Source of the DNA: Patescibacteria group bacterium
Lineage (GTDB): Bacteria > Patescibacteriota > WWE3 > JAMCXX01 > JBBTUG01
Length of the DNA: 48,356 bases
Assembly (NCBI GenBank): GCA_038063895.1
Contig: JBBTUG010000026.1
Coordinates: forward strand, 1-48,356
Direction: 5' to 3'
Positions within the stretch are counted from its first letter, which is position 1; every line of letters starts with the position of its first letter. The notes beneath the pieces were generated by a model. The model saw only the letters and a list, made by a program, of their open reading frames with translations. It was not told the DNA's origin and did no database searches. The position numbers were made by a program, and so were the translations under genes. Of this stretch, positions 1-48,356 are shown one piece after another.

Positions 1-1129
1 GACGTTTCTGCTTTTCGAATACCTCAGCTGAGCATAAGAGTGAAACCACCTTTTCCGCCAGCTTATCCTTTTCTCCCAACTTAACCCTTACCACAGCTTC
101 TTTAAACACTGTATAAGCGGGCAAATCATAGGCCACGACGGGCAACCCGCAAGCTAAAGCTTCCAAAACGGCAATGCCCCACCCCTCCTCATGCGAAGGC
201 GAGAGTAAAATCCTGGCCGTTTTCATCGTTTTATACAACTCGGATTGATTAACCACTCCGGCGAGGATAATAGAGTCGCTCAATCCTGCCTCTTTAATCC
301 GGTTCTCCAACTCCTTCTTGTATTTTTCCATTCCGCCGCCAATGACTAATAGTTTTGCCTCAGAAAGGTGCTGGCGGACTTTTTGCCAAACCGGAACTAT
401 ATCAAAAATTCCTTTACTCGGCCGGAATCCCCCGAGAAAACAGGCTTCATAGAATTTTTCTGTTTCAGGCGCTTTGGCTATTTCTTCAATATTTACGCCG
501 TTTTTAAAACTAAAAATCCTATTCTGACTCACTCCAAGATTACTCATTACTTTCCGAATCTTCTCCCCCTCCTGCGTTTTCGGAACGAATATCCGATCCG
601 CCGCCGTTCTTAAAAAATAAAAACCGGCTCTTTGGGCAATAAAAAGAGCCAGGTTAGAAAACGAGAAACCGCCGCGGGAAAGAGGGTTGGGAATCCAATG
701 GTGAACGATTCCTACCAATTTAGCTTTACGGAATTTTAGTTTGAGGAAAAGAGCCGGCAGAATATCGAAGAACATATCAGAGGTCGGGTAAATTATAAGT
801 TCGTAGTTGGTAGCTGGTAGTTTGTAGACCAGGAACAAATCAGCGAGGATAGAGTAGAAATAGGCTAGAACCCGGCCCAAAACGCCATTTTCAAGAGCTT
901 TCGGCCAAAAACTAGGACGGACAATTTCAATGACTTTGGCCGGCCAACTCCATTTTTCCAGAATTACCCGACCTGCATCGGTGGTCAGAACCGTAACCGC
1001 AACCCCCGATTCTTCCAGGTAACGACCAACTTCCAGCGCCCTCTTATCCGCACCCCCAATCGGCATTCCGGAGGAAAAGCCTAATCCATTGAGAACATAA
1101 ACTAGGTTAAAATTTGATTGGATGGTCAT
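1..1129 (-). CDS. Glycosyltransferase family 4 (GT-B), 3'-truncated by the window edge
   Basis: Not in the ORF track because it has no stop in the window. Segments translated by hand from ATG 1129 (ATGA overlap with the upstream stop) give MTIQSNFNLVYVLNGLGFSSGMPIGGADKRALEVG and, in the same frame, LLSPSHEEGWGIAVLEALACGLPVV, the GT4 EX7E motif. Confidence 0.88.
   Translation of the reverse strand, partial: MTIQSNFNLVYVLNGLGFSSGMPIGGADKRALEVGRYLEESGVAVTVLTTDAGRVILEKWSWPAKVIEIVRPSFWPKALENGVLGRVLAYFYSILADLFLVYKLPATNYELIIYPTSDMFFDILPALFLKLKFRKAKLVGIVHHWIPNPLSRGGFSFSNLALFIAQRAGFYFLRTAADRIFVPKTQEGEKIRKVMSNLGVSQNRIFSFKNGVNIEEIAKAPETEKFYEACFLGGFRPSKGIFDIVPVWQKVRQHLSEAKLLVIGGGMEKYKKELENRIKEAGLSDSIILAGVVNQSELYKTMKTARILLSPSHEEGWGIAVLEALACGLPVVAYDLPAYTVFKEAVVRVKLGEKDKLAEKVVSLLCSAEVFEKQKR
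796..827. repeat. Degenerate 7-nt tandem repeat inside the GT4 CDS
   Basis: taagttc-gtagttg-gtagctg-gtagttt-gtag; encodes VYKLPATNYEL on the minus strand. Confidence 0.55.
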
Positions 1130-2253
1130 CTTTGAATCACCACTTTCCGACACTCATCTTCATAACCAGAGAGAATTTTTCCGCGGTCATAATCCTTGGA
1201 TGCACGATTAAAACCTTTCTCGCGTAACTGCTGCTGCCATTCCGGATTGTTCGCTAAGTCAACAATTGCCGAGGCCAGCTGCTCAGGACTTTTCGGATCA
1301 ACAATAATCCCGCAATCACCGACCACTTCAGGCACGGCCCCGACGTTAGTTGAAATAATCGGCAGCCGGGAAGCCATCGCCTCGAGAAAAACAATCCCGA
1401 ACCCTTCATACAGCGTCGGTAAAACAAAAATGTCGCCGATTCGATAGTATTTTACCAGGTCAGCCTCCGATACTCGGCCGACGAACATCACTGTTTTCTC
1501 TAAATCTAACTCCTTTACCAGTTCTTTCAAGGCTAACGCGTTTATACCCTCACCGACAATTATAAATTTTATCGCTGAAACGGATTGACTAATGATTTTC
1601 GCGGCATTAATTAGGGTCGGCAGATCCTTTCTCGGTTCCAGCCGGCAAACGGTTAAGCACAACGTCTCGGAGTCCATAGCAAAGCGGCGCCTGAGGTTAA
1701 GATCCCGAGGCGCCCCCGACCACCTCTGTAAATCAATGCCGATGGGCTTAAGGATCGGCCGGTAACCGTAATCTTTAAAACACAGGTCCTGATCAAAACG
1801 CGAAATGCAAAAGGCTTTATTGGCCCGGCCTGCTTCTTTGGCTTCCCGTTTTGTATAACCCTCAAGAACGAAAACGTAAGGGGTTCCGGTCAGACGCCGG
1901 AAAATTCTGGCAACGACGGCTTCGGTATAGAAATGGACAGAGATGAGGTCAAAACGGCGTCGAAAAATACAGTGCGACACCAGTAACCAAGTCAGCGTCT
2001 GCAGCATAAAAAACAGGGTATAAAGGTAAAGTCGGGGATCACGGATATCGTAAGAGTATTCCGACTCGCCGGGAAACTTCCTTAAATAGCATTTCTTTAT
2101 CTTAGGCACGAACTCGTCGACCGATTTGCCTTTTAGGGTCAGAAGACTGACCTCGTGCCCCCTACCTGCCAGATATTCAGACAGCAGCTTAATTTCGGTT
2201 TCGGTCCCGCCTTCGTGAAGACCCACCCAGCGGTGGAAAAATAGGATTCTCAT
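1126..2253 (-). CDS. Glycosyltransferase family 4
   Basis: N-terminal GGTETE, VCRLEPRKD, and FVLPTLYEGFGIVFLEAMASRLPII motifs. Confidence 0.93.
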   Translation of the reverse strand: MRILFFHRWVGLHEGGTETEIKLLSEYLAGRGHEVSLLTLKGKSVDEFVPKIKKCYLRKFPGESEYSYDIRDPRLYLYTLFFMLQTLTWLLVSHCIFRRRFDLISVHFYTEAVVARIFRRLTGTPYVFVLEGYTKREAKEAGRANKAFCISRFDQDLCFKDYGYRPILKPIGIDLQRWSGAPRDLNLRRRFAMDSETLCLTVCRLEPRKDLPTLINAAKIISQSVSAIKFIIVGEGINALALKELVKELDLEKTVMFVGRVSEADLVKYYRIGDIFVLPTLYEGFGIVFLEAMASRLPIISTNVGAVPEVVGDCGIIVDPKSPEQLASAIVDLANNPEWQQQLREKGFNRASKDYDRGKILSGYEDECRKVVIQR

Positions 2254-3014
2254 CTTTTCTCACCCCTTAAATAATAAACCGCCGGCAGGTATTTAAGTAT
2301 CGACAGCTTACCAAAAAAACGGTTGAGTTTAGAAGTCAGATGAAACGTTTTATCCGGAGAGATAAACGGAAAGTAATCAGCGGAAAAAAGAGCAATATTC
2401 CTTAGGCCACTCGACTTGAAGATTTTCTGCATCTTCACCGGTGAGGTATTAAGCAAGCCCCGCTCGATCGGCCACTTGAATTTCGGGTCGAACAAGGGGC
2501 AAAGATACCACCAGAAATGGAGGGGATTAGGCTCATATATTACTACCCTGCCCCCGGGTTTTGTTAAGTTAACCATGTTACTTACCGTCTTTTCAATATC
2601 CAAAACGTGATGCAGGAGATTGTACCCAAAGACCAGATCAAACTGCCGCTGATAAAGCTTTCCGGAAAGGTCTTCCTGAACATCTCCTTTAATGAGGTCT
2701 ATATTTGCGGATAACTGGTTTTTATCAGAAAGAGTATTCAATAAATCCAGGGATCCTTGGGAGATATCGACACCGGTTACCCTGTGGCCTAATTTCGCGA
2801 GTCTCAGTAACCACTCCCCCCACCCACAACCGAGTTCCAATACAGTTTCTTCCGGTTTTAGTTGCAGAAAATTAATAAACTGTCTTGCCGATTCTTTGGA
2901 AGCTGCGCTTTCGTGAGCAAGATCGTATAAACCATATTGCTGAGAAAAAGAATCAAAAAAATCTTCCTGCATTTTAGCCCAGTCATCCGTTCGAGTCATT
3001 ATATTAATTGCCAT
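2250..3014 (-). CDS. Class I SAM-dependent methyltransferase
   Basis: VLELGCGWG motif I, VTGVDIS, LLHHV and KPGGRVVIYEPN. Start is uncertain (3032, 3014 or 2999). Confidence 0.88.
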   Translation of the reverse strand: MAINIMTRTDDWAKMQEDFFDSFSQQYGLYDLAHESAASKESARQFINFLQLKPEETVLELGCGWGEWLLRLAKLGHRVTGVDISQGSLDLLNTLSDKNQLSANIDLIKGDVQEDLSGKLYQRQFDLVFGYNLLHHVLDIEKTVSNMVNLTKPGGRVVIYEPNPLHFWWYLCPLFDPKFKWPIERGLLNTSPVKMQKIFKSSGLRNIALFSADYFPFISPDKTFHLTSKLNRFFGKLSILKYLPAVYYLRGEKR

Positions 3015-4146
3015 TATTGATAATGCTTCCATAAACTACAGCAGTTTCTTTCGCGTTTCTCTCCCAGGAGAATTTCTCTGATTGGGAAAGTCCGGCGCTA
3101 ATCAGTCCTGTCTTTTCTGTTTCGGAAAGAGACAGGATCTTCCGGGCGTTATTCACCCAACCGTTCAAATCGTTCGGACTTGCGTAAAAAGCTGCTGTAC
3201 CCCCAATCTCAGACAAAGGACCAACATCAGACGCAACCGCCGGCAAACCGCAACTGAGAGCCTCGAGAAGCGGAAAACCGAAGCCTTCGTCGAGGGAAGG
3301 CATCAGCAGTAAATCCGCGGCTCGGTAGAAATCCGGCATTTGCGCCTCTTTTACATTGCCAAAGTAAGTAACCTGCTGGGCTAAGCCTAGGTCATTAATC
3401 AGTTTTCCGATCAATTCGGTTTTCTCTCCGACCCTGATCAGATGAAAATCGATCCCCTCTTTCAATAACGCCGCGGCGGCCTTCAACAGCATCGGAATAT
3501 TTTTCCTCTTTGTTTCCGCCCCGACATTCAACAAGATTTTCTTGTCTTGTGGCAAACCTAACCGATAGCGGGCCTCTTCCCGGTTGCCTGGTTTATAAAG
3601 AGTATGATCAACACCGTTGTGGATGGTTACGGCCTTTTCCTCCGGCAAACCGAATTTTTTTAATACTTCGCGACGGGTCCAGTCGCTAACACAAATAATT
3701 TTCTTGGCGCGGGGAAGGGCGTTGAGACTAATCCTTAAAAGTTTATCGTAAATCAAAGAGCTCAAAGATGTGCTCATTTCTGTTTCGTACTTAAACTGAA
3801 GAAGATCGTGAACGGTGATCACGATGGGTTTAAGGAAATACAGGTAATTTCCCAGCATATGATTTCCGATGTGATAAAGATCGTACCCGCGCGGGATCCG
3901 CAGCGGATCAACAAAATAGATCATTAAGCGGGACAGATTTTCGTGCTGTTTATAAGGAAAGTGGTGCAGGAATGTTACTCCGCTGTTCTCCGGCAGCGCC
4001 AGATCAATCGATTCGAGGTAATGAGTACAATAGAGATCCGCGTTAACATTCAATTCAGGACTGTTTTGGAATTGATGAAAAAGAGAATAGGGTACCCGGC
4101 CGGTGCCGGAGTAAGGCGGAAAATTATTAACTAGAGCTATTTTCAT
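3004..4146 (-). CDS. Glycosyltransferase family 4 (MtfB/WbaZ-like)
   Basis: ITVHDL, CVSDWTR, RKNIP and MPSLDEGFGFPLLEALSCGLP. MKIALV at 4146 is the more likely start. Confidence 0.92.
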   Translation of the reverse strand: MKIALVNNFPPYSGTGRVPYSLFHQFQNSPELNVNADLYCTHYLESIDLALPENSGVTFLHHFPYKQHENLSRLMIYFVDPLRIPRGYDLYHIGNHMLGNYLYFLKPIVITVHDLLQFKYETEMSTSLSSLIYDKLLRISLNALPRAKKIICVSDWTRREVLKKFGLPEEKAVTIHNGVDHTLYKPGNREEARYRLGLPQDKKILLNVGAETKRKNIPMLLKAAAALLKEGIDFHLIRVGEKTELIGKLINDLGLAQQVTYFGNVKEAQMPDFYRAADLLLMPSLDEGFGFPLLEALSCGLPAVASDVGPLSEIGGTAAFYASPNDLNGWVNNARKILSLSETEKTGLISAGLSQSEKFSWERNAKETAVVYGSIINNGN

Positions 4147-7039
4147 GTGTATTGACCTCCCGATTAACATTTCGCCAGGAAATAACTACGCCGCCCCAAG
4201 ACAGGAAAGTGATAAGAATCAAGAGGTTCCGAACTGTTTGACGCTTATCCCCGTCCGGCGGATAAAGACCCGCTTTTACCAGATCAACTCTCTGGTGATT
4301 AAAAAGTGTATTCTCATAAATTTGAAAGCCTCCCACCTCGCCAACAAAACGCAGCTCGGGCACGTCACCGACTATCCGTTCCCAGTCCCCCCAAACTCCC
4401 AACAGCCATGGAGTTTGATAATCATAGCGGTAAAGCGCCCGACCGGTTTCCTTCGACTTGGTATTCAGGATTACGTACTTTACCCCGGCTTCAGCAAGAG
4501 CCCCCGCTATCTCGTTAAACTTTTCCGCCGTAATTCCTTGATAGACGTTAACAATATTTTCGAGGTATTTGGATTGAGTGTAGGCGCCGTAGTTGATTGG
4601 GACGGCGTAAGCGTAGGGGTCAAGCCAGTAAAGTTTCACTTCGGTCTCCTCGTGATTCCACGGCAACCACAAGGTCCGGAAGGGCCCGTCTTTCTTTTGT
4701 TGTTCCGCCAGCCACTTCCCGATTTGCCGGTAACGGGAAGATATCACTGCTGAGCTTCCCCGGTTTCTGCCCATTGTAAAATCACCGGAAAAGAACGGAC
4801 GATAATAATACGCCAAGCCCAATAAAAGAATAGCGAATCCTAAATAATATAATCCGTACCGAAATCGTTTTATCTTAATAAATATGCCGGTTTCAATTAG
4901 CCTCCGGGCGCCGTCAATTGTGAGTGCCGAAAGAAAAGCGTAATTCAGCGTTAAGAAAAGCCAGGGACGGGAGGGGTTGCGGAAACGGAAGAGGAAGGGA
5001 AAACGTAAAAATAGATCATTGAGATTTTCACGGGCGTTATCAAGAAAATAAAGAGTAATTACTGCCAGAAGCGAAAGGCTGAGTCCACTCAGAAACCGTG
5101 GTCGTTTCCAATTTGCCGGAAAGAAAATCCAACCGAAAGCTGTTAACGGTAGAATCGTTCCCAGCCTTTCCCACCAAACACTCGTGCCGAAAATATTTTG
5201 GTAGTAAAAAGAACCGACCCGCAAAGCGCTGCCCGTCGTGACGTGGTTATAGGTATCGTGCACGTTTTGGAAAAGGAATTTAAGGACATCCGGCCGAAGG
5301 CCGCCGGAGAAAAAAGGCAGGGCGAGGGACGCGTAGTAAAAGGTATGGAAAAGCGTCAACAGAATGACAAGCAGTGCCGAGGAAAGCCAAAAGATTAAAA
5401 CGGACTTCAGGCGGCCGCGGATAATCAGCAGTAACGCGGACAGTAATGCAAAAGGGAAAAGAAAAATAAAGACGTGATCGGATAAAAGATAGGCGGCGGA
5501 AAGAAGGACAGAAAACTTTACCCAAATTCGAGGATTAAAACGGCCGGAGAGATAAAATTCATAAAGATATAAAAGAAGCAGCGGAAAAATTGCCTGAACG
5601 TAAAGACTGCCCTCGAAACCGCCTGTCGTCTCACCAACCGCCACGAGGTTAGCGCTATAAAGAAAAGCGGCGAAAAACTTCGAAGTTCTGGAGAGCGAAA
5701 ATTTCCCTATAACGTAGTAGAGAGAAATAAATGACAGCGGAATCGGGAGCCAGTGGAAGAGCCATTGGGCGGCGACGGCGTGCCCGGCTAGAAGAGTAAT
5801 CAACACCCCTTCAAAAAAAGTTAGGCTGGAAAGAACGGGGATTTGCGGCAGGGAAATTCCCGGGGAACGGGGATCCCAGGCGGCGAAAAAAGTCCGGAAA
5901 GCCGCCTCCGCGGTAAAGGGGAATGGCGTCGCGTCGCCATAGGCGAGCATTCCCGATAAATGTATGTTACGGAAAGCTTGGGCCATCAACAGGATAAAAC
6001 CGCCAATTACCGCCAGGGTTTTAATCAGCTCGTTCCGCTCCGGAGTGGAAGTTAAAAAGAAGTCGCGGATGCCGATCGCAAAGCCGGTTAGACCATTTAG
6101 TTGTTTCTTATTTTTAGTTTGCCAGGCTTTAAAAATCCAATAAGTTAAGAAAACACATAAGTTAATCTTGAGACCGATCCAACCGCGAAGGCTTTTCGGA
6201 CGAACATCTTTAAGGTAATAAAAGGCGGTGTCCCGCCCCATTATCTCCGGATACCGGGTTGGCCCGAAGCGCATGTGATGCAGAACCTTAACGCCCGGGT
6301 GGAAGACTAATTTCCAACCGGCTTTGTTCAAACGGATGAAAAGATCGCCGTCAGCGTGGTTAAAATAAAAATGTTCATCGAAGCCATTGATCGATTCCAT
6401 CGCCGCCCGCTTTACGCCCATATTGCCGGAGGTCAGAAGATCAATCTCAATCGGCTCTTTAATCTCCGGCAGCGGAATCCCCGCCCCCATCGTAAAGGCC
6501 CCCGACTCCGGCCAATGGCCCGGCGCGAAGGTCTTATCCTCCATTACAAAATATTCGTAGAGCCGAAGGACAACCCTCGTCAATAACTTCTTTTTCATCA
6601 GGTCGTAGAGTGCAAACATCTCTCCGGGCGGCTGGGTTGTTGACAGCGTCGGCCCGGAAACCCCGCCACACTTTTGATTATCCACAAGATAACTTACGAT
6701 GTGTTGGAGCCAGTCTTTATCCGGCTCGGTATCGTCAGCGGCATAAGCAAAGATTTCCGCGGCGTCAGAGGCGTTTTTCCAGCCGACATTGAAAAGATAC
6801 GACAGTTTTTTCGTCCCATCCTCCACAACTCGAAATTTGAGATTTAAGATTTGATATTTGATTTTCATTTCCGCCAGCTGCTGGCGGGACTCAGCTCCAA
6901 CTCCGTTGTTGACGACGACAACCTCAAAGTTCCGATAGCTCTGATTTAACACTGCTTCCAGACAGCGGCGTAGGTCCTCGGGCCGGTCGACGGTATTAAC
7001 AATCACGGAAACAAGTGGCTTAGCGGATAATGTCTTCAT
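4127..7039 (-). CDS. GT2 (GT-A) domain fused to a polytopic GT-C/YfhO/AftD-like membrane domain
   Basis: N-terminal VSVIVNTVDR..YAADD..GFDEHFY..ADGDL, followed by more than 10 hydrophobic segments with GDATPFP..W, FRFRNPSR, GVKYVILN and a C-terminal TM anchor. Confidence 0.8.
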   Translation of the reverse strand: MKTLSAKPLVSVIVNTVDRPEDLRRCLEAVLNQSYRNFEVVVVNNGVGAESRQQLAEMKIKYQILNLKFRVVEDGTKKLSYLFNVGWKNASDAAEIFAYAADDTEPDKDWLQHIVSYLVDNQKCGGVSGPTLSTTQPPGEMFALYDLMKKKLLTRVVLRLYEYFVMEDKTFAPGHWPESGAFTMGAGIPLPEIKEPIEIDLLTSGNMGVKRAAMESINGFDEHFYFNHADGDLFIRLNKAGWKLVFHPGVKVLHHMRFGPTRYPEIMGRDTAFYYLKDVRPKSLRGWIGLKINLCVFLTYWIFKAWQTKNKKQLNGLTGFAIGIRDFFLTSTPERNELIKTLAVIGGFILLMAQAFRNIHLSGMLAYGDATPFPFTAEAAFRTFFAAWDPRSPGISLPQIPVLSSLTFFEGVLITLLAGHAVAAQWLFHWLPIPLSFISLYYVIGKFSLSRTSKFFAAFLYSANLVAVGETTGGFEGSLYVQAIFPLLLLYLYEFYLSGRFNPRIWVKFSVLLSAAYLLSDHVFIFLFPFALLSALLLIIRGRLKSVLIFWLSSALLVILLTLFHTFYYASLALPFFSGGLRPDVLKFLFQNVHDTYNHVTTGSALRVGSFYYQNIFGTSVWWERLGTILPLTAFGWIFFPANWKRPRFLSGLSLSLLAVITLYFLDNARENLNDLFLRFPFLFRFRNPSRPWLFLTLNYAFLSALTIDGARRLIETGIFIKIKRFRYGLYYLGFAILLLGLAYYYRPFFSGDFTMGRNRGSSAVISSRYRQIGKWLAEQQKKDGPFRTLWLPWNHEETEVKLYWLDPYAYAVPINYGAYTQSKYLENIVNVYQGITAEKFNEIAGALAEAGVKYVILNTKSKETGRALYRYDYQTPWLLGVWGDWERIVGDVPELRFVGEVGGFQIYENTLFNHQRVDLVKAGLYPPDGDKRQTVRNLLILITFLSWGGVVISWRNVNREVNTHENSSS
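6834..6861. repeat. Degenerate 7-nt tandem repeat inside the GT2 domain
   Basis: aatttga-gatttaa-gatttga-tatttga; encodes part of IKYQILNLKF. Confidence 0.5.
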
Positions 7040-8201
7040 AAATCTTTAGTGTTCTTTCGGCAATTGAATTCCAACCCCGCTTAAGATGCATCTTTTTCAT
7101 CCCCTCACCAAGCCTAATCAGTAAATTTTCATCGGTCGCGAGCTTTTGGATTTTCTCGGCGAGGTCAGTAACGTTGCCCGGTAAACTTTGCAGCCCGTTT
7201 TCCCCGTCGGTTATCTCCTCAGCATAGACGCCAACCCGGCTGACGATTACCGGTTTTTCATGCGCGATAACCTGGGCGAGCGGGCCTGAGGCTGCAATCG
7301 AGTAAGTTGCCGGTAGAACTACAAAAAGACAATGATCCAACAGATACCGGAGTTCAGTCTGAGAAATAAAACCGGTAATTACCACGGTAGAAGATAAACC
7401 CAGCTCGGTGACCAGTTGTTTCAGCTTATCGTCATAGTCTTTCTGCAGAGCGCCCCCGGCGATAACCAGTTTAACCGACCCCTCCTTGGCAGCCGGAGTA
7501 GTGGAAAAGGCTTTCAGTAACCCCTCTAACCCTTTCCGCCGGTGCAGGTAACCGAAGTACAATAAGTACCGACCGGAAGCAATTCCCCCGAGCCAAACAG
7601 AACTTGGACTCAACTCAACCGGGTGGTCAACTCTCTCCGGAACCCCGTGCGGAACCACCAAAATCTTTTCTCCCGGACAGTGGTAATTTTCAATCAGCGT
7701 CTTTTTCAATATATCGGCGTGGACAATCACCCGATCCGAAAACATGGCAATCACCCAATTCAGCAGGAAGAAATACAGTTTCACCGGAAAAATAAGGATC
7801 GCCTTCTGCGGCCAGACGAAAGTCTCTAAAAAACGCAGGTCAATCTCCGCCGGTTTAACCACAGCGTGAATCGTGGTCACAATTTTAAATCCGAAAAGTT
7901 TTAAAAGAATAGGAACCAGGGGAAAAAGCGAGGCGTTTATCGGCCCGCCAAACATCCCAACCTCGTGGTGCAGGTGGACAACATCCGGCCGGTCCCGGAA
8001 GGCCTGGCGCAAAATATGGAAGGGATATAGACGGTCGCCGGGGGACCATAACAGGTAGACGCACTTTAAACCAACCTCAAGATTTTGGGGTTTGCGGTCG
8101 GCGTAAACCCGGACGTCAACCCTTAGGTCCTGAAGTGCGAGCGCCAAATAGCGGAAATAGTTGGTATCCGGCTGGAGAGTTGAAACAAAGGCTATTTTCA
8201 C
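7020..8201 (-). CDS. Glycosyltransferase family 4
   Basis: PDVVHLHHE, TTIH, VPHG, YFGYLHRRKGLE and VVLPATYSIAASG. GTG start. Confidence 0.9.
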   Translation of the reverse strand: MKIAFVSTLQPDTNYFRYLALALQDLRVDVRVYADRKPQNLEVGLKCVYLLWSPGDRLYPFHILRQAFRDRPDVVHLHHEVGMFGGPINASLFPLVPILLKLFGFKIVTTIHAVVKPAEIDLRFLETFVWPQKAILIFPVKLYFFLLNWVIAMFSDRVIVHADILKKTLIENYHCPGEKILVVPHGVPERVDHPVELSPSSVWLGGIASGRYLLYFGYLHRRKGLEGLLKAFSTTPAAKEGSVKLVIAGGALQKDYDDKLKQLVTELGLSSTVVITGFISQTELRYLLDHCLFVVLPATYSIAASGPLAQVIAHEKPVIVSRVGVYAEEITDGENGLQSLPGNVTDLAEKIQKLATDENLLIRLGEGMKKMHLKRGWNSIAERTLKIYEDIIR

Positions 8202-8205
8202 TGAC

Positions 8206-9153
8206 TTATTTTAACATACCGCTTTCGGAATTTTTTAACAGGAAGAGCATAAGGGCTTTCTGGGCATGAAGACGGTTTTCGGCCTGGTCAAAAACAACTG
8301 ATTGGGGCCCGTCGATAACTTCCGCACTGACTTCATTACCGCGGTAAGCCGGAAGGTCGTGCATAAAGATGGCGTCTTTTTTTGACAAATGCATCAGCGG
8401 GCCGTCAACAGTGTAGCCTCTGAAGATTTTTAGCCTTTTTTCTTTCTCACGCTCATCCCCCATTGAAATCCAGGTATCGGTATAAACTACATCGGCATCT
8501 CCGACGGCCTCCCGGGGCTCCCTGATCTCAATTATTTTCCCGCCCGATTTTCGGCAAAGTTCTTCCGCTTTTCGGGAAATATCGGAGTCCAGCAAAAAGC
8601 CTTTGGGACTGGCCACCCTTAACTCCATTCCCAGCAGCCCTGAAGCCAGAGCCAAGGAGTGCGTAACATTATTTTCCCCGTCTCCTACAAAAGCCAGCTT
8701 CAGGCCTTTGAATCTCTTTTTCTTTTCCAGGATAGTCATAAGATCGGCAAGAGTTTGGCAAGGGTGTTCGAGATCGGAAAGAGCGTTAATAACCGGAACT
8801 TTTGCGTATTTGACCATCTCCAATAAAACCCGGTGGTCAAAAACACGGGCCATAACCATACTCGCGACCCGTTCCAAAGTCCGCGTTACGTCAGCCACGC
8901 TTTCGCGTTTGCCCATCTGAATATCGTTTGGGCCAAGATAAATAGCATGCCCGCCCAACTCAAAAAAGCCGGCCTCAAAAGAAATTCTGGTCCGAAGCGA
9001 CGGCTTTTCAAAAATCATCGCCAGAACCCGGCCTTTAAAGTCGTGGCGGGACTTCCCGTGAGCGCGTTCTTTCTTTAAGAGAACTCCTGAAGCCAAAACT
9101 TTCTGGAGTTCCGTTTTGGTCAAATCCGATATCGATAAAAAATGTCGTATCAT
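8206..9153 (-). CDS. argF: Ornithine carbamoyltransferase (variant HDLP motif)
   Basis: FEKPSLRTR, HPCQTLAD, GDGENNV, YTDTWISMG (SMG loop), FMHDLP and QAENRLH. Confidence 0.92.
   Translation of the reverse strand: MIRHFLSISDLTKTELQKVLASGVLLKKERAHGKSRHDFKGRVLAMIFEKPSLRTRISFEAGFFELGGHAIYLGPNDIQMGKRESVADVTRTLERVASMVMARVFDHRVLLEMVKYAKVPVINALSDLEHPCQTLADLMTILEKKKRFKGLKLAFVGDGENNVTHSLALASGLLGMELRVASPKGFLLDSDISRKAEELCRKSGGKIIEIREPREAVGDADVVYTDTWISMGDEREKEKRLKIFRGYTVDGPLMHLSKKDAIFMHDLPAYRGNEVSAEVIDGPQSVVFDQAENRLHAQKALMLFLLKNSESGMLK
8208..8216 (-). promoter_or_regulatory. Putative extended -10 promoter (TGtTAAAAT) 6 nt before the GTG at 8201
   Basis: Minus strand reads TG-t-TAAAAT-aagtca-GTG, inside the 3' end of argF. 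No SD is visible. Confidence 0.5.
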
Positions 9154-10883
9154 TGGAGGCGGTAAATTATACCATCATCAAACCCAACGACTTCCGTAAA
9201 CCCCCCATAGACCTTCTCCGGTGCCCTCATTATCCGTCTCTGCCAGCAATCGTCTAGCGGGTTTTCCTGCGGGTATGGAAAAGGGTGAACCCCGATCATC
9301 GGATCTTTAGTGTGGACCAGAACGTAGTTAACTCCGCTTTTTTTAAGGACTCTGTATGAGTCAACCGAAGCTAAGTCTCCCAGAGCCGCCCGATCCTCTT
9401 TTGATAATTTTTCCGTCCCAAAAGTTATTTTCCCGTGCACCGTTTGATAAAAAGCCGTATAGGCACCGTTGTAATCACGCGTGATTTTTGGATCCAGCCA
9501 GCTGGGGCACCCGCCCCCAAGGTCGACAACGCTGTTGTCTCTCGGGTATTCAGCAATCAGCAACTCACCCGGTTGGCTCTTTAACCAGGCATAAACCTGC
9601 GGGACACGACCGACATCCATTACCGGAAGGGGCGGAAAATTAATGTTCTCGAAAAGAACCACCCCGCACAAAACCGCGGTCAAAACGGCTGCTGTTTTTT
9701 TTGTAATTTTTGCCAGGATAAACTTAAGACCGTAGCCGGCAAGAAAAGAAACGGCGAGCAAAACAAAAACCCCGGCCCGCGCGTAGACGCGAAACATGGG
9801 AAAAATCTTAAAGAGATAATATGAAGGAAAATATAGATGGATTCCTTTTATCTCAATAACCGCCGGGAGCGAAACTAAAAACATAATAACGGCCAGAGCC
9901 ACGAGAAGGCCGATACTTCGAAAATCGTCCGGTGAAACAGTGTGCGTCTTCCGCCGCCACGCCCTTAAAGCCGTCCAAAAAGCGTACAAAGCTAAACCCA
10001 TTCCGGTGAAAGTTAGGTAATTGGCCCGCTCCGGGAGAAAAGTGCTCCAAAACTGAAAGGAGTAGTTTTCTCTAACATATTGATAAAAGGTACGGACTGT
10101 TGATCCAAAAACCGGGTGGTAAATTGAGGGCATCAGGTAATCCCACGGTCTAGCCCCGTAAGCCACAACATCGTTCAGGCTGGAACGGTAAATATTTTCT
10201 TTTGAGTACTCGGCCCAAACAGAAGGCTTCCCCAAATAATCGAAAAAAACGTGGGTGGAGGGCAAAGTAAGGACGGTAAATAAAACAAGGAAAACCGGAA
10301 TATATAGAATATTAAGCCCCCTAGATCCTTTCGTAACGAAGTATTTATAGAGGGAAACCGTTAGCCAAATGGAAAAGACCGGGATCAAAGAAAAGAATCC
10401 CAAGTAAAAGGAGGTCATAAAAGCGGCCGCGGCGGGTAAAGATAAAGCCAGAAGACCTTTAGCGGACGGCCGTTCAATTAAGTTAATAAGAAAAAGAATA
10501 ATCAGAGGCAGCCAAAAAACCATCGCGAGTTCAATATTTTGTAGGGCGTGCCATTGGACAAAAAGTGAAGTGGCGTAAATTACCGCCGTAATTAGAGCCG
10601 GGCTTTTCGATTTTAGTAGACGCTGCCCCACGAAAAAAGCGGCCAGGAAATTGGCGATGAGAGTCAACAGCATAACTAAATTGTAAGCAGCCGCCGCCCC
10701 GGCTAAAATCGCGGGGGTATAAAGAAATATTGAAAGGAACGTCTGTTGGGGGAGAGCTGGAAAAAATATCCCCCGGAAATATCCCGCGACCGGCAGGGTA
10801 TTCTTTAGCCAGTCGTTGATAGAAAACAAATATCCCAGGACGTCGCTGGGATACCCTAGGATAAAAGAAGATAAATTAATCAT
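9150..10883 (-). CDS. Polytopic membrane protein, probable GT-C (YfhO-related) glycosyltransferase
   Basis: About 10 hydrophobic segments, DYLMPS, FPMFRVYARAG, and a soluble C-terminal domain with VYAWLK..GVNYVLVH. Confidence 0.65.
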   Translation of the reverse strand: MINLSSFILGYPSDVLGYLFSINDWLKNTLPVAGYFRGIFFPALPQQTFLSIFLYTPAILAGAAAAYNLVMLLTLIANFLAAFFVGQRLLKSKSPALITAVIYATSLFVQWHALQNIELAMVFWLPLIILFLINLIERPSAKGLLALSLPAAAAFMTSFYLGFFSLIPVFSIWLTVSLYKYFVTKGSRGLNILYIPVFLVLFTVLTLPSTHVFFDYLGKPSVWAEYSKENIYRSSLNDVVAYGARPWDYLMPSIYHPVFGSTVRTFYQYVRENYSFQFWSTFLPERANYLTFTGMGLALYAFWTALRAWRRKTHTVSPDDFRSIGLLVALAVIMFLVSLPAVIEIKGIHLYFPSYYLFKIFPMFRVYARAGVFVLLAVSFLAGYGLKFILAKITKKTAAVLTAVLCGVVLFENINFPPLPVMDVGRVPQVYAWLKSQPGELLIAEYPRDNSVVDLGGGCPSWLDPKITRDYNGAYTAFYQTVHGKITFGTEKLSKEDRAALGDLASVDSYRVLKKSGVNYVLVHTKDPMIGVHPFPYPQENPLDDCWQRRIMRAPEKVYGGFTEVVGFDDGIIYRLQ

Positions 10884-13444
10884 TTGGAAATAAAGAGCAG
10901 CGGACTGCCGTCCTGGTAGTGAACTTGAAGCCGTTGGCGGCCGTCGGGGGTCCGGGAAAGTGCCGTTAAGACAACCCCAAGATTAATTACGCCGTTGTCG
11001 CTTTCAATGGTTAAATTAAAGGTTGGGTTAAGGATTAGTACCTCATCGGCGAATTCGCCGAAACTTACCAACCGGAAGGAAAAGGGGCTCAGGGTATCGG
11101 CGCCCGAAAGGCTTATGTCATTTTTCTGAGGGTAATATAAAGGTGTCCCGACTGAAGAAACGTCCAGAAAATAAACGGAATTGGAAGGAAAATTAATGCT
11201 GTTTAATATTGCGTAGTCGGAAACCCCGAGAAAAGAGGGGTCATTATTGTAAGCGATTTCCAGAATGTAAATACCGTCGCTGTCGACAGCGAAAGTCCCG
11301 GAATACTGTTGACCGGAGGTGGAGAGGGAACTGACGGCATCCCCCGAAGAATCCAAAAGATTAAGCGTGTAAAAACCCGGACGCGGGCTTAGGTTAAGAG
11401 GAGTGTAATCAAGAGCAAAAGTATTTTCCCCCCGGAAAAGATAAGTATAAAATAAATAGTTATATTTTCGCGGCTGAGACTCTCTAGGCAACCGGATCTC
11501 CCGCGCCTCGCCCCTTGTTGCCCGAAAACTTTCCGGAACAACGTATCTTCCCAAAGATTTAAGTACTTCCGACTGATCTGCTCCCAGCATTCCCCCATTC
11601 ATTGAATAAAGAGCCATCCGCTTATCCGTTAATACTTCAGACCCGGAAGCGCTTGTGGCATAGCTGATTTTTCCGGCTCCGGGATACCCGATTAGATATT
11701 TTCCGGCCAAAAGAACCCCATTTGGGTTTACTTTCAGCTCACTAAATTCGGCATTAACAGGAAGTTTATTCGGACTTAAAGGGAGTTTTAAACCCCGCAA
11801 ACCAAAGGCCTTATCTACTACCACATAAGAGTCCTCGGCTGTAACCGGAACGGTAGTTTTAAAAAAGTGTTGTTGAACCCGGCCAGATACCGGAATAAGG
11901 AATAATAAAAGAAATAACAGTAATAGCCAGCGGGGATCCGCGGTGGGCCGGTCCGGCCGGGGCTTCAAAGCTAAACTTAGCTCCCGGAATAGTAAAAGGG
12001 TAAGCAGAACCGTCAGAACAGATACTTCCAACCGTGGAAGGGTCCCAATAATCCTCACTGTCAGCGTTATTCCAAAAAGAAAAACGCAGAGCGCGTCGAA
12101 ATAATAGCGGCGCCTTCCGACAAATTTTAGGACCGTGTGGCTATACCGGGCGGCGGGGAAGAATAATTTATCGCTAAAGGTTAAGAAGATTGCCAAAACG
12201 GAGATATTAATGAAAACGACTTCGAGAATGTGCCTAATTCCGAGGACTCCAAGAGAGGAAGCAACCAAACCTTGCCGGTAGCCACGATACAAAGTCTCAA
12301 GACTTTTATTGCTAAGTAAGGATTCGAGAACTCCTTTGGAATAGAAGACCGCAATAAAGCACCCGGAAGAAACAATAAATGTCAGGAAAAATAACCAGCG
12401 GTATTTCCGAACAAAGCCTAATAACAAGTTAACAGGAAGACGGAGAAGCTTAAAGACCGAAAAGTTAATGAGCAACTTCCGGTCCAGACTGACTATTCTG
12501 ACTGATACCAAAAGCAGAAAGGCTACCGCCAAAAAGACCCAGACCCAAATCTTATCCAAAAGACTCCAGTAGAGATCAAGGATATCCCCACCAATATCCT
12601 TGGCAACCCCGTGAACCCCGCTCCCTAACCAGAAGGTTAGGAAAGAAGTTACAGTTTTTACCCTCGCTTCGTCAAAAAAGGCCCTAGGGGAGAGTAAAAG
12701 TGTCCGGTGATTCCAGTCCGGAATAGCTACCAAGGGCTTTCCGAAGCTACTAAAGACAGTGTGCGCCCCTGGCCCGGTTGTTTTGACGTTGCCTAAGGAG
12801 CAAGTATCGCCAAAAACACGGAAAGGTTCAGGGTCTTCGCAGATAAGGATTATATTTCGGCTCTTAAGAAGCGGCCAAAAAGAATCTCCAAACCTCTTTG
12901 CGGTGGAGGACGTAAAAATAAAGGCTTTGGCCGGGTCGTATAAATTAATATCCGAAACGTAGCTGTAAGCCGCAACAGTTGCCCTTAGATTGGAAAAACC
13001 GGGATCCTCAAAAGAAAACTGAAGAAGATACCGGCCAGGATCTAAGTTCAGCGGGTTAATAAAGCTATCCGGCCGTAAGATATTTCTTTTGTCGACCTCA
13101 TCCCAATGGGAACCGTTCTGCCGGCTGAGCTTAAGAGTACCGAAGGCGTAGGGATAAGGGAACCTATCAAAAGTTAGTTTAATAAAGTCGGCCCGGTCAT
13201 TTAATGTAAAATCAATTTCCCGGGCAAACCACTTTTTTTGATCGCGGCTTTCAGTCGGAACAGGTTGCGAGTTGAAAAGAAGGTTACTTTCCCGCTTTAT
13301 CGGCGTCTCAACAAGAGCATTAGATTTCTGGAGTATTATCGTCCGGTAAATATCCTCCGCTTGAGCGTAAACCCGCCCAGTGCTTCCCGTCAGTAAGAAT
13401 ATGTAAACCAAAATAAGCGGCAGCAGTTTGCGGTTAAGGTTCAT
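10880..13444 (-). CDS. Large exported/membrane hypothetical protein (signal peptide, ectodomain, central TM bundle, second ectodomain)
   Basis: Signal-like MNLNRKLLPLILVYIFLLTGSTGRVYAQA, a central hydrophobic region (about aa 295-520) and soluble flanks. Overlaps both neighbouring genes. Confidence 0.75.
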   Translation of the reverse strand: MNLNRKLLPLILVYIFLLTGSTGRVYAQAEDIYRTIILQKSNALVETPIKRESNLLFNSQPVPTESRDQKKWFAREIDFTLNDRADFIKLTFDRFPYPYAFGTLKLSRQNGSHWDEVDKRNILRPDSFINPLNLDPGRYLLQFSFEDPGFSNLRATVAAYSYVSDINLYDPAKAFIFTSSTAKRFGDSFWPLLKSRNIILICEDPEPFRVFGDTCSLGNVKTTGPGAHTVFSSFGKPLVAIPDWNHRTLLLSPRAFFDEARVKTVTSFLTFWLGSGVHGVAKDIGGDILDLYWSLLDKIWVWVFLAVAFLLLVSVRIVSLDRKLLINFSVFKLLRLPVNLLLGFVRKYRWLFFLTFIVSSGCFIAVFYSKGVLESLLSNKSLETLYRGYRQGLVASSLGVLGIRHILEVVFINISVLAIFLTFSDKLFFPAARYSHTVLKFVGRRRYYFDALCVFLFGITLTVRIIGTLPRLEVSVLTVLLTLLLFRELSLALKPRPDRPTADPRWLLLLFLLLFLIPVSGRVQQHFFKTTVPVTAEDSYVVVDKAFGLRGLKLPLSPNKLPVNAEFSELKVNPNGVLLAGKYLIGYPGAGKISYATSASGSEVLTDKRMALYSMNGGMLGADQSEVLKSLGRYVVPESFRATRGEAREIRLPRESQPRKYNYLFYTYLFRGENTFALDYTPLNLSPRPGFYTLNLLDSSGDAVSSLSTSGQQYSGTFAVDSDGIYILEIAYNNDPSFLGVSDYAILNSINFPSNSVYFLDVSSVGTPLYYPQKNDISLSGADTLSPFSFRLVSFGEFADEVLILNPTFNLTIESDNGVINLGVVLTALSRTPDGRQRLQVHYQDGSPLLFISK

Positions 13445-13841
13445 TCTGTCCTCCGCCGGTTAAATCCTTGAGGAACGTTATTAGTAAGAGAGAAAACGAA
13501 AAGACGGCAAAGATCTCCGCAGAGGCGTTCAGTTTAAGTAAAAAGGCTGCGGTCATAGCCGCAAAGGAAGCCAGAGCAAGAGCTCTTAATATTCCGCTTC
13601 CGACCTCTACAAGCAGCGACCACGCAGCTAAACCAATAACGACGACAAGCAGAATATTTAATAGTGAAAAGTCGTAAAGGAGGAGAAATACCAGAGCCAA
13701 CACGGGCAATAAAATTGTCGTTGTCAGAAAAAGTTCATTAACGAGGCGGCCCCGGGAGGGCCCGGGACTAAGTTGCGGAAAAAAAACCCGCAGAGAGATA
13801 AAGCCGCTTATCAATAAGATTAGAACGTCCGTTAACGCCAT
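13434..13841 (-). CDS. Small integral membrane protein (4-5 TM)
   Basis: 135 aa, almost entirely hydrophobic, and overlaps both flanking genes. Confidence 0.75.
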   Translation of the reverse strand: MALTDVLILLISGFISLRVFFPQLSPGPSRGRLVNELFLTTTILLPVLALVFLLLYDFSLLNILLVVVIGLAAWSLLVEVGSGILRALALASFAAMTAAFLLKLNASAEIFAVFSFSLLLITFLKDLTGGGQNEP

Positions 13842-16315
13842 ATCATTAAGTAAACAAGACAGAATAAAACAACGATTAACAATATCAGCAAATACAGGTA
13901 AAGATCTCGTTGGGCGCTAAATTCCAGGATCAAATTAAGATTGTAAGTTCCGTCCGGATTTAGTGTTAATAAATCGGAGTGACTTAAGGAACCGGGGTCA
14001 ATGATCCAGCCATTGGCGAACCCGTTGCTTTTGAAATGTCTGCTACCGCTTATCTCTTTAAGCCCAATGGTTTCAAAGGTTCGCTCGTTTAGAAAGGCGC
14101 TCCCGTAAAGGAAACTTTGTCCCGAAATTTTCGTCTGGTAGAGTTTCCATTGTGGATCGAAGCTTTCGATAAATTGAAGAATAAACTGTCGGGGCGCCGA
14201 ATTTACGGAAATATAATATTTAGTGGGATTAATTCTTGTGAATTTTATTTCTTTTGGAGAACCGGGGGTAAATACCGTAACCGAAACGCTCCCCATCTTC
14301 TGGTCCGTCAGCGCCGCTTCTAAAGATTGTACGGCTAACTTGTCGGTGGTAAAGACATCTTTTGCCGCAAAATTATCCGAAGAAACGATGTCATTATACT
14401 CGGAAGGTTCAGCCTTCGCGTAAATAAGCCGGAGGGGAGAAAAAATCCGGACGGTTTTAAGATAATCTGGGGTAATATAAAGAACAAGGCCTGGCTCGTC
14501 ACGGAGTTCGGCATAAAGAGAATCGCGCACGTACAGATTAGGGTCGCCGTTAGGGATTTCGGAGAGGTACTTATCAGAAAAATTACCAAAAGCTTCCTTT
14601 CTCGGCAGAACCGAATCCAACGCGGCCATGGTTTTTTTCGGGCTGGAGGACGCGCCGCCGGTGTAGCGCCAGTCGAAATCGTTTTCCTGCAATAAATAAT
14701 CTACTCCCAATACCGCCAGATATTTCGCCGGAAAAGTGCCCTTAAGCAGACTTTGGTACACATTATTAAGAAACGAGTTCGCCGAGGAGCTGGAAGAAAG
14801 CGACATCCTAAGAACATTGTTGTCGTGATTGAGAAAACTGCCGGCGATATCATCCGCTGACGTAAATCCCTGCGGCCAGTTCCAAGCACCACCGTAGGTA
14901 ACCCGTGGCGTGGTAAGAATTCTTGCGCCGGTAAGATTATTTTTGGCGAACCCCTCGAAATCCTTCCAGTACTTCGGAATATTGACCCGGTAGCTCCGGA
15001 CACTGCCGTTCCAATTAGAAACTACTCCCTCGGCGAAATACGCCGGTTTAATCGAGACGATAACACCCAAAGCGATCAGGGAAAAAATCACGGTTTTTTT
15101 AATTCCCCAAGACCACAACGAAACCCGGGTTAAAAATATAAAAAGCAACAGACTGATAGAAAGCACGTAAATCTCCGAAAACTTTGTGAATGGCTCCCGA
15201 AATATTTTAAATAAGGGAAAATTATCAAAGATAAACTTATATGCCACGCCAAACGGGGGCCGCGCTCCACCGACTAAAAAGAGGCTGGCGATGGCTAAAC
15301 CGAACAGATAGCTCTTTTTTGACTTGAGTTCCCCTTTAACGCCTTCCCTGATCGCCTCGAAGAAAGCGGCGAAAACTACGAGGTAGGTCAGGACAACAAC
15401 GAAAGGCCGGTCGTAATAAGCACTGAAAGGATAGTAAGGTCTAAGGAAGTGGCTTACATACCAGCCCCATTGGCCGATAAACCTAAAATTTTGGAAAAGG
15501 CTGCCGACTTGCGTGGCCAGAAAATACTTCTCCGGGGCAAAGGTATCCGCCGACAAAGATCTAAAATACGAAAACATCGGTATTAGCCACCAGAGGCTGG
15601 ACATAATCATCACCAGAGAAAAAATAAGCAGATTCTTAATTCTGACGCGAGAGAGTCTGGAAATATTAAGGGCAATATAAAGAGCCTGTGGAATAAAAAC
15701 GGTTAAAGACAGAGCCGGGTTGGCGTTGATTGGCGAAAAAAATGTTGCGAGCAAGATGTATTTGGCAACGTCGCGGAAGGCCAGGCGGTCCTGATCAAAA
15801 ATTTTAATAAAGTAATAGAGGGACCACGGCAAATAGGCGCCATACATCAGTTGAAAATAAGTAAACTGATTTAAAGAGGCGAAAGCATTAAAGCCCAACA
15901 GAAGACAGGGCAAAAGGTAAACCAGAAATGAGGCCGGTCTTTTGGACAGAAATGTATTTGCCAGTTTAATAAAGCCGAAAAACTTAAAGGAGATGAGAAA
16001 GAATATTAAAAGCCTTTGCAATACCGGCGCGGAGAGAAAACCGAAGAGTTGGGTGTAAAGCTGAAAACCGAGAAGATTAGAAATGGTAAAACTGCGGATG
16101 CCCCAAGGATAGCCTACATCCCAAACGTACGGGTACATCTTTTGTCGCCCAAGTTGTAGATAAGGGTAATTATCGCCGCCAGCCAGAAGTTCCGAACCAC
16201 CAAAAAGTAGCCTAATATGGAATAACTCAAATAAAACAATAAAGACCAAAAATAAAAACCAAATTTTATGTTGGGAAAAAAACCTAAGAAGGTTACCGAG
16301 TATATTTTTAAACAT
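13832..16315 (-). CDS. Polytopic GT-C-like membrane protein (AftD/YfhO-like)
   Basis: GGDNYP..W after TM1, FRFIGQWGW, PLFKIFREPFTKF, LGVDYLLQEND, and C-terminal INPTKY..ESFDPQW..HFKSNGFANGW plus a TM anchor. Confidence 0.72.
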   Translation of the reverse strand: MFKNILGNLLRFFSQHKIWFLFLVFIVLFELFHIRLLFGGSELLAGGDNYPYLQLGRQKMYPYVWDVGYPWGIRSFTISNLLGFQLYTQLFGFLSAPVLQRLLIFFLISFKFFGFIKLANTFLSKRPASFLVYLLPCLLLGFNAFASLNQFTYFQLMYGAYLPWSLYYFIKIFDQDRLAFRDVAKYILLATFFSPINANPALSLTVFIPQALYIALNISRLSRVRIKNLLIFSLVMIMSSLWWLIPMFSYFRSLSADTFAPEKYFLATQVGSLFQNFRFIGQWGWYVSHFLRPYYPFSAYYDRPFVVVLTYLVVFAAFFEAIREGVKGELKSKKSYLFGLAIASLFLVGGARPPFGVAYKFIFDNFPLFKIFREPFTKFSEIYVLSISLLLFIFLTRVSLWSWGIKKTVIFSLIALGVIVSIKPAYFAEGVVSNWNGSVRSYRVNIPKYWKDFEGFAKNNLTGARILTTPRVTYGGAWNWPQGFTSADDIAGSFLNHDNNVLRMSLSSSSSANSFLNNVYQSLLKGTFPAKYLAVLGVDYLLQENDFDWRYTGGASSSPKKTMAALDSVLPRKEAFGNFSDKYLSEIPNGDPNLYVRDSLYAELRDEPGLVLYITPDYLKTVRIFSPLRLIYAKAEPSEYNDIVSSDNFAAKDVFTTDKLAVQSLEAALTDQKMGSVSVTVFTPGSPKEIKFTRINPTKYYISVNSAPRQFILQFIESFDPQWKLYQTKISGQSFLYGSAFLNERTFETIGLKEISGSRHFKSNGFANGWIIDPGSLSHSDLLTLNPDGTYNLNLILEFSAQRDLYLYLLILLIVVLFCLVYLMIWR

Positions 16316-16332
16316 CCAGAAGGTGCAGATAA

Positions 16333-18390
16333 TTATTTAACGAGTTTTGGTATCCCAAGTTCCAGAAGCGCCAGAAATTTATGGGGTAAAAGGTACATCT
16401 TCCTCATTATAGCTAAATCACCAACCGTACGAATGCGCTGAATCAGCCTTCTTCTCTTTAGTGTAGAACCGAAGTTTTTGAAATTCCAGAGATAAGCCTT
16501 TAAATAAGTCTGGGGTATCGCCTGGAACTGACCCACTAACATCATGGCAACCATCTCGGCCAGATTAATCAACAGATAGTAAGGTAAGATCCAGGCCACG
16601 TTGTACCAACGCCAGTGCTTAAGGATATTACGGATAATATTTCTTTCGGCCAGAAAACGGCGGTTATAGTTGGTGCGGTAAACTACCCCCGGCCTGGGAA
16701 AGCCTCCCACGCCCACGGAGGCGCTGCTGTAATGGTAAAGAACAGCATCAAACGCCGGCTCCACCTTAAGACCAACTAAATGGCAATTCCAGGAAAAATC
16801 AACGTCTTCATGAAAAAGGAAAGTGTCTTCGTCTTCTAAACCGACTTTAAAATAATTATCCCGTTTGGTAAAGGTTCCCGTGCCATCAGCATAGAAAATT
16901 TTTGGTTTTATGAGACGTGTCCCATCCGGGCTGTAGGTCCGGGCCGGGTAACCAAAATAATCTACGGCGATACCACAACTAATAAAATAGGTGCCGTCGT
17001 AACCCATTTGTCGTGGAGCAAAAACGGTGTCGTCGTGTCCTTTGGCTGTCCGGACCAGTTTTTCTACACAATAGGGATCCATCCAGGCATCGGGCCCAAA
17101 TAAAAAGACGTATTCCCCCTTCGCCTCGGTAATTCCCAAATTATTACCGCCGGCACAACCGGTGTTAATTTTAGAAGAAACAATCTTACCGTTTTTTAAA
17201 AGCTTCTTGGCCGACTCCACCGTTCCGTCCGGTGAAAGATTATCCACAAAAATGACCTCTATGTTTTTGTAGGTCTGTTTGTTGATTGATTCAAAATACT
17301 TTTCGTTAAATTTTTCGTTGTTGTAAGCGGTCGTCACTAGGGAAACGATAGGTCCTTCGTACCGGCCAAATCCAGGTTCATATCGACTATAGACTTCCTT
17401 CGCCTCTTCTTTTCTTACTTCAAAGTCATTCGCCGACAACATTTCTACATTGGAGAAGGCACTGGTGAAACTCTCTACTAGGTATTCCGTAAGAGCCTCG
17501 TCCCAGGGCCGCATGAGTTTCAAATTTTTATCATGGATCTTCTTGTCCTCCAAAATTTCCGATCGGGCCCTAGGTACGGTAAAACCCAACCCTTCCCTAA
17601 CTTCCGCCGAGTTGCTGGTAGCCTCCTGAACGGTAATCCCCTTGAGTTTTAAAACGTCAACGATCTTCAAAGCCACGTCGTAACGTGAACAGTTGCCCTC
17701 AGCAACCATGTGATAAAGGCCATAATCTTCGGTTGACAACATACTGAGAATTGCCCGTGAAAGGTCCAGTGTGGAGGTCGGGCAGCCCATTTTATCGGTT
17801 ACGACGTGCAAGACTTTTTTACCAGCGTTGATTTGATTCATAATTTTCTTAACAAATTTTTTATCGCGCTCGACCCCACCCATCATCCAACCGGCTCTAA
17901 AAATAAAATGTTTGGAAGTAATGGCAGCAACAATTTTCTCGGCTTCGTACTTTGAACGCCCATAAACGTTAATGGGATTAGGGGAATCTTCTTCGGTGTA
18001 CGCCGATTGCTTGGTACCGTCAAAAACTCCGGCCGTGCTAATGTGAACCAAGGGGATATCCAGCTCACAGCAAACCAGCGCCGTGTTTTCCGCCCCCACA
18101 CCGTTAGTGTAAAAAGCTTCCTGAGGATTGGCCTCGCAATACTCCAAATCAGTCAGGGCGGCCAAATTAAGAACGGCCTCGGGTTGATATCTTAAAATCA
18201 ATTCACGGACGCGGACACGGTCACGGACATCCAGGTAATGTGTCCAGGGGTCAAGAGGGATGATGTCCGTAGAAATAACCTCAACCCCGGCCCCGGTAAA
18301 AACTTTATAGAGGGTACTACCCAGCATCCCCGAAGCCCCCGTCACAAAAACCTTTTTTGGTGTTTTGCTAACTATTTGGTTACTTTCCAT
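16333..18390 (-). CDS. RmlD-like NDP-4-keto-6-deoxyhexose reductase fused to a GT2 glycosyltransferase
   Basis: N-half has VTGASGMLG, NLAALTD..CEANP, HIST and NPINVYGRSK. C-half has VIFVDNLSPDGT, NTGCAGGNNLG and FLFHEDVDFSW. ATG 18390 is preferred because a -10 box lies just upstream. Confidence 0.88.
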   Translation of the reverse strand: MESNQIVSKTPKKVFVTGASGMLGSTLYKVFTGAGVEVISTDIIPLDPWTHYLDVRDRVRVRELILRYQPEAVLNLAALTDLEYCEANPQEAFYTNGVGAENTALVCCELDIPLVHISTAGVFDGTKQSAYTEEDSPNPINVYGRSKYEAEKIVAAITSKHFIFRAGWMMGGVERDKKFVKKIMNQINAGKKVLHVVTDKMGCPTSTLDLSRAILSMLSTEDYGLYHMVAEGNCSRYDVALKIVDVLKLKGITVQEATSNSAEVREGLGFTVPRARSEILEDKKIHDKNLKLMRPWDEALTEYLVESFTSAFSNVEMLSANDFEVRKEEAKEVYSRYEPGFGRYEGPIVSLVTTAYNNEKFNEKYFESINKQTYKNIEVIFVDNLSPDGTVESAKKLLKNGKIVSSKINTGCAGGNNLGITEAKGEYVFLFGPDAWMDPYCVEKLVRTAKGHDDTVFAPRQMGYDGTYFISCGIAVDYFGYPARTYSPDGTRLIKPKIFYADGTGTFTKRDNYFKVGLEDEDTFLFHEDVDFSWNCHLVGLKVEPAFDAVLYHYSSASVGVGGFPRPGVVYRTNYNRRFLAERNIIRNILKHWRWYNVAWILPYYLLINLAEMVAMMLVGQFQAIPQTYLKAYLWNFKNFGSTLKRRRLIQRIRTVGDLAIMRKMYLLPHKFLALLELGIPKLVK

Positions 18391-18403
18391 ATTCTGAAAT
18401 CTT

Positions 18404-18446
18404 ATTCTATCACCAACTTTGATTCTAGGGTACCCCATGCTAATAT
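18404..18446. promoter_or_regulatory. Divergent extended -10 promoters: TGaTAGAAT (minus, 18404-18412) and TGcTAATAT (plus, 18438-18446)
   Basis: 13 nt upstream of ATG 18390 and 10 nt upstream of ATG 18457. Confidence 0.55.
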
Positions 18447-18456
18447 TTGAGATAAG

Positions 18457-19206
18457 ATGGAACTAAATAATAAAACAGCCGTAATTACCGGAGGCGGAAC
18501 AGGGGTTGGCCGAGTCACAGCTATATTTTTGGCCAAAAAGGGATGTAACCTGGCTCTGTTAGGACGACGGTTGGACAAACTTCAGAAAACCGCCGGTGAG
18601 CTTCGAGCGCTTGGTATTGACGGGGTCCGTGTCGAAGTATATCTGTGTGACGTCACTAAAGACGCTGAAGTAAGGGCTGTTTTTGCCAAAATCGGCATTG
18701 ATTTTGGCCAAATTGACTTCCTGGTAAACAACGCCGGCGTTAACACTTATACCACCCTGGAGCAGATTGGCGACGAACAAATTGATGCCGAAATTGACAT
18801 CAAATCAAAAGGCATCATTTACTGCACCCGGGCTGCCCTGCCATTCATGAAAAGCGGCAGCGCGGTTGTCAACTTAACCTCGGTTAATGCCTTTCTGGGA
18901 GGTAAGTCCTCACCAGCCTACCCGGCCAGCAATGGTGCGGCTAACACTTTAACCAAGTACTTTGCCGTGAAACTTGCGGACAAAGGTATTCGGGTCAATG
19001 CCGTCGCTCCGGGTTTCATCGAGGGCACCGGATTCACGGAAAAAATACCGGCGGAAAAGCTGGCTGCCATTGCCGCCCAAAACCCGATGAAGCGCAACGC
19101 CCAGGCCGAGGATGTGGCCAAGGCCATCTACTTTCTGCTCTCGGATCTTTCCGGTTACGTTAATGGGCACACTGTCCACGTTAACGGCGGCTATTACATG
19201 AACTAA
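18457..19206 (+). CDS. Short-chain dehydrogenase/reductase (FabG-like fold) with YxxxN instead of YxxxK
   Basis: TGGGTGVG, LVNNAG, NLTS, AYPASNG, GIRVNAVAPG and VNGG. Confidence 0.9.
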   Translation: MELNNKTAVITGGGTGVGRVTAIFLAKKGCNLALLGRRLDKLQKTAGELRALGIDGVRVEVYLCDVTKDAEVRAVFAKIGIDFGQIDFLVNNAGVNTYTTLEQIGDEQIDAEIDIKSKGIIYCTRAALPFMKSGSAVVNLTSVNAFLGGKSSPAYPASNGAANTLTKYFAVKLADKGIRVNAVAPGFIEGTGFTEKIPAEKLAAIAAQNPMKRNAQAEDVAKAIYFLLSDLSGYVNGHTVHVNGGYYMN

Positions 19207-19208
19207 AT

Positions 19209-21050
19209 ATGAAATTAGTTCACTATTTGAAAGAATTTCCAACGAGCCACAAAAAGTTGTCTTTATTCATAGGGATAGCCTCGCTATCTATTTTGCTCTT
19301 TAATTATTATCTGGTTCAACCGACATTGTTTCTTTACGGCAAAAGCAAAACGCTCCAACGCGACCTCCGGCCGGTTCTTTCGGCCCTAAAAAGGAGGGAC
19401 ATCGAAACTTTAAACTTTGAGCTGAAATATTTCCGGCCCCAAGTAGAGGCGATTAAGAAGGCCTCTGTCAAAATCGGGGTTTTTGCTTCCCTACCCCTGG
19501 CGGGACCGTACGCCCGCGACCTTAAAAATACCGGGGAAGCGGCCTTGGAAGGCTATGATACCGTTATCCAGATGGCTTCCTTTATGGTACCACTACTGCC
19601 GGGAGTTACCTTTGAGGGCTGGCAGAAAAACTCTCTGACTAATTCGCAAACTCTAAAAGCCGGCGATGTGGCAAAGATTCTCCCCTCAGTTTCAACAGAA
19701 CTCGGAAAATATAAAACTAATCTTGAATCAATCAGCCGAAAACTTATGACTCTGGACGAAGCCCGTTACCCTGAGTATTTTCGCGGCCGCCCGGTGAGAA
19801 AATACATTGCGCAGCTTAGGACCGGATCGTCATTAATCAATAAGTACTTCGACGACTTAATCGGGACTTTAGCCCTGGTACCGGAACTTATCGGTACCAC
19901 CGGCCCGAAAAACTACTTAATAATTATCCAAAATGACAAAGAAATAAGGCCCTCCGGCGGTCTCTTAGGCGGCTACGCTTTCCTGTCCATGGACAATGGT
20001 AGCTTTCGCCTGGTTAAGTCCGGAGATATTTCTTTTTTAGATAAGGAAGTCAGATCTGACCGGCTCCCGGCCCCGGAATTCATTTCCCGATTCCTCGGCG
20101 AAAAGTCACTCTACATGAAGGACGCTAACTACTCGCCGGACTTTAAGAAATCGGCCAGTACTCTCCTTGAACTCTGGTCCAATACTCCCCAACCGGTAGC
20201 GTTGGAAGGGATTATTGTTCTGGATACCCAATTTTTAAAGACGCTAATAGATACCCTTGGAGAGATTAAACTCGATAACGGCGAGCTTATTAATTCCGGA
20301 AATATTGAAGCCACCTTCGACAGTTTCTTCCTCTTCATCGGAGACCAATCCGCCGAAAGCCGTAAATACAAAGACATAACCAGTGTTATCCTAAACGAGT
20401 TACTTAAGAAGTCATTCTCCTATAGCACCTATAATGCCAGCGGTCTCCTGCAAAAAGTCTTAAGCCTCGGGGCCGCGAAGCATATATTGATTTACTCGCC
20501 CAATGAAGGCCTGCAAAAACTTGTTGAAAAATATGGCCTTTCCGGTGCCCTAAAAGATTACGCCGGCGACTATCTGCTTATTAATGACGCCATTTTTTCG
20601 CCACAGCGCAGTAACTGGCGGGTAAGCCAGGAGGTCGAAAAAACGGTAAAGATTGAGGCGGATCAACTGGTAAATGAGCTGGGCATAGAATTTATGGCTA
20701 AGCCGGAACCCGGCTCGCCACCAGACGTTGGCAACTTACATTTCGTCCGTGTTTATGTACCCAAGGGATCAAAATTAATCGGGGCTGAGGGGACAACTGA
20801 GCCCGTTATCACCGGGGAGGACTTCAACAAAACGGTCTTTACGGCATTAGTTAAACTCGAACCTAACCAAAATAAAATGTTCACACTTAAGTACACCTCG
20901 CCAAAGCCGCAAACGCCCGAGGGGACTTACAGACTACTTATCCAAAAACAACCCGGCACTTACGACTTTAAGTACACTTTAAAAATTGAGGGAAAAACTG
21001 AGGATGTTATCCTCTCTGAGGATAAGACAATTGAAATCGAAACCCGTTAA
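19209..21050 (+). CDS. DUF4012-domain membrane-anchored protein
   Basis: N-terminal TM, YLIIIQNDKEIRPSGG, DANYSPDF, RVYVPKGSKL and LLIQKQPG. Confidence 0.8.
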   Translation: MKLVHYLKEFPTSHKKLSLFIGIASLSILLFNYYLVQPTLFLYGKSKTLQRDLRPVLSALKRRDIETLNFELKYFRPQVEAIKKASVKIGVFASLPLAGPYARDLKNTGEAALEGYDTVIQMASFMVPLLPGVTFEGWQKNSLTNSQTLKAGDVAKILPSVSTELGKYKTNLESISRKLMTLDEARYPEYFRGRPVRKYIAQLRTGSSLINKYFDDLIGTLALVPELIGTTGPKNYLIIIQNDKEIRPSGGLLGGYAFLSMDNGSFRLVKSGDISFLDKEVRSDRLPAPEFISRFLGEKSLYMKDANYSPDFKKSASTLLELWSNTPQPVALEGIIVLDTQFLKTLIDTLGEIKLDNGELINSGNIEATFDSFFLFIGDQSAESRKYKDITSVILNELLKKSFSYSTYNASGLLQKVLSLGAAKHILIYSPNEGLQKLVEKYGLSGALKDYAGDYLLINDAIFSPQRSNWRVSQEVEKTVKIEADQLVNELGIEFMAKPEPGSPPDVGNLHFVRVYVPKGSKLIGAEGTTEPVITGEDFNKTVFTALVKLEPNQNKMFTLKYTSPKPQTPEGTYRLLIQKQPGTYDFKYTLKIEGKTEDVILSEDKTIEIETR

Positions 21051-21054
21051 CTGA

Positions 21055-21774
21055 TTAAAAAAAGCGGTACTTTAAAAGAACTTTTATGGCAGTTAAGCCG
21101 TCCCGCCAGGTGATTTTTTTACCCTCCGAATATTCCCGTCCGTGATAGGAAATCGGAACCTCAAAGATTTTAATCCCCTTCCGAAGAATTTTCGCCGTTA
21201 CCTCCGGCTCAAACTCAAAGCGGTTAGCAGTCAGTGTTAAACCCTTAATCACGTCCGATCTGAAAACTTTATAGCCTGTTTCCATATCCGTTATGGGCAC
21301 GCCGTAAAGCAGGGCCGTGACCAAACTTAAAAACCTATTGCCCAGATAATAGAAAAAATGCCAGGAATAAAGATTTTTGTGTTGGCGTACCACCTGGGCC
21401 AAACCCCCGTCGCGGGCGAACCGGGAACCGTAAACCACCCTAGCTTGACCGGAAAGGATGGGTTCGATAAGCAGCGGATATTCCGAGGGGTCATACTCCA
21501 AGTCGGCGTCCTGAATTAAGATAATGTCTCCGGTTGCTTCCTTAAAACCGGTTCGCAGCGCCGCCCCTTTGCCCTTATTATTTTCGTGAAAGATAACCCA
21601 GTAACCTTTAGCCTTAAGGTCCTCGAGAATTAGACGGGTTCCGTCAACTGAGAAGTCGTCGACAATAATTATCTCTCTGTCCAAATTTTGGCTGGCGTCT
21701 TCCACCCGTTTAATAATCTCTTTAATTGTTTTTACCTCGTTATAAACGGGAAGAACGATGGATAGTTTCATCAC
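21055..21774 (-). CDS. GT2, DPM1-like polyprenyl-phosphate glycosyltransferase
   Basis: [52 protein letters not shown] and FEFEPE. Confidence 0.92.
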
Positions 21775-23981
21775 TTGGGTGTCAATTCGTAAGAAACAAG
21801 GAACTTCAGGTCGGGTATATTCTTTTCCTTTGTCGCTACGCCGATCTCGACCGAAATAAATGTCTCGGGAAAATCAATGGAGGCTGTTTTAGTTTCGGGA
21901 TTCCATTTAAAGTTCTGGGTGGAATAAAACATCTGTGAATCTTGCCCGGTTTCCGGAAGACCCTCAATTCTAACCTCGTAGTGGCCGCGCAGAAATACCC
22001 GGAACCACAAACTGTGGCACCACCGGCCGGCAGTGCGCCCGTAACCGCCAAAACCTTCCGGAACGGGAACCTCCTTTCCGGTGAGGACCTCGTACACACC
22101 GGGATTGGAATAACAGGGATAAAAAACGTAGGAATCAGGCAAATTTTTTAAGTTAAAGGTCAACGAGTACGGCGAGTACGCTTCGGAGAGGTCTTTGAAC
22201 GGAACTTCGTAGTCGAGACTGATCACTTTCGGAAAGTCCTTGAGATGAACTACAGCGAACTGCTGTTCGACCAGAGAATCTATCTCCGGGTTCCATGTTA
22301 GGCGTAAGTAATGCCAGGCAAAGTACTTTGTATAGTGCATATAATAAGAAAGTAAACTCGGAAAACGGTAGCTGATGTCCTGCGCGTATTTGCGGATGAA
22401 TGCCCGCTGGTTGCTATTAGTCACATCCACCGGGTCATTAGAATTATAGACGGCCCCGATATTCCAATAGGGCCAAAGAATATAACGGACGTTGCGGTAT
22501 TCCGACTCCGCCAATTTTTCCAAAGAAATATTCCCGACATTACTGGTGTAACCGGTAAACCAAGCTATCTCTGTTTTTGCCTGCTCAGCGGTCATTCCCT
22601 TCTCTTTAATAAGACGGTCGATGTTGCTGTAGGTAAGGCTAAAACCGCTCTTTTTCGGGTAGCCGGAGGCCATAAGATCGGTAAAGAGTAAGAAACGCAA
22701 TGACCAGGAGAATAAGAAAAGGAAGGAAAAAATTAGTAATAAGCGGGAAAGACGGATACGTTTTCGTGAGAATATAATTACAATCAGACGCTCAATTAAC
22801 GGACTCAATAACATCATCCCGAATACGCCCAAAGGAACTCCCCACCGCGACCAATGGACCAAAGTTCGGGAAACGCCGATGTAATAAGACAAGAGTGAGA
22901 GAAAAACAATGAGCTCCGTCAACCGGTAAAGGTTCCCCTCTTTAATTAATTTAATTTCGAGCTGACTCTTTAAGCGGGAAAGAATATCGGATACGACGGC
23001 TTTCCGGCCAACTGAAAAGACGGCCAAAAAGAATGTCGCGGCTATCGCCAAAGCCTGGGTCAGCCCCAGATATTCCATGAAAAAATCGTAGATGTAAACT
23101 GCCCAACTGTTGTAGGACTGCGTCGGATACTCAAAATCAAACCCGACCCCGCGGACGGTGGCGTTCTTGAGCTGGTACCAAAAAGCTTTAGGATCGGTAA
23201 TCGGCCGGGGGATTAAAAAGACCCAAAGAAGAACCCCTATCGCTACAAGAGCCAGTGCGTGGAAAACGAAACGGTAGCTAAGCGGTAACGAGTAACTCTT
23301 ATCATCATCCCGACGGGAATACCAGACGTAGGGAACAACCGTATTAATAAAAAGCAGGGGGACAGCCATATACAACGCTTTCAGGTTGGTAAAACTCGCC
23401 AGAAAAACAAAAACCGAATCCAAGAATAAAAAACGCCACGGGGAGAGCCTCCGCCTGTGGAAAACAAAGGAGAGCAACATGTAGTTGAGAACGACAAAAA
23501 CAGACATTGAATCGGAATTAATCCGCATATACCGCTCAAAAATTCCCAAAGAACCGAAGTAAAGGACAGCGAAAATAAGGGTCCGTAACCGCAGCCGACG
23601 CTCCCCTTTCTGAACGATTAAAGCAGCAACTAAGAAATTAAGAAGCAGTAGGCCGAGACCGAAGAGCCGGCCGTAGTAATAGGTTACCGGCGACGGGTCG
23701 CCTTGCGGAAAGTTAACTCCGGTTTTGGTGAAAACGTTCATAAAAAGAAGGTACCCGGTTAAGACGTATTCTGTCAGCGCAACGTGGAGAAAGTTTTGCA
23801 GCTGTTTTCCGCCCATAATACTCCAGGCGTTGAGAAAGAACTGGTACTCATCGGGGTGGGGCAAAATATTGCCGATTACGGGGAAGGTAATAACCAGAAA
23901 TAGCCCAACAACGGCTAGTAGAAGCAGAGATAACAAAATATTAAAAAATGGCTGTTGAGTCTTATCTTCAAAATCGCTCAT
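21771..23981 (-). CDS. Polytopic GT-C-like membrane protein, paralog 1 of tandem pair
   Basis: PHPDE motif after TM1, about 10 TM segments and a soluble C-terminal domain. Colinear with the 744-aa neighbour. Confidence 0.7.
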
Positions 23982-23986
23982 ATCTT

Positions 23987-26221
23987 TTACCTGGGTTTGG
24001 CGGAAGCACTTGCCTCCTCCGCCTTTGGGATAGATTCATAATAAACCCTAAACTTTAAAGAGGAAATGGACTTTTCCTTTGTTGCCACACCGAACTCAGC
24101 CGAAATTCGAGTATCCTCAACCGCCGTGGCCAAAGTTTTTGTACCCGGATCCCAAAGAAAAGGAAGAGTCGAATACACCAGCTGACTATCATCAAAGTCG
24201 TAGGGCAGACCCTCAATCCTTATATAGTAGTTTCCCCGCAGTAAAACCCGGAACCACAGGCTGTGGCAGTTGAGCCCAGCCGTTTTTCCGCCGATCCCAT
24301 TTAACGACAACTCCGGCGTCGGATAAATGTATTCGCCGGTATTTACTTTACGGACATCGGGATTAGTTGCGCACGTTGGAAAGATATAAGTATCGGGAAG
24401 ATTCTTATAATTGAAGGTCAGAGATTTCGGGGACTTGTAGGGGGATAGGTCGCTGTCGGAAACAGCGTAACCGAAGTTTATCGGGGTACCAACCGGCCGG
24501 AGTTTGACTACCCCGTATTGAGGCTCAATCAGGGAATCGAGTTCCGGGTTCCACGTTACGCCCAAGTAGTGCCAGGCAAAATATTTGGTGTAGTGCATAT
24601 AGCGGGCCAGAATCGTCGGAAAACGGAAACTGACGGACTCGGCATATTTATCAACAAACGCCCTTTGGTTACTGGTAAATTTGTCGACATTATTTTCGGT
24701 GTATAACAGGCCGATATTCCAGTAGGGCCAAAGAAGATATTCTACCTGACTGCCCTCGGGATCGACCAGCTTTTCCAGCGAAATATTTCCCACATTATTG
24801 GTATAACCCGTAAACCAGGCGGCTTTATTCTTAGCGTCAGCCTTTGCGATATCCTTCTCTTCCAATAATTTATTAATGTCATTGTAAGTTTGGCGGTAAC
24901 CGCCGAGAACCGGGTAATTTGTAGCCGCAAGGTCTAAGAACAGGAAAATACGCAAAGTCCAAGCGATAATAAAAAGTGAGGGCAGAAGCATCGCAGGTTT
25001 AATTGAATAATTTTTAGTGCGGTCGGAAATATATATTAATACCTTTTCCAGTAGAACGCTAAGGAGCAGGAAACCCAAAACCCCCAAGGGAACTCCCCAC
25101 CGCGACCAATGGACGAGCGTTTTAGAAACCCCCAGATAGTAGGCAAGAATCAGAACAGTTATTAGAGGCAATGCGTGAGAATAGTAGTTCTCCTTGTTTA
25201 GGTATCGGAAAGCGAGGAATTTTCTTAGACCGGACAGGAGCTCCCGTTTTGCCTTTACACCTCTTAAATAGCCGGCGTAAATTAAAACTAGCCCGATGAC
25301 AAACAGCTGGCTAAGACCTAAATACTCTATAAAGAAATCGTAAAGATAAAATAGCCAACTTCGGTAAGATTGGCTGGGATATTCAAAATCATACCCGGTT
25401 CCGCGTACGGTCGCGTTCTTAATGTTGTACCAGAACGTCTTAGGATCCACCGGCTTGGGAATAAATAGGTACCAAAGAACAACGGTGCCGAGCGCAAGAC
25501 CGGCGATATAGCCGGCTACCCTGTAAACTCTAAATATAGCCGACTCATCCTCAGAATCCCGGCCGAAGTTTACAAACTGCCGCAAATAAAAATTGTAGGC
25601 GGTAACCGGCAGAATTAAATAAAGGGCCTTAAGGTTGGTGAAACTGCCTAGAAACACAAAGGCTAAATCGAGAAGAAAAAAACGGGCAACGGAATAATTC
25701 TTTTGCTGAAAACGCAGCGAAAGAAAGAGATAGTTTAAAGCGACAAAGACAGACATCGAATCGGAATTAACCCTTAAGAACCGTTCGAAAACCCCGATGG
25801 AACCGAAGTACAAAACCGAAAAAATTAGTGTCCTCACGCGGACGCGGGATTTTCCTTCCTGGAGGACAAAAGCGCCTAAGATAAAGGTTGCCAGATAAAG
25901 AATCAGCCCGAACACTCGTCCGAAAAAATACGTTACCAACGACGGCTCTCCCTGTGGAAAGTTAACCCCGGAGGGAGTTAGGATATTTGCGAGGAGTAAG
26001 AATCCGGTCAATAAATACTCGGTTAAGGCGACGTGGAGAAAATTTTGCAGCTGCTTTCCGCCCATAATACTCCAGGCGTTAAGAAAGAATTGGTGCTCAT
26101 CAGGATGGGGAGTGATGTTGGAAAGGACGGGAACGGTAAGAAAAACGGCGAGAAAAACAACTCCTCCCAGCATTAGGAGCCTTAATAAATTAGGCTTGTC
26201 TTCCGGCAAAACTGTTAACAT
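23987..26221 (-). CDS. Polytopic GT-C-like membrane protein, paralog 2 of tandem pair
   Basis: [51 protein letters not shown] and AWFTGYT blocks match paralog 1. Confidence 0.7.
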   Translation of the reverse strand: MLTVLPEDKPNLLRLLMLGGVVFLAVFLTVPVLSNITPHPDEHQFFLNAWSIMGGKQLQNFLHVALTEYLLTGFLLLANILTPSGVNFPQGEPSLVTYFFGRVFGLILYLATFILGAFVLQEGKSRVRVRTLIFSVLYFGSIGVFERFLRVNSDSMSVFVALNYLFLSLRFQQKNYSVARFFLLDLAFVFLGSFTNLKALYLILPVTAYNFYLRQFVNFGRDSEDESAIFRVYRVAGYIAGLALGTVVLWYLFIPKPVDPKTFWYNIKNATVRGTGYDFEYPSQSYRSWLFYLYDFFIEYLGLSQLFVIGLVLIYAGYLRGVKAKRELLSGLRKFLAFRYLNKENYYSHALPLITVLILAYYLGVSKTLVHWSRWGVPLGVLGFLLLSVLLEKVLIYISDRTKNYSIKPAMLLPSLFIIAWTLRIFLFLDLAATNYPVLGGYRQTYNDINKLLEEKDIAKADAKNKAAWFTGYTNNVGNISLEKLVDPEGSQVEYLLWPYWNIGLLYTENNVDKFTSNQRAFVDKYAESVSFRFPTILARYMHYTKYFAWHYLGVTWNPELDSLIEPQYGVVKLRPVGTPINFGYAVSDSDLSPYKSPKSLTFNYKNLPDTYIFPTCATNPDVRKVNTGEYIYPTPELSLNGIGGKTAGLNCHSLWFRVLLRGNYYIRIEGLPYDFDDSQLVYSTLPFLWDPGTKTLATAVEDTRISAEFGVATKEKSISSLKFRVYYESIPKAEEASASAKPR

Positions 26222-26248
26222 ATTACTTGTTTAGCGTTCAAATTAAAG

Positions 26249-28669
26249 CTACAATTTAGAATTTTTTTCTTTGGGCGGACGGCCGAGAACTATAAAAACC
26301 AGTGATAATATCAACGAAAGGGCGCTGATCGTTAGTCCAATAAAAAAGGCGCGGGGCTGGTAATAAAATTTTATTTCATGTTTTCCGGGAGGAACAGTCA
26401 CTCCCATAAAAGCCAGGTTGGTCCGGATGACTTCCCTATCTACCCCGTCTATTTGAACTTTCCAGTCAGGATAATAAGGCCAACTGGTGACTAAAAAACC
26501 GGTACTTCGGATATTTGCTGAGTAAATCTTTTCAGTATTTCTTTCCGCAATGGTTAGAAGACTTTCGGAGGCGGAGGCTACTGAAGGTCCAGTATCTCCC
26601 AAATTACTTACTAGGTTGGATGGATCGCTAAATACTAAGTTAGACTGCTGATTAAACACGAGAGCCGTTTCTTGTGGATTAAATTTTTGACTGGAGATAA
26701 GATACCTGGCCTCATCATCGTTGACCGAGAGTACCTTATCAACAAGAATGGGATATCGAAAATAGGACGTGTTCTCATACACTCGAATCTTCGTTCCCAA
26801 CGGAACGGGCTCCCATCCCCCAACGCCCAGGTGGAAGTAGTAAGGGAAATTAGTCCGATTAACTTCCTGCGTAAAAGCAAGTTTATAACCTTCCGAATTC
26901 ATATCGGTTTCCGTAACCGCGTATCTTAGGGCTGAAAGGGTATCAACAAGGCTATTGCGGGGGGCTAAAGACATAAGTTCATAAAAACTGAAAGTTATCT
27001 TATTGGTATAAACGAGGTAACCAACAATATGATTAATACCAAAGAGCCCCGACGCATAATTATGCGGCAGTGCCCTAACGTCCGACCGATAAAAACCGTT
27101 GTTGTTATCTTTGGTGATGAATTTAACAACCTCGTGGTTAGGAATCAGTTTTGTGGGATCGACCCCGATCAAGTTAATTGGATATTTTTCCGCAAAAAGA
27201 AATAGGTCAAAAAATAGTACGAGAAATACGACAACTTTAAAAACCCTCTTGCTCGATTCCAGCAGATAGAAGCAACAAAGGGAAAAAACAAATAACAATA
27301 CGAAGAGAACCAGTGCATTAAGCCCGTGGAAATAAGGCGTAGGCGGATTTTCCGGCTGCTTAAGCGACCACAAAAACTGATCGACCCGAAAGAATATTAT
27401 AAACGTAACTAACAAAATCAGCTTAAATAAACCGAGCAACCATTCCTTATATTTTATTATTTTCTCTTTATGTTCCTGGTAATAGACGGTTATGTTTTCC
27501 AAACCGTACGCGGCGGTAACAGCTAAACCAAATTGGACTATGTATAAAGCCAGACGGTGCTCACTAAAAACCCGCATCACGGGGAAAAAAAGCAGGTAAA
27601 ATATACCAAAAATTGGGCTATCACCACCGAAGGAAAAGAGAAGAACAGTAACAGCCAAAAAAAAGAAAAATAGTTGAAGCTTGTGCCTTCTTTTATAGAA
27701 CGCTGGAATAATAAGGAGCCAAGTAAGTATCCCCACGTAGGTATAAGGAAGTGTCCCCTGATATAGATGCAGTACTTCTGTACCACCGTAGTTGGTTGCC
27801 GTCAGGTATGGAATAATAAAATCGAATACTTGCCACGGTTTTAGGTTTCCGGCAAAAGCTGATTGAGTAAAATTAAGGGTTGCGCGGTTAGAGATAAGAG
27901 GAACCTCTAAACCCGGTAAAACAACAACCGCAGAAATAAGAGCTGCGAAAATAAGCCCCAAGAAGGCGTAGATTCCCGATTTCCAAAAGCTTTTTATATC
28001 TCGGGAAAAAAAGACGAAAAGAAAATAATAAAAAAGTAACATGGAGTGATAAGTGATAGCGCTTGTCCAAGAAAACGTAATGACAGGCATGGCAAAAACT
28101 AAAGAAAAAATAGAAAGCCGGCGGAGATTAGGTTTTCTAATAAGATCATCGAAGGTAATTAAAACAAATGGTAGTAAGCTCATGCTGACCTGCAGAGCGG
28201 TTGTGTTGGCGAAAGCAATTAACCCACCATTTAGCATGTAGATTAACCCGCCAATAAAAGCGGAAAATCGGGAAAGATTAATCTTTCTTAGGAACAAATA
28301 GGTACCTATTCCGGCCAGAGAAAAATGGAATACCGTCGTCACCTCCATTAAAAGATAAATGGCCTGGTTTGATATCTTAAAAACGGTACTAATAAGGACA
28401 AGTAAACCAAACGGAGGATAAAAGACCATCGAATCCGGGCGGGTTAAAAGAGGAATGCCGAAAAACGTATGCGGATCCCAAAGTGGAATTATTCCCTCAC
28501 GAAGCTGGTAGATTATCGATGCAAGAGTATTAAAGGATAATATCGCGTCGTTGCCAAAAAATACGCGTTCGGGCACCGGTAATAAGTCCCTCCAAAAAAC
28601 AATAAACGGTAGGATGAGCAAAATCAGAGGGTATCTATTGCTACTTAGAAAGCATTTAAATTTTTTCAT
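26249..28669 (-). CDS. YfhO-family membrane glycosyltransferase (GT-C)
   Basis: G-IPLWDPHTFFGIP, FYPP, YVGI and C-terminal YYPDWKVQIDG..NLAFMGVTVPPGKHEIKFYYQP. ATG 28669 is the likely start. Confidence 0.85.
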   Translation of the reverse strand: MKKFKCFLSSNRYPLILLILPFIVFWRDLLPVPERVFFGNDAILSFNTLASIIYQLREGIIPLWDPHTFFGIPLLTRPDSMVFYPPFGLLVLISTVFKISNQAIYLLMEVTTVFHFSLAGIGTYLFLRKINLSRFSAFIGGLIYMLNGGLIAFANTTALQVSMSLLPFVLITFDDLIRKPNLRRLSIFSLVFAMPVITFSWTSAITYHSMLLFYYFLFVFFSRDIKSFWKSGIYAFLGLIFAALISAVVVLPGLEVPLISNRATLNFTQSAFAGNLKPWQVFDFIIPYLTATNYGGTEVLHLYQGTLPYTYVGILTWLLIIPAFYKRRHKLQLFFFFLAVTVLLFSFGGDSPIFGIFYLLFFPVMRVFSEHRLALYIVQFGLAVTAAYGLENITVYYQEHKEKIIKYKEWLLGLFKLILLVTFIIFFRVDQFLWSLKQPENPPTPYFHGLNALVLFVLLFVFSLCCFYLLESSKRVFKVVVFLVLFFDLFLFAEKYPINLIGVDPTKLIPNHEVVKFITKDNNNGFYRSDVRALPHNYASGLFGINHIVGYLVYTNKITFSFYELMSLAPRNSLVDTLSALRYAVTETDMNSEGYKLAFTQEVNRTNFPYYFHLGVGGWEPVPLGTKIRVYENTSYFRYPILVDKVLSVNDDEARYLISSQKFNPQETALVFNQQSNLVFSDPSNLVSNLGDTGPSVASASESLLTIAERNTEKIYSANIRSTGFLVTSWPYYPDWKVQIDGVDREVIRTNLAFMGVTVPPGKHEIKFYYQPRAFFIGLTISALSLILSLVFIVLGRPPKEKNSKL

Positions 28670-29369
28670 TATTACCGCTGACAAATTTTATACTACCGGG
28701 ACCGCAGTTGAAAAGGGTATCTATAACCGAAAGATGCGAGACAAAGTCCCCGTGAAGCTGGGGGTATATGGGATGGAGATACTCGTGAAAAATTAATTTT
28801 ATCCCGTTCTGTCTGAACTCCTCCGGGGAATAAAGAGTTTTACCCGCCGGCCCGTTAAGGTATGTTGTCGCCCCGTAGTACTTGCATAGATCCAGTACGT
28901 AGCTCTTTCCACCATGATTAGCAATAGAAACATCGGAGGCCATTTCCAATGGTGTGGATATCCCGAGATAACCTCGGACGGCTTTGATTAGACCAATAGA
29001 GAGCTGAATTAAGTAAGTTGGTTTTTCCGAATAAACCTTCTCCACAATATTATAAATTTCCCCAAAGAAAGGGGTATGCCGGTAGCTCTGGGAAATTGTT
29101 TTTAAGTGCTTTTCCGGCCAGTTAGTGGAGTAATCGATTTCCACATTTATTATTTTTGTTCCGAAGTTATGCTTCACCGGAACAGTGAGCCACTTTACTC
29201 CCGAGGGAGTTTTAATTCTGTTGCGCTGCTGCCACGACTGCCTGGAAAACTGGACATTATTTAGGATCACAAACAAATCGGACCTGGCCATCATGTCAAA
29301 CATACCCAACCATGGCAAGAATAGGGGTTGCAAAATAACCAGCGTTTTATTGGACAAAGGTGTGCTCAT
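28656..29369 (-). CDS. wbqC: WbqC-like protein
   Basis: LQPLFLPWLG..D, VQFSRQSWQQRNRI, WLTVPV, YLNGPAG, YPQ and SVIDTLFNCG. Confidence 0.9.
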   Translation of the reverse strand: MSTPLSNKTLVILQPLFLPWLGMFDMMARSDLFVILNNVQFSRQSWQQRNRIKTPSGVKWLTVPVKHNFGTKIINVEIDYSTNWPEKHLKTISQSYRHTPFFGEIYNIVEKVYSEKPTYLIQLSIGLIKAVRGYLGISTPLEMASDVSIANHGGKSYVLDLCKYYGATTYLNGPAGKTLYSPEEFRQNGIKLIFHEYLHPIYPQLHGDFVSHLSVIDTLFNCGPGSIKFVSGNNEKI

Positions 29370-29372
29370 AAA

Positions 29373-30281
29373 TCATCCGCTGTCGGCCCTAAACAATACT
29401 TCCAAACCCATGCTTAAAGAGTAGGCCGGGGTATAACCCAGCTCTTCTACTGCCCGGCTAATATCCAAATAAAATCGGCTATCCTGTCCAATTTCTTGAC
29501 TAATCTCGACTTTTCCTTTACCTACAACATTTACAATCCCGTTGGCAAGCTCTAGCATGCTCGTTTCCTGGCCTGATCCAATGTTATAAACGCCGCATTT
29601 TCCCTCTAAGCCGGCTTTAATTGTAACATCCGCGACATCATCAATATAAACGAAGTCCTGGCTCCTGCTTCCGGATCCAAAAACCGATAGAGTTCCTCCT
29701 TTTTTTGCGTTACCGAGAAATAGCGGGAGGACACTCCTTTGTGATTGACCAGGTCCATAGACTGAAGAATATCTTAAACTTACGCAGGAAAATGGGTGGG
29801 TACGACTAAGGCTACCGAGATATACTTCTCCCAACAGTTTACTTTCTCCATAAAAATTACGGGGGCATACTTCATTTTCGGAAACCGGCAGCTTTTCCGG
29901 ATATTCCGGATAGACCGAGGCGGAGGACGAAAAAACAAGTTTTCCTAGTTTGTGCTTCAAGCCTTCTTCGACTAAATTAATGGTACCAAGAGTATTAACG
30001 TTAAAACAATTGAACAGTTCCTCGACGTAGTTCTTAGAGTCGGCTTTAGGTATATAGGCAGCTAGGTGAAATATTAAATCAAACCGGTTATTTAAGAATA
30101 GTTTTTCTAAATCTTCTTTTTTTACAATATCTACACCTAAGATACCATTAACCTGATCACCGTTTTTAGATATTCCAATAACTGAATACCCTTGTTCCCT
30201 TAACTTCGCGTAAACGTGTTTCCCTATAAAGCCGGTTGCGCCGGTAACTAGTATTTTCATATTAGAGCTTGGATAAGCCAT
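29373..30281 (-). CDS. NAD-dependent epimerase/dehydratase (extended SDR)
   Basis: VTGATGFIG, FHLAA, FSSSASVY, YGESK and LRYSSVYGP. Confidence 0.92.
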   Translation of the reverse strand: MAYPSSNMKILVTGATGFIGKHVYAKLREQGYSVIGISKNGDQVNGILGVDIVKKEDLEKLFLNNRFDLIFHLAAYIPKADSKNYVEELFNCFNVNTLGTINLVEEGLKHKLGKLVFSSSASVYPEYPEKLPVSENEVCPRNFYGESKLLGEVYLGSLSRTHPFSCVSLRYSSVYGPGQSQRSVLPLFLGNAKKGGTLSVFGSGSRSQDFVYIDDVADVTIKAGLEGKCGVYNIGSGQETSMLELANGIVNVVGKGKVEISQEIGQDSRFYLDISRAVEELGYTPAYSLSMGLEVLFRADSG

Positions 30282-30293
30282 AAATAGCCGATG

Positions 30294-31013
30294 CTAAAAA
30301 GTATTTTCTATTTTGTAGTTAAGTTTGCGTCCGTATCCTAACAAAATTGCCGCGCAGACTTTTACATATAACTCCAGTTTATTAAATAGATTATATTTGG
30401 AGACACCGGATTTACGGGGAACAGTGGGAACAGAAAAATATCCAACTTTAGCTTTTACTTTGGACAGATTATAGGGAAAGAAGGCGTACGAGTAAGTCTC
30501 CAAACGGTTGAAGTCATATAAGAATTTGGCGTCAATAACTTTGAGTGGGGTTTGGTCTCGGGGAATTTGAAAACGAGAAATTAAATAAACTCCGATCCAG
30601 AATATTTTAGAAAGCAGCCCATTTCCCAAACGGCTGTCGCGCCGCAAACCATAAACAATGTTATATCCTTCGGCCTTCATCAGTTCAAGCATCCGGATTA
30701 CATGTTCGGGCGGGTTTTGCATATCGGCGTCGGCAATAACCACATAATCACTATCAGTTACTGACCGTGTGCCTATCAATAAGCTGGGATGTTGACCAAC
30801 GTTAAATTCCAAATTAATTACCTTAATCTGGTAACCAAAGCCCTCCTTAAGCCTTAGAATTACTGACAAGGTATCGTCCTGACTAGCATCGTTTACCACC
30901 ACGAACTTCGGATAATACCCGGCTTTTCTAACTATTGAGTCAAAGGCGGAAAAAAGCTCTGCGATTGTCGCAGCCTCATCATGAACCGGTATCACTACCG
31001 TTACCGTTTCCAT
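30294..31013 (-). CDS. GT2, ArnC/GtrB-like polyprenyl-phosphate glycosyltransferase
   Basis: VVIPVHDE, VNDASQDDT, NVGQHPSL, DADMQNPPE, IVYGLR and R..GVSKY. It lacks the long C-terminal two-TM tail of GtrB. Confidence 0.85.
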   Translation of the reverse strand: METVTVVIPVHDEAATIAELFSAFDSIVRKAGYYPKFVVVNDASQDDTLSVILRLKEGFGYQIKVINLEFNVGQHPSLLIGTRSVTDSDYVVIADADMQNPPEHVIRMLELMKAEGYNIVYGLRRDSRLGNGLLSKIFWIGVYLISRFQIPRDQTPLKVIDAKFLYDFNRLETYSYAFFPYNLSKVKAKVGYFSVPTVPRKSGVSKYNLFNKLELYVKVCAAILLGYGRKLNYKIENTF

Positions 31014-31018
31014 TATAT

Positions 31019-32011
31019 TTATTTTCCAACACTCCTAGATTTATAGATATAACGGACGTTGTAGTATATGTCTTCTTCGAAGTTACTAATCTCACCTTTC
31101 TCTAAATGACCGATAATTTCTTTTACTCCATCCTCAACACTACGAGTACAGGTCATTCCCAAAACCTTTTCCAGCTTTTCAAAACTGACGCGATAATTTC
31201 TTTTATCCTCTATTTCCTTCTTTACTTCGGCAGTGGCCAAAGGAATAGCCTGGCTCACAATATCGCCTACCTGCTCTATAGTTAAGTTATTGTTAATGCT
31301 ACCGACATTAAATATTTTCCGATCAACTGTCTCCTCTGGAGCAAGAGCGGCCTTTACGAAAGCCTCCGCCACGTCCTGAACATGGACTAAGGGTCGCCAC
31401 TGACCCCCACCAAAAATTGTAAAACTCCGCTTAAAAAAGGCTTTAGCCGTTAGAAAATTAACCACGAGATCAAACCTCATTCTCCTAGAATACCCAAATA
31501 CAGTAGCCAAACGTAAAATTACCGGGGAAATTGTACCGGGCGAATTAAGCAGGGATTGTTCGGACATAATTCTGGTTTCCGCGTAAAGAGAAAGCGGGTT
31601 AGGTGTAGTCTCTTCATTCGCTACGAGGTCTTTTGTATCACCATAAACACTGCAAGACGACGCAAATACGATTCTTTTAACTTTATATTGGTCACAAACA
31701 TCAATCATAGTTTTTGTGGCCAGATAATTAGTATTGATTGTTTCTTCCGGGTCAAGGTTACAGGCAGGATCTCCAACGATTGCCGCCAAGGCTATAACCG
31801 CATCCTTTCCTTTTGTGGCTCTCACAACAGCTTTTAAATCACATATATCACCGAGAACGAAATTGAAGCGATCCCGACCGATAAATTCTTCGAGCCCCTT
31901 ATTACCGTAAGAAAGATTGTCCAAAACCGTGACATTGTGGCCTAATTCAAGAAGTTTTCTAGTTACGAAGAAACCCACGTAGCCGGCACCGCCGGTCACC
32001 AGAATGTTCAT
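31019..32011 (-). CDS. NAD-dependent epimerase/dehydratase (extended SDR)
   Basis: VTGGAGYVG, LAAIVGDPAC, ASSCSVYG, LYAETR (YxxxR) and RMRFDLVVN. Confidence 0.92.
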   Translation of the reverse strand: MNILVTGGAGYVGFFVTRKLLELGHNVTVLDNLSYGNKGLEEFIGRDRFNFVLGDICDLKAVVRATKGKDAVIALAAIVGDPACNLDPEETINTNYLATKTMIDVCDQYKVKRIVFASSCSVYGDTKDLVANEETTPNPLSLYAETRIMSEQSLLNSPGTISPVILRLATVFGYSRRMRFDLVVNFLTAKAFFKRSFTIFGGGQWRPLVHVQDVAEAFVKAALAPEETVDRKIFNVGSINNNLTIEQVGDIVSQAIPLATAEVKKEIEDKRNYRVSFEKLEKVLGMTCTRSVEDGVKEIIGHLEKGEISNFEEDIYYNVRYIYKSRSVGK

Positions 32012-32021
32012 ATATGGAGTT

Positions 32022-32030
32022 AGTATAACA
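32022..32030 (-). promoter_or_regulatory. Putative extended -10 (TGtTATACT) 10 nt before ATG 32011
   Basis: Minus strand reads TG-t-TATACT-aactccatat-ATG. Confidence 0.55.
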
Positions 32031-32039
32031 AAGATGGCA

Positions 32040-33179
32040 TTAGAGTAGTTTTTTGTCTAACCGGCGGATGGCCCTGATAACTGTTTCCACCTCTCTATCT
32101 GACAATCCCGGGTAAAGAGGCAACGTGGCTACCCTGGAAAATACGTCTTCTGTGATCGGTAAAGAAAGGTTTTTCGGGAGGAACTTCTTAAAAATCGGGT
32201 GGGTGTGCATTGGAATATAATAAACACTCGATGCCACACCCAAGTTTTCCAGTTCCTCCATAAAACGATTACGGTTAACTTTTTTATCTACTAATATAGG
32301 GAAAAAATTCCATACGTGTTCCTTCGGAAATATCGGGTAAGGGGATCGGACAATATTTAGGTGGGTTATCTCCTGATAGTATCTTTTGGCAATCTCTCTT
32401 CTCCGAGCGACAAAACTATCCACCTTGTGAAGTTGTGGCAGACCAATAGCGGCCTGCAGGTCGGTCATATAGTACTTAAGGCCGGGTTCCACAACTTTGA
32501 AAAACCAGCTCGTACGGGATTTGTGCCTTTTCCACGCCGAAGCATCCACTCCCAGCTTTGAAAGAAGCCTAACCTTGTTGGCAATCCTATCATTGTTGGT
32601 GGTGAGAGCTCCCCCCTCTCCCGTTGTCATATTTTTAGTAGCGTAAAAGCTAAAACAAGTATAATCGGCTATTGAACCAACTTTCCTTCCTCCAAACGAT
32701 GCTCCAAAAGAAGTTGCAGCGTCCTGAATTATATGAATACCGGTCCCCTTTACTATCTTTTTTATCTCACCTATGGGAGAAGGCAGCCCGGCATAATCCA
32801 CCGGAACAACGGCCTTAGTTTTTTTCGTAATCTTTTTAGCTATTTCAGCAACATTGACTGTTAACGTCCCGGGATTAACGTCAACAAATACTGGTTTGGC
32901 GCCAATATTGCAGAGAACGTTTCCGAGTGAAGTATAAGTCAAAGAGGGAGTAATCACCTCGTCGCCGCTTCCTATCCCCAACGCGATCAAGAGTAAATGG
33001 AGAGAGGCTGTACAGGAGGAAGTCGAGATCGCATTTCTCACCTCCAGATATTTGGTCAGCTCTTCTTCGAATTTAGCAACTTTAGGTCCGGCCGTAAGCC
33101 AACCGGATTCCAGACTATCCTTTACTCCGGCCAGTTCTTCTTTCCCGATAGTTGGTCTCGATACACGTATTATCTTCAT
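32040..33179 (-). CDS. DegT/DnrJ/EryC1/StrS (ArnB-like) PLP-dependent sugar aminotransferase
   Basis: SSCTASLHL, QDAA and CFSFYATKNMTTGEGG with the PLP lysine. Confidence 0.93.
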   Translation of the reverse strand: MKIIRVSRPTIGKEELAGVKDSLESGWLTAGPKVAKFEEELTKYLEVRNAISTSSCTASLHLLLIALGIGSGDEVITPSLTYTSLGNVLCNIGAKPVFVDVNPGTLTVNVAEIAKKITKKTKAVVPVDYAGLPSPIGEIKKIVKGTGIHIIQDAATSFGASFGGRKVGSIADYTCFSFYATKNMTTGEGGALTTNNDRIANKVRLLSKLGVDASAWKRHKSRTSWFFKVVEPGLKYYMTDLQAAIGLPQLHKVDSFVARRREIAKRYYQEITHLNIVRSPYPIFPKEHVWNFFPILVDKKVNRNRFMEELENLGVASSVYYIPMHTHPIFKKFLPKNLSLPITEDVFSRVATLPLYPGLSDREVETVIRAIRRLDKKLL

Positions 33180-33180
33180 G

Positions 33181-34956
33181 TTATAGTTTGGAAATCAAAT
33201 AATTTTCCAGCGCTAAGTACTGCAACCCGGACTTCTCGAAAGCATTATAGGCCTCTTTTGGCCCGAGGACAATAGGATACCCGTGTAAATTGAAAGACGT
33301 ATTTAAGACGCCTCCGATCCCCGTCAGGTTCTCAAATTCCTTAATTATTTTATAATACTTCGGGTTCCACGACTCCTCCACGATTTGTGGCCGGCAAGTA
33401 AAGTCATAGGGATGAAGAGCTGCCTTAAGATCCCCTCTACCCAATGGCGTTGTAGCAAAAGATAGCACCATATACGGCGCCTCGACATTCTTCGGGTTCA
33501 CAAGGTAGTCTCCGGCCCGTTCTTTGAGAATAGAAGGAGCAAACGGCATCCAAAAATCCCTATCCTTCATTTGCTCGTTAATAATCATGACCACTTCGGG
33601 GTCAGAGGGGTTGGCTAAAATTGTTCTGTTCCCGAGGGCTCGGGCTCCCCACTCCATCCTCCCGGATAAACGTCCCACTATCTTCTTTTCGGATAGTAGC
33701 AAGGCAATTCGCTTCTCGATGTCCTCGAAGTATTCAACTTTATACTTATCTGCAACCGAGTTTTCGTCCAGGAAGTCTTTAACGGCTTGAAGAGAATAAC
33801 TTGGGCCTAAGTATAAATCCTTAATTGGTTCAATTTCCGGATCCCTGTACGTTGACTTCAGAGACTCCACGTAAGACACGAAGCACGCGCCCAAAGGGCT
33901 GGACTCATCACTGCCGCTTGGCATGAAAAAAACTTTACCCACTTCTGGCAGTTCCGTAATTTTTTGGTTAAGTTTAACATTCATAAATACACCTCCCGTG
34001 CAGCAAAGTGTATCCACGCCGGTAACCTTAATGGCCTGGCGTACCCAAGCCAAAACAGTGTCTTCAAGGACTTTCTGAAAAACACCAGCTAGAACATCGA
34101 AGCGGACCTCACTCATTTCCTCACGTAAGTACTTGGGCATCTGCCTCATGTCAAACTTAGAGTGTATTTCCAGATTATCCTTTCCACCAAGTCGAAATAA
34201 GTCTTGCACTTTGATAAAAGCCTTATTAATTGAATATTCTTTGGCATAGGGAGCAAGACCCATGACTTTGTATTCGTGCTCGCCCACTTTCATTCCTAAA
34301 TGCTTCGTAACGGCGGCGTACATAAGACCAAGAGAGTTATCTGCATGCGTCCGGGAAATCCTTTCGTAGCGTCCTTTGTTAAAGACATTTACCGTGGCAC
34401 AAACACCATCTCCTTCTGCATCCAAAGTTAAAACCAAGGCTTTTTCTTTACTGAATTTTGAAGCGTAATACCCGGCAAAAGCATGGCTTTTGTGGTGATC
34501 GTGCGCGACCAGCTTATCCGACGGTATGTTCAAATAATCTGCAAGTAATTTTCTTTCTTTAGAAGATGTGTAGACCCCGACAGTACGGGAAAAAAGTTGA
34601 TAAAACAACCGCCCTAAATTCCTTAGCCTGGGATTGTAAAAACTGACGAACCCGTAAGTATTTTTGACAAGTGGGATGCGGTAGTAAATGAAGTTAACTA
34701 GTTGGATGAAAAGACTTTTCTTATTTTCTTCTGACGCGTAAATCGGAGCTGTTGATCTAACCGGAACGACAACTGCGTCTAGATCCAAGCCCGTTAATTT
34801 ATGCTTTTGTAAAATATAAGTAATTGAGTTCTTTGGGAGACCCGACTGGTTTTTGACATTCGTAAACCTCTCCTCACTCACACAGTCAGTAATTACACCA
34901 TCGACTAATAAAGCGGCGGTGCTGGTATGTCCGTAATATACTCCTAAGATTTTCAC
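33181..34956 (-). CDS. NodU/CmcH/TobZ-family O-carbamoyltransferase
   Basis: EERF, HHKSHA, DAEGD, EYKVMGLAPY, GGVFMNVKLN, GARALGNRTILA, MPFAPS and LNTSFNLHG. Confidence 0.93.
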   Translation of the reverse strand: MKILGVYYGHTSTAALLVDGVITDCVSEERFTNVKNQSGLPKNSITYILQKHKLTGLDLDAVVVPVRSTAPIYASEENKKSLFIQLVNFIYYRIPLVKNTYGFVSFYNPRLRNLGRLFYQLFSRTVGVYTSSKERKLLADYLNIPSDKLVAHDHHKSHAFAGYYASKFSKEKALVLTLDAEGDGVCATVNVFNKGRYERISRTHADNSLGLMYAAVTKHLGMKVGEHEYKVMGLAPYAKEYSINKAFIKVQDLFRLGGKDNLEIHSKFDMRQMPKYLREEMSEVRFDVLAGVFQKVLEDTVLAWVRQAIKVTGVDTLCCTGGVFMNVKLNQKITELPEVGKVFFMPSGSDESSPLGACFVSYVESLKSTYRDPEIEPIKDLYLGPSYSLQAVKDFLDENSVADKYKVEYFEDIEKRIALLLSEKKIVGRLSGRMEWGARALGNRTILANPSDPEVVMIINEQMKDRDFWMPFAPSILKERAGDYLVNPKNVEAPYMVLSFATTPLGRGDLKAALHPYDFTCRPQIVEESWNPKYYKIIKEFENLTGIGGVLNTSFNLHGYPIVLGPKEAYNAFEKSGLQYLALENYLISKL

Positions 34957-35007
34957 GTAACCATCTTATTCTATGAGGGTTATCTAAAGCAATAATTATT
35001 ACTGAAA

Positions 35008-36054
35008 CTACTTTTTAGCGAGTTTTGAGGAAATTCGATACGCCATAACCCTAAGGTAAAGAATTATCGACGAACATGAATAAGCAATTAAGAAGCTCCA
35101 ACAGACCAGGGGATGTAAAAACCAAGCAATGTCCCTTTTTCTAAGGTACCCTCGAATCGACAAGCTTAAAGGTTGAAGCAGAGTAATCGTGTATAACGAG
35201 AACAGAATTACGCTAATAACGTCTTTACGCTTGTGCGCATTAAAAACCAAATAGCGCCGATTAGCACGAAAGGGACTATGCTCGGTAAAGAACATCATTC
35301 TCTTGTAGGCGAGAGTAGATAGCTTGGCAGCGGTATCGTGGTATATTTCGTTCTTCACCATAGCCATTAGATCGTAGCCATCCGCCACTAGATCCGCCAT
35401 AACATCAATATGGAAAAAGTTTTCCGGATCACAACGGGAAAGTAGCAGCGTCTTACGCCGCGCCATAAATCCGTTAGTTCCGACGGTTGGTAAGTTATCT
35501 CCGTTAAAACGAACTAAAATGTAGCCGGGGTGATCCTCGAGAATCGGAGAAACTTTCCATTTGTCATCCAACCAACTGACCTTTTCCGATTTCCCCAGAT
35601 AAAGAGCCACAGGGTCGTTAGCCCCAATCAAAGCACAGTAGCGGTTAAAGAGCCCAAATCCAGGTTTTAAACCATAGCGCCAGGTCTGCGTAGCTACAAC
35701 TTCACTATTTTCCACAAACGGCTGGACCATTTCCTTAAACCAAGATTTGTTAGGTAAAATATTGTCTTGGTCTATATAGGCGACAAGTTCATTCTTGGCC
35801 GCCATTAGACCTATTCCCCGACGTGGTTCCGGGTTAAAGGGGTCTCCGGAATTTGTATAACGGCAACCGTATTTTTCTGCTATAGTCTTGGTATTATCCT
35901 TGGAATTGCCGTCCACTACGAGAATTTCGATTTTATCTTGCGGGTAGTCTTGGTTTCTGATTGAGGCGAGGCATTCACCGAGAGTCCGAGCCCCATTGTA
36001 AGTCGGATTAATTACTGAAACACTTGGCCATTCTGAGATATCTTGAGTAGTCAC
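35008..36054 (-). CDS. GT2 glycosyltransferase with C-terminal TM helices
   Basis: VSVINPTYN, QDYPQDKIEILVVDGNSKDNT and YIDQDN. GTG 36054 is the likely start. Confidence 0.88.
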   Translation of the reverse strand: MTTQDISEWPSVSVINPTYNGARTLGECLASIRNQDYPQDKIEILVVDGNSKDNTKTIAEKYGCRYTNSGDPFNPEPRRGIGLMAAKNELVAYIDQDNILPNKSWFKEMVQPFVENSEVVATQTWRYGLKPGFGLFNRYCALIGANDPVALYLGKSEKVSWLDDKWKVSPILEDHPGYILVRFNGDNLPTVGTNGFMARRKTLLLSRCDPENFFHIDVMADLVADGYDLMAMVKNEIYHDTAAKLSTLAYKRMMFFTEHSPFRANRRYLVFNAHKRKDVISVILFSLYTITLLQPLSLSIRGYLRKRDIAWFLHPLVCWSFLIAYSCSSIILYLRVMAYRISSKLAKK

Positions 36055-36063
36055 TTCAAAGTG

Positions 36064-36102
36064 ATTATAACATTTGGTGGTGGTATACAAAAGTGGTATA
36101 CT
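36064..36102. promoter_or_regulatory. Divergent extended -10 promoters: TGtTATAAT (minus, 36064-36072) and TGgTATACT (plus, 36094-36102)
   Basis: 9 nt before GTG 36054 and 11 nt before ATG 36114. Confidence 0.6.
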
Positions 36103-36113
36103 TCCAGGAAAAC

Positions 36114-37277
36114 ATGACGATTAAATGGGGGCTAAACAGTGCCCTAGTTGTAAGTCACGTAGTTTACCGCCCGCTCGCTCCCTTCGATGCGATCGAAGGT
36201 CCTTATAGTTCTGTCTGCGAGGCTCTCACGGCTTCGGGACTGTCTGTAACTTCGCTCTTTCTCCCACTGAACGGTTATGAATCCCCAATCCTCTGGGGGC
36301 TGTGGAAAAAGGAAAATAGAGTGAAAATTCCGACTTTCCTGGGAAAGGTGAGTTTTATCAAATACTTACTGGATGTATTACTGATAACCGCTTTTACTTT
36401 CCACTATTGTTACTTGGAAGGGCAGCAACGGAAAGTTCTTATCGTTGGTGTGGACCCCCTATCTTGTCTGCCTTTAGCAATCCTGCGGAAACTAGCAAAC
36501 TACCGTCTAATATTCTACAGTGTAGACTTCAACCAAAATAGGTTTAAAAACCGTATCCTCCAAAGTCTGTATCAGACTGCCGACCGCTTAAGCAGTCAAC
36601 TCTCAGATCAAGTGTGGGTTGTTTGTGAAGCTCTTCAGGACTACAAGAAAGAAAAGTATTCTGTTAGTTCCCGCTACATTCCAAACTCAACCATTTTCGA
36701 CCCCGTTATTTTTGATAAAGGAAAGCCTTTGAAAACCAGCCACAAGCTGGCCTGGAGCGGCGCCTTCTTAACGGCTAGAACTTATGACATGTTTTTTGAC
36801 TTGTTGAAGGAAATTCTGTCGATCCGCCCCGACCTGGAATTTTACCTAGCGCCGACCCGAGAACACGATACTTTCGAGGGCTATGTAAAGCGGTACAACT
36901 TTGTAAACACGCGCGTCCTGCACCTGACGAGCCGCCGGCAGTGGCAGGAATTCGCAACCACGTGCGACGTCGGTATCGCTGTCTATGATGACTGGTTTGG
37001 ATCGACGGAATATATTGAACCTCTTAAAATTTGGGACTACCTCCTTTGCGGCCTTCCCTTTATTATCTCCAGCGAACCCTCTCTCTCCGGAGCAATCAGA
37101 AAATCCGGCGTCGCTTACCTCCTGGCGCCTCACAATAAAATAGCGGATCAGAAATCCCTTAAATTTTTCCTTGACCCGAATAACTTAAAAAGCCGAGAAC
37201 AAAGTTGCCTTGAACTGGCCCGAGAATATGACATTCAAAAGCAGATTAAACAAGCTCTCCAAAGTGTTGACTCCTAA
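36114..37277 (+). CDS. Divergent GT-B (GT4-like) glycosyltransferase
   Basis: GT-B size, SDQVWVV, CDVGIA and EPLKIWDYLLCGLP (PxK..Y..xGxP). ATG 36114 is the likely start. Confidence 0.7.
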   Translation: MTIKWGLNSALVVSHVVYRPLAPFDAIEGPYSSVCEALTASGLSVTSLFLPLNGYESPILWGLWKKENRVKIPTFLGKVSFIKYLLDVLLITAFTFHYCYLEGQQRKVLIVGVDPLSCLPLAILRKLANYRLIFYSVDFNQNRFKNRILQSLYQTADRLSSQLSDQVWVVCEALQDYKKEKYSVSSRYIPNSTIFDPVIFDKGKPLKTSHKLAWSGAFLTARTYDMFFDLLKEILSIRPDLEFYLAPTREHDTFEGYVKRYNFVNTRVLHLTSRRQWQEFATTCDVGIAVYDDWFGSTEYIEPLKIWDYLLCGLPFIISSEPSLSGAIRKSGVAYLLAPHNKIADQKSLKFFLDPNNLKSREQSCLELAREYDIQKQIKQALQSVDS

Positions 37278-38599
37278 ATAAGCTTCTTTGACTTCAAAAA
37301 GTCGTTTATGCTCTCAGCCATAAAATCTATTTCCGCGTTACCCAGCTCCGGATAGACCCCTAAGAAGAACGTGTTGTGTAATACCCGGGTTGAATTTTCT
37401 AAATCTCCTACTTGGCGATAGTTGATCTTAGAGTAGGCGTGGTGTTTGGTAAGATTACCACTAAACAGGGGCCGGGTTTGTATCATTCTTTCTTCTAAAA
37501 AGACCGTGATCTCGCTCCGTTCAAAACAAGCCCTATCACGGATAGTTAATGGAAAAGAAAACCAGGATGGTTTCGCCTTAGGAAGCGACTTGGGTAGAAT
37601 AAAATACTCCTCCCATTGTTTCGCATAACCTAGAAACCTGCTAAAGTTTTCCTCTCTTTTTTTAAAGAATTGTGGTAAACGCTTTGCTTGCTCTACTCCC
37701 ATCGCTGCCTGAGCTTCCGTCGGTTTAAAATTAAAACCGATTTGGTTATACATGTATTTATGATCACTCAGCTTTCCGCCGATTCTGTAATTAAAACGCG
37801 CGTCACAGGCCCCAAGTGTCCTTTTTTCGTCACCCCGACACCAGCATGATCTCCCCCAGTCCCGAAGCGACCGTGTAATCCGTTCGAAGCGTAAATCACT
37901 GTAATTTACTGCTCCCCCTTCTCCGGTGGTCATATGATGAGCCGGATAGAATGATTGGGTGGAAAGAACGCCGAAGGAACCAGTTCGCTTTCCATCGTAC
38001 TCGGAACCTAAGGCATCACAGTTATCTTCAATGAGCAGCAGCTTATGCGCCTTGCAAAATTCAACCAACTTATCCATCTCGTAAGGGTTTCCCAAAGTAT
38101 GCGCCAGCATTACTGCACGACTCCTGGGCGAAACGGCTCTTTCCAGCTCTTCGACATCAACATTATATGTTTCTGGGTTTATGTCCAAAAAAACCGGCAC
38201 AAGATTGTAAATAACGGCAGGGTTCACCGTCGTGGGAAAGGCGCAGGCCGAGGTCAATACTTCATCTCCCGGGCTTAAGTGATCGGGGAAAAAGTCTGAC
38301 ATAACCGAGGCAATCACCAGAAGATTGGCACTGGATCCGGAGTTAGTAAGAATTGATCCTCTGGCTCCAACATACTTGGCCAAAGCCGTCTCTAACTCTT
38401 CGGCCTTCGGACCTAAACCGAACCAACCGTCAATGAGAGTGGAAACACTGGCGTTAATCTCTTTATCATCAAAGACACCACCAGCATACTGAATTCTGGT
38501 CTTACCTGGGACAAAGATTTTATTTTTCTTCCGGAGATTAAAAATCTCCTCTATTTTTGCGGAGATCTCCCAACGTAATTTTTTCTCAATCTCGTCCAT
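37274..38599 (-). CDS. rfbH: RfbH/DdhC (E1)-type NDP-4-keto-6-deoxyglucose 3-dehydrase
   Basis: NSGSSANL, FPTTVNP, AHTLGNP, EDNCDALGS, SFYPAHHMTTGEGG (His in place of the PLP Lys) and RDWGRSCWC..C [2Fe-2S] region. ATG 38599 follows a TATACT box by 7 nt. Confidence 0.92.
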   Translation of the reverse strand: MDEIEKKLRWEISAKIEEIFNLRKKNKIFVPGKTRIQYAGGVFDDKEINASVSTLIDGWFGLGPKAEELETALAKYVGARGSILTNSGSSANLLVIASVMSDFFPDHLSPGDEVLTSACAFPTTVNPAVIYNLVPVFLDINPETYNVDVEELERAVSPRSRAVMLAHTLGNPYEMDKLVEFCKAHKLLLIEDNCDALGSEYDGKRTGSFGVLSTQSFYPAHHMTTGEGGAVNYSDLRFERITRSLRDWGRSCWCRGDEKRTLGACDARFNYRIGGKLSDHKYMYNQIGFNFKPTEAQAAMGVEQAKRLPQFFKKREENFSRFLGYAKQWEEYFILPKSLPKAKPSWFSFPLTIRDRACFERSEITVFLEERMIQTRPLFSGNLTKHHAYSKINYRQVGDLENSTRVLHNTFFLGVYPELGNAEIDFMAESINDFLKSKKLI

Positions 38600-38689
38600 T
38601 AGGTCTAGTATAGGATACTTCAGGGGCGGAAACAATGCTAACCGAATACCAATATGGTAGAATACTTCGTTACTTGCCCAATGTTTGGT

Positions 38690-39760
38690 ATGCTTAAAGG
38701 TTTAATTCCAACCGGTGGAAGGGGAACCCGCCTCAGACCTTTCACCTTTAGTACAAATAAACACCTTATACCTATAGCTAATAAGCCTTTAGTCTTCTAT
38801 CCGATTGAAGCCCTGGCCAAGGCTGGTATTAAAGATATCGGCATTGTCACAAATGATACCCGCCCGGAAATAGAAAAGGTGCTTGGCACCGGTAAGCAGT
38901 GGGGAGTTAATTTTACCTATATAGACCAGCCTTATCCGGGCGGGCTCGCTCACGTGATTCAGGTTTCAGAAAAATTTTTAAAAGGATCGAGATTTGTTTT
39001 TCATCTGGGTGATAATCTTTTTACAGAGGGTATCGGGGAACCATTAGCGCGTTTCGTTAAAACAAAGGCCAATGCCCTCGCCCCGTATTTACACCACAAG
39101 GATAATCGTCGGCTGGGCGTACCTTACTTCAATACAAAAGGTAAACTGATGAAATATGTGGAGAAGCCTGCTAATCCACCGCACGATTTGGCTGTTCCTG
39201 GACTCTATTTCTTTGACCATAATGTTTTTAAGTGCTTTTCCGGGCGTGACAAAATAACCCCGTCAAAACGGGGCGAGCTGGAAATAGGTTCGGTTTATCA
39301 GTGGCTGATGGAACATGGCTATTATGTGGAAACCTACGAAATTGATGGTTGGTGGCGGGACCCTGGCCAACTTTGTGATATTACCGAAGCCAACCGATTA
39401 GTTATGGAACAAAAAGCAGAGTTCATAATACAGTCTCCGTTGATTAAGAAAAGTAAATTAATTGGTAAAGTCGGAGTTGGCAAAGGGTCAAAAATATATA
39501 ATAGTGTCATCGAAGGCCCGGTTCTAATTGGCGACAACGTGGAAATAGCCAAATCCTACATTGGGCCTTACACCTCGATTTATCACAACTGTAAAATCAA
39601 AGAAGCCAAAATTGAAAACAGTGTAATTATGGAAGGAACAATAATCGAAAAAGTTAAAAGGAGAATAGATCAAAGCTTTATCGGTAAAGAAGTTACAATT
39701 ACCGGAAAAAACAGAAACCACCGATTAATTATTTCTGATCTGTCCGAAGTACATCTATGA
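38690..39760 (+). CDS. rfbA: Glucose-1-phosphate thymidylyltransferase, long form with C-terminal beta-helix
   Basis: GGRGTRLRPFT..KHLIPIANKP, LGDN, EKP, PSKRGELEI, GWWRDPG and IGPYTSI. Start is uncertain (38654, 38681 or 38690). Confidence 0.92.
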   Translation: MLKGLIPTGGRGTRLRPFTFSTNKHLIPIANKPLVFYPIEALAKAGIKDIGIVTNDTRPEIEKVLGTGKQWGVNFTYIDQPYPGGLAHVIQVSEKFLKGSRFVFHLGDNLFTEGIGEPLARFVKTKANALAPYLHHKDNRRLGVPYFNTKGKLMKYVEKPANPPHDLAVPGLYFFDHNVFKCFSGRDKITPSKRGELEIGSVYQWLMEHGYYVETYEIDGWWRDPGQLCDITEANRLVMEQKAEFIIQSPLIKKSKLIGKVGVGKGSKIYNSVIEGPVLIGDNVEIAKSYIGPYTSIYHNCKIKEAKIENSVIMEGTIIEKVKRRIDQSFIGKEVTITGKNRNHRLIISDLSEVHL

Positions 39761-40749
39761 AATTATTAGTGACGGGTGGAGCCGGTTTCATTGGCTCAAA
39801 TTTTATCCGCTACTGGCTGAAGAAGCACCCACAAGACAAAATTGTTAATCTCGACAAATTAACCTACGCCGGTCATCTCGCCTCGACTCGGGACTTTTGT
39901 GATAACCCCCACTATCAGTTTGTTAGAGGGGACATTTGTAAACCAGACCTGGTGGACCAGCTGATGAGCAAAACTAGTATCGTCGTCCACTTTGCCGCGG
40001 AGTCACACGTAGACCGCTCTATCGTAAATGCCAATAACTTTGTAAGAACAAACGTTCTGGGTACAAATGTTCTATTGCATTCGGCGCTAAAAAATCGGGT
40101 TATCCGATTCCACCATGTTTCTACCGATGAGGTCTTTGGAAGTCTAGAGCTTAGTAGTCCAAAAAAATTCAACGAAAAATCTCCCTATAACCCCACTAAC
40201 CCTTACGCGGCCTCTAAGGCCGCTGCTGATCATCTTGTCAGAGCCTATTTCAAAACCCACGGACTGCCTATATCCATCACCAATTGCAGTAATAACTTCG
40301 GCCCTTACCAGGACCCCGAAAAGCTTCTACCAAGATTCATCACCAATGTTCAAACTGGAAAAAAAGTCCCCATCTACGGCGACGGAAGATACGTCCGTGA
40401 TTGGCTTTACGTCGGGGATCACTGCCGAGCGGTCGAATATGTATTATTAAGGGGAAAGGTCGGCGAAACCTACTGCGTCGGCGGACAAAACAAACTTGTT
40501 AATAATCTGGAAGTTACCAAAAAAATACTTCGATTATTAGGTAAAGATAGCTCTTGGATAGAATACGTAACAGATCGTCCCGCCCACGACCGTCGTTACG
40601 CTGTGGACTGGTCTAAAATCAACCGGGAGCTGGGCTGGAAACCTCAACACAACCTCGACCGCTGGCTGGAGTACACCATCAACTGGTATGGCAAAAATAG
40701 AGGGTGGTGGGAACCGCTAAAACGGCGGGCGGAATCTATTTACCACTAG
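39757..40749 (+). CDS. rfbB: dTDP-glucose 4,6-dehydratase
   Basis: GGAGFIGSNF, DKLTYAG, HFAAESHVDRSI, HVSTDEVFG, PYAASKA and NCSNNFGPYQ. Confidence 0.96.
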   Translation: MKLLVTGGAGFIGSNFIRYWLKKHPQDKIVNLDKLTYAGHLASTRDFCDNPHYQFVRGDICKPDLVDQLMSKTSIVVHFAAESHVDRSIVNANNFVRTNVLGTNVLLHSALKNRVIRFHHVSTDEVFGSLELSSPKKFNEKSPYNPTNPYAASKAAADHLVRAYFKTHGLPISITNCSNNFGPYQDPEKLLPRFITNVQTGKKVPIYGDGRYVRDWLYVGDHCRAVEYVLLRGKVGETYCVGGQNKLVNNLEVTKKILRLLGKDSSWIEYVTDRPAHDRRYAVDWSKINRELGWKPQHNLDRWLEYTINWYGKNRGWWEPLKRRAESIYH

Positions 40750-40805
40750 TAAAATCGTGTTTCCTCAAAACAATCTTCGTTTGGTTCTTCAAACAAATCT
40801 TCTCG

Positions 40806-43800
40806 TCAAATGACGAATAACAACAATAGACCTATTGTAATGCTTATAAGCGACACTGCGGAAAAAAACCTAAACCATGTTTCCGGCAGGTAACTTACTT
40901 CAATTTGATAATCACCGGTTTTTTCTAGGTACCAGGAATTCGCGTATCCGTTGGCTAAGAAGTGCTTATCTTCGCCGATAATCCCGGAGTTAGCAACGGA
41001 GGCTTGCCAATCCTCGGAAAAGTTCTCGCTAAAGACTAAATAAAACGGCGCCGTCGCATTCCTGACGGCAACAGAATATTTCGTCGCAGAGCGCTGAGCG
41101 ATTTTTATCTCCGGACGGTTTAGTAGGGTTTTCCCACTCCTATTCTCCAAAACGAAGCCGCGGTAGAACTTTATCCGGAGCGCAACATTGTTAATTAAAG
41201 TTTCGCCGGAGTTGGTGTAAATATTGCCGGGGGCGTCCAAAAAGGCAAAAACAACACCCGCCTTTTTGGCTTTCGGGTTTAATTTATAGTCCACGCTATA
41301 TTCCGACCAATCGGCGGAAGCAGTCATCGTCGGTTGGACGAGAAATGTAGAAGAACATGGATCTTCCCCCGATCCGCCGCTTTTAACCCAAACCGGTTGA
41401 TCGATATCGCAATTATTTTCCCAGATAATTACCGCCGGCGGGGCGCCAGAATTTACCTTGTTAAAAAAGGACAACTCGTAGTAACCCCCGCCAATTTTAT
41501 CAAGGGGAAAACTATAAAAAGCGTCAGTCAGGCCGCGTCCGAGACCAAGAGACTTTTCGCCGGCATAGGAGTCGCCGGAGAGCGGCGTGACAACGCCAGT
41601 CAAACTGCTTTTCCAAAGACCGCTCTCACTTCCCTCTTTAAGCAAATTCGGTAAACCGGAAGCGGATACCTTAAAAACATAGCTCCCCGGGTTCAAGTTG
41701 TAGCTACCGATGTAATCCAAATCCGGGCTGAAGCTTAACCCCTCAACCAGGGCTCCGGCAACAGTCTCGTTGGTCTGAATATTCCTGATATTAAAAACCG
41801 GTGAAGAGCCGCCCCCGACCGGAGAATCTGCCCTTTCTCCAAGCAACCGGTAAGTTCCGGAGGTACTAACCGGCAGATAATAGTGGTTGTCATCCCCATT
41901 TAGGGCAGCGGCTCCGAGCACGTCGGTCACGGGATAAACCGCGGTTTTAAAGTCACCGCCGGGAACAAATATGATCGGACCGGTTTCGAAAGTCTGTCCT
42001 TTCCGGGTAAATTTAACGGGGACGATAACGTTTTCGTGACATCCGTCGCCATTAACAGCAGTGTTTCCCGAAGGCTGGGAAAATATTACCGGAACGGAAC
42101 CGGGGGCGGCAAAATCGGGAAAGTAGTTCAAAGCCTGAGCATTTCCACCGAGGCAATCGATCTCATTTGGAACATAAATCCTATCCCACCGCTGCTCTTT
42201 ATTTAAGCTATACACATCCAATAACCCGAAACTATTTTCCAAAGCGATATCTTTTTGCGCTTCCAAAACACGCCGGAGGTATTCAGGAGAGTAGCGTTCC
42301 GGTTGGGAGTTAATTCTCCGCAGATCAACATCATTGCGTTGAAGTATCCGGCTGACATTAAGAAGACTCAGTAGCCCGGAGATATTATCCGGACTGCGGC
42401 TAAAGCCGTGAAGCCTGTTGTAGACCAACGCCGAGACGCGGTCGGACAGCGCCGTCACCGGGTAAGCTCCGTTATTCCTTTCAATCCAGGGAGCACTGAG
42501 AAAGAAGGGCGTAATGTCTGTTGAATCATAACCCCAAGCATAAGGTATGCCGGAGTGAAGGTAGTCGGGATTTTCCGGTAAAACTAAAACCCGACCTTCC
42601 CGTTCTTTTCCGGCAAACCACTTGGACATTTCGAACCAGTACGGCTGAATTTTCGTTCTTGAGGAACCCAGAACCCCACGCGTCCCCGGGTAGTGGTCGC
42701 CGTTTAAAAGCGGCCAGGCAACAGTGAGCACCAAGGCAGTGGCGGCAACCCCCAGGATATTCAGTAACAACCGCGATTTAAGGCGGTTTTCCAAATAAGA
42801 AAACAGACTTCCTAAAAGAATCGCGTATGAAAAAGCCGTCAAAGCAGTGAACTTCGCAAACGGCTCCCGGTAAATCCAAAAAAATGGAACGACTCTGTGG
42901 ATTAAGGCGTTTAACCGACCGAAAATATCGCCCGCCTGGCCATGAGAAAATACAATTCCAACCAGGGCCAGAAGGGCGAAGAAAGTCACTGCAGATTTTC
43001 CTTTTTTAACGCGAAAAACAAATCCGAGTACGCACAGTGACGGAACTAAGAAAGTGAGAGTGGCCAAAACCGGATTTAAATAACTCTTCGCGAAAGGAAA
43101 ATAAGGGAAACCCATATGACCGGCAAAGAATGCCCAGGAGCCTAAAAGCCGCACCAGGTCAATGAACTTTGAGGTCGCCCCGACTGTTGCGGCGGCAGTA
43201 ATACCCTGAATCGTTCCGGCCTGGCTCAGCAGGGAGGTTAAAAACGGATAGAGCCACCAGGCATTGAAGAGCAGATAGAGAATAATAAATTCGAAATTGA
43301 ACTTCCAGGAAAAAGGGTATTGCCGCCGGAAAAAAAGCGAATACACAAAGAAAAAAGCCAGTAAAAGAAAAGGAATGGAATAGATCGGTGGGTTTCCCGC
43401 AGCGGAAGCCATAAACACCGTCGCCAAAGACAAAAAGAAAGCAAACTTAAATGAATCCTTTCCCTTAATGCCTTTCATATAAATCAGTAAAAGCAGCGGC
43501 ATCATCATATAAGCCAAAAGATTTGTCGTGACAAACCCGTTGATCATTATGTAAAGATTAAAAAGGTAAAGGACCGAAGGAAGAAAATTACGCCAACTTC
43601 CCCTCTTATTCTCAAAAATCTCTTTGGTCAGAAAATACATGGAAACGGCCCCGAGGAGGAAGACGGACACGAACCACATTTTTTCAATGGTGCTGAGGGA
43701 TAAGGAAAAAAACTTAAATAATGCCCAAAAACCGACCCAAGGGATTATATGGAATGAGAGGCTGTTTATCTGGCCGCCGGAAATGTTTTCCAACCAGGAA

Positions 43801-43961
43801 CTGCTCAACTGACGAAGGGTATTTAGAGGATTAAGTGGAAGCCAGAAATCGCCGTTAGTAATAAGGGTATCCCACGGCCTAAACCAAAGCAGGGGGATAA
43901 AAGCCAGCAACACCGCCGCCAGGAAAAAGCTGTTGGCGGATATTTTATTTTTTACTGTCAC
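40806..43961 (-). CDS. Large AftD/YfhO-like GT-C membrane protein with extracytoplasmic beta-rich (CBM-like) insert
   Basis: NGDFWLP..W, LLGSWAF, FWIYREPFAKF, LNVSRILQRND, and C-terminal SATKY..SENFSEDW..HFLANGYANSW plus a TM anchor. Paralogous to the 827-aa protein. Confidence 0.72.
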   Translation of the reverse strand: MTVKNKISANSFFLAAVLLAFIPLLWFRPWDTLITNGDFWLPLNPLNTLRQLSSSWLENISGGQINSLSFHIIPWVGFWALFKFFSLSLSTIEKMWFVSVFLLGAVSMYFLTKEIFENKRGSWRNFLPSVLYLFNLYIMINGFVTTNLLAYMMMPLLLLIYMKGIKGKDSFKFAFFLSLATVFMASAAGNPPIYSIPFLLLAFFFVYSLFFRRQYPFSWKFNFEFIILYLLFNAWWLYPFLTSLLSQAGTIQGITAAATVGATSKFIDLVRLLGSWAFFAGHMGFPYFPFAKSYLNPVLATLTFLVPSLCVLGFVFRVKKGKSAVTFFALLALVGIVFSHGQAGDIFGRLNALIHRVVPFFWIYREPFAKFTALTAFSYAILLGSLFSYLENRLKSRLLLNILGVAATALVLTVAWPLLNGDHYPGTRGVLGSSRTKIQPYWFEMSKWFAGKEREGRVLVLPENPDYLHSGIPYAWGYDSTDITPFFLSAPWIERNNGAYPVTALSDRVSALVYNRLHGFSRSPDNISGLLSLLNVSRILQRNDVDLRRINSQPERYSPEYLRRVLEAQKDIALENSFGLLDVYSLNKEQRWDRIYVPNEIDCLGGNAQALNYFPDFAAPGSVPVIFSQPSGNTAVNGDGCHENVIVPVKFTRKGQTFETGPIIFVPGGDFKTAVYPVTDVLGAAALNGDDNHYYLPVSTSGTYRLLGERADSPVGGGSSPVFNIRNIQTNETVAGALVEGLSFSPDLDYIGSYNLNPGSYVFKVSASGLPNLLKEGSESGLWKSSLTGVVTPLSGDSYAGEKSLGLGRGLTDAFYSFPLDKIGGGYYELSFFNKVNSGAPPAVIIWENNCDIDQPVWVKSGGSGEDPCSSTFLVQPTMTASADWSEYSVDYKLNPKAKKAGVVFAFLDAPGNIYTNSGETLINNVALRIKFYRGFVLENRSGKTLLNRPEIKIAQRSATKYSVAVRNATAPFYLVFSENFSEDWQASVANSGIIGEDKHFLANGYANSWYLEKTGDYQIEVSYLPETWFRFFSAVSLISITIGLLLLFVI

Positions 43962-44003
43962 AAAGCTATTATGGAAGATATATAATTAAAAGCAAGAAAA
44001 TCT

Positions 44004-45812
44004 ATGAAGCTAACCGGGAAACAAAAATTAGCCGTTGAATCGATAAAAAACCTTGGGCCGGAGGATATAGCCCAAAAACTCAATTTGCCCGCGCCGGAGG
44101 TTCGCCACTACCTCGAAAGCCGGGGACACAGCACGATTGAGACTAAAAAGGATAGTTCGGGAATAATAGACGAACTATATAATTTCTGGCGCGGCCGGCG
44201 GCTAAAAATCTTACTGATAATAGGCCTCGGATTACTGGTCTATTCCTCAGCTCTTCCCAACGGATTTGTTTCGGATGATTTGCCCCTGCTGAAAAGCCCC
44301 AACCTGCAAAATCCCTTAAACCAGATAATTAACGAACCGGTCAGCGCCTTCCTTAATTCCCTGACCTATACCCTAAATTATTATCTGCACGGAACCAACC
44401 CCTTGGGTTACCACTTAGTTAACATTTTGTTCCATATTACCTTTACCCTTACGGCTTACTTTTTTCTAAGTCTCTTAACTAAAGAAAGGGTCGCCTTTTT
44501 CGCCAGTCTGCTCTTTCTGGTAGTGCCCCTGCACGCTGAACCGGTTATTTGGGTTTCCGGGCGGCACTATATTCTTTACGCCATCTTTGTTCTCCTATCT
44601 TTAATTTTGCATCTTTTCGCCGCTAAACCTGAGGCGCCGGCACGATACCGGTCGTGGTCCGTCATTTTTTTCGTTTTCGCCGTCTACTCCTTTCCGGAAC
44701 AGGCCCTTGTCCTGCCTTTCCTTCTAATTTTAATTGACTTCTATCAGGGCAGGTTACGGCAAGGAGTCAAGAGTTACTGGCCTTATATTCTGTTAGCAGG
44801 TATCTTTACCCTGCTCTCATTAAGCCGGGTGGCCTTAAGAATCCAGGACGTCCGCGGGAGTAATATCCCGCTTTCGAGTCCACAAATTAATTTCATCCAG
44901 GCGGATATTGTCGCCCTTTCCACCTATCTGCAGCTATTTTTAGTACCCCTCGGTTTAACTTTTTATCACGAAGCTATTCCGACCGGGTCCCTCGATATTG
45001 CAATCAGAACGTTGGTCATAATTATCTTTTTTTTCGTGCCCTTGGTCTTTATTAAAAAGAACCGGTTTTTTATCTTGTCCGTGGGCATATTTCTAGTTGC
45101 CCTTTTACCAACAATTACCCCCTTTCGGGTTTCCTGGATCGTGGCCGAGCGTTACGCTTATCTTTCCGCCCTCGGTCCGGCAATGCTCGTTGCTTATGTT
45201 ATTGACTTGGCCATTAAAAAACTTCAACCGAACCGGCTGGTAAAATATATCTTCGCCGCCATAATTTTGGCTTACTCAGCAATTACTTTTTTTCGGGGTT
45301 TTGACTGGAAGGACGAGGACAGCCTTTGGCTGGCGACAATTAAAACTTCGCCGACGAGCTCAAAAGCTTTAAACAACATCGGCGATTATTACGGCCGCCA
45401 TGGCGACCCGCAAAAGTCCTTCGAATCTTTCGTGAAAGCTACTCAGATCAATCCCGCCTATTCCGACGCTTGGCATAACGCCGGCAACGTTCTGCTCCAA
45501 AACGGGCGGCCGGACGACTCGATTCCGTATTTCGAAAAGTCGTTGCAGTTTAATCCCAGTCTGGTTGAGGCCTATACGAAACTGGCGTGGATCTACCACG
45601 AAAAAGGCGACCAGGAAAAGGCGGGACTGATGATAAAAGAGGCTTTGCGGATCAGGCCGAACGACCCGAACACATATAATCTTCTGGCCTCAATCGAATA
45701 CGAAAATCATAACGTGGAAGCCGCTATTGAAGCGATCAGAAAAGGGTTATCGACGGATCCGGGAAACACTCAGCTGCAGAAGAATCTCCAACTCTTAGAG
45801 AGTCTTCGTTGA
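44004..45812 (+). CDS. TMTC-like GT-C protein glycosyltransferase with C-terminal TPRs
   Basis: GFVSDD, GYHLVNILFH, PLHAEPVIWVSGR, AERYAYL and WKDEDSLW, followed by about 4 TPR-like repeats (ALNNIG, AWHNAG, AYTKLA, TYNLLA). Confidence 0.85.
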   Translation: MKLTGKQKLAVESIKNLGPEDIAQKLNLPAPEVRHYLESRGHSTIETKKDSSGIIDELYNFWRGRRLKILLIIGLGLLVYSSALPNGFVSDDLPLLKSPNLQNPLNQIINEPVSAFLNSLTYTLNYYLHGTNPLGYHLVNILFHITFTLTAYFFLSLLTKERVAFFASLLFLVVPLHAEPVIWVSGRHYILYAIFVLLSLILHLFAAKPEAPARYRSWSVIFFVFAVYSFPEQALVLPFLLILIDFYQGRLRQGVKSYWPYILLAGIFTLLSLSRVALRIQDVRGSNIPLSSPQINFIQADIVALSTYLQLFLVPLGLTFYHEAIPTGSLDIAIRTLVIIIFFFVPLVFIKKNRFFILSVGIFLVALLPTITPFRVSWIVAERYAYLSALGPAMLVAYVIDLAIKKLQPNRLVKYIFAAIILAYSAITFFRGFDWKDEDSLWLATIKTSPTSSKALNNIGDYYGRHGDPQKSFESFVKATQINPAYSDAWHNAGNVLLQNGRPDDSIPYFEKSLQFNPSLVEAYTKLAWIYHEKGDQEKAGLMIKEALRIRPNDPNTYNLLASIEYENHNVEAAIEAIRKGLSTDPGNTQLQKNLQLLESLR

Positions 45813-47336
45813 TTTAACCTGATCTTTATTGAAATCCAAAAGATGGCCCACGAGTTTGACTCCGGCCAGGACTAGGAATTTAATATCGTCGAACGAGCGG
45901 ATTTCTAAAACTTTCCGGACAATATATTGCGGGCTCAGAAAAGATTTATAAAGTTCCTGGGTCAGGGTCATAATTCGCTCCTTCGTCAGCTCTGATTTCA
46001 TCACCGGCTCACGCATATCGTAGTGGGCGTAATCCTCCGTTAATAACCAGCCTTTCTCCCGGCACTCTTTCCAAAGCGGAGCCCCCGGATAAGGGATGAC
46101 TACGGTTGCCTGTAGGGTATCGACGTAGCCTTTTTTAAATAGGTGGGCGGCCAGATCAATCGTCCGTTTCGCGTCTTCAAAGGTCTCCCACGGATAACCC
46201 ATCATCACCGTTAAGTGCGGATCGAGTCCGGCTTTCTTCGCCATCCGGACACCCTCTTCAATCTGCTCCACCTGTAAACCCTTATCCAGTTTATCCAGCG
46301 TTTTTTGGTTGCCAGATTCCATTCCGTAAAGAATAAACCGGAAGTTAGCTTTCCCCATCAGATCGTAAGTTTCCTGGTCGCGGATGGCGTTGAGGCGCAT
46401 ATTACAGCCGTAAACGACCCGTTTGTTGTAACCGCGTTCAATCAGCCCGGTACAGAATTCCTTCAACCAGGGCCCGATTCTTAGCGTCCCGGCATCGTCG
46501 AAAATTTCCTTCACCGGATAGTGGTCTAGTACATAGCCAATTTCGTCTAAAAGGCGCTTTGGCGAAAAAGAACGGTAGGTACCGAGGGGATTAATCGTAT
46601 GATCCCAAACGCAGAAGGTGCACCGCCCCCACCAGCAGTCACGGCCGGAATACATATAGGTCCCGGGGAAATATTTATAGTTGCCGTTGGCGTAAGCGTA
46701 AAGCTCCCACTTGGTTAGATCCCGGTCAACGAAAGGCAAGTCATCGAGATTGTGCTTCAGGGAAATCGGGCCGGTGACGCGCAATTTATTGCCCGCCGGG
46801 GAGGTTTTAAGTTCGAGGGTTTCCTGGTTTTTTATCCGAGAGTTGCCGTCGCGAAACCAAATCCCGCCTTCAAGCGCAGTTCCTTTTGTTAGGTGGTCAA
46901 TCAAATTAAGAATTAAAAAATCGTAGTCTCCGCCGGTCAGGATAAAATCAACCGGAGATTTATCGAACGTTTCCGTAGGGTCCCAGGTCAAGTGATCCCC
47001 GACCCAAACGAGAAGCATCTCCGGAAATTTAGACTTCAGGTCGGTAATCGTCTCCCAATGGTGGTGGAGAACCGGGGCTTTGGTTTCGACGAGTAAAACA
47101 TCCGGACGTTCTTTCTCGAGTTGCGAGAGATACTGTTCATAAGTCAGCTTCTCGGCAATCCCATCCATCCAAACGACTTCATACCCGTGGGCTTTCAGAT
47201 TCGACGCGGCGTACGCTGGAACCATCGGGTAGATAAAGGTCGGGGCGTGGAAGATCTGGTACTGACGGTTTTGCGACAGTAACGGCACCCCGCTGTAGCG
47301 GAGTTTCATTGGTGGGTATCCGACAGCAATTTTCAT
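45795..47336 (-). CDS. B12-binding-domain radical SAM protein (BchE/HpnJ-like class)
   Basis: N-terminal cobalamin-binding-like region (VGDH..DFILTGGDYD), LDDLPFVDR, CWWGRCTFC, FDD, GMESGNQ, MGYPWET and PYPGAPLW. ATG 47336 follows TGtTATACT. Confidence 0.9.
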   Translation of the reverse strand: MKIAVGYPPMKLRYSGVPLLSQNRQYQIFHAPTFIYPMVPAYAASNLKAHGYEVVWMDGIAEKLTYEQYLSQLEKERPDVLLVETKAPVLHHHWETITDLKSKFPEMLLVWVGDHLTWDPTETFDKSPVDFILTGGDYDFLILNLIDHLTKGTALEGGIWFRDGNSRIKNQETLELKTSPAGNKLRVTGPISLKHNLDDLPFVDRDLTKWELYAYANGNYKYFPGTYMYSGRDCWWGRCTFCVWDHTINPLGTYRSFSPKRLLDEIGYVLDHYPVKEIFDDAGTLRIGPWLKEFCTGLIERGYNKRVVYGCNMRLNAIRDQETYDLMGKANFRFILYGMESGNQKTLDKLDKGLQVEQIEEGVRMAKKAGLDPHLTVMMGYPWETFEDAKRTIDLAAHLFKKGYVDTLQATVVIPYPGAPLWKECREKGWLLTEDYAHYDMREPVMKSELTKERIMTLTQELYKSFLSPQYIVRKVLEIRSFDDIKFLVLAGVKLVGHLLDFNKDQVKSTKTL

Positions 47337-47345
47337 ACGTTTCCT

Positions 47346-47354
47346 AGTATAACA
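47346..47354 (-). promoter_or_regulatory. Putative extended -10 (TGtTATACT) 9 nt before ATG 47336
   Basis: Minus strand reads TG-t-TATACT-aggaaacgt-ATG. Confidence 0.55.
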
Positions 47355-47366
47355 CGGAATGGAAAC

Positions 47367-47453
47367 GTCATTGCGAGGAGTCCGCGACGCGGCAATCACC
47401 TCGTCCGGCCACGTCATTGTGACCCTGAGTAAGATCGAAGGGGAAGCAATCTC
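47367..47453. repeat. Two REP/RPE-like palindromic units (GTCATTG...GCAATC)
   Basis: GTCATTGCGAGGAGTCCGCGACGCGGCAATC (47367-47397) and GTCATTGTGACCCTGAGTAAGATCGAAGGGGAAGCAATCTC (47413-47453). Confidence 0.7.
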
Positions 47454-47479
47454 TTTGACTTTTCAATTCCCCTTGGGTT

Positions 47480-47488
47480 TGATACACT
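47480..47488 (+). promoter_or_regulatory. Putative extended -10 (TGaTACACT) 7 nt before ATG 47496 (leaderless)
   Basis: TG-a-TACACT-tactcag-ATG. Confidence 0.55.
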
Positions 47489-47495
47489 TACTCAG

Positions 47496-48113
47496 ATGAG
47501 GAAAATACTAACTACCGCCTTATTCGTATCTCTCCTGTTCCTCGCCAACTTGGGAGTAAGCCATGCCCAGGGACAGCTGCTGAACGCCTCCCCCGGAGTT
47601 CTTCCCGATAGTCCCTTTTATTTAATCGAACGCCTAAAGCAAAAAATAGTCTTGACTCTCACCTTTGACCAGAAAGCCAAGGCGGAAAAACTTTTTAATT
47701 ACGCCGAAGAAAGATTGGCTGAGGCGGAAGCAATGCTGACAAAGCAAAATCCTAAACTGGCTGAAGAAACTCTAGGCCGTTATGTCAGTTTCCTCCTCCG
47801 GGGCCAGGACGCTTTACAAAAAGCCGAAGCAGCAGGAGCGCGGGTCGCAGCACTGAAGGAGCTCCAAACGGAAGCCTCCATCCGGCAACAGGTCGTATTG
47901 CAAAATATCTTTGAAAGAATTCCGGAGGAAGGCAAGGCCGGGGTACTTAAAGCAATGGACGCCTCCCGGACCGTTTTCCTGCTCGCCAGCCAGACTTTAC
48001 CGGAAGTTAAATCGGAAGTGATTATCCAAAACTCGGAGAGACGGTTGCCGGGTTTCGAAAACTTTTTGCCCCAAAACTTCCTCGCCGATCTCCTCAAACT
48101 CGTTGGTAGATAA
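47496..48113 (+). CDS. Secreted DUF5667-like helical protein
   Basis: Signal peptide ending SHA, then PGVLPDSPFYLIERLKQ..AEERLAEA. Confidence 0.8.
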   Translation: MRKILTTALFVSLLFLANLGVSHAQGQLLNASPGVLPDSPFYLIERLKQKIVLTLTFDQKAKAEKLFNYAEERLAEAEAMLTKQNPKLAEETLGRYVSFLLRGQDALQKAEAAGARVAALKELQTEASIRQQVVLQNIFERIPEEGKAGVLKAMDASRTVFLLASQTLPEVKSEVIIQNSERRLPGFENFLPQNFLADLLKLVGR

Positions 48114-48129
48114 GTCCGTAGATAAGTCC
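48106..48129. repeat. Perfect 12-bp tandem duplication over the stop codon
   Basis: gtagataagtcc occurs twice in tandem. Confidence 0.75.
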
Positions 48130-48163
48130 TCTGTTTGATGTCACATCTTAATGTCACCTTTTA

Positions 48164-48252
48164 ATGTACGATCGTACATATATTGTTGACATTTTCGGGT
48201 GGCCATTCTAGGGTCACAATTTCTAAATAGACTATTGCTGTTCGATCGAACA
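48164..48252 (+). promoter_or_regulatory. Sigma70 promoter TTGACA-N17-TAGGGT (48186-48214) flanked by two palindromic operator-like sites
   Basis: ATGTACGATCGTACAT (48164-48179) and TGTTCGATCGAACA (48239-48252) are both perfect palindromes. Confidence 0.6.
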
Positions 48253-48356
48253 CCAAAAGTCTACAAGAGATTTTGGAGGCTTAGGAAGGGTTTAGTGAGT
48301 ACGGTTGAAGTTGATGATGGTTTTCAAAAAGTGTTATGGAATTTAACTGCCCATCC

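Follow-up and report, generated by a model that had tools for sequence, protein, structure and literature searches.

In the published multi-component (three-component) glycosylation systems, as set out in PMC8035078 and PMC11127046, a GT-A polyprenyl-phosphate sugar synthase (a GT2 of the CsbB/GtrB type) operates together with a flippase of the GtrA, Wzx or MATE type and with a GT-C such as YfhO, GtlB, GacL, GtrC or GT136. The polyprenyl-phosphate sugar is made inside the cell and used outside, each module contains one GT-C, and the polymer that is decorated is made elsewhere. In the assembly of arabinogalactan and LAM by the Corynebacterineae, several GT-Cs act in series outside the membrane, whereby the AftA-D, EmbA-C, PimE and Mpt enzymes use decaprenyl-phosphate sugars. 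The Arn pathway comprises ArnB, ArnA, ArnC, ArnD, ArnE/F and ArnT. The locus analyzed here shares features with all three and, by analogy, may be regarded as a multiplexed variant of multi-component transmembrane glycosylation, whose closest counterparts are the three-component systems and mycobacterial arabinan assembly.

The window, i.e. the whole stretch of DNA that was analyzed, is one entire contig (C26) of 48,356 bp, and a gene absent from it therefore tells nothing about the neighboring genes. The host genome is small (968 kb), and the homologues carry the names Parcubacteria, WWE3 and Patescibacteria, in agreement with the small-genome CPR cell proposed in the first-pass annotation. 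The window contains the following features:

2..1153 (cut by the contig end), 1126..2253 and 3004..4170, minus strand: three GT4 (GT-B) Leloir glycosyltransferases (Pfam Glycos_transf_1, 2e-26 to 3e-38)
2250..3032, minus: SAM methyltransferase (Pfam Methyltransf_25, 4e-19)
4127..7039, minus: 970-aa fusion of a GT2 (residues 1-255) and an AftD/YfhO-like GT-C membrane module (residues ~335-970)
7020..8201, minus: GT4 Leloir glycosyltransferase (Pfam Glycos_transf_1, 1.5e-26)
8206..9153, minus: ornithine carbamoyltransferase (NCBIfam NF001986: 411.8 bits, cut-off 306)
9150..10883, minus: 577-aa GT-C-like protein, homologue of the 970-aa membrane module
10880..13444, minus: 854-aa polytopic protein
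13434..13841, minus: candidate small membrane ORF of 135 aa, occupying the one large gap, with four or five hydrophobic segments
13832..16315, minus: 827-aa GT-C of the AftD type, with a C-terminal TM segment (807-825)
16333..18438, minus: RmlD-like reductase fused to a GT2, 701 aa in all (Pfam RmlD_sub_bind 8.6e-63, GT2 9.8e-26)
18457..19206, plus: SDR oxidoreductase (Pfam adh_short_C2, 4.7e-56)
19209..21050, plus: single-pass DUF4012 protein of 613 aa (Pfam DUF4012, 6.8e-28)
21055..21774, minus: soluble GT2 of 239 aa, polyprenyl-phosphate glycosyltransferase type (DPMS/ArnC-like)
21771..23981 and 23987..26221, minus: tandem paralogues of 736 and 744 aa, 54% identical
26249..33179, minus: accessory Arn-like cassette of six genes, from the YfhO-type GT-C through the aminotransferase, namely
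26249..28684, minus: YfhO-type GT-C of 811 aa (Pfam YfhO, 1.8e-25)
28656..29369, minus: WbqC-like protein (Pfam WbqC, 1.4e-75)
29373..30281, minus: SDR epimerase/dehydratase
30294..31013, minus: GtrB/ArnC-like GT2 of 239 aa
31019..32011, minus: SDR
32040..33179, minus: ArnB/PseC-like aminotransferase (Pfam DegT 1.4e-115; ArnB model 2.1e-102, under its cut-off)
33181..40749, mixed strands: sugar-nucleotide tailoring block of six genes (Pfam, NCBIfam), namely
33181..34956, minus: NodU/CmcH-type carbamoyltransferase (Pfam)
35008..36090, minus: GT2 with two C-terminal TM segments, whose best solved relatives are ordinary Leloir GT2s
36093..37277, plus: 394-aa protein without a family
37274..38635, minus: RfbH-type PLP enzyme (NCBIfam RfbH, 521.7 against a cut-off of 423)
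38654..39760, plus: long-form RmlA (NCBIfam, 371.3 against 320)
39757..40749, plus: RmlB (NCBIfam, 466 against 365)
40806..43961, minus: 1051-aa GT-C of the AftD type
44004..45812, plus: 602-aa protein of PMT_2+TPR architecture (11 TM segments, TPR repeats at the C-terminus)
45795..47417, minus: B12-binding radical-SAM enzyme, HpnJ/BchE-like (Radical_SAM 5.4e-15; HpnJ 2.5e-45, under its cut-off)

As in the three-component systems, the locus codes for GT2s of the DPMS/GtrB/ArnC type and for a YfhO-type GT-C that scores above cut-off, and candidates for the flippase, namely Wzx and a GT2-GtrA fusion, would lie in its flanks as placed by synteny in relatives. The differences lie in scale and arrangement: eight GT-Cs belonging to at least four sequence families occupy 48 kb, one of them is fused to a Leloir-type GT2, the two synthase-type GT2s have no predicted TM segment, and no flippase of any recognised family was found within the window.

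The eight proteins had been put forward in the first-pass annotation as large polytopic, GT-C-like transferases. Their ORFs are all present at exactly the coordinates shown above, with 6-11 hydrophobic segments each (Kyte-Doolittle scan), and all eight are GT-C-type by fold or family, as judged from Pfam, hhalign, ESM Atlas and PMT_2 family matches, their activity being predicted. An acidic motif had been described right after TM1 in most of them. The motifs are indeed there (AYGD at 366 in the 970-aa protein, YPSD at 11 in the 577-aa, AGGDN at 45 in the 827-aa, with GGDN at 46, HPDE at 42 and 39 in the 736/744 pair, FGND at 43 in the 811-aa, TNGD at 35 in the 1051-aa and VSDD at 89 in the 602-aa protein, within FVSDD at 87-92), but in the 577-aa protein the motif lies at residues 11-14, with no predicted TM segment upstream of the Asp. 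The five late FRxPxR/K-like motifs were likewise recovered (FRFRNPSR at 684 in the 970-aa protein, FPMFRVYAR at 361 in the 577-aa, KIFREPFTKF at 370 in the 827-aa and WIYREPFAKF at 362 in the 1051-aa protein, as well as PVMRVFSEHR at 368).

Family alignments place invariant or nearly invariant residues at H39/D41/E42 and H371-R374 (736/744 family), D14, R365 and R369 (577), D91, D92 and R383 (602), and G68/D69 and R385/R387/N388/R391 (970), so that the quoted motifs are not chance strings; the acidic motifs of the 811-, 827- and 1051-aa proteins were read from single sequences. In a profile alignment the motifs of the 970-, 1051- and 577-aa proteins fall in the same columns, and the spacing from acidic to Arg motif is about 290-350 residues in all eight proteins. 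In every family examined, including the 577-aa one, the acidic residue and late Arg motif show little or no variation, which would argue for retained catalysis. We thus regard it as highly improbable that some of the GT-C-like proteins are non-transferases that keep the fold as scaffolds, acceptor-binding partners or polymer handlers, even though in the 577-aa family no first TM segment is predicted and the Pfam scores stay under the cut-offs, and although the review PMC8035078 speculates that GT-Cs of small size could depend on distinct partner proteins for acceptor binding.

Several of the eight proteins form an AftD/YfhO-like group. The 827- and 1051-aa proteins match Pfam GT-C_AftD (PF11847; 5.6e-17 and 61.4 bits, 5.2e-16 and 58.2 bits, respectively, against a cut-off of 26), the six-frame search agrees for both, and they align with each other at Prob 97.5 (hhalign). 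With the 811-aa protein, which matches YfhO (PF09586) at 89.9 bits in two stretches against a cut-off of 28.5, they are the only source of AftD and YfhO matches over the cut-off in the genome (six-frame search). Homologues of the 827-aa protein in the relatives G002 and G004 show 44-50% identity, and the counterpart of the 1051-aa protein in G002 shows 51%. The 970-aa protein, previously listed as a large polytopic protein, does have a membrane module from about residue 335, with its last TM segment at 935-953, yet a cytoplasmic GT2 (Pfam GT2, 5e-14) is fused at its N-terminus; this fusion is found in 20 of 24 homologues, while four are unfused. None of 22 family members has a direct Pfam match in the membrane module. 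By hhalign, the family profile aligns with the AftD-type protein of 1051 aa over 508 columns (Prob 96.1, E 2.8e-9), and in the ESM Atlas the 970-aa protein reaches 0.96 in features to clusters named DUF3367 and GT-C_AftD, and TM 0.73-0.79 in structure against YfhO and AftD clusters (among them 0.73 for a YfhO and 0.75 for an AftD cluster). The 577-aa protein is linked to this group through hhalign, matching the family of the 970-aa membrane module (Prob 97.6, E 4.7e-12, 460 columns) and the 1051-aa protein (Prob 83.4); it falls under both Pfam cut-offs (PMT_2 1.2e-3, 19.5 vs 26.1 bits; YfhO 2.5e-3, 16.7 vs 28.5), and one of 29 members of its family matches PMT_2 and one YfhO. The 577-aa type is present in 82 of the 134 genomes of the class, and two paralogues lie on contig C9 of the same genome.

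The two AftD members, with their large extracytoplasmic C-terminal regions (followed in the 1051-aa protein by a C-terminal TM segment), and the presence of several GT-Cs which would act in series outside the membrane recall arabinogalactan/LAM assembly. The AftD matches span the membrane core only (profile positions ~19-544 of 661), no genes of the decaprenyl-phosphate-arabinose pathway were seen, the sugars of this locus would come via dTDP-glucose and amino-sugar routes, and the host is a CPR bacterium rather than an actinobacterium. A rival reading, that of the first-pass annotation, is a self-contained, Wzx/Wzy-independent line, in which the glycan would be grown outside the membrane, sugar by sugar, from polyprenyl-phosphate monosaccharides by the eight GT-Cs, much as mycobacterial arabinan is, or as happens in the ER during the luminal ALG steps. 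The concentration of GT-Cs of several families in a 48-kb window that holds neither Wzx nor Wzy speaks for such a line, as do the two AftD-type enzymes with their large extracytoplasmic regions and the tandem duplication of the 736/744 pair, which is what successive linkages would lead one to expect. The evidence from the Leloir enzymes and the flanks, described below, makes us consider it unlikely.

The 736/744 pair belongs to a GT-C fold family for which there is no Pfam or NCBIfam model. HPDE after TM1 is followed by HWSRWG at about 371-376 and a beta-rich C-terminal domain, and the core has the GT-C arrangement of TM1, a first outer loop that is long and contains short helices, and a conserved 7-TM module. 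The 602-aa type is present in 95 of the 134 genomes of the class. Its TPR families score 1e-21 to 1e-23 (Pfam), and of the 29 members of its family, 17 match PMT_2 (PF13231) with E <= 0.01, the best at 1e-7; the protein itself reaches 23.4 bits in the six-frame search, against a cut-off of 26.1, and has no hmmscan match at E <= 0.01. With its PMT_2-family core and TPR repeats, it is TMTC-like in architecture, which would fit a system mainly for protein O-glycosylation, whereby the PMT_2+TPR, PMT_2-like and YfhO-like GT-Cs would put sugars on surface proteins (S-layer, pilin or others) and not on a polysaccharide, as do PMT/TMTC or the streptococcal Pgf enzymes. The flanks also carry PMT_2 proteins, and the only NCBIfam matches of the YfhO-type protein are PgfM1 and PgfM2. 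The latter, however, cover the C-terminal ~70 residues and lie far under the cut-off (38.5 bits vs 1500), no candidate acceptor protein was found in the window, and the AftD-type enzymes together with LCP, Wzy_C and Bac_transf genes favor glycopolymers, so that this explanation seems quite improbable for the locus as a whole.

The archaeal/ER-like character ascribed to the locus holds as an analogy only. Relative to the eukaryotic and archaeal ALG3/9/12, PMT/TMTC and STT3/AglB enzymes, sequence identity is 7-12% and the likeness is at the level of fold. Pfam and NCBIfam scans of the window ORFs matched no STT3, AglB or PglB family, nor was any oligosaccharyltransferase family detected among them; closer likenesses are found in the bacterial multi-component systems and in the way mycobacteria assemble arabinan.

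On the donor side, the first-pass annotation named two GT2s (21055 and 30294) of the polyprenyl-phosphate sugar synthase type, and their nearest solved relatives are indeed DPMS, ArnC and GtrB. For the former, Pyrococcus DPMS is the best of 21 matches (1.3e-25), followed by ArnC (n=3, 2.6e-16 to 2.7e-14), and the NCBIfam matches are AglJ (1.1e-33), ArnC and PpgS; for the latter, each of the seven solved relatives with E <= 1e-5 is a GtrB, an ArnC or a DPMS. Every NCBIfam equivalog score of the two is under its cut-off, and by sequence both are polyprenyl-phosphate glycosyltransferase-like (DPMS/GtrB/ArnC type). No TM segment, and hence no C-terminal TM anchor, is predicted in either, a trait shared by the short DPM1-type enzymes. 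About five similar GT2s are encoded elsewhere in the genome. From the GT-C fold and these neighboring GT2s, we infer that the eight GT-Cs use polyprenyl-phosphate-linked donors.

The 30294 GT2 lies in the Arn-like cassette which, like the Arn pathway, combines an aminotransferase (best NCBIfam model ArnB), SDRs, an ArnC/GtrB-related GT2 and a GT-C. Unlike that pathway, its GT-C is YfhO-type and not ArnT, all Arn models score under their cut-offs, and a WbqC-like protein is present instead; formyltransferase, deformylase and ArnE/F families had no match among the window ORFs (Pfam and NCBIfam scans). The cassette appears to be accessory, its genes having weak matches (27-30% identity) or none in the compared stretch of G002.

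The heavily tailored sugars foreseen for the locus are borne out by RmlA, RmlB and the RfbH-type enzyme, all above NCBIfam cut-offs, together with aminotransferases, a carbamoyltransferase, a methyltransferase and the radical-SAM enzyme, whose gene adjoins that of the 602-aa protein in this genome, G002 and G033. The 701-aa fusion is the best-conserved gene of the locus (73% identity to G002); it has one TM segment (617-635) and scores 215.3 bits with TIGR01214, slightly below the cut-off of 224. The gene order of 2..4170 is kept in the relative G001, and DUF4012 paralogues occur on contigs C6, beside Bac_transf, and C30. The ornithine carbamoyltransferase has no counterpart in the compared C4 stretch of G002 at the thresholds used, and the 135-aa candidate ORF has neither a Pfam match nor a homologue in the relatives' compared stretches or the rest of the genome. 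The 854-aa protein, a ninth large polytopic ORF missed in the original list of eight (which otherwise stands), exhibits a signal-peptide-like N-terminus, a beta-rich domain, about seven TM segments (299-519) and a beta-rich C-terminus, and its gene overlaps that of the 577-aa protein by 4 bp. It has no match in Pfam or NCBIfam and four matches among 1.84e9 representatives, a wide VIA comparison yielded generic matches only, and its AF2 model has a pLDDT of 57. By hhalign it does not align as a GT-C (Prob < 1 to every GT-C profile).

The statement that no Wzx, Wzy, Wzz or ABC exporter occurs in the window is upheld, as none of these Pfam families is matched by the 32 ORFs of at least 150 aa at E <= 0.01. 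The surroundings tell more. In G001 and G002 the left end of the window runs on into homologues of contig C9 (Wzx, two PMT_2 and the two 577-paralogues) and then of C6 (Wzy_C, Bac_transf, two DUF2079 and a PMT_2), and in G002 the right end runs on into homologues of C35, which carries another Wzx and a GT2-GtrA fusion. The order in G002 is C6 (reversed), C9, window, C35 (reversed), on a single contig of 228,631 bp, and in G001 the junctions from window to C9 to C6 also lie on one contig. The three flanking contigs total two Wzx, one GT2-GtrA fusion, one Wzy_C, one Bac_transf, three PMT_2, two DUF2079 and the two 577-paralogues (Bac_transf 8.6e-62, Wzy_C 3.8e-15, Polysacc_synt_3 5e-61 and 2.9e-20). 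In the assembly itself, C6 (reversed) and C9 share an identical overlap of 55 bases; overlaps between C9 and the window or the window and C35 were sought and none was found, so the former join is by synteny in two relatives and the latter by synteny in one. By this gene order, Wzx genes would lie about 9 kb beyond the left end of the window and about 3 kb beyond the right.

The contrast drawn earlier with a classical O-antigen or capsule locus is not supported, given Wzx, Wzy_C and Bac_transf in the syntenic flanks and five GT4s and ordinary GT2s inside the window. Its author had held that wzx/wzy genes just outside the window would explain the locus as a standard polysaccharide cluster; such genes are placed there by synteny in G001 and G002, and this bears out the objection in part. 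The window's five GT4s and at least three ordinary Leloir GT2s would be superfluous in a purely extracytoplasmic line, which is also at odds with the flanking Bac_transf, Wzy_C and two Wzx genes and with the presence of only two lipid-phosphate sugar synthases in the window. In its favor, flipping of polyprenyl-phosphate monosaccharides by Wzx-type proteins is proposed for GacK in PMC8035078, and the flanking Wzx genes therefore need not mean a Wzy route.

Multiplexed multi-component transmembrane glycosylation, layered over ordinary cytoplasmic glycan assembly, is in our judgment the probable explanation of the locus. Nucleotide sugars would be synthesized and tailored in the cytoplasm by RmlA, RmlB, the RfbH-type PLP enzyme and the RmlD-like reductase, with two DegT aminotransferases, SDR epimerases, the O-carbamoyltransferase, the methyltransferase and the radical-SAM enzyme contributing further steps. 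Lipid-linked units may then be assembled by the Leloir GT4 and GT2 enzymes, while the two short DPMS/GtrB/ArnC-type GT2s would place single sugars on polyprenyl phosphate. The carriers would cross the membrane via flippases encoded on the neighboring contigs (the GT2-GtrA fusion and Wzx-type proteins), and the eight GT-C-fold transferases would pass the sugars to extracytoplasmic acceptors. A point against this scheme is the presence of two synthase-type GT2s in the window vs eight GT-Cs, which may reflect either shared donors, or GT2s elsewhere in the genome, or the use of polyprenyl-diphosphate oligosaccharides by some of the GT-Cs. The likeliest acceptor would be a wall-linked or lipid-linked glycopolymer begun by the products of the flanking Bac_transf, Wzx and Wzy_C genes, and an LCP ligase is encoded in the genome; the PMT_2+TPR enzyme may act on proteins. 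Because the window ends run on in the relatives into Wzx, Wzy_C, Bac_transf and GT-C genes, the locus would represent the core of a larger cell-envelope glycan island and not a system free of Wzx and Wzy. With these 48 kb at its centre, the island would span about 90 kb, hold about 15 GT-Cs and take up some 9% of this bacterium's genome of about 1 Mb.

The window, a complete contig (C26) of an assembly of 968,139 bp in 40 contigs that is estimated to be 94% complete, is packed with 32 ORFs of at least 150 aa (table 11), most of which overlap or lie a few bases apart, and an Rfam scan of the window returned no RNA family. Since the homologues that carry names come from Parcubacteria, WWE3 and "Patescibacteria group" MAGs, the small-genome CPR context proposed in the first-pass annotation is right. 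The eight ORFs which that annotation singled out as GT-C-like membrane proteins, designated here by their lengths, are all in place, with 6-11 hydrophobic segments per protein. Its list needs amending in three respects: the 970-aa protein includes a fused GT2 domain, no TM segment is predicted ahead of the Asp in the 577-aa protein, and a ninth polytopic ORF (854 aa, 10880-13444) had been missed. The motifs it quoted are found in the proteins, at positions invariant or nearly invariant in the alignments built for the 744-aa family (36 sequences), the 577-aa family (29), the 602-aa family (29) and the membrane module of the 970-aa protein (22). The acidic motif precedes the late Arg motif by about 290-350 residues in all eight proteins (counted from the start of the membrane module in the 970-aa protein), and hhalign sets AYGD in the same columns as TNGD, and FRFRNPSR in those of YREPFAKF and FRVYAR. 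That some of the GT-C-like proteins should be non-catalytic is a very improbable reading. The initial observation stands, and its interpretation is supported in part.

The assignment to the GT-C type extends to all eight proteins, firmly for five of them (827, 1051, 811, 744 and, through its identity to the latter, 736) and by indirect but consistent evidence for the 577-aa and 602-aa proteins and the 970-aa membrane module. In the HMM searches, Pfam GT-C_AftD is matched by the 827-aa and 1051-aa proteins (61.4 and 58.2 bits, cut-off 26) and YfhO by the 811-aa protein (89.9 bits, cut-off 28.5). The 602-aa protein itself scores 23.4 bits against PMT_2, under the cut-off, and this model is matched by 17 of the 29 members of its family, all of which carry TPR repeats. 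The 577-aa protein falls under the Pfam cut-offs, with PMT_2, YfhO or DUF6311 matched by just one of 29 family members, and its putative GT-C assignment is based on hhalign.

For the membrane module of the 970-aa protein (residues 301-970), 24 relatives were retrieved, 20 fused to a GT2 and four stand-alone. In hhalign, the profile of the module matches the AftD-type 1051-aa protein at Prob 96.1 (E 2.8e-9 over 508 columns) and the 577-aa family at Prob 97.6 (E 4.7e-12 over 460 columns). In the ESM Atlas, the protein has a feature score of 0.96 to clusters named DUF3367, ArnT and GT-C_AftD, and structure TM values of 0.73-0.79 to YfhO, AftD and unnamed clusters; a single-sequence phmmer search of the PDB gave only matches to the GT2 domain, plus chance rows at E > 0.1. 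GT2-fused look-alike clusters are also present in Actinomycetota in the same resource, so that this type of GT2/GT-C fusion is not unique to CPR. Rows 2, 8 and 9 of that search are clusters (53, 143 and 88 proteins, most of them from Actinomycetota) that combine GT2 domains with a same-looking membrane part and are unnamed or annotated just as GT2.

The 736-aa and 744-aa proteins are tandem paralogues (54% identical) that match nothing in Pfam or NCBIfam. The 744-aa sequence has 62 relatives in a search of 5.8 billion proteins; none contains a Pfam domain, and taxon names, given for few of them, point to CPR or unnamed MAGs. Searches of the PDB by sequence returned nothing with single-sequence phmmer and just a chance ribosomal S15 row (E 0.82) with the family profile. 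An AlphaFold2 model built from 36 of the 62 relatives is confident (pLDDT 87.5, pTM 0.88), and its top Foldseek rows are the GT-C enzymes STT3, ALG12, ArnT, ALG9, AglB, Pmt4, Emb, PglB, PimE and AftB, though at modest strength (E-values 1e-4 to 1e-1, global TM-scores 0.2-0.5). As hhalign finds no link of this family to the other GT-Cs of the window (Prob < 3), it is the model that carries its GT-C assignment. Protein glycosylation as the main role of the locus is distinctly unlikely.

The 744-aa family occurs in all three genomes of the order and in three of 301 genomes sampled across the phylum (E <= 1e-10), namely the present genome, G004 and G033, all of one class. In the compared stretches of four relatives, 744-type genes accompany those for dTDP-deoxyhexoses (RmlA, RmlB, RfbH-type, RmlD-like). 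In G004, genes of the 827, 744 and RmlD types stand side by side, and those for the 394-aa and RfbH proteins are close by; in G033, the 744-like gene is grouped with DUF4012, aminotransferase, RmlB, RmlA, radical-SAM and 602-like genes. The nearest case of many GT-Cs working in series is the assembly of mycobacterial arabinan and LAM. Tentatively, the 736/744 pair may found a new GT-C family at the CAZy level, confined among sampled genomes to one class of Patescibacteria, with a polyprenyl-P-linked 6-deoxy- or dideoxy-hexose as the sugar that it moves. A glycopolymer would then be made largely outside the membrane, in the manner of mycobacterial arabinan, through the joint work of this family and the AftD-type, YfhO-type and GT2-fused GT-Cs. 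If true, an ultrasmall CPR cell would devote about 9% of its genome to such building.

The supply of sugars to these enzymes was proposed at first sight to involve two polyprenyl-P sugar synthase-type GT2s and heavy tailoring, and both proposals are borne out. The GT2s starting at 21055 and 30294 have 239 aa each and no predicted TM segments; the nearest solved relatives of the former are Pyrococcus DPMS (1.3e-25) and ArnC, and all seven solved relatives of the latter at E <= 1e-5 are GtrB, ArnC or DPMS. Ordinary Leloir GT2s are the nearest solved relatives of two others, the 35008 protein and the GT2 domain of the 970-aa fusion. RmlA (371 vs 320), RmlB (466 vs 365) and an RfbH-type enzyme (522 vs 423) exceed their NCBIfam cut-offs, and tailoring genes code for an ArnB/PseC-like aminotransferase, two SDRs, a WbqC-like protein, a methyltransferase and the enzymes listed here with other components of the supply:

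8206-9153, minus strand: bona fide ornithine carbamoyltransferase (OTCase) embedded in the glycan locus and lacking a counterpart in the compared stretch of G002
16333-18438, minus strand: RmlD-like reductase fused to a GT2, one TM segment; no gene of the locus is better conserved (73% identity in G002), although in G004 the match covers the RmlD half only
33181-34956, minus strand: NodU-type carbamoyltransferase, in the same window as the OTCase
36093-37277, plus strand: soluble 394-aa protein without relatives in Pfam, NCBIfam or the PDB (one chance row in the last), found at 46-47% identity beside dTDP-sugar genes in G002 and G004
45795-47417, minus strand: B12 radical-SAM enzyme whose best NCBIfam model, the hopanoid-associated HpnJ, is below cut-off; its neighbour in this genome, in G002 and in G033 is the PMT_2+TPR gene

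Since RmlA, RmlB and an RmlD-like domain are present and RmlC (PF00908) has no match in this 94% complete genome, the dTDP-sugar may be other than L-rhamnose. It is a matter of speculation that the OTCase supplies carbamoyl phosphate for sugar carbamoylation.

In G002, of the same order, the locus lies at about 127-170 kb of a 228,631-bp contig, flanked on one side by homologues of contigs C9 and then C6 (reversed) of the present assembly, and on the other by those of C35 (reversed) and then C33. The junction from window to C9 to C6 is held within one 31-kb contig of G001. The reverse of C6 and C9 share 55 identical overlapping bases, which suggests that they probably join in the assembly graph; no sequence overlap was found at the C9/C26 and C26/C35 junctions. 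A Pfam search of 36 flank ORFs gave the following contents:

C9: three GT4, one GT2, Wzx (Polysacc_synt_3, 5e-61), two PMT_2 and two 577-paralogues
C35: GT2-GtrA fusion, three GT2, two epimerases and Wzx
C6: GT4s, two DUF2079, PMT_2, an 853-aa Wzy_C protein, GT2, Bac_transf and DUF4012

The putative island thus delimited measures about 89.5 kb (9.2% of the assembly) and holds 15 of about 16 GT-C candidates genome-wide, a count which includes DUF2079, which we take to be GT-C-like. The 853-aa protein (C6:9376-11937) has a Wzy_C domain followed by a weak PMT_2-like stretch (E 4.8e-5, six-frame search), and is a possible ligase/polymerase-GT-C hybrid.

The absence of Wzx and Wzy noted at first holds for the window and fails for the locus, with Wzx on C9 and C35 and Wzy_C on C6 in the syntenic flanks; a self-contained GT-C line is unlikely. 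A hybrid system is the more probable account, in which a backbone would be made by Leloir and Wzx/Wzy_C-type synthesis and several GT-C transfer steps would then follow outside the membrane, with putative donors, acceptors and flippases throughout. In the published three-component scheme, the polyprenyl-P sugar is made by a GT-A, carried across by a flippase of the GtrA, Wzx or MATE type and transferred outside by a GT-C (PMC8035078, PMC11127046), and the parts of the window fit this scheme. The flanking Wzx genes are ambiguous, as Wzx-type proteins may, according to one of these papers, flip such donors (PMC8035078). The mechanism is inside an established framework, yet the locus differs in its number of GT-Cs (eight, of at least four families), in GT2s for which no TM segment is predicted, in a GT2-GT-C fusion and in a GT-C family that lacks an existing model. 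Full-text word searches of a library of papers found none that describes GT-C-rich loci in CPR.

Among 134 genomes of the class, the 577-aa family is found in 82, the 602-aa protein (N-terminal part) in 95 and the 970-aa membrane module in six. The block at 26249-33179 (YfhO, WbqC, SDR, GtrB/ArnC-like GT2, SDR and ArnB-like aminotransferase) has weak (27-30% identity) or no matches in the compared stretch of G002. Together with the OTCase, likewise unmatched there, and the single 736/744 copy of G002, this points to an island with a conserved core and variable cassettes.

Three further ORFs lie in the window:

10880-13444, minus strand: 854-aa polytopic protein whose signal-peptide-like start is followed by a beta-rich domain, about seven TM segments and a tail that is again beta-rich
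13434-13841, minus strand: candidate 135-aa ORF with 4-5 hydrophobic segments, comparable in size and shape to a small flippase, in the sole large intergenic gap
19209-21050, plus strand: DUF4012 protein, one of three paralogues in the genome (the others at C6:15705-17549 and C30:7024-10023), one of which directly follows Bac_transf

The 854-aa gene overlaps that of the 577-aa GT-C by 4 bp, and its product has four relatives among 1.84 billion representatives, nothing in the PDB by single-sequence phmmer, and a poor AlphaFold2 model (pLDDT 57) with generic structural matches only; no fold can be assigned to it. A GtrA/SMR-like flippase was considered for the 135-aa ORF and dropped, as the Pfam match (E 3) is at chance level and the compared stretches of the relatives hold no homologue. 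DUF4012 also adjoins the 744-like gene in G033 and G004.

Attachment to host cells is the lifestyle proposed for CPR/Patescibacteria, whose surfaces are, to our knowledge, almost uncharacterised. Three leads emerge from the locus: a candidate GT-C family (736/744), undescribed so far, that yields a confident model, a Leloir GT2 and a GT-C naturally fused in one protein, and an accessory Arn-like cassette whose differences between relatives suggest surface variation. For glycobiology, the single-GT-C "three-component" idea would be extended to a multiplexed form outside Actinobacteria, which makes the locus notable for CPR surface biology and for a possible new GT-C family. About 9% of the DNA in a 968-kb genome is apparently given over to one glycan island with some 15 GT-C candidates, and such an outlay implies that the surface glycan is central to the biology of the cell, where host recognition, phage evasion and envelope integrity are examples of what it might serve.

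Follow-up and report, generated by a model that had tools for sequence, protein, structure and literature searches.

Why would a member of the Patescibacteria carry an ornithine carbamoyltransferase (OTC) gene inside a surface-glycan operon? The gene lies in a window (the whole stretch of DNA analyzed, 48,356 nt) of which almost all 48 kb consists of glycan genes. The initial annotation had proposed that it supplies carbamoyl phosphate (CP), made from scavenged citrulline or arginine, to a NodU-type carbamoyltransferase (CT) in the same window as a dedicated source. We found this interpretation to be partly supported. In our preferred reading, to which we give a probability of roughly 55%, phosphorolysis by OTC is the sole CP source of the cell and feeds the CT for carbamoylation of the surface glycan.

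The ORF annotated as argF contains both OTCace domains (E 3.4e-58 and 1.8e-47) and scores above the NCBIfam equivalog cut-offs of TIGR00658 (394.7 bits, cut-off 280.85) and NF001986 (411.8 bits, cut-off 306), and its top PDB match is the OTC of Pyrococcus furiosus (1a1s, E 4e-92). All of its catalytic motifs are intact (SLRTR, HPCQ, GDGENNV, DTWISMG, and HDLPAYRG). The CP-binding motifs SxRTR and HPxQ, as defined in the available portion of PMC6022934, appear as SLRTR and HPCQ, and the ornithine-binding DxxxSMG appears as DTWISMG; the pattern D.W.SMG was found in 120 of 120 homologues among the matches listed. Most OTCases have HCLP, with Cys at position 2 (available portion of PMC6022934), whereas the window OTC has HDLP. 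Among the 120 homologues listed, Asp takes this position in 118 (46 HDLP, 72 HDMP) and HCLP is found in 2. In our tree, L018 (HD) and L186 (HC) are sisters with support of 100/99 and both sit in an arg context. Since Asp and Cys interchange between sisters in the same context, we did not read HDLP as excluding OTC identity. HDLP is also common to the L-2,3-diaminopropionate and L-2,4-diaminobutyrate transcarbamylases (DPTCase and DBTCase; available portions of PMC6022934 and PMC4581275). In these enzymes DxxxSMG is without its Asp (TRWQSMG or S/TRWQTTG; PMC4581275, same portion), whereas the window OTC keeps DTWISMG and belongs to a clade found mostly with argG and argH. A DPTCase or DBTCase identity was therefore rejected, and with the Asp/Cys swap between sisters we also dropped the idea that HDLP marks a new substrate. 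Putrescine carbamoyltransferase (TIGR04384) was rejected as well, at 312.2 bits against a cut-off of 500. By its sequence, this ORF is an OTC, predicted to catalyze ornithine + CP <-> citrulline + Pi.

The features of the locus are collected in Table 1. The start ATG of the OTC and the stop of the upstream gene overlap as ATGA, and 4 nt lie between the OTC stop TAA and the GTG with which the GT4 gene starts. This overlap and gap amount to translational coupling and place the OTC inside an operon, as the initial annotation had claimed. For its label of the upstream gene, GT-C, we found only sub-threshold matches, to PMT_2 (19.5 bits, cut-off 26.1) and YfhO (16.7, cut-off 28.5). In two runs, neither of them flagged as the possible source, contigs span both OTC junctions with 0 differences, so the placement is not confined to a single assembly. 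Besides the adjacent GT4, the block that holds the OTC encodes four more GT4 enzymes, a methyltransferase, a 970-aa GT2, an AftD-like GT-C, an RmlD-GT2 fusion, and three ORFs (577, 854, and 135 aa) that reach the threshold of no family. The second block encodes a GT2, two ~740-aa proteins of no known family, YfhO, WbqC, two epimerase/dehydratases, a further GT2, the DegT aminotransferase, the CT, and another GT2. A domain scan of the 33 ORFs of the window agreed with the initial annotation that, besides the OTC, it holds no arg, arc, car, or pyr gene.

Table 1. Positions of the OTC, the CT, and their surroundings in the window.
Feature	Position	Strand	Basis or remark
12-gene co-directional, tightly packed glycan block holding the OTC	2..18438	-	
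GT4 glycosyltransferase	7020..8201	-	starts 4 nt past the OTC stop
OTC, 315 aa	8206..9153	-	OTCace domains and NCBIfam equivalog cut-offs
Upstream gene, 577 aa	9150..10883	-	no family at threshold; weak PMT_2 and YfhO (GT-C-like) matches
SDR gene and DUF4012 protein gene, separating both minus-strand blocks	18457..21050	+	
Second co-directional glycan block, holding the CT	21055..36090	-	
DegT/DnrJ/EryC1-type sugar aminotransferase	32040..33179	-	directly downstream of the CT
TobZ/NovN/NodU-type ATP-dependent O-carbamoyltransferase (CT), 591 aa, complete	33181..34956	-	Carbam_trans_N and Carbam_trans_C

Both domains of the CT score above their gathering scores (Carbam_trans_N, E 4.9e-37, 128.6 bits against 24; Carbam_trans_C, E 1.8e-56, 190.8 bits against 27), giving it the two-domain build (PF02543 and PF16861) of TobZ, NovN, GdmN, and NodU. 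Among solved structures, those closest to it are the carbamoyltransferase 7xb6, NovN, TobZ, and GdmN (E 3e-55 to 2e-47). The initial annotation had called it a complete NodU/CmcH carbamoyltransferase. The family assignment stands on both domains, but the protein is a family member and not NodU proper, for which NF041651 gave 91.4 bits against a cut-off of 1000. Residues H154, H155, H158, D179, R439, N443, R444, K464, and R466 are invariant across 6 CTs and may form part of the metal-binding site and of the YrdC-like nucleotide/CP site. O-carbamoyltransferases of the TobZ/NodU family use CP and ATP as donors, which raises the question of where this CT obtains its CP.

The genome that contains the window (G000; groundwater Patescibacteria, 968 kb, 94.4% complete) holds one OTC and one CT; the CT is its only Carbam_trans_C match and the OTC the sole transcarbamylase detected. 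Whole-genome searches of G000 gave 0 candidates for arcC (carbamate kinase), no TIGR01078 or PF02274 match for arcA/ADI, no argG, no argH, and no second transcarbamylase, ATCase included. carB was also absent, the only match being one of 18.6 bits to an ORF assigned to D-Ala-D-Ala ligase. The CT is thus the only other CP enzyme found in G000, and an anabolic OTC would be left there without CP and without a use for citrulline. This genome check came out as the initial annotation had expected, and what it had named as evidence to the contrary, carB or an arginine pathway, was not found in G000. The catabolic OTC of the arginine deiminase (ADI) pathway is kept from the anabolic direction by its cooperativity toward CP or by a higher oligomeric state, and a carbamate kinase gene is usually adjacent to it. 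Neither mark of such an OTC, a carbamate kinase gene or an arginine deiminase, was found in G000.

A point against the link is that neither an ADI, nor an APC-type amino-acid permease (PF13520), nor a recognizable arginine synthetase was found in G000 to account for a supply of citrulline. The arginine synthetase ArcE is a P-loop protein (available portion of PMC11032458), and no ORF recognizable as ArcE emerged when all 26 ORFs of G000 that have a Walker-A motif and a length of 330-560 aa were compared with NCBIfam, a collection that may lack an ArcE model. Ordinary housekeeping families account for 24 of them, and 2 (C24:20834-21976 and C34:13828-14991) matched nothing in NCBIfam. Arginine, which the initial annotation had offered as an alternative source, is unsupported given that no arginine deiminase was found.

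The second check proposed in the initial annotation, co-occurrence and co-localization of OTC and CT in relatives, also came out in its favor. Among GT2 and methyltransferase genes of L015 (genome G134), the stop of the OTC and the start of the CT overlap by 4 nt, and in L101 the OTC is followed after 36 nt by the CT; the two genes therefore directly abut each other in two independent loci. OTC and CT also share one glycan cluster in G308, where the OTC lies among GT and methyltransferase genes with the CT at 12 kb, and in G338, where the OTC lies amid SDR, 2-epimerase, DegT, and GT2 genes with the CT (52% identity to the window CT) at 4 kb. In G355, GT4 and methyltransferase genes flank the OTC and the CT is on a separate contig. 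The G338 OTC belongs to another, ADI-type lineage (STRTR, DVWVSMG, and HCLP motifs) and is sister in the tree, with support of 100/99, to an OTC that is arcC-linked and hence catabolic. A third transcarbamylase family, with an HCMP motif, has an orthologue in a ygeW-arcC cluster (G252). In the complete genome G621 this family adjoins a CT within a glycan operon, and in G099, a genome of the window's own class, 2 kb separate it from a CT. carB, arcC, argG, and ADI were not found in G134, G308, G338, G355, or G099, and carB was not found in G621. We did not count G387, where the OTC is 24 kb from a CT yet adjacent to arcC. Because the patterns used to retrieve related loci were too general, the CPR clade accounts for only 6 of the 80 loci from genomes and for roughly one quarter of those from metagenomes. 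Among HD-type OTC loci, a CT occurs in the flanks of 3 of 26 (2 non-redundant).

In the free tree, the window OTC groups with OTCs from ATCase contexts (99/87), apart from the glycan clade of L015, L101, and G308. A single clade of the window OTC with these three, a group named post hoc, was not rejected by the AU test (delta lnL 14.0, p 0.28), and an independent recruitment of the window OTC was accordingly not upheld. Two recruitments are firmly independent, that of the CPR clade and that of the ADI-type OTC of G338, and the HCMP family provides a third.

Co-occurrence was counted in a sample of 301 genomes from the class to which G134 belongs, for which per-genome completeness is not given. 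Of the 20 genomes with OTC, 13 carry a CT, versus 74 of the 281 without (naive Fisher OR 5.2, p 6e-4, uncorrected for phylogeny and genome size). Among the genomes without carB, the figures are 10 of 15 versus 40 of 217 (OR 8.9, p 1e-4, likewise uncorrected for both). A CT was found in 47 of 85 genomes of this sample with any CP source versus 40 of 216 with none. OTC and CT lie less than 25 kb apart in 4 of the 13 genomes that have both, against a chance expectation of 0.7 (P 0.006). In the phylum sample the co-occurrence is weak (CT in 2 of 12 genomes with OTC versus 17 of 257 without), which counts against the link.

Some of these counts bear on a different, in our judgement unlikely, explanation in which CP comes from an unrecognized source or from the host, the OTC is anabolic and makes citrulline or an N-carbamoylated ornithine-like amino acid for the glycan or wall, and OTC and CT consume CP in parallel. 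In the 301-genome sample, 40 of 87 genomes with CT have no recognized OTC, carB, or arcC, and in the window's own class four genomes with CT (G002, G012, G014, and G020) have neither OTC nor carB. Evidently these CTs function without OTC, or another CP source exists; both counts speak against the OTC-CT link and point to an unrecognized supply. They also make the word 'dedicated' in the initial annotation too strong. In addition, argG and argH are neighbors of the OTC in 11 of 20 contexts examined in the same clade, which again counts against the link, and 6 of these 11 argG/argH-linked OTCs are in genomes that lack carB, where under this explanation they would need CP. Asp in place of the HCLP Cys, a trait shared with the diaminopropionate and diaminobutyrate transcarbamylases (available portions of PMC6022934 and PMC4581275), could fit such a substrate. 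However, the L018/L186 swap implies that Asp is no mark of a new one, and both parts of the ornithine-recognition set (DxxxSMG and NN) are preserved. Citrulline would have no argG or argH user in G000, and the OTC of G338 is canonical and sister to an arcC-linked enzyme. Uptake of CP also seems unlikely, as CP is called labile in the title of PMC6022934.

We consider it improbable that there is no functional link at all, with the OTC a passenger or remnant that ended up in a large glycan island prone to variation and transfer, and with the CT obtaining its donor as in the many CT-bearing relatives that lack OTC. An OTC scored above cut-off in just 2 of 134 genomes of the window's class. The nearest relatives of the window OTC are in another class (57-66% identity, setting aside five metagenome proteins at 75-90%), which suggests that the gene was probably acquired laterally. 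Some 24 kb separate OTC and CT, which lie in different minus-strand blocks, a point against their link. Moreover, any insert would appear 'embedded' where glycan genes fill nearly the whole window. Against a passenger, the catalytic motifs are intact, and the ATGA overlap and 4-nt gap couple the gene translationally within the operon. The arrangement also recurs, as two or more unrelated OTC lineages and a third transcarbamylase family show it and OTC and CT even overlap directly in one case, whereas no CT was found in the flanks of any of 134 HCLP-type OTC loci from other organisms. Lastly, the OTC might make CP from citrulline for another sink (conserving energy by way of a carbamate-kinase analogue that escaped recognition, or some other carbamoylation), with its glycan position a regulatory convenience, and OTCs beside ATCase and dihydroorotase in carB-less clade relatives (L097-L100; G318, G433, G306, G415) do indicate that the clade serves differing CP sinks by genome, but this is very improbable for G000, where the CT is the sole recognized CP-using enzyme, its Carbam_trans_C match is the only one, and ATCase, a second transcarbamylase, and an arcC-like kinase (0 candidates) were not found.

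In our preferred reading, phosphorolysis feeding the CT, the OTC would run in the direction citrulline + Pi -> ornithine + CP on citrulline scavenged from outside. The TobZ/NodU-type CT, encoded 24 kb from the OTC within one glycan island, would use this CP to carbamoylate a sugar of the surface glycan. The unfavorable phosphorolysis would be pulled by the strongly exergonic CT reaction and not by carbamate kinase.

The producers that harbor TobZ, NovN, GdmN, and NodU in antibiotic and Nod-factor clusters possess a housekeeping CPS, and in the literature we found no described cluster of this kind with an embedded OTC as CP supplier. For the OTC step there is a precedent in the CPS-less Thermococcus kodakarensis, in which ArcB (OTC) is genetically required for the CP that enters pyrimidines and [NiFe]-hydrogenase maturation and arcC is dispensable (2026; available portion of PMC13260591). 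The principle of OTC as a biosynthetic CP source is thus not new, and G000 would resemble the ArcE-ArcB system in that citrulline phosphorolysis by OTC yields biosynthetic CP in a CPS-less host. In T. kodakarensis, according to that portion, arginine is converted to citrulline via ArcE and the organism has arcC; the case there was made genetically, and the genes do not cluster with those of the consumer. In G000, by contrast, no ArcE/ADI or arcC was found, the consumer would be a glycan CT, and the link is drawn from gene clustering alone. As in the arginine deiminase pathway (ArcB and ArcC), CP would be formed from citrulline and pulled by a CP consumer encoded nearby. Unlike that pathway, G000 has no arcA or arcC, and the proposed route would cost energy and yield none, since the pulling enzyme is an ATP-consuming transferase.

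More tentatively, we propose that Patescibacteria lacking CPS and carbamate kinase obtain CP only by ureido phosphorolysis (of citrulline by OTC, or of another compound by the HCMP family), and that their transcarbamylases have repeatedly been operon-wired to whichever CP consumer was kept, be it a glycan-locus NodU/TobZ-type CT or ATCase with dihydroorotase. Citrulline would then be an obligatory 'carbamoyl vitamin' derived from the host or community, and argG-argH-OTC operons would be citrulline-utilization modules instead of remnants of arginine biosynthesis. For the locus itself, if our preferred reading is correct, a 'catabolic' transcarbamylase would be pulled by an ATP-dependent O-carbamoyltransferase, with the pair hard-wired in surface-glycan clusters. 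This would extend the Thermococcus finding to bacteria and to glycan decoration, and would explain how labile CP is supplied in ultra-small symbiotic bacteria that lack CPS and carbamate kinase. It would also name citrulline as a specific metabolite taken from partners, and the surface glycans of uncultured Patescibacteria in groundwater would be expected to be O-carbamoylated.

The window's source genome, G000 (968,139 bp, 40 contigs, rated 94.4% complete), holds it as contig C26. The initial annotation placed an ornithine carbamoyltransferase (OTC) in a glycan operon and proposed that it splits citrulline to supply carbamoyl phosphate (CP) to a TobZ/NovN/NodU-type O-carbamoyltransferase (CT) that carbamoylates the surface glycan. 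Domains, coordinates and junctions confirmed the observation itself. The OTC clears the curated cut-offs of TIGR00658 (394.7; cut-off 280.85) and NF001986 (411.8; cut-off 306), falls under those of the putrescine, N-acetylornithine and aspartate transcarbamylase models, and has the Pyrococcus furiosus OTC as its top solved relative (E 4e-92). As described, it overlaps the upstream ORF by ATGA and ends 4 nt before a GT4 gene within a tightly packed run; both junctions are bridged, with zero differences, by contigs of two runs not flagged as possible source. For the upstream ORF, called GT-C, matches exist but all are sub-threshold. The CT is complete as claimed but is not NodU proper (91 bits; cut-off 1000). 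It lies directly upstream of a DegT aminotransferase gene, and two plus-strand genes set its block apart from that of the OTC.

Coordinates of features in the window, elsewhere in G000 and in fetched loci (L-numbers)
Record	Coordinates	Strand	Feature
Window	2-18438	-	Run of 12 genes: OTC; rest GT4, GT2, methyltransferase, AftD-like GT-C, RmlD-GT2
Window	7020-8201		GT4 gene
Window	8206-9153	-	OTC, 315 aa, both OTCace domains
Window	9150-10883		ORF upstream of OTC
Window	16333-18438		One 701-aa ORF: RmlD-type dTDP-4-dehydrorhamnose reductase domain fused to GT2 glycosyltransferase domain
Window	18457-21050	+	Two genes
Window	21055-36090	-	Second block, with CT
Window	33181-34956	-	CT, two-domain; kin of TobZ, NovN, GdmN
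C16; C23	128-4089; 10734-14429		F-type ATPase alpha and beta sets (G000)
L014	1002-5873		argG-argH-OTC, then YgeW-type transcarbamylase (G001)
L097; L098; L099	9989-13088; 1007-4095; 279-3307		OTC-ATCase-dihydroorotase (metagenomes)
L100	6911-10933		pyrD, dihydroorotase, ATCase divergent from OTC (metagenome)
L176	6977-8934		Thiolase and SDR genes immediately upstream of OTC (G338)
L194; L195; L196; L197	8972-9913; 4977-5921; 8139-9098; 10873-11817		HCMP-family genes
L198	2916-5252; 6862-8181		G456-type locus
L199	4721-7090; 3120-4457		G456-type locus

Whole-genome family searches of G000, with controls positive as expected in reference genomes, recovered a single OTC, no other transcarbamylase and one Carbam_trans_C match. 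The same searches found no carbamate kinase (arcC) candidate, arginine deiminase, argG, argH or APC-type amino-acid permease, and the sole match to the CP synthetase large subunit (carB) scored 18.6 bits, in an ORF assigned to D-Ala-D-Ala ligase. Since the large subunit, argG and argH are missing, neither carAB nor a full arginine pathway was found in G000 to account for the OTC, within 94% completeness. G000 also appears to hold two F-type ATPase alpha and beta subunit gene sets, one canonical (728 and 789 bits) and one divergent (361-399 and 513 bits).

Among its top 120 database homologues, the OTC shares 57-90% identity, and those that carry a name are Woesebacteria and Gottesmanbacteria. 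HPCQ and a D.W.SMG match occur in all 120 and SLRTR in 118; in 118, Asp replaces Cys in the HxLP motif (HD[LM]P), with DxxxSMG kept. According to reviews (PMC6022934, PMC4581275), OTCases as a rule have Cys here, and Asp characterises the diaminopropionate and diaminobutyrate transcarbamylases; these have in addition lost the Asp of DxxxSMG. Unlike those enzymes, the window's OTC retains DxxxSMG. In a careful maximum-likelihood tree of 57 OTCs, the CPR clade was recovered at 100/99 support, and Asp and Cys forms interleave within it, even between sister sequences that share an arginine context (L018 and L186). Given the retained motif and this alternation, we read the protein, from its sequence, as a probable genuine ornithine/citrulline transcarbamylase whose active site tolerates an unusual residue.

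OTC genes above cut-off are rare in the window's own class (2/134 genomes, G000 and G001). A second sample comprised 301 genomes from the Microgenomates-like class of G134, of which 20 have an OTC above cut-off. Eleven of these neighbourhoods are argH-argG(-second transcarbamylase)-OTC, four place OTC beside an HPLP-type ATCase, one is arcC-OTC (G387) and four are glycan clusters (G134, G308, G338 and G355). The last four genomes lack argG and arginine deiminase as well as carB and arcC, and no second transcarbamylase was found in three of them (G308, G338, G355). In the ATCase-linked genomes (G318, G433, G306, G415) OTC directly adjoins ATCase and neither carB nor arcC is present, which suggests that pyrimidine synthesis there draws its CP from citrulline; four metagenome loci also link OTC to pyrimidine genes (Table).

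Other arrangements were seen in passing. A second transcarbamylase follows or lies within argG-argH-OTC operons in L014, L180, L184, L188 and L189; in G001, source of L014, it is YgeW-type (539 bits; cut-off 453), and arcC and carB are absent. In G427, G270, G325 and G312, all without carB, the second enzyme is of unassigned type. In G456, G551 and G530 (one family, larger Patescibacteria genomes) the OTC domain makes up the last third of a protein of 778-789 aa, and the N-terminal ~470 aa of that protein match no Pfam family. In the regions fetched from G456 and G551, an ATCase encoded nearby carries a fused MGS-like domain, and in G456 an amino-acid kinase gene sits beside both.

Co-localisation of OTC with NodU-type CT genes in CPR, a check put forward with the proposal, was found. 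In L015 (from G134), the end of the OTC gene and the start of the CT gene share 4 nt, amid GT2 and methyltransferase genes; L096 is from the same population, with a 100% identical CT. In L101, 36 nt separate OTC from the CT that follows it. The G308 OTC ends a methyltransferase/CT/GT2/GT4 array with CT 12 kb off, and G308 shares with L015 a module of ~1100-aa AftD-like, 112-aa and ~900-aa proteins. In G355, GT4 and methyltransferase genes flank OTC, and CT is on a different contig. L015 and L016, which hold the nearest relatives from the genome collection, bear the record title 'uncultured Gammaproteobacteria'; these titles look like mislabels, the content being CPR-type (same OTC clade, DUF5667, ~1-Mb genomes without carB).

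The G338 OTC (STRTR, DVWVSMG, HCLP) is of a different lineage, 66% identical to the arcC-linked G387 OTC and its sister at 100/99. It overlaps an SDR gene and is followed by 2-epimerase, DegT and GT2 genes; 4 kb away is a CT that shares 52% identity with that of the window. The thiolase and SDR genes upstream hint at 3-hydroxyacyl decoration of an amino sugar by the same cluster. A third, unassigned transcarbamylase family, HCMP (STRTR, HPCQ, HCMP, no DxxxSMG; OTC-model scores of about 275-285 bits; members 66-74% identical), occurs in a catabolic ygeW-arcC-transcarbamylase cluster in G252, 246 nt from CT in a glycan/heptose-type operon of G621 (complete, one contig, another family; no carB), and 2 kb from CT in G099 (window's class; no arcC or carB). 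Across fetched flanks, CT accompanied 3/26 HD-type OTC loci (2 non-redundant) and 0/134 HCLP-type loci from other organisms, 98 of which have a flank of 5 kb or more to one side. An AU test did not reject a single origin of the window's OTC and the L015/L101/G308 clade (p 0.28); therefore, recruitment is firmly independent for two lineages of OTC and for the HCMP family.

Co-occurrence was also positive in the 301 genomes, by naive tests that ignore phylogeny and genome size, on genomes listed without completeness values: CT is present in 13/20 OTC-positive versus 74/281 OTC-negative genomes (OR 5.2, p 6e-4), in 10/15 versus 40/217 among genomes without carB (OR 8.9, p 1e-4), and in 47/85 genomes with any CP source versus 40/216 without (OR 5.4, p 1e-9). 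One unpublished-flagged genome, G206, is counted solely as CT-positive and OTC-negative. carB occurs in 69 of the 301 and arcC in two; 14 of the 20 OTC-positive genomes lack both, of which nine have CT, four an OTC-adjacent ATCase and one (G285) neither. Among the 13 genomes with OTC and CT, the two lie within 25 kb in four (0.70 expected by chance, P 0.006), within 13 kb in three (0.36 expected, P 0.006), and on different contigs in eight.

Several findings count against the link. Of the 87 CT-positive genomes in this sample, 40 have no OTC, carB or arcC, and the window's own class includes four CT-positive genomes, G002, G012, G014 and the single-contig G020, with neither OTC nor carB. In a phylum sample of 269 genomes, CT occurs in 2/12 with an OTC-model hit above cut-off (G000, G621) versus 17/257 without. 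With a single origin unrejected, the window's OTC and the L015/L101/G308 clade count as one firmly independent recruitment. The searches of G000 identified no citrulline supply.

TobZ uses CP and ATP and proceeds via carbamoyl-AMP. Judging from this chemistry, the CT reaction would be exergonic enough to pull phosphorolysis. We consider the OTC as CP supplier to the glycan CT the best available reading, partly supported and slightly better than even (about 0.55).

In one review, catabolic transcarbamylases make up a third class among the sources of CP. Our literature search found no description of OTC function in CPR bacteria, nor of an O-carbamoyltransferase supplied with CP by an embedded OTC. 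According to 2026 genetic work on Thermococcus kodakarensis, which lacks CP synthetase, ArcE and OTC convert arginine to CP for pyrimidines and [NiFe]-hydrogenase maturation, arcC being dispensable (PMC13260591). The window's case would fit this principle of OTC as CP source. It differs in being bacterial, in its proposed consumer, the TobZ/NodU-type CT of the surface-glycan pathway, and in that putative producer and consumer lie repeatedly in one gene cluster, even in overlapping reading frames.
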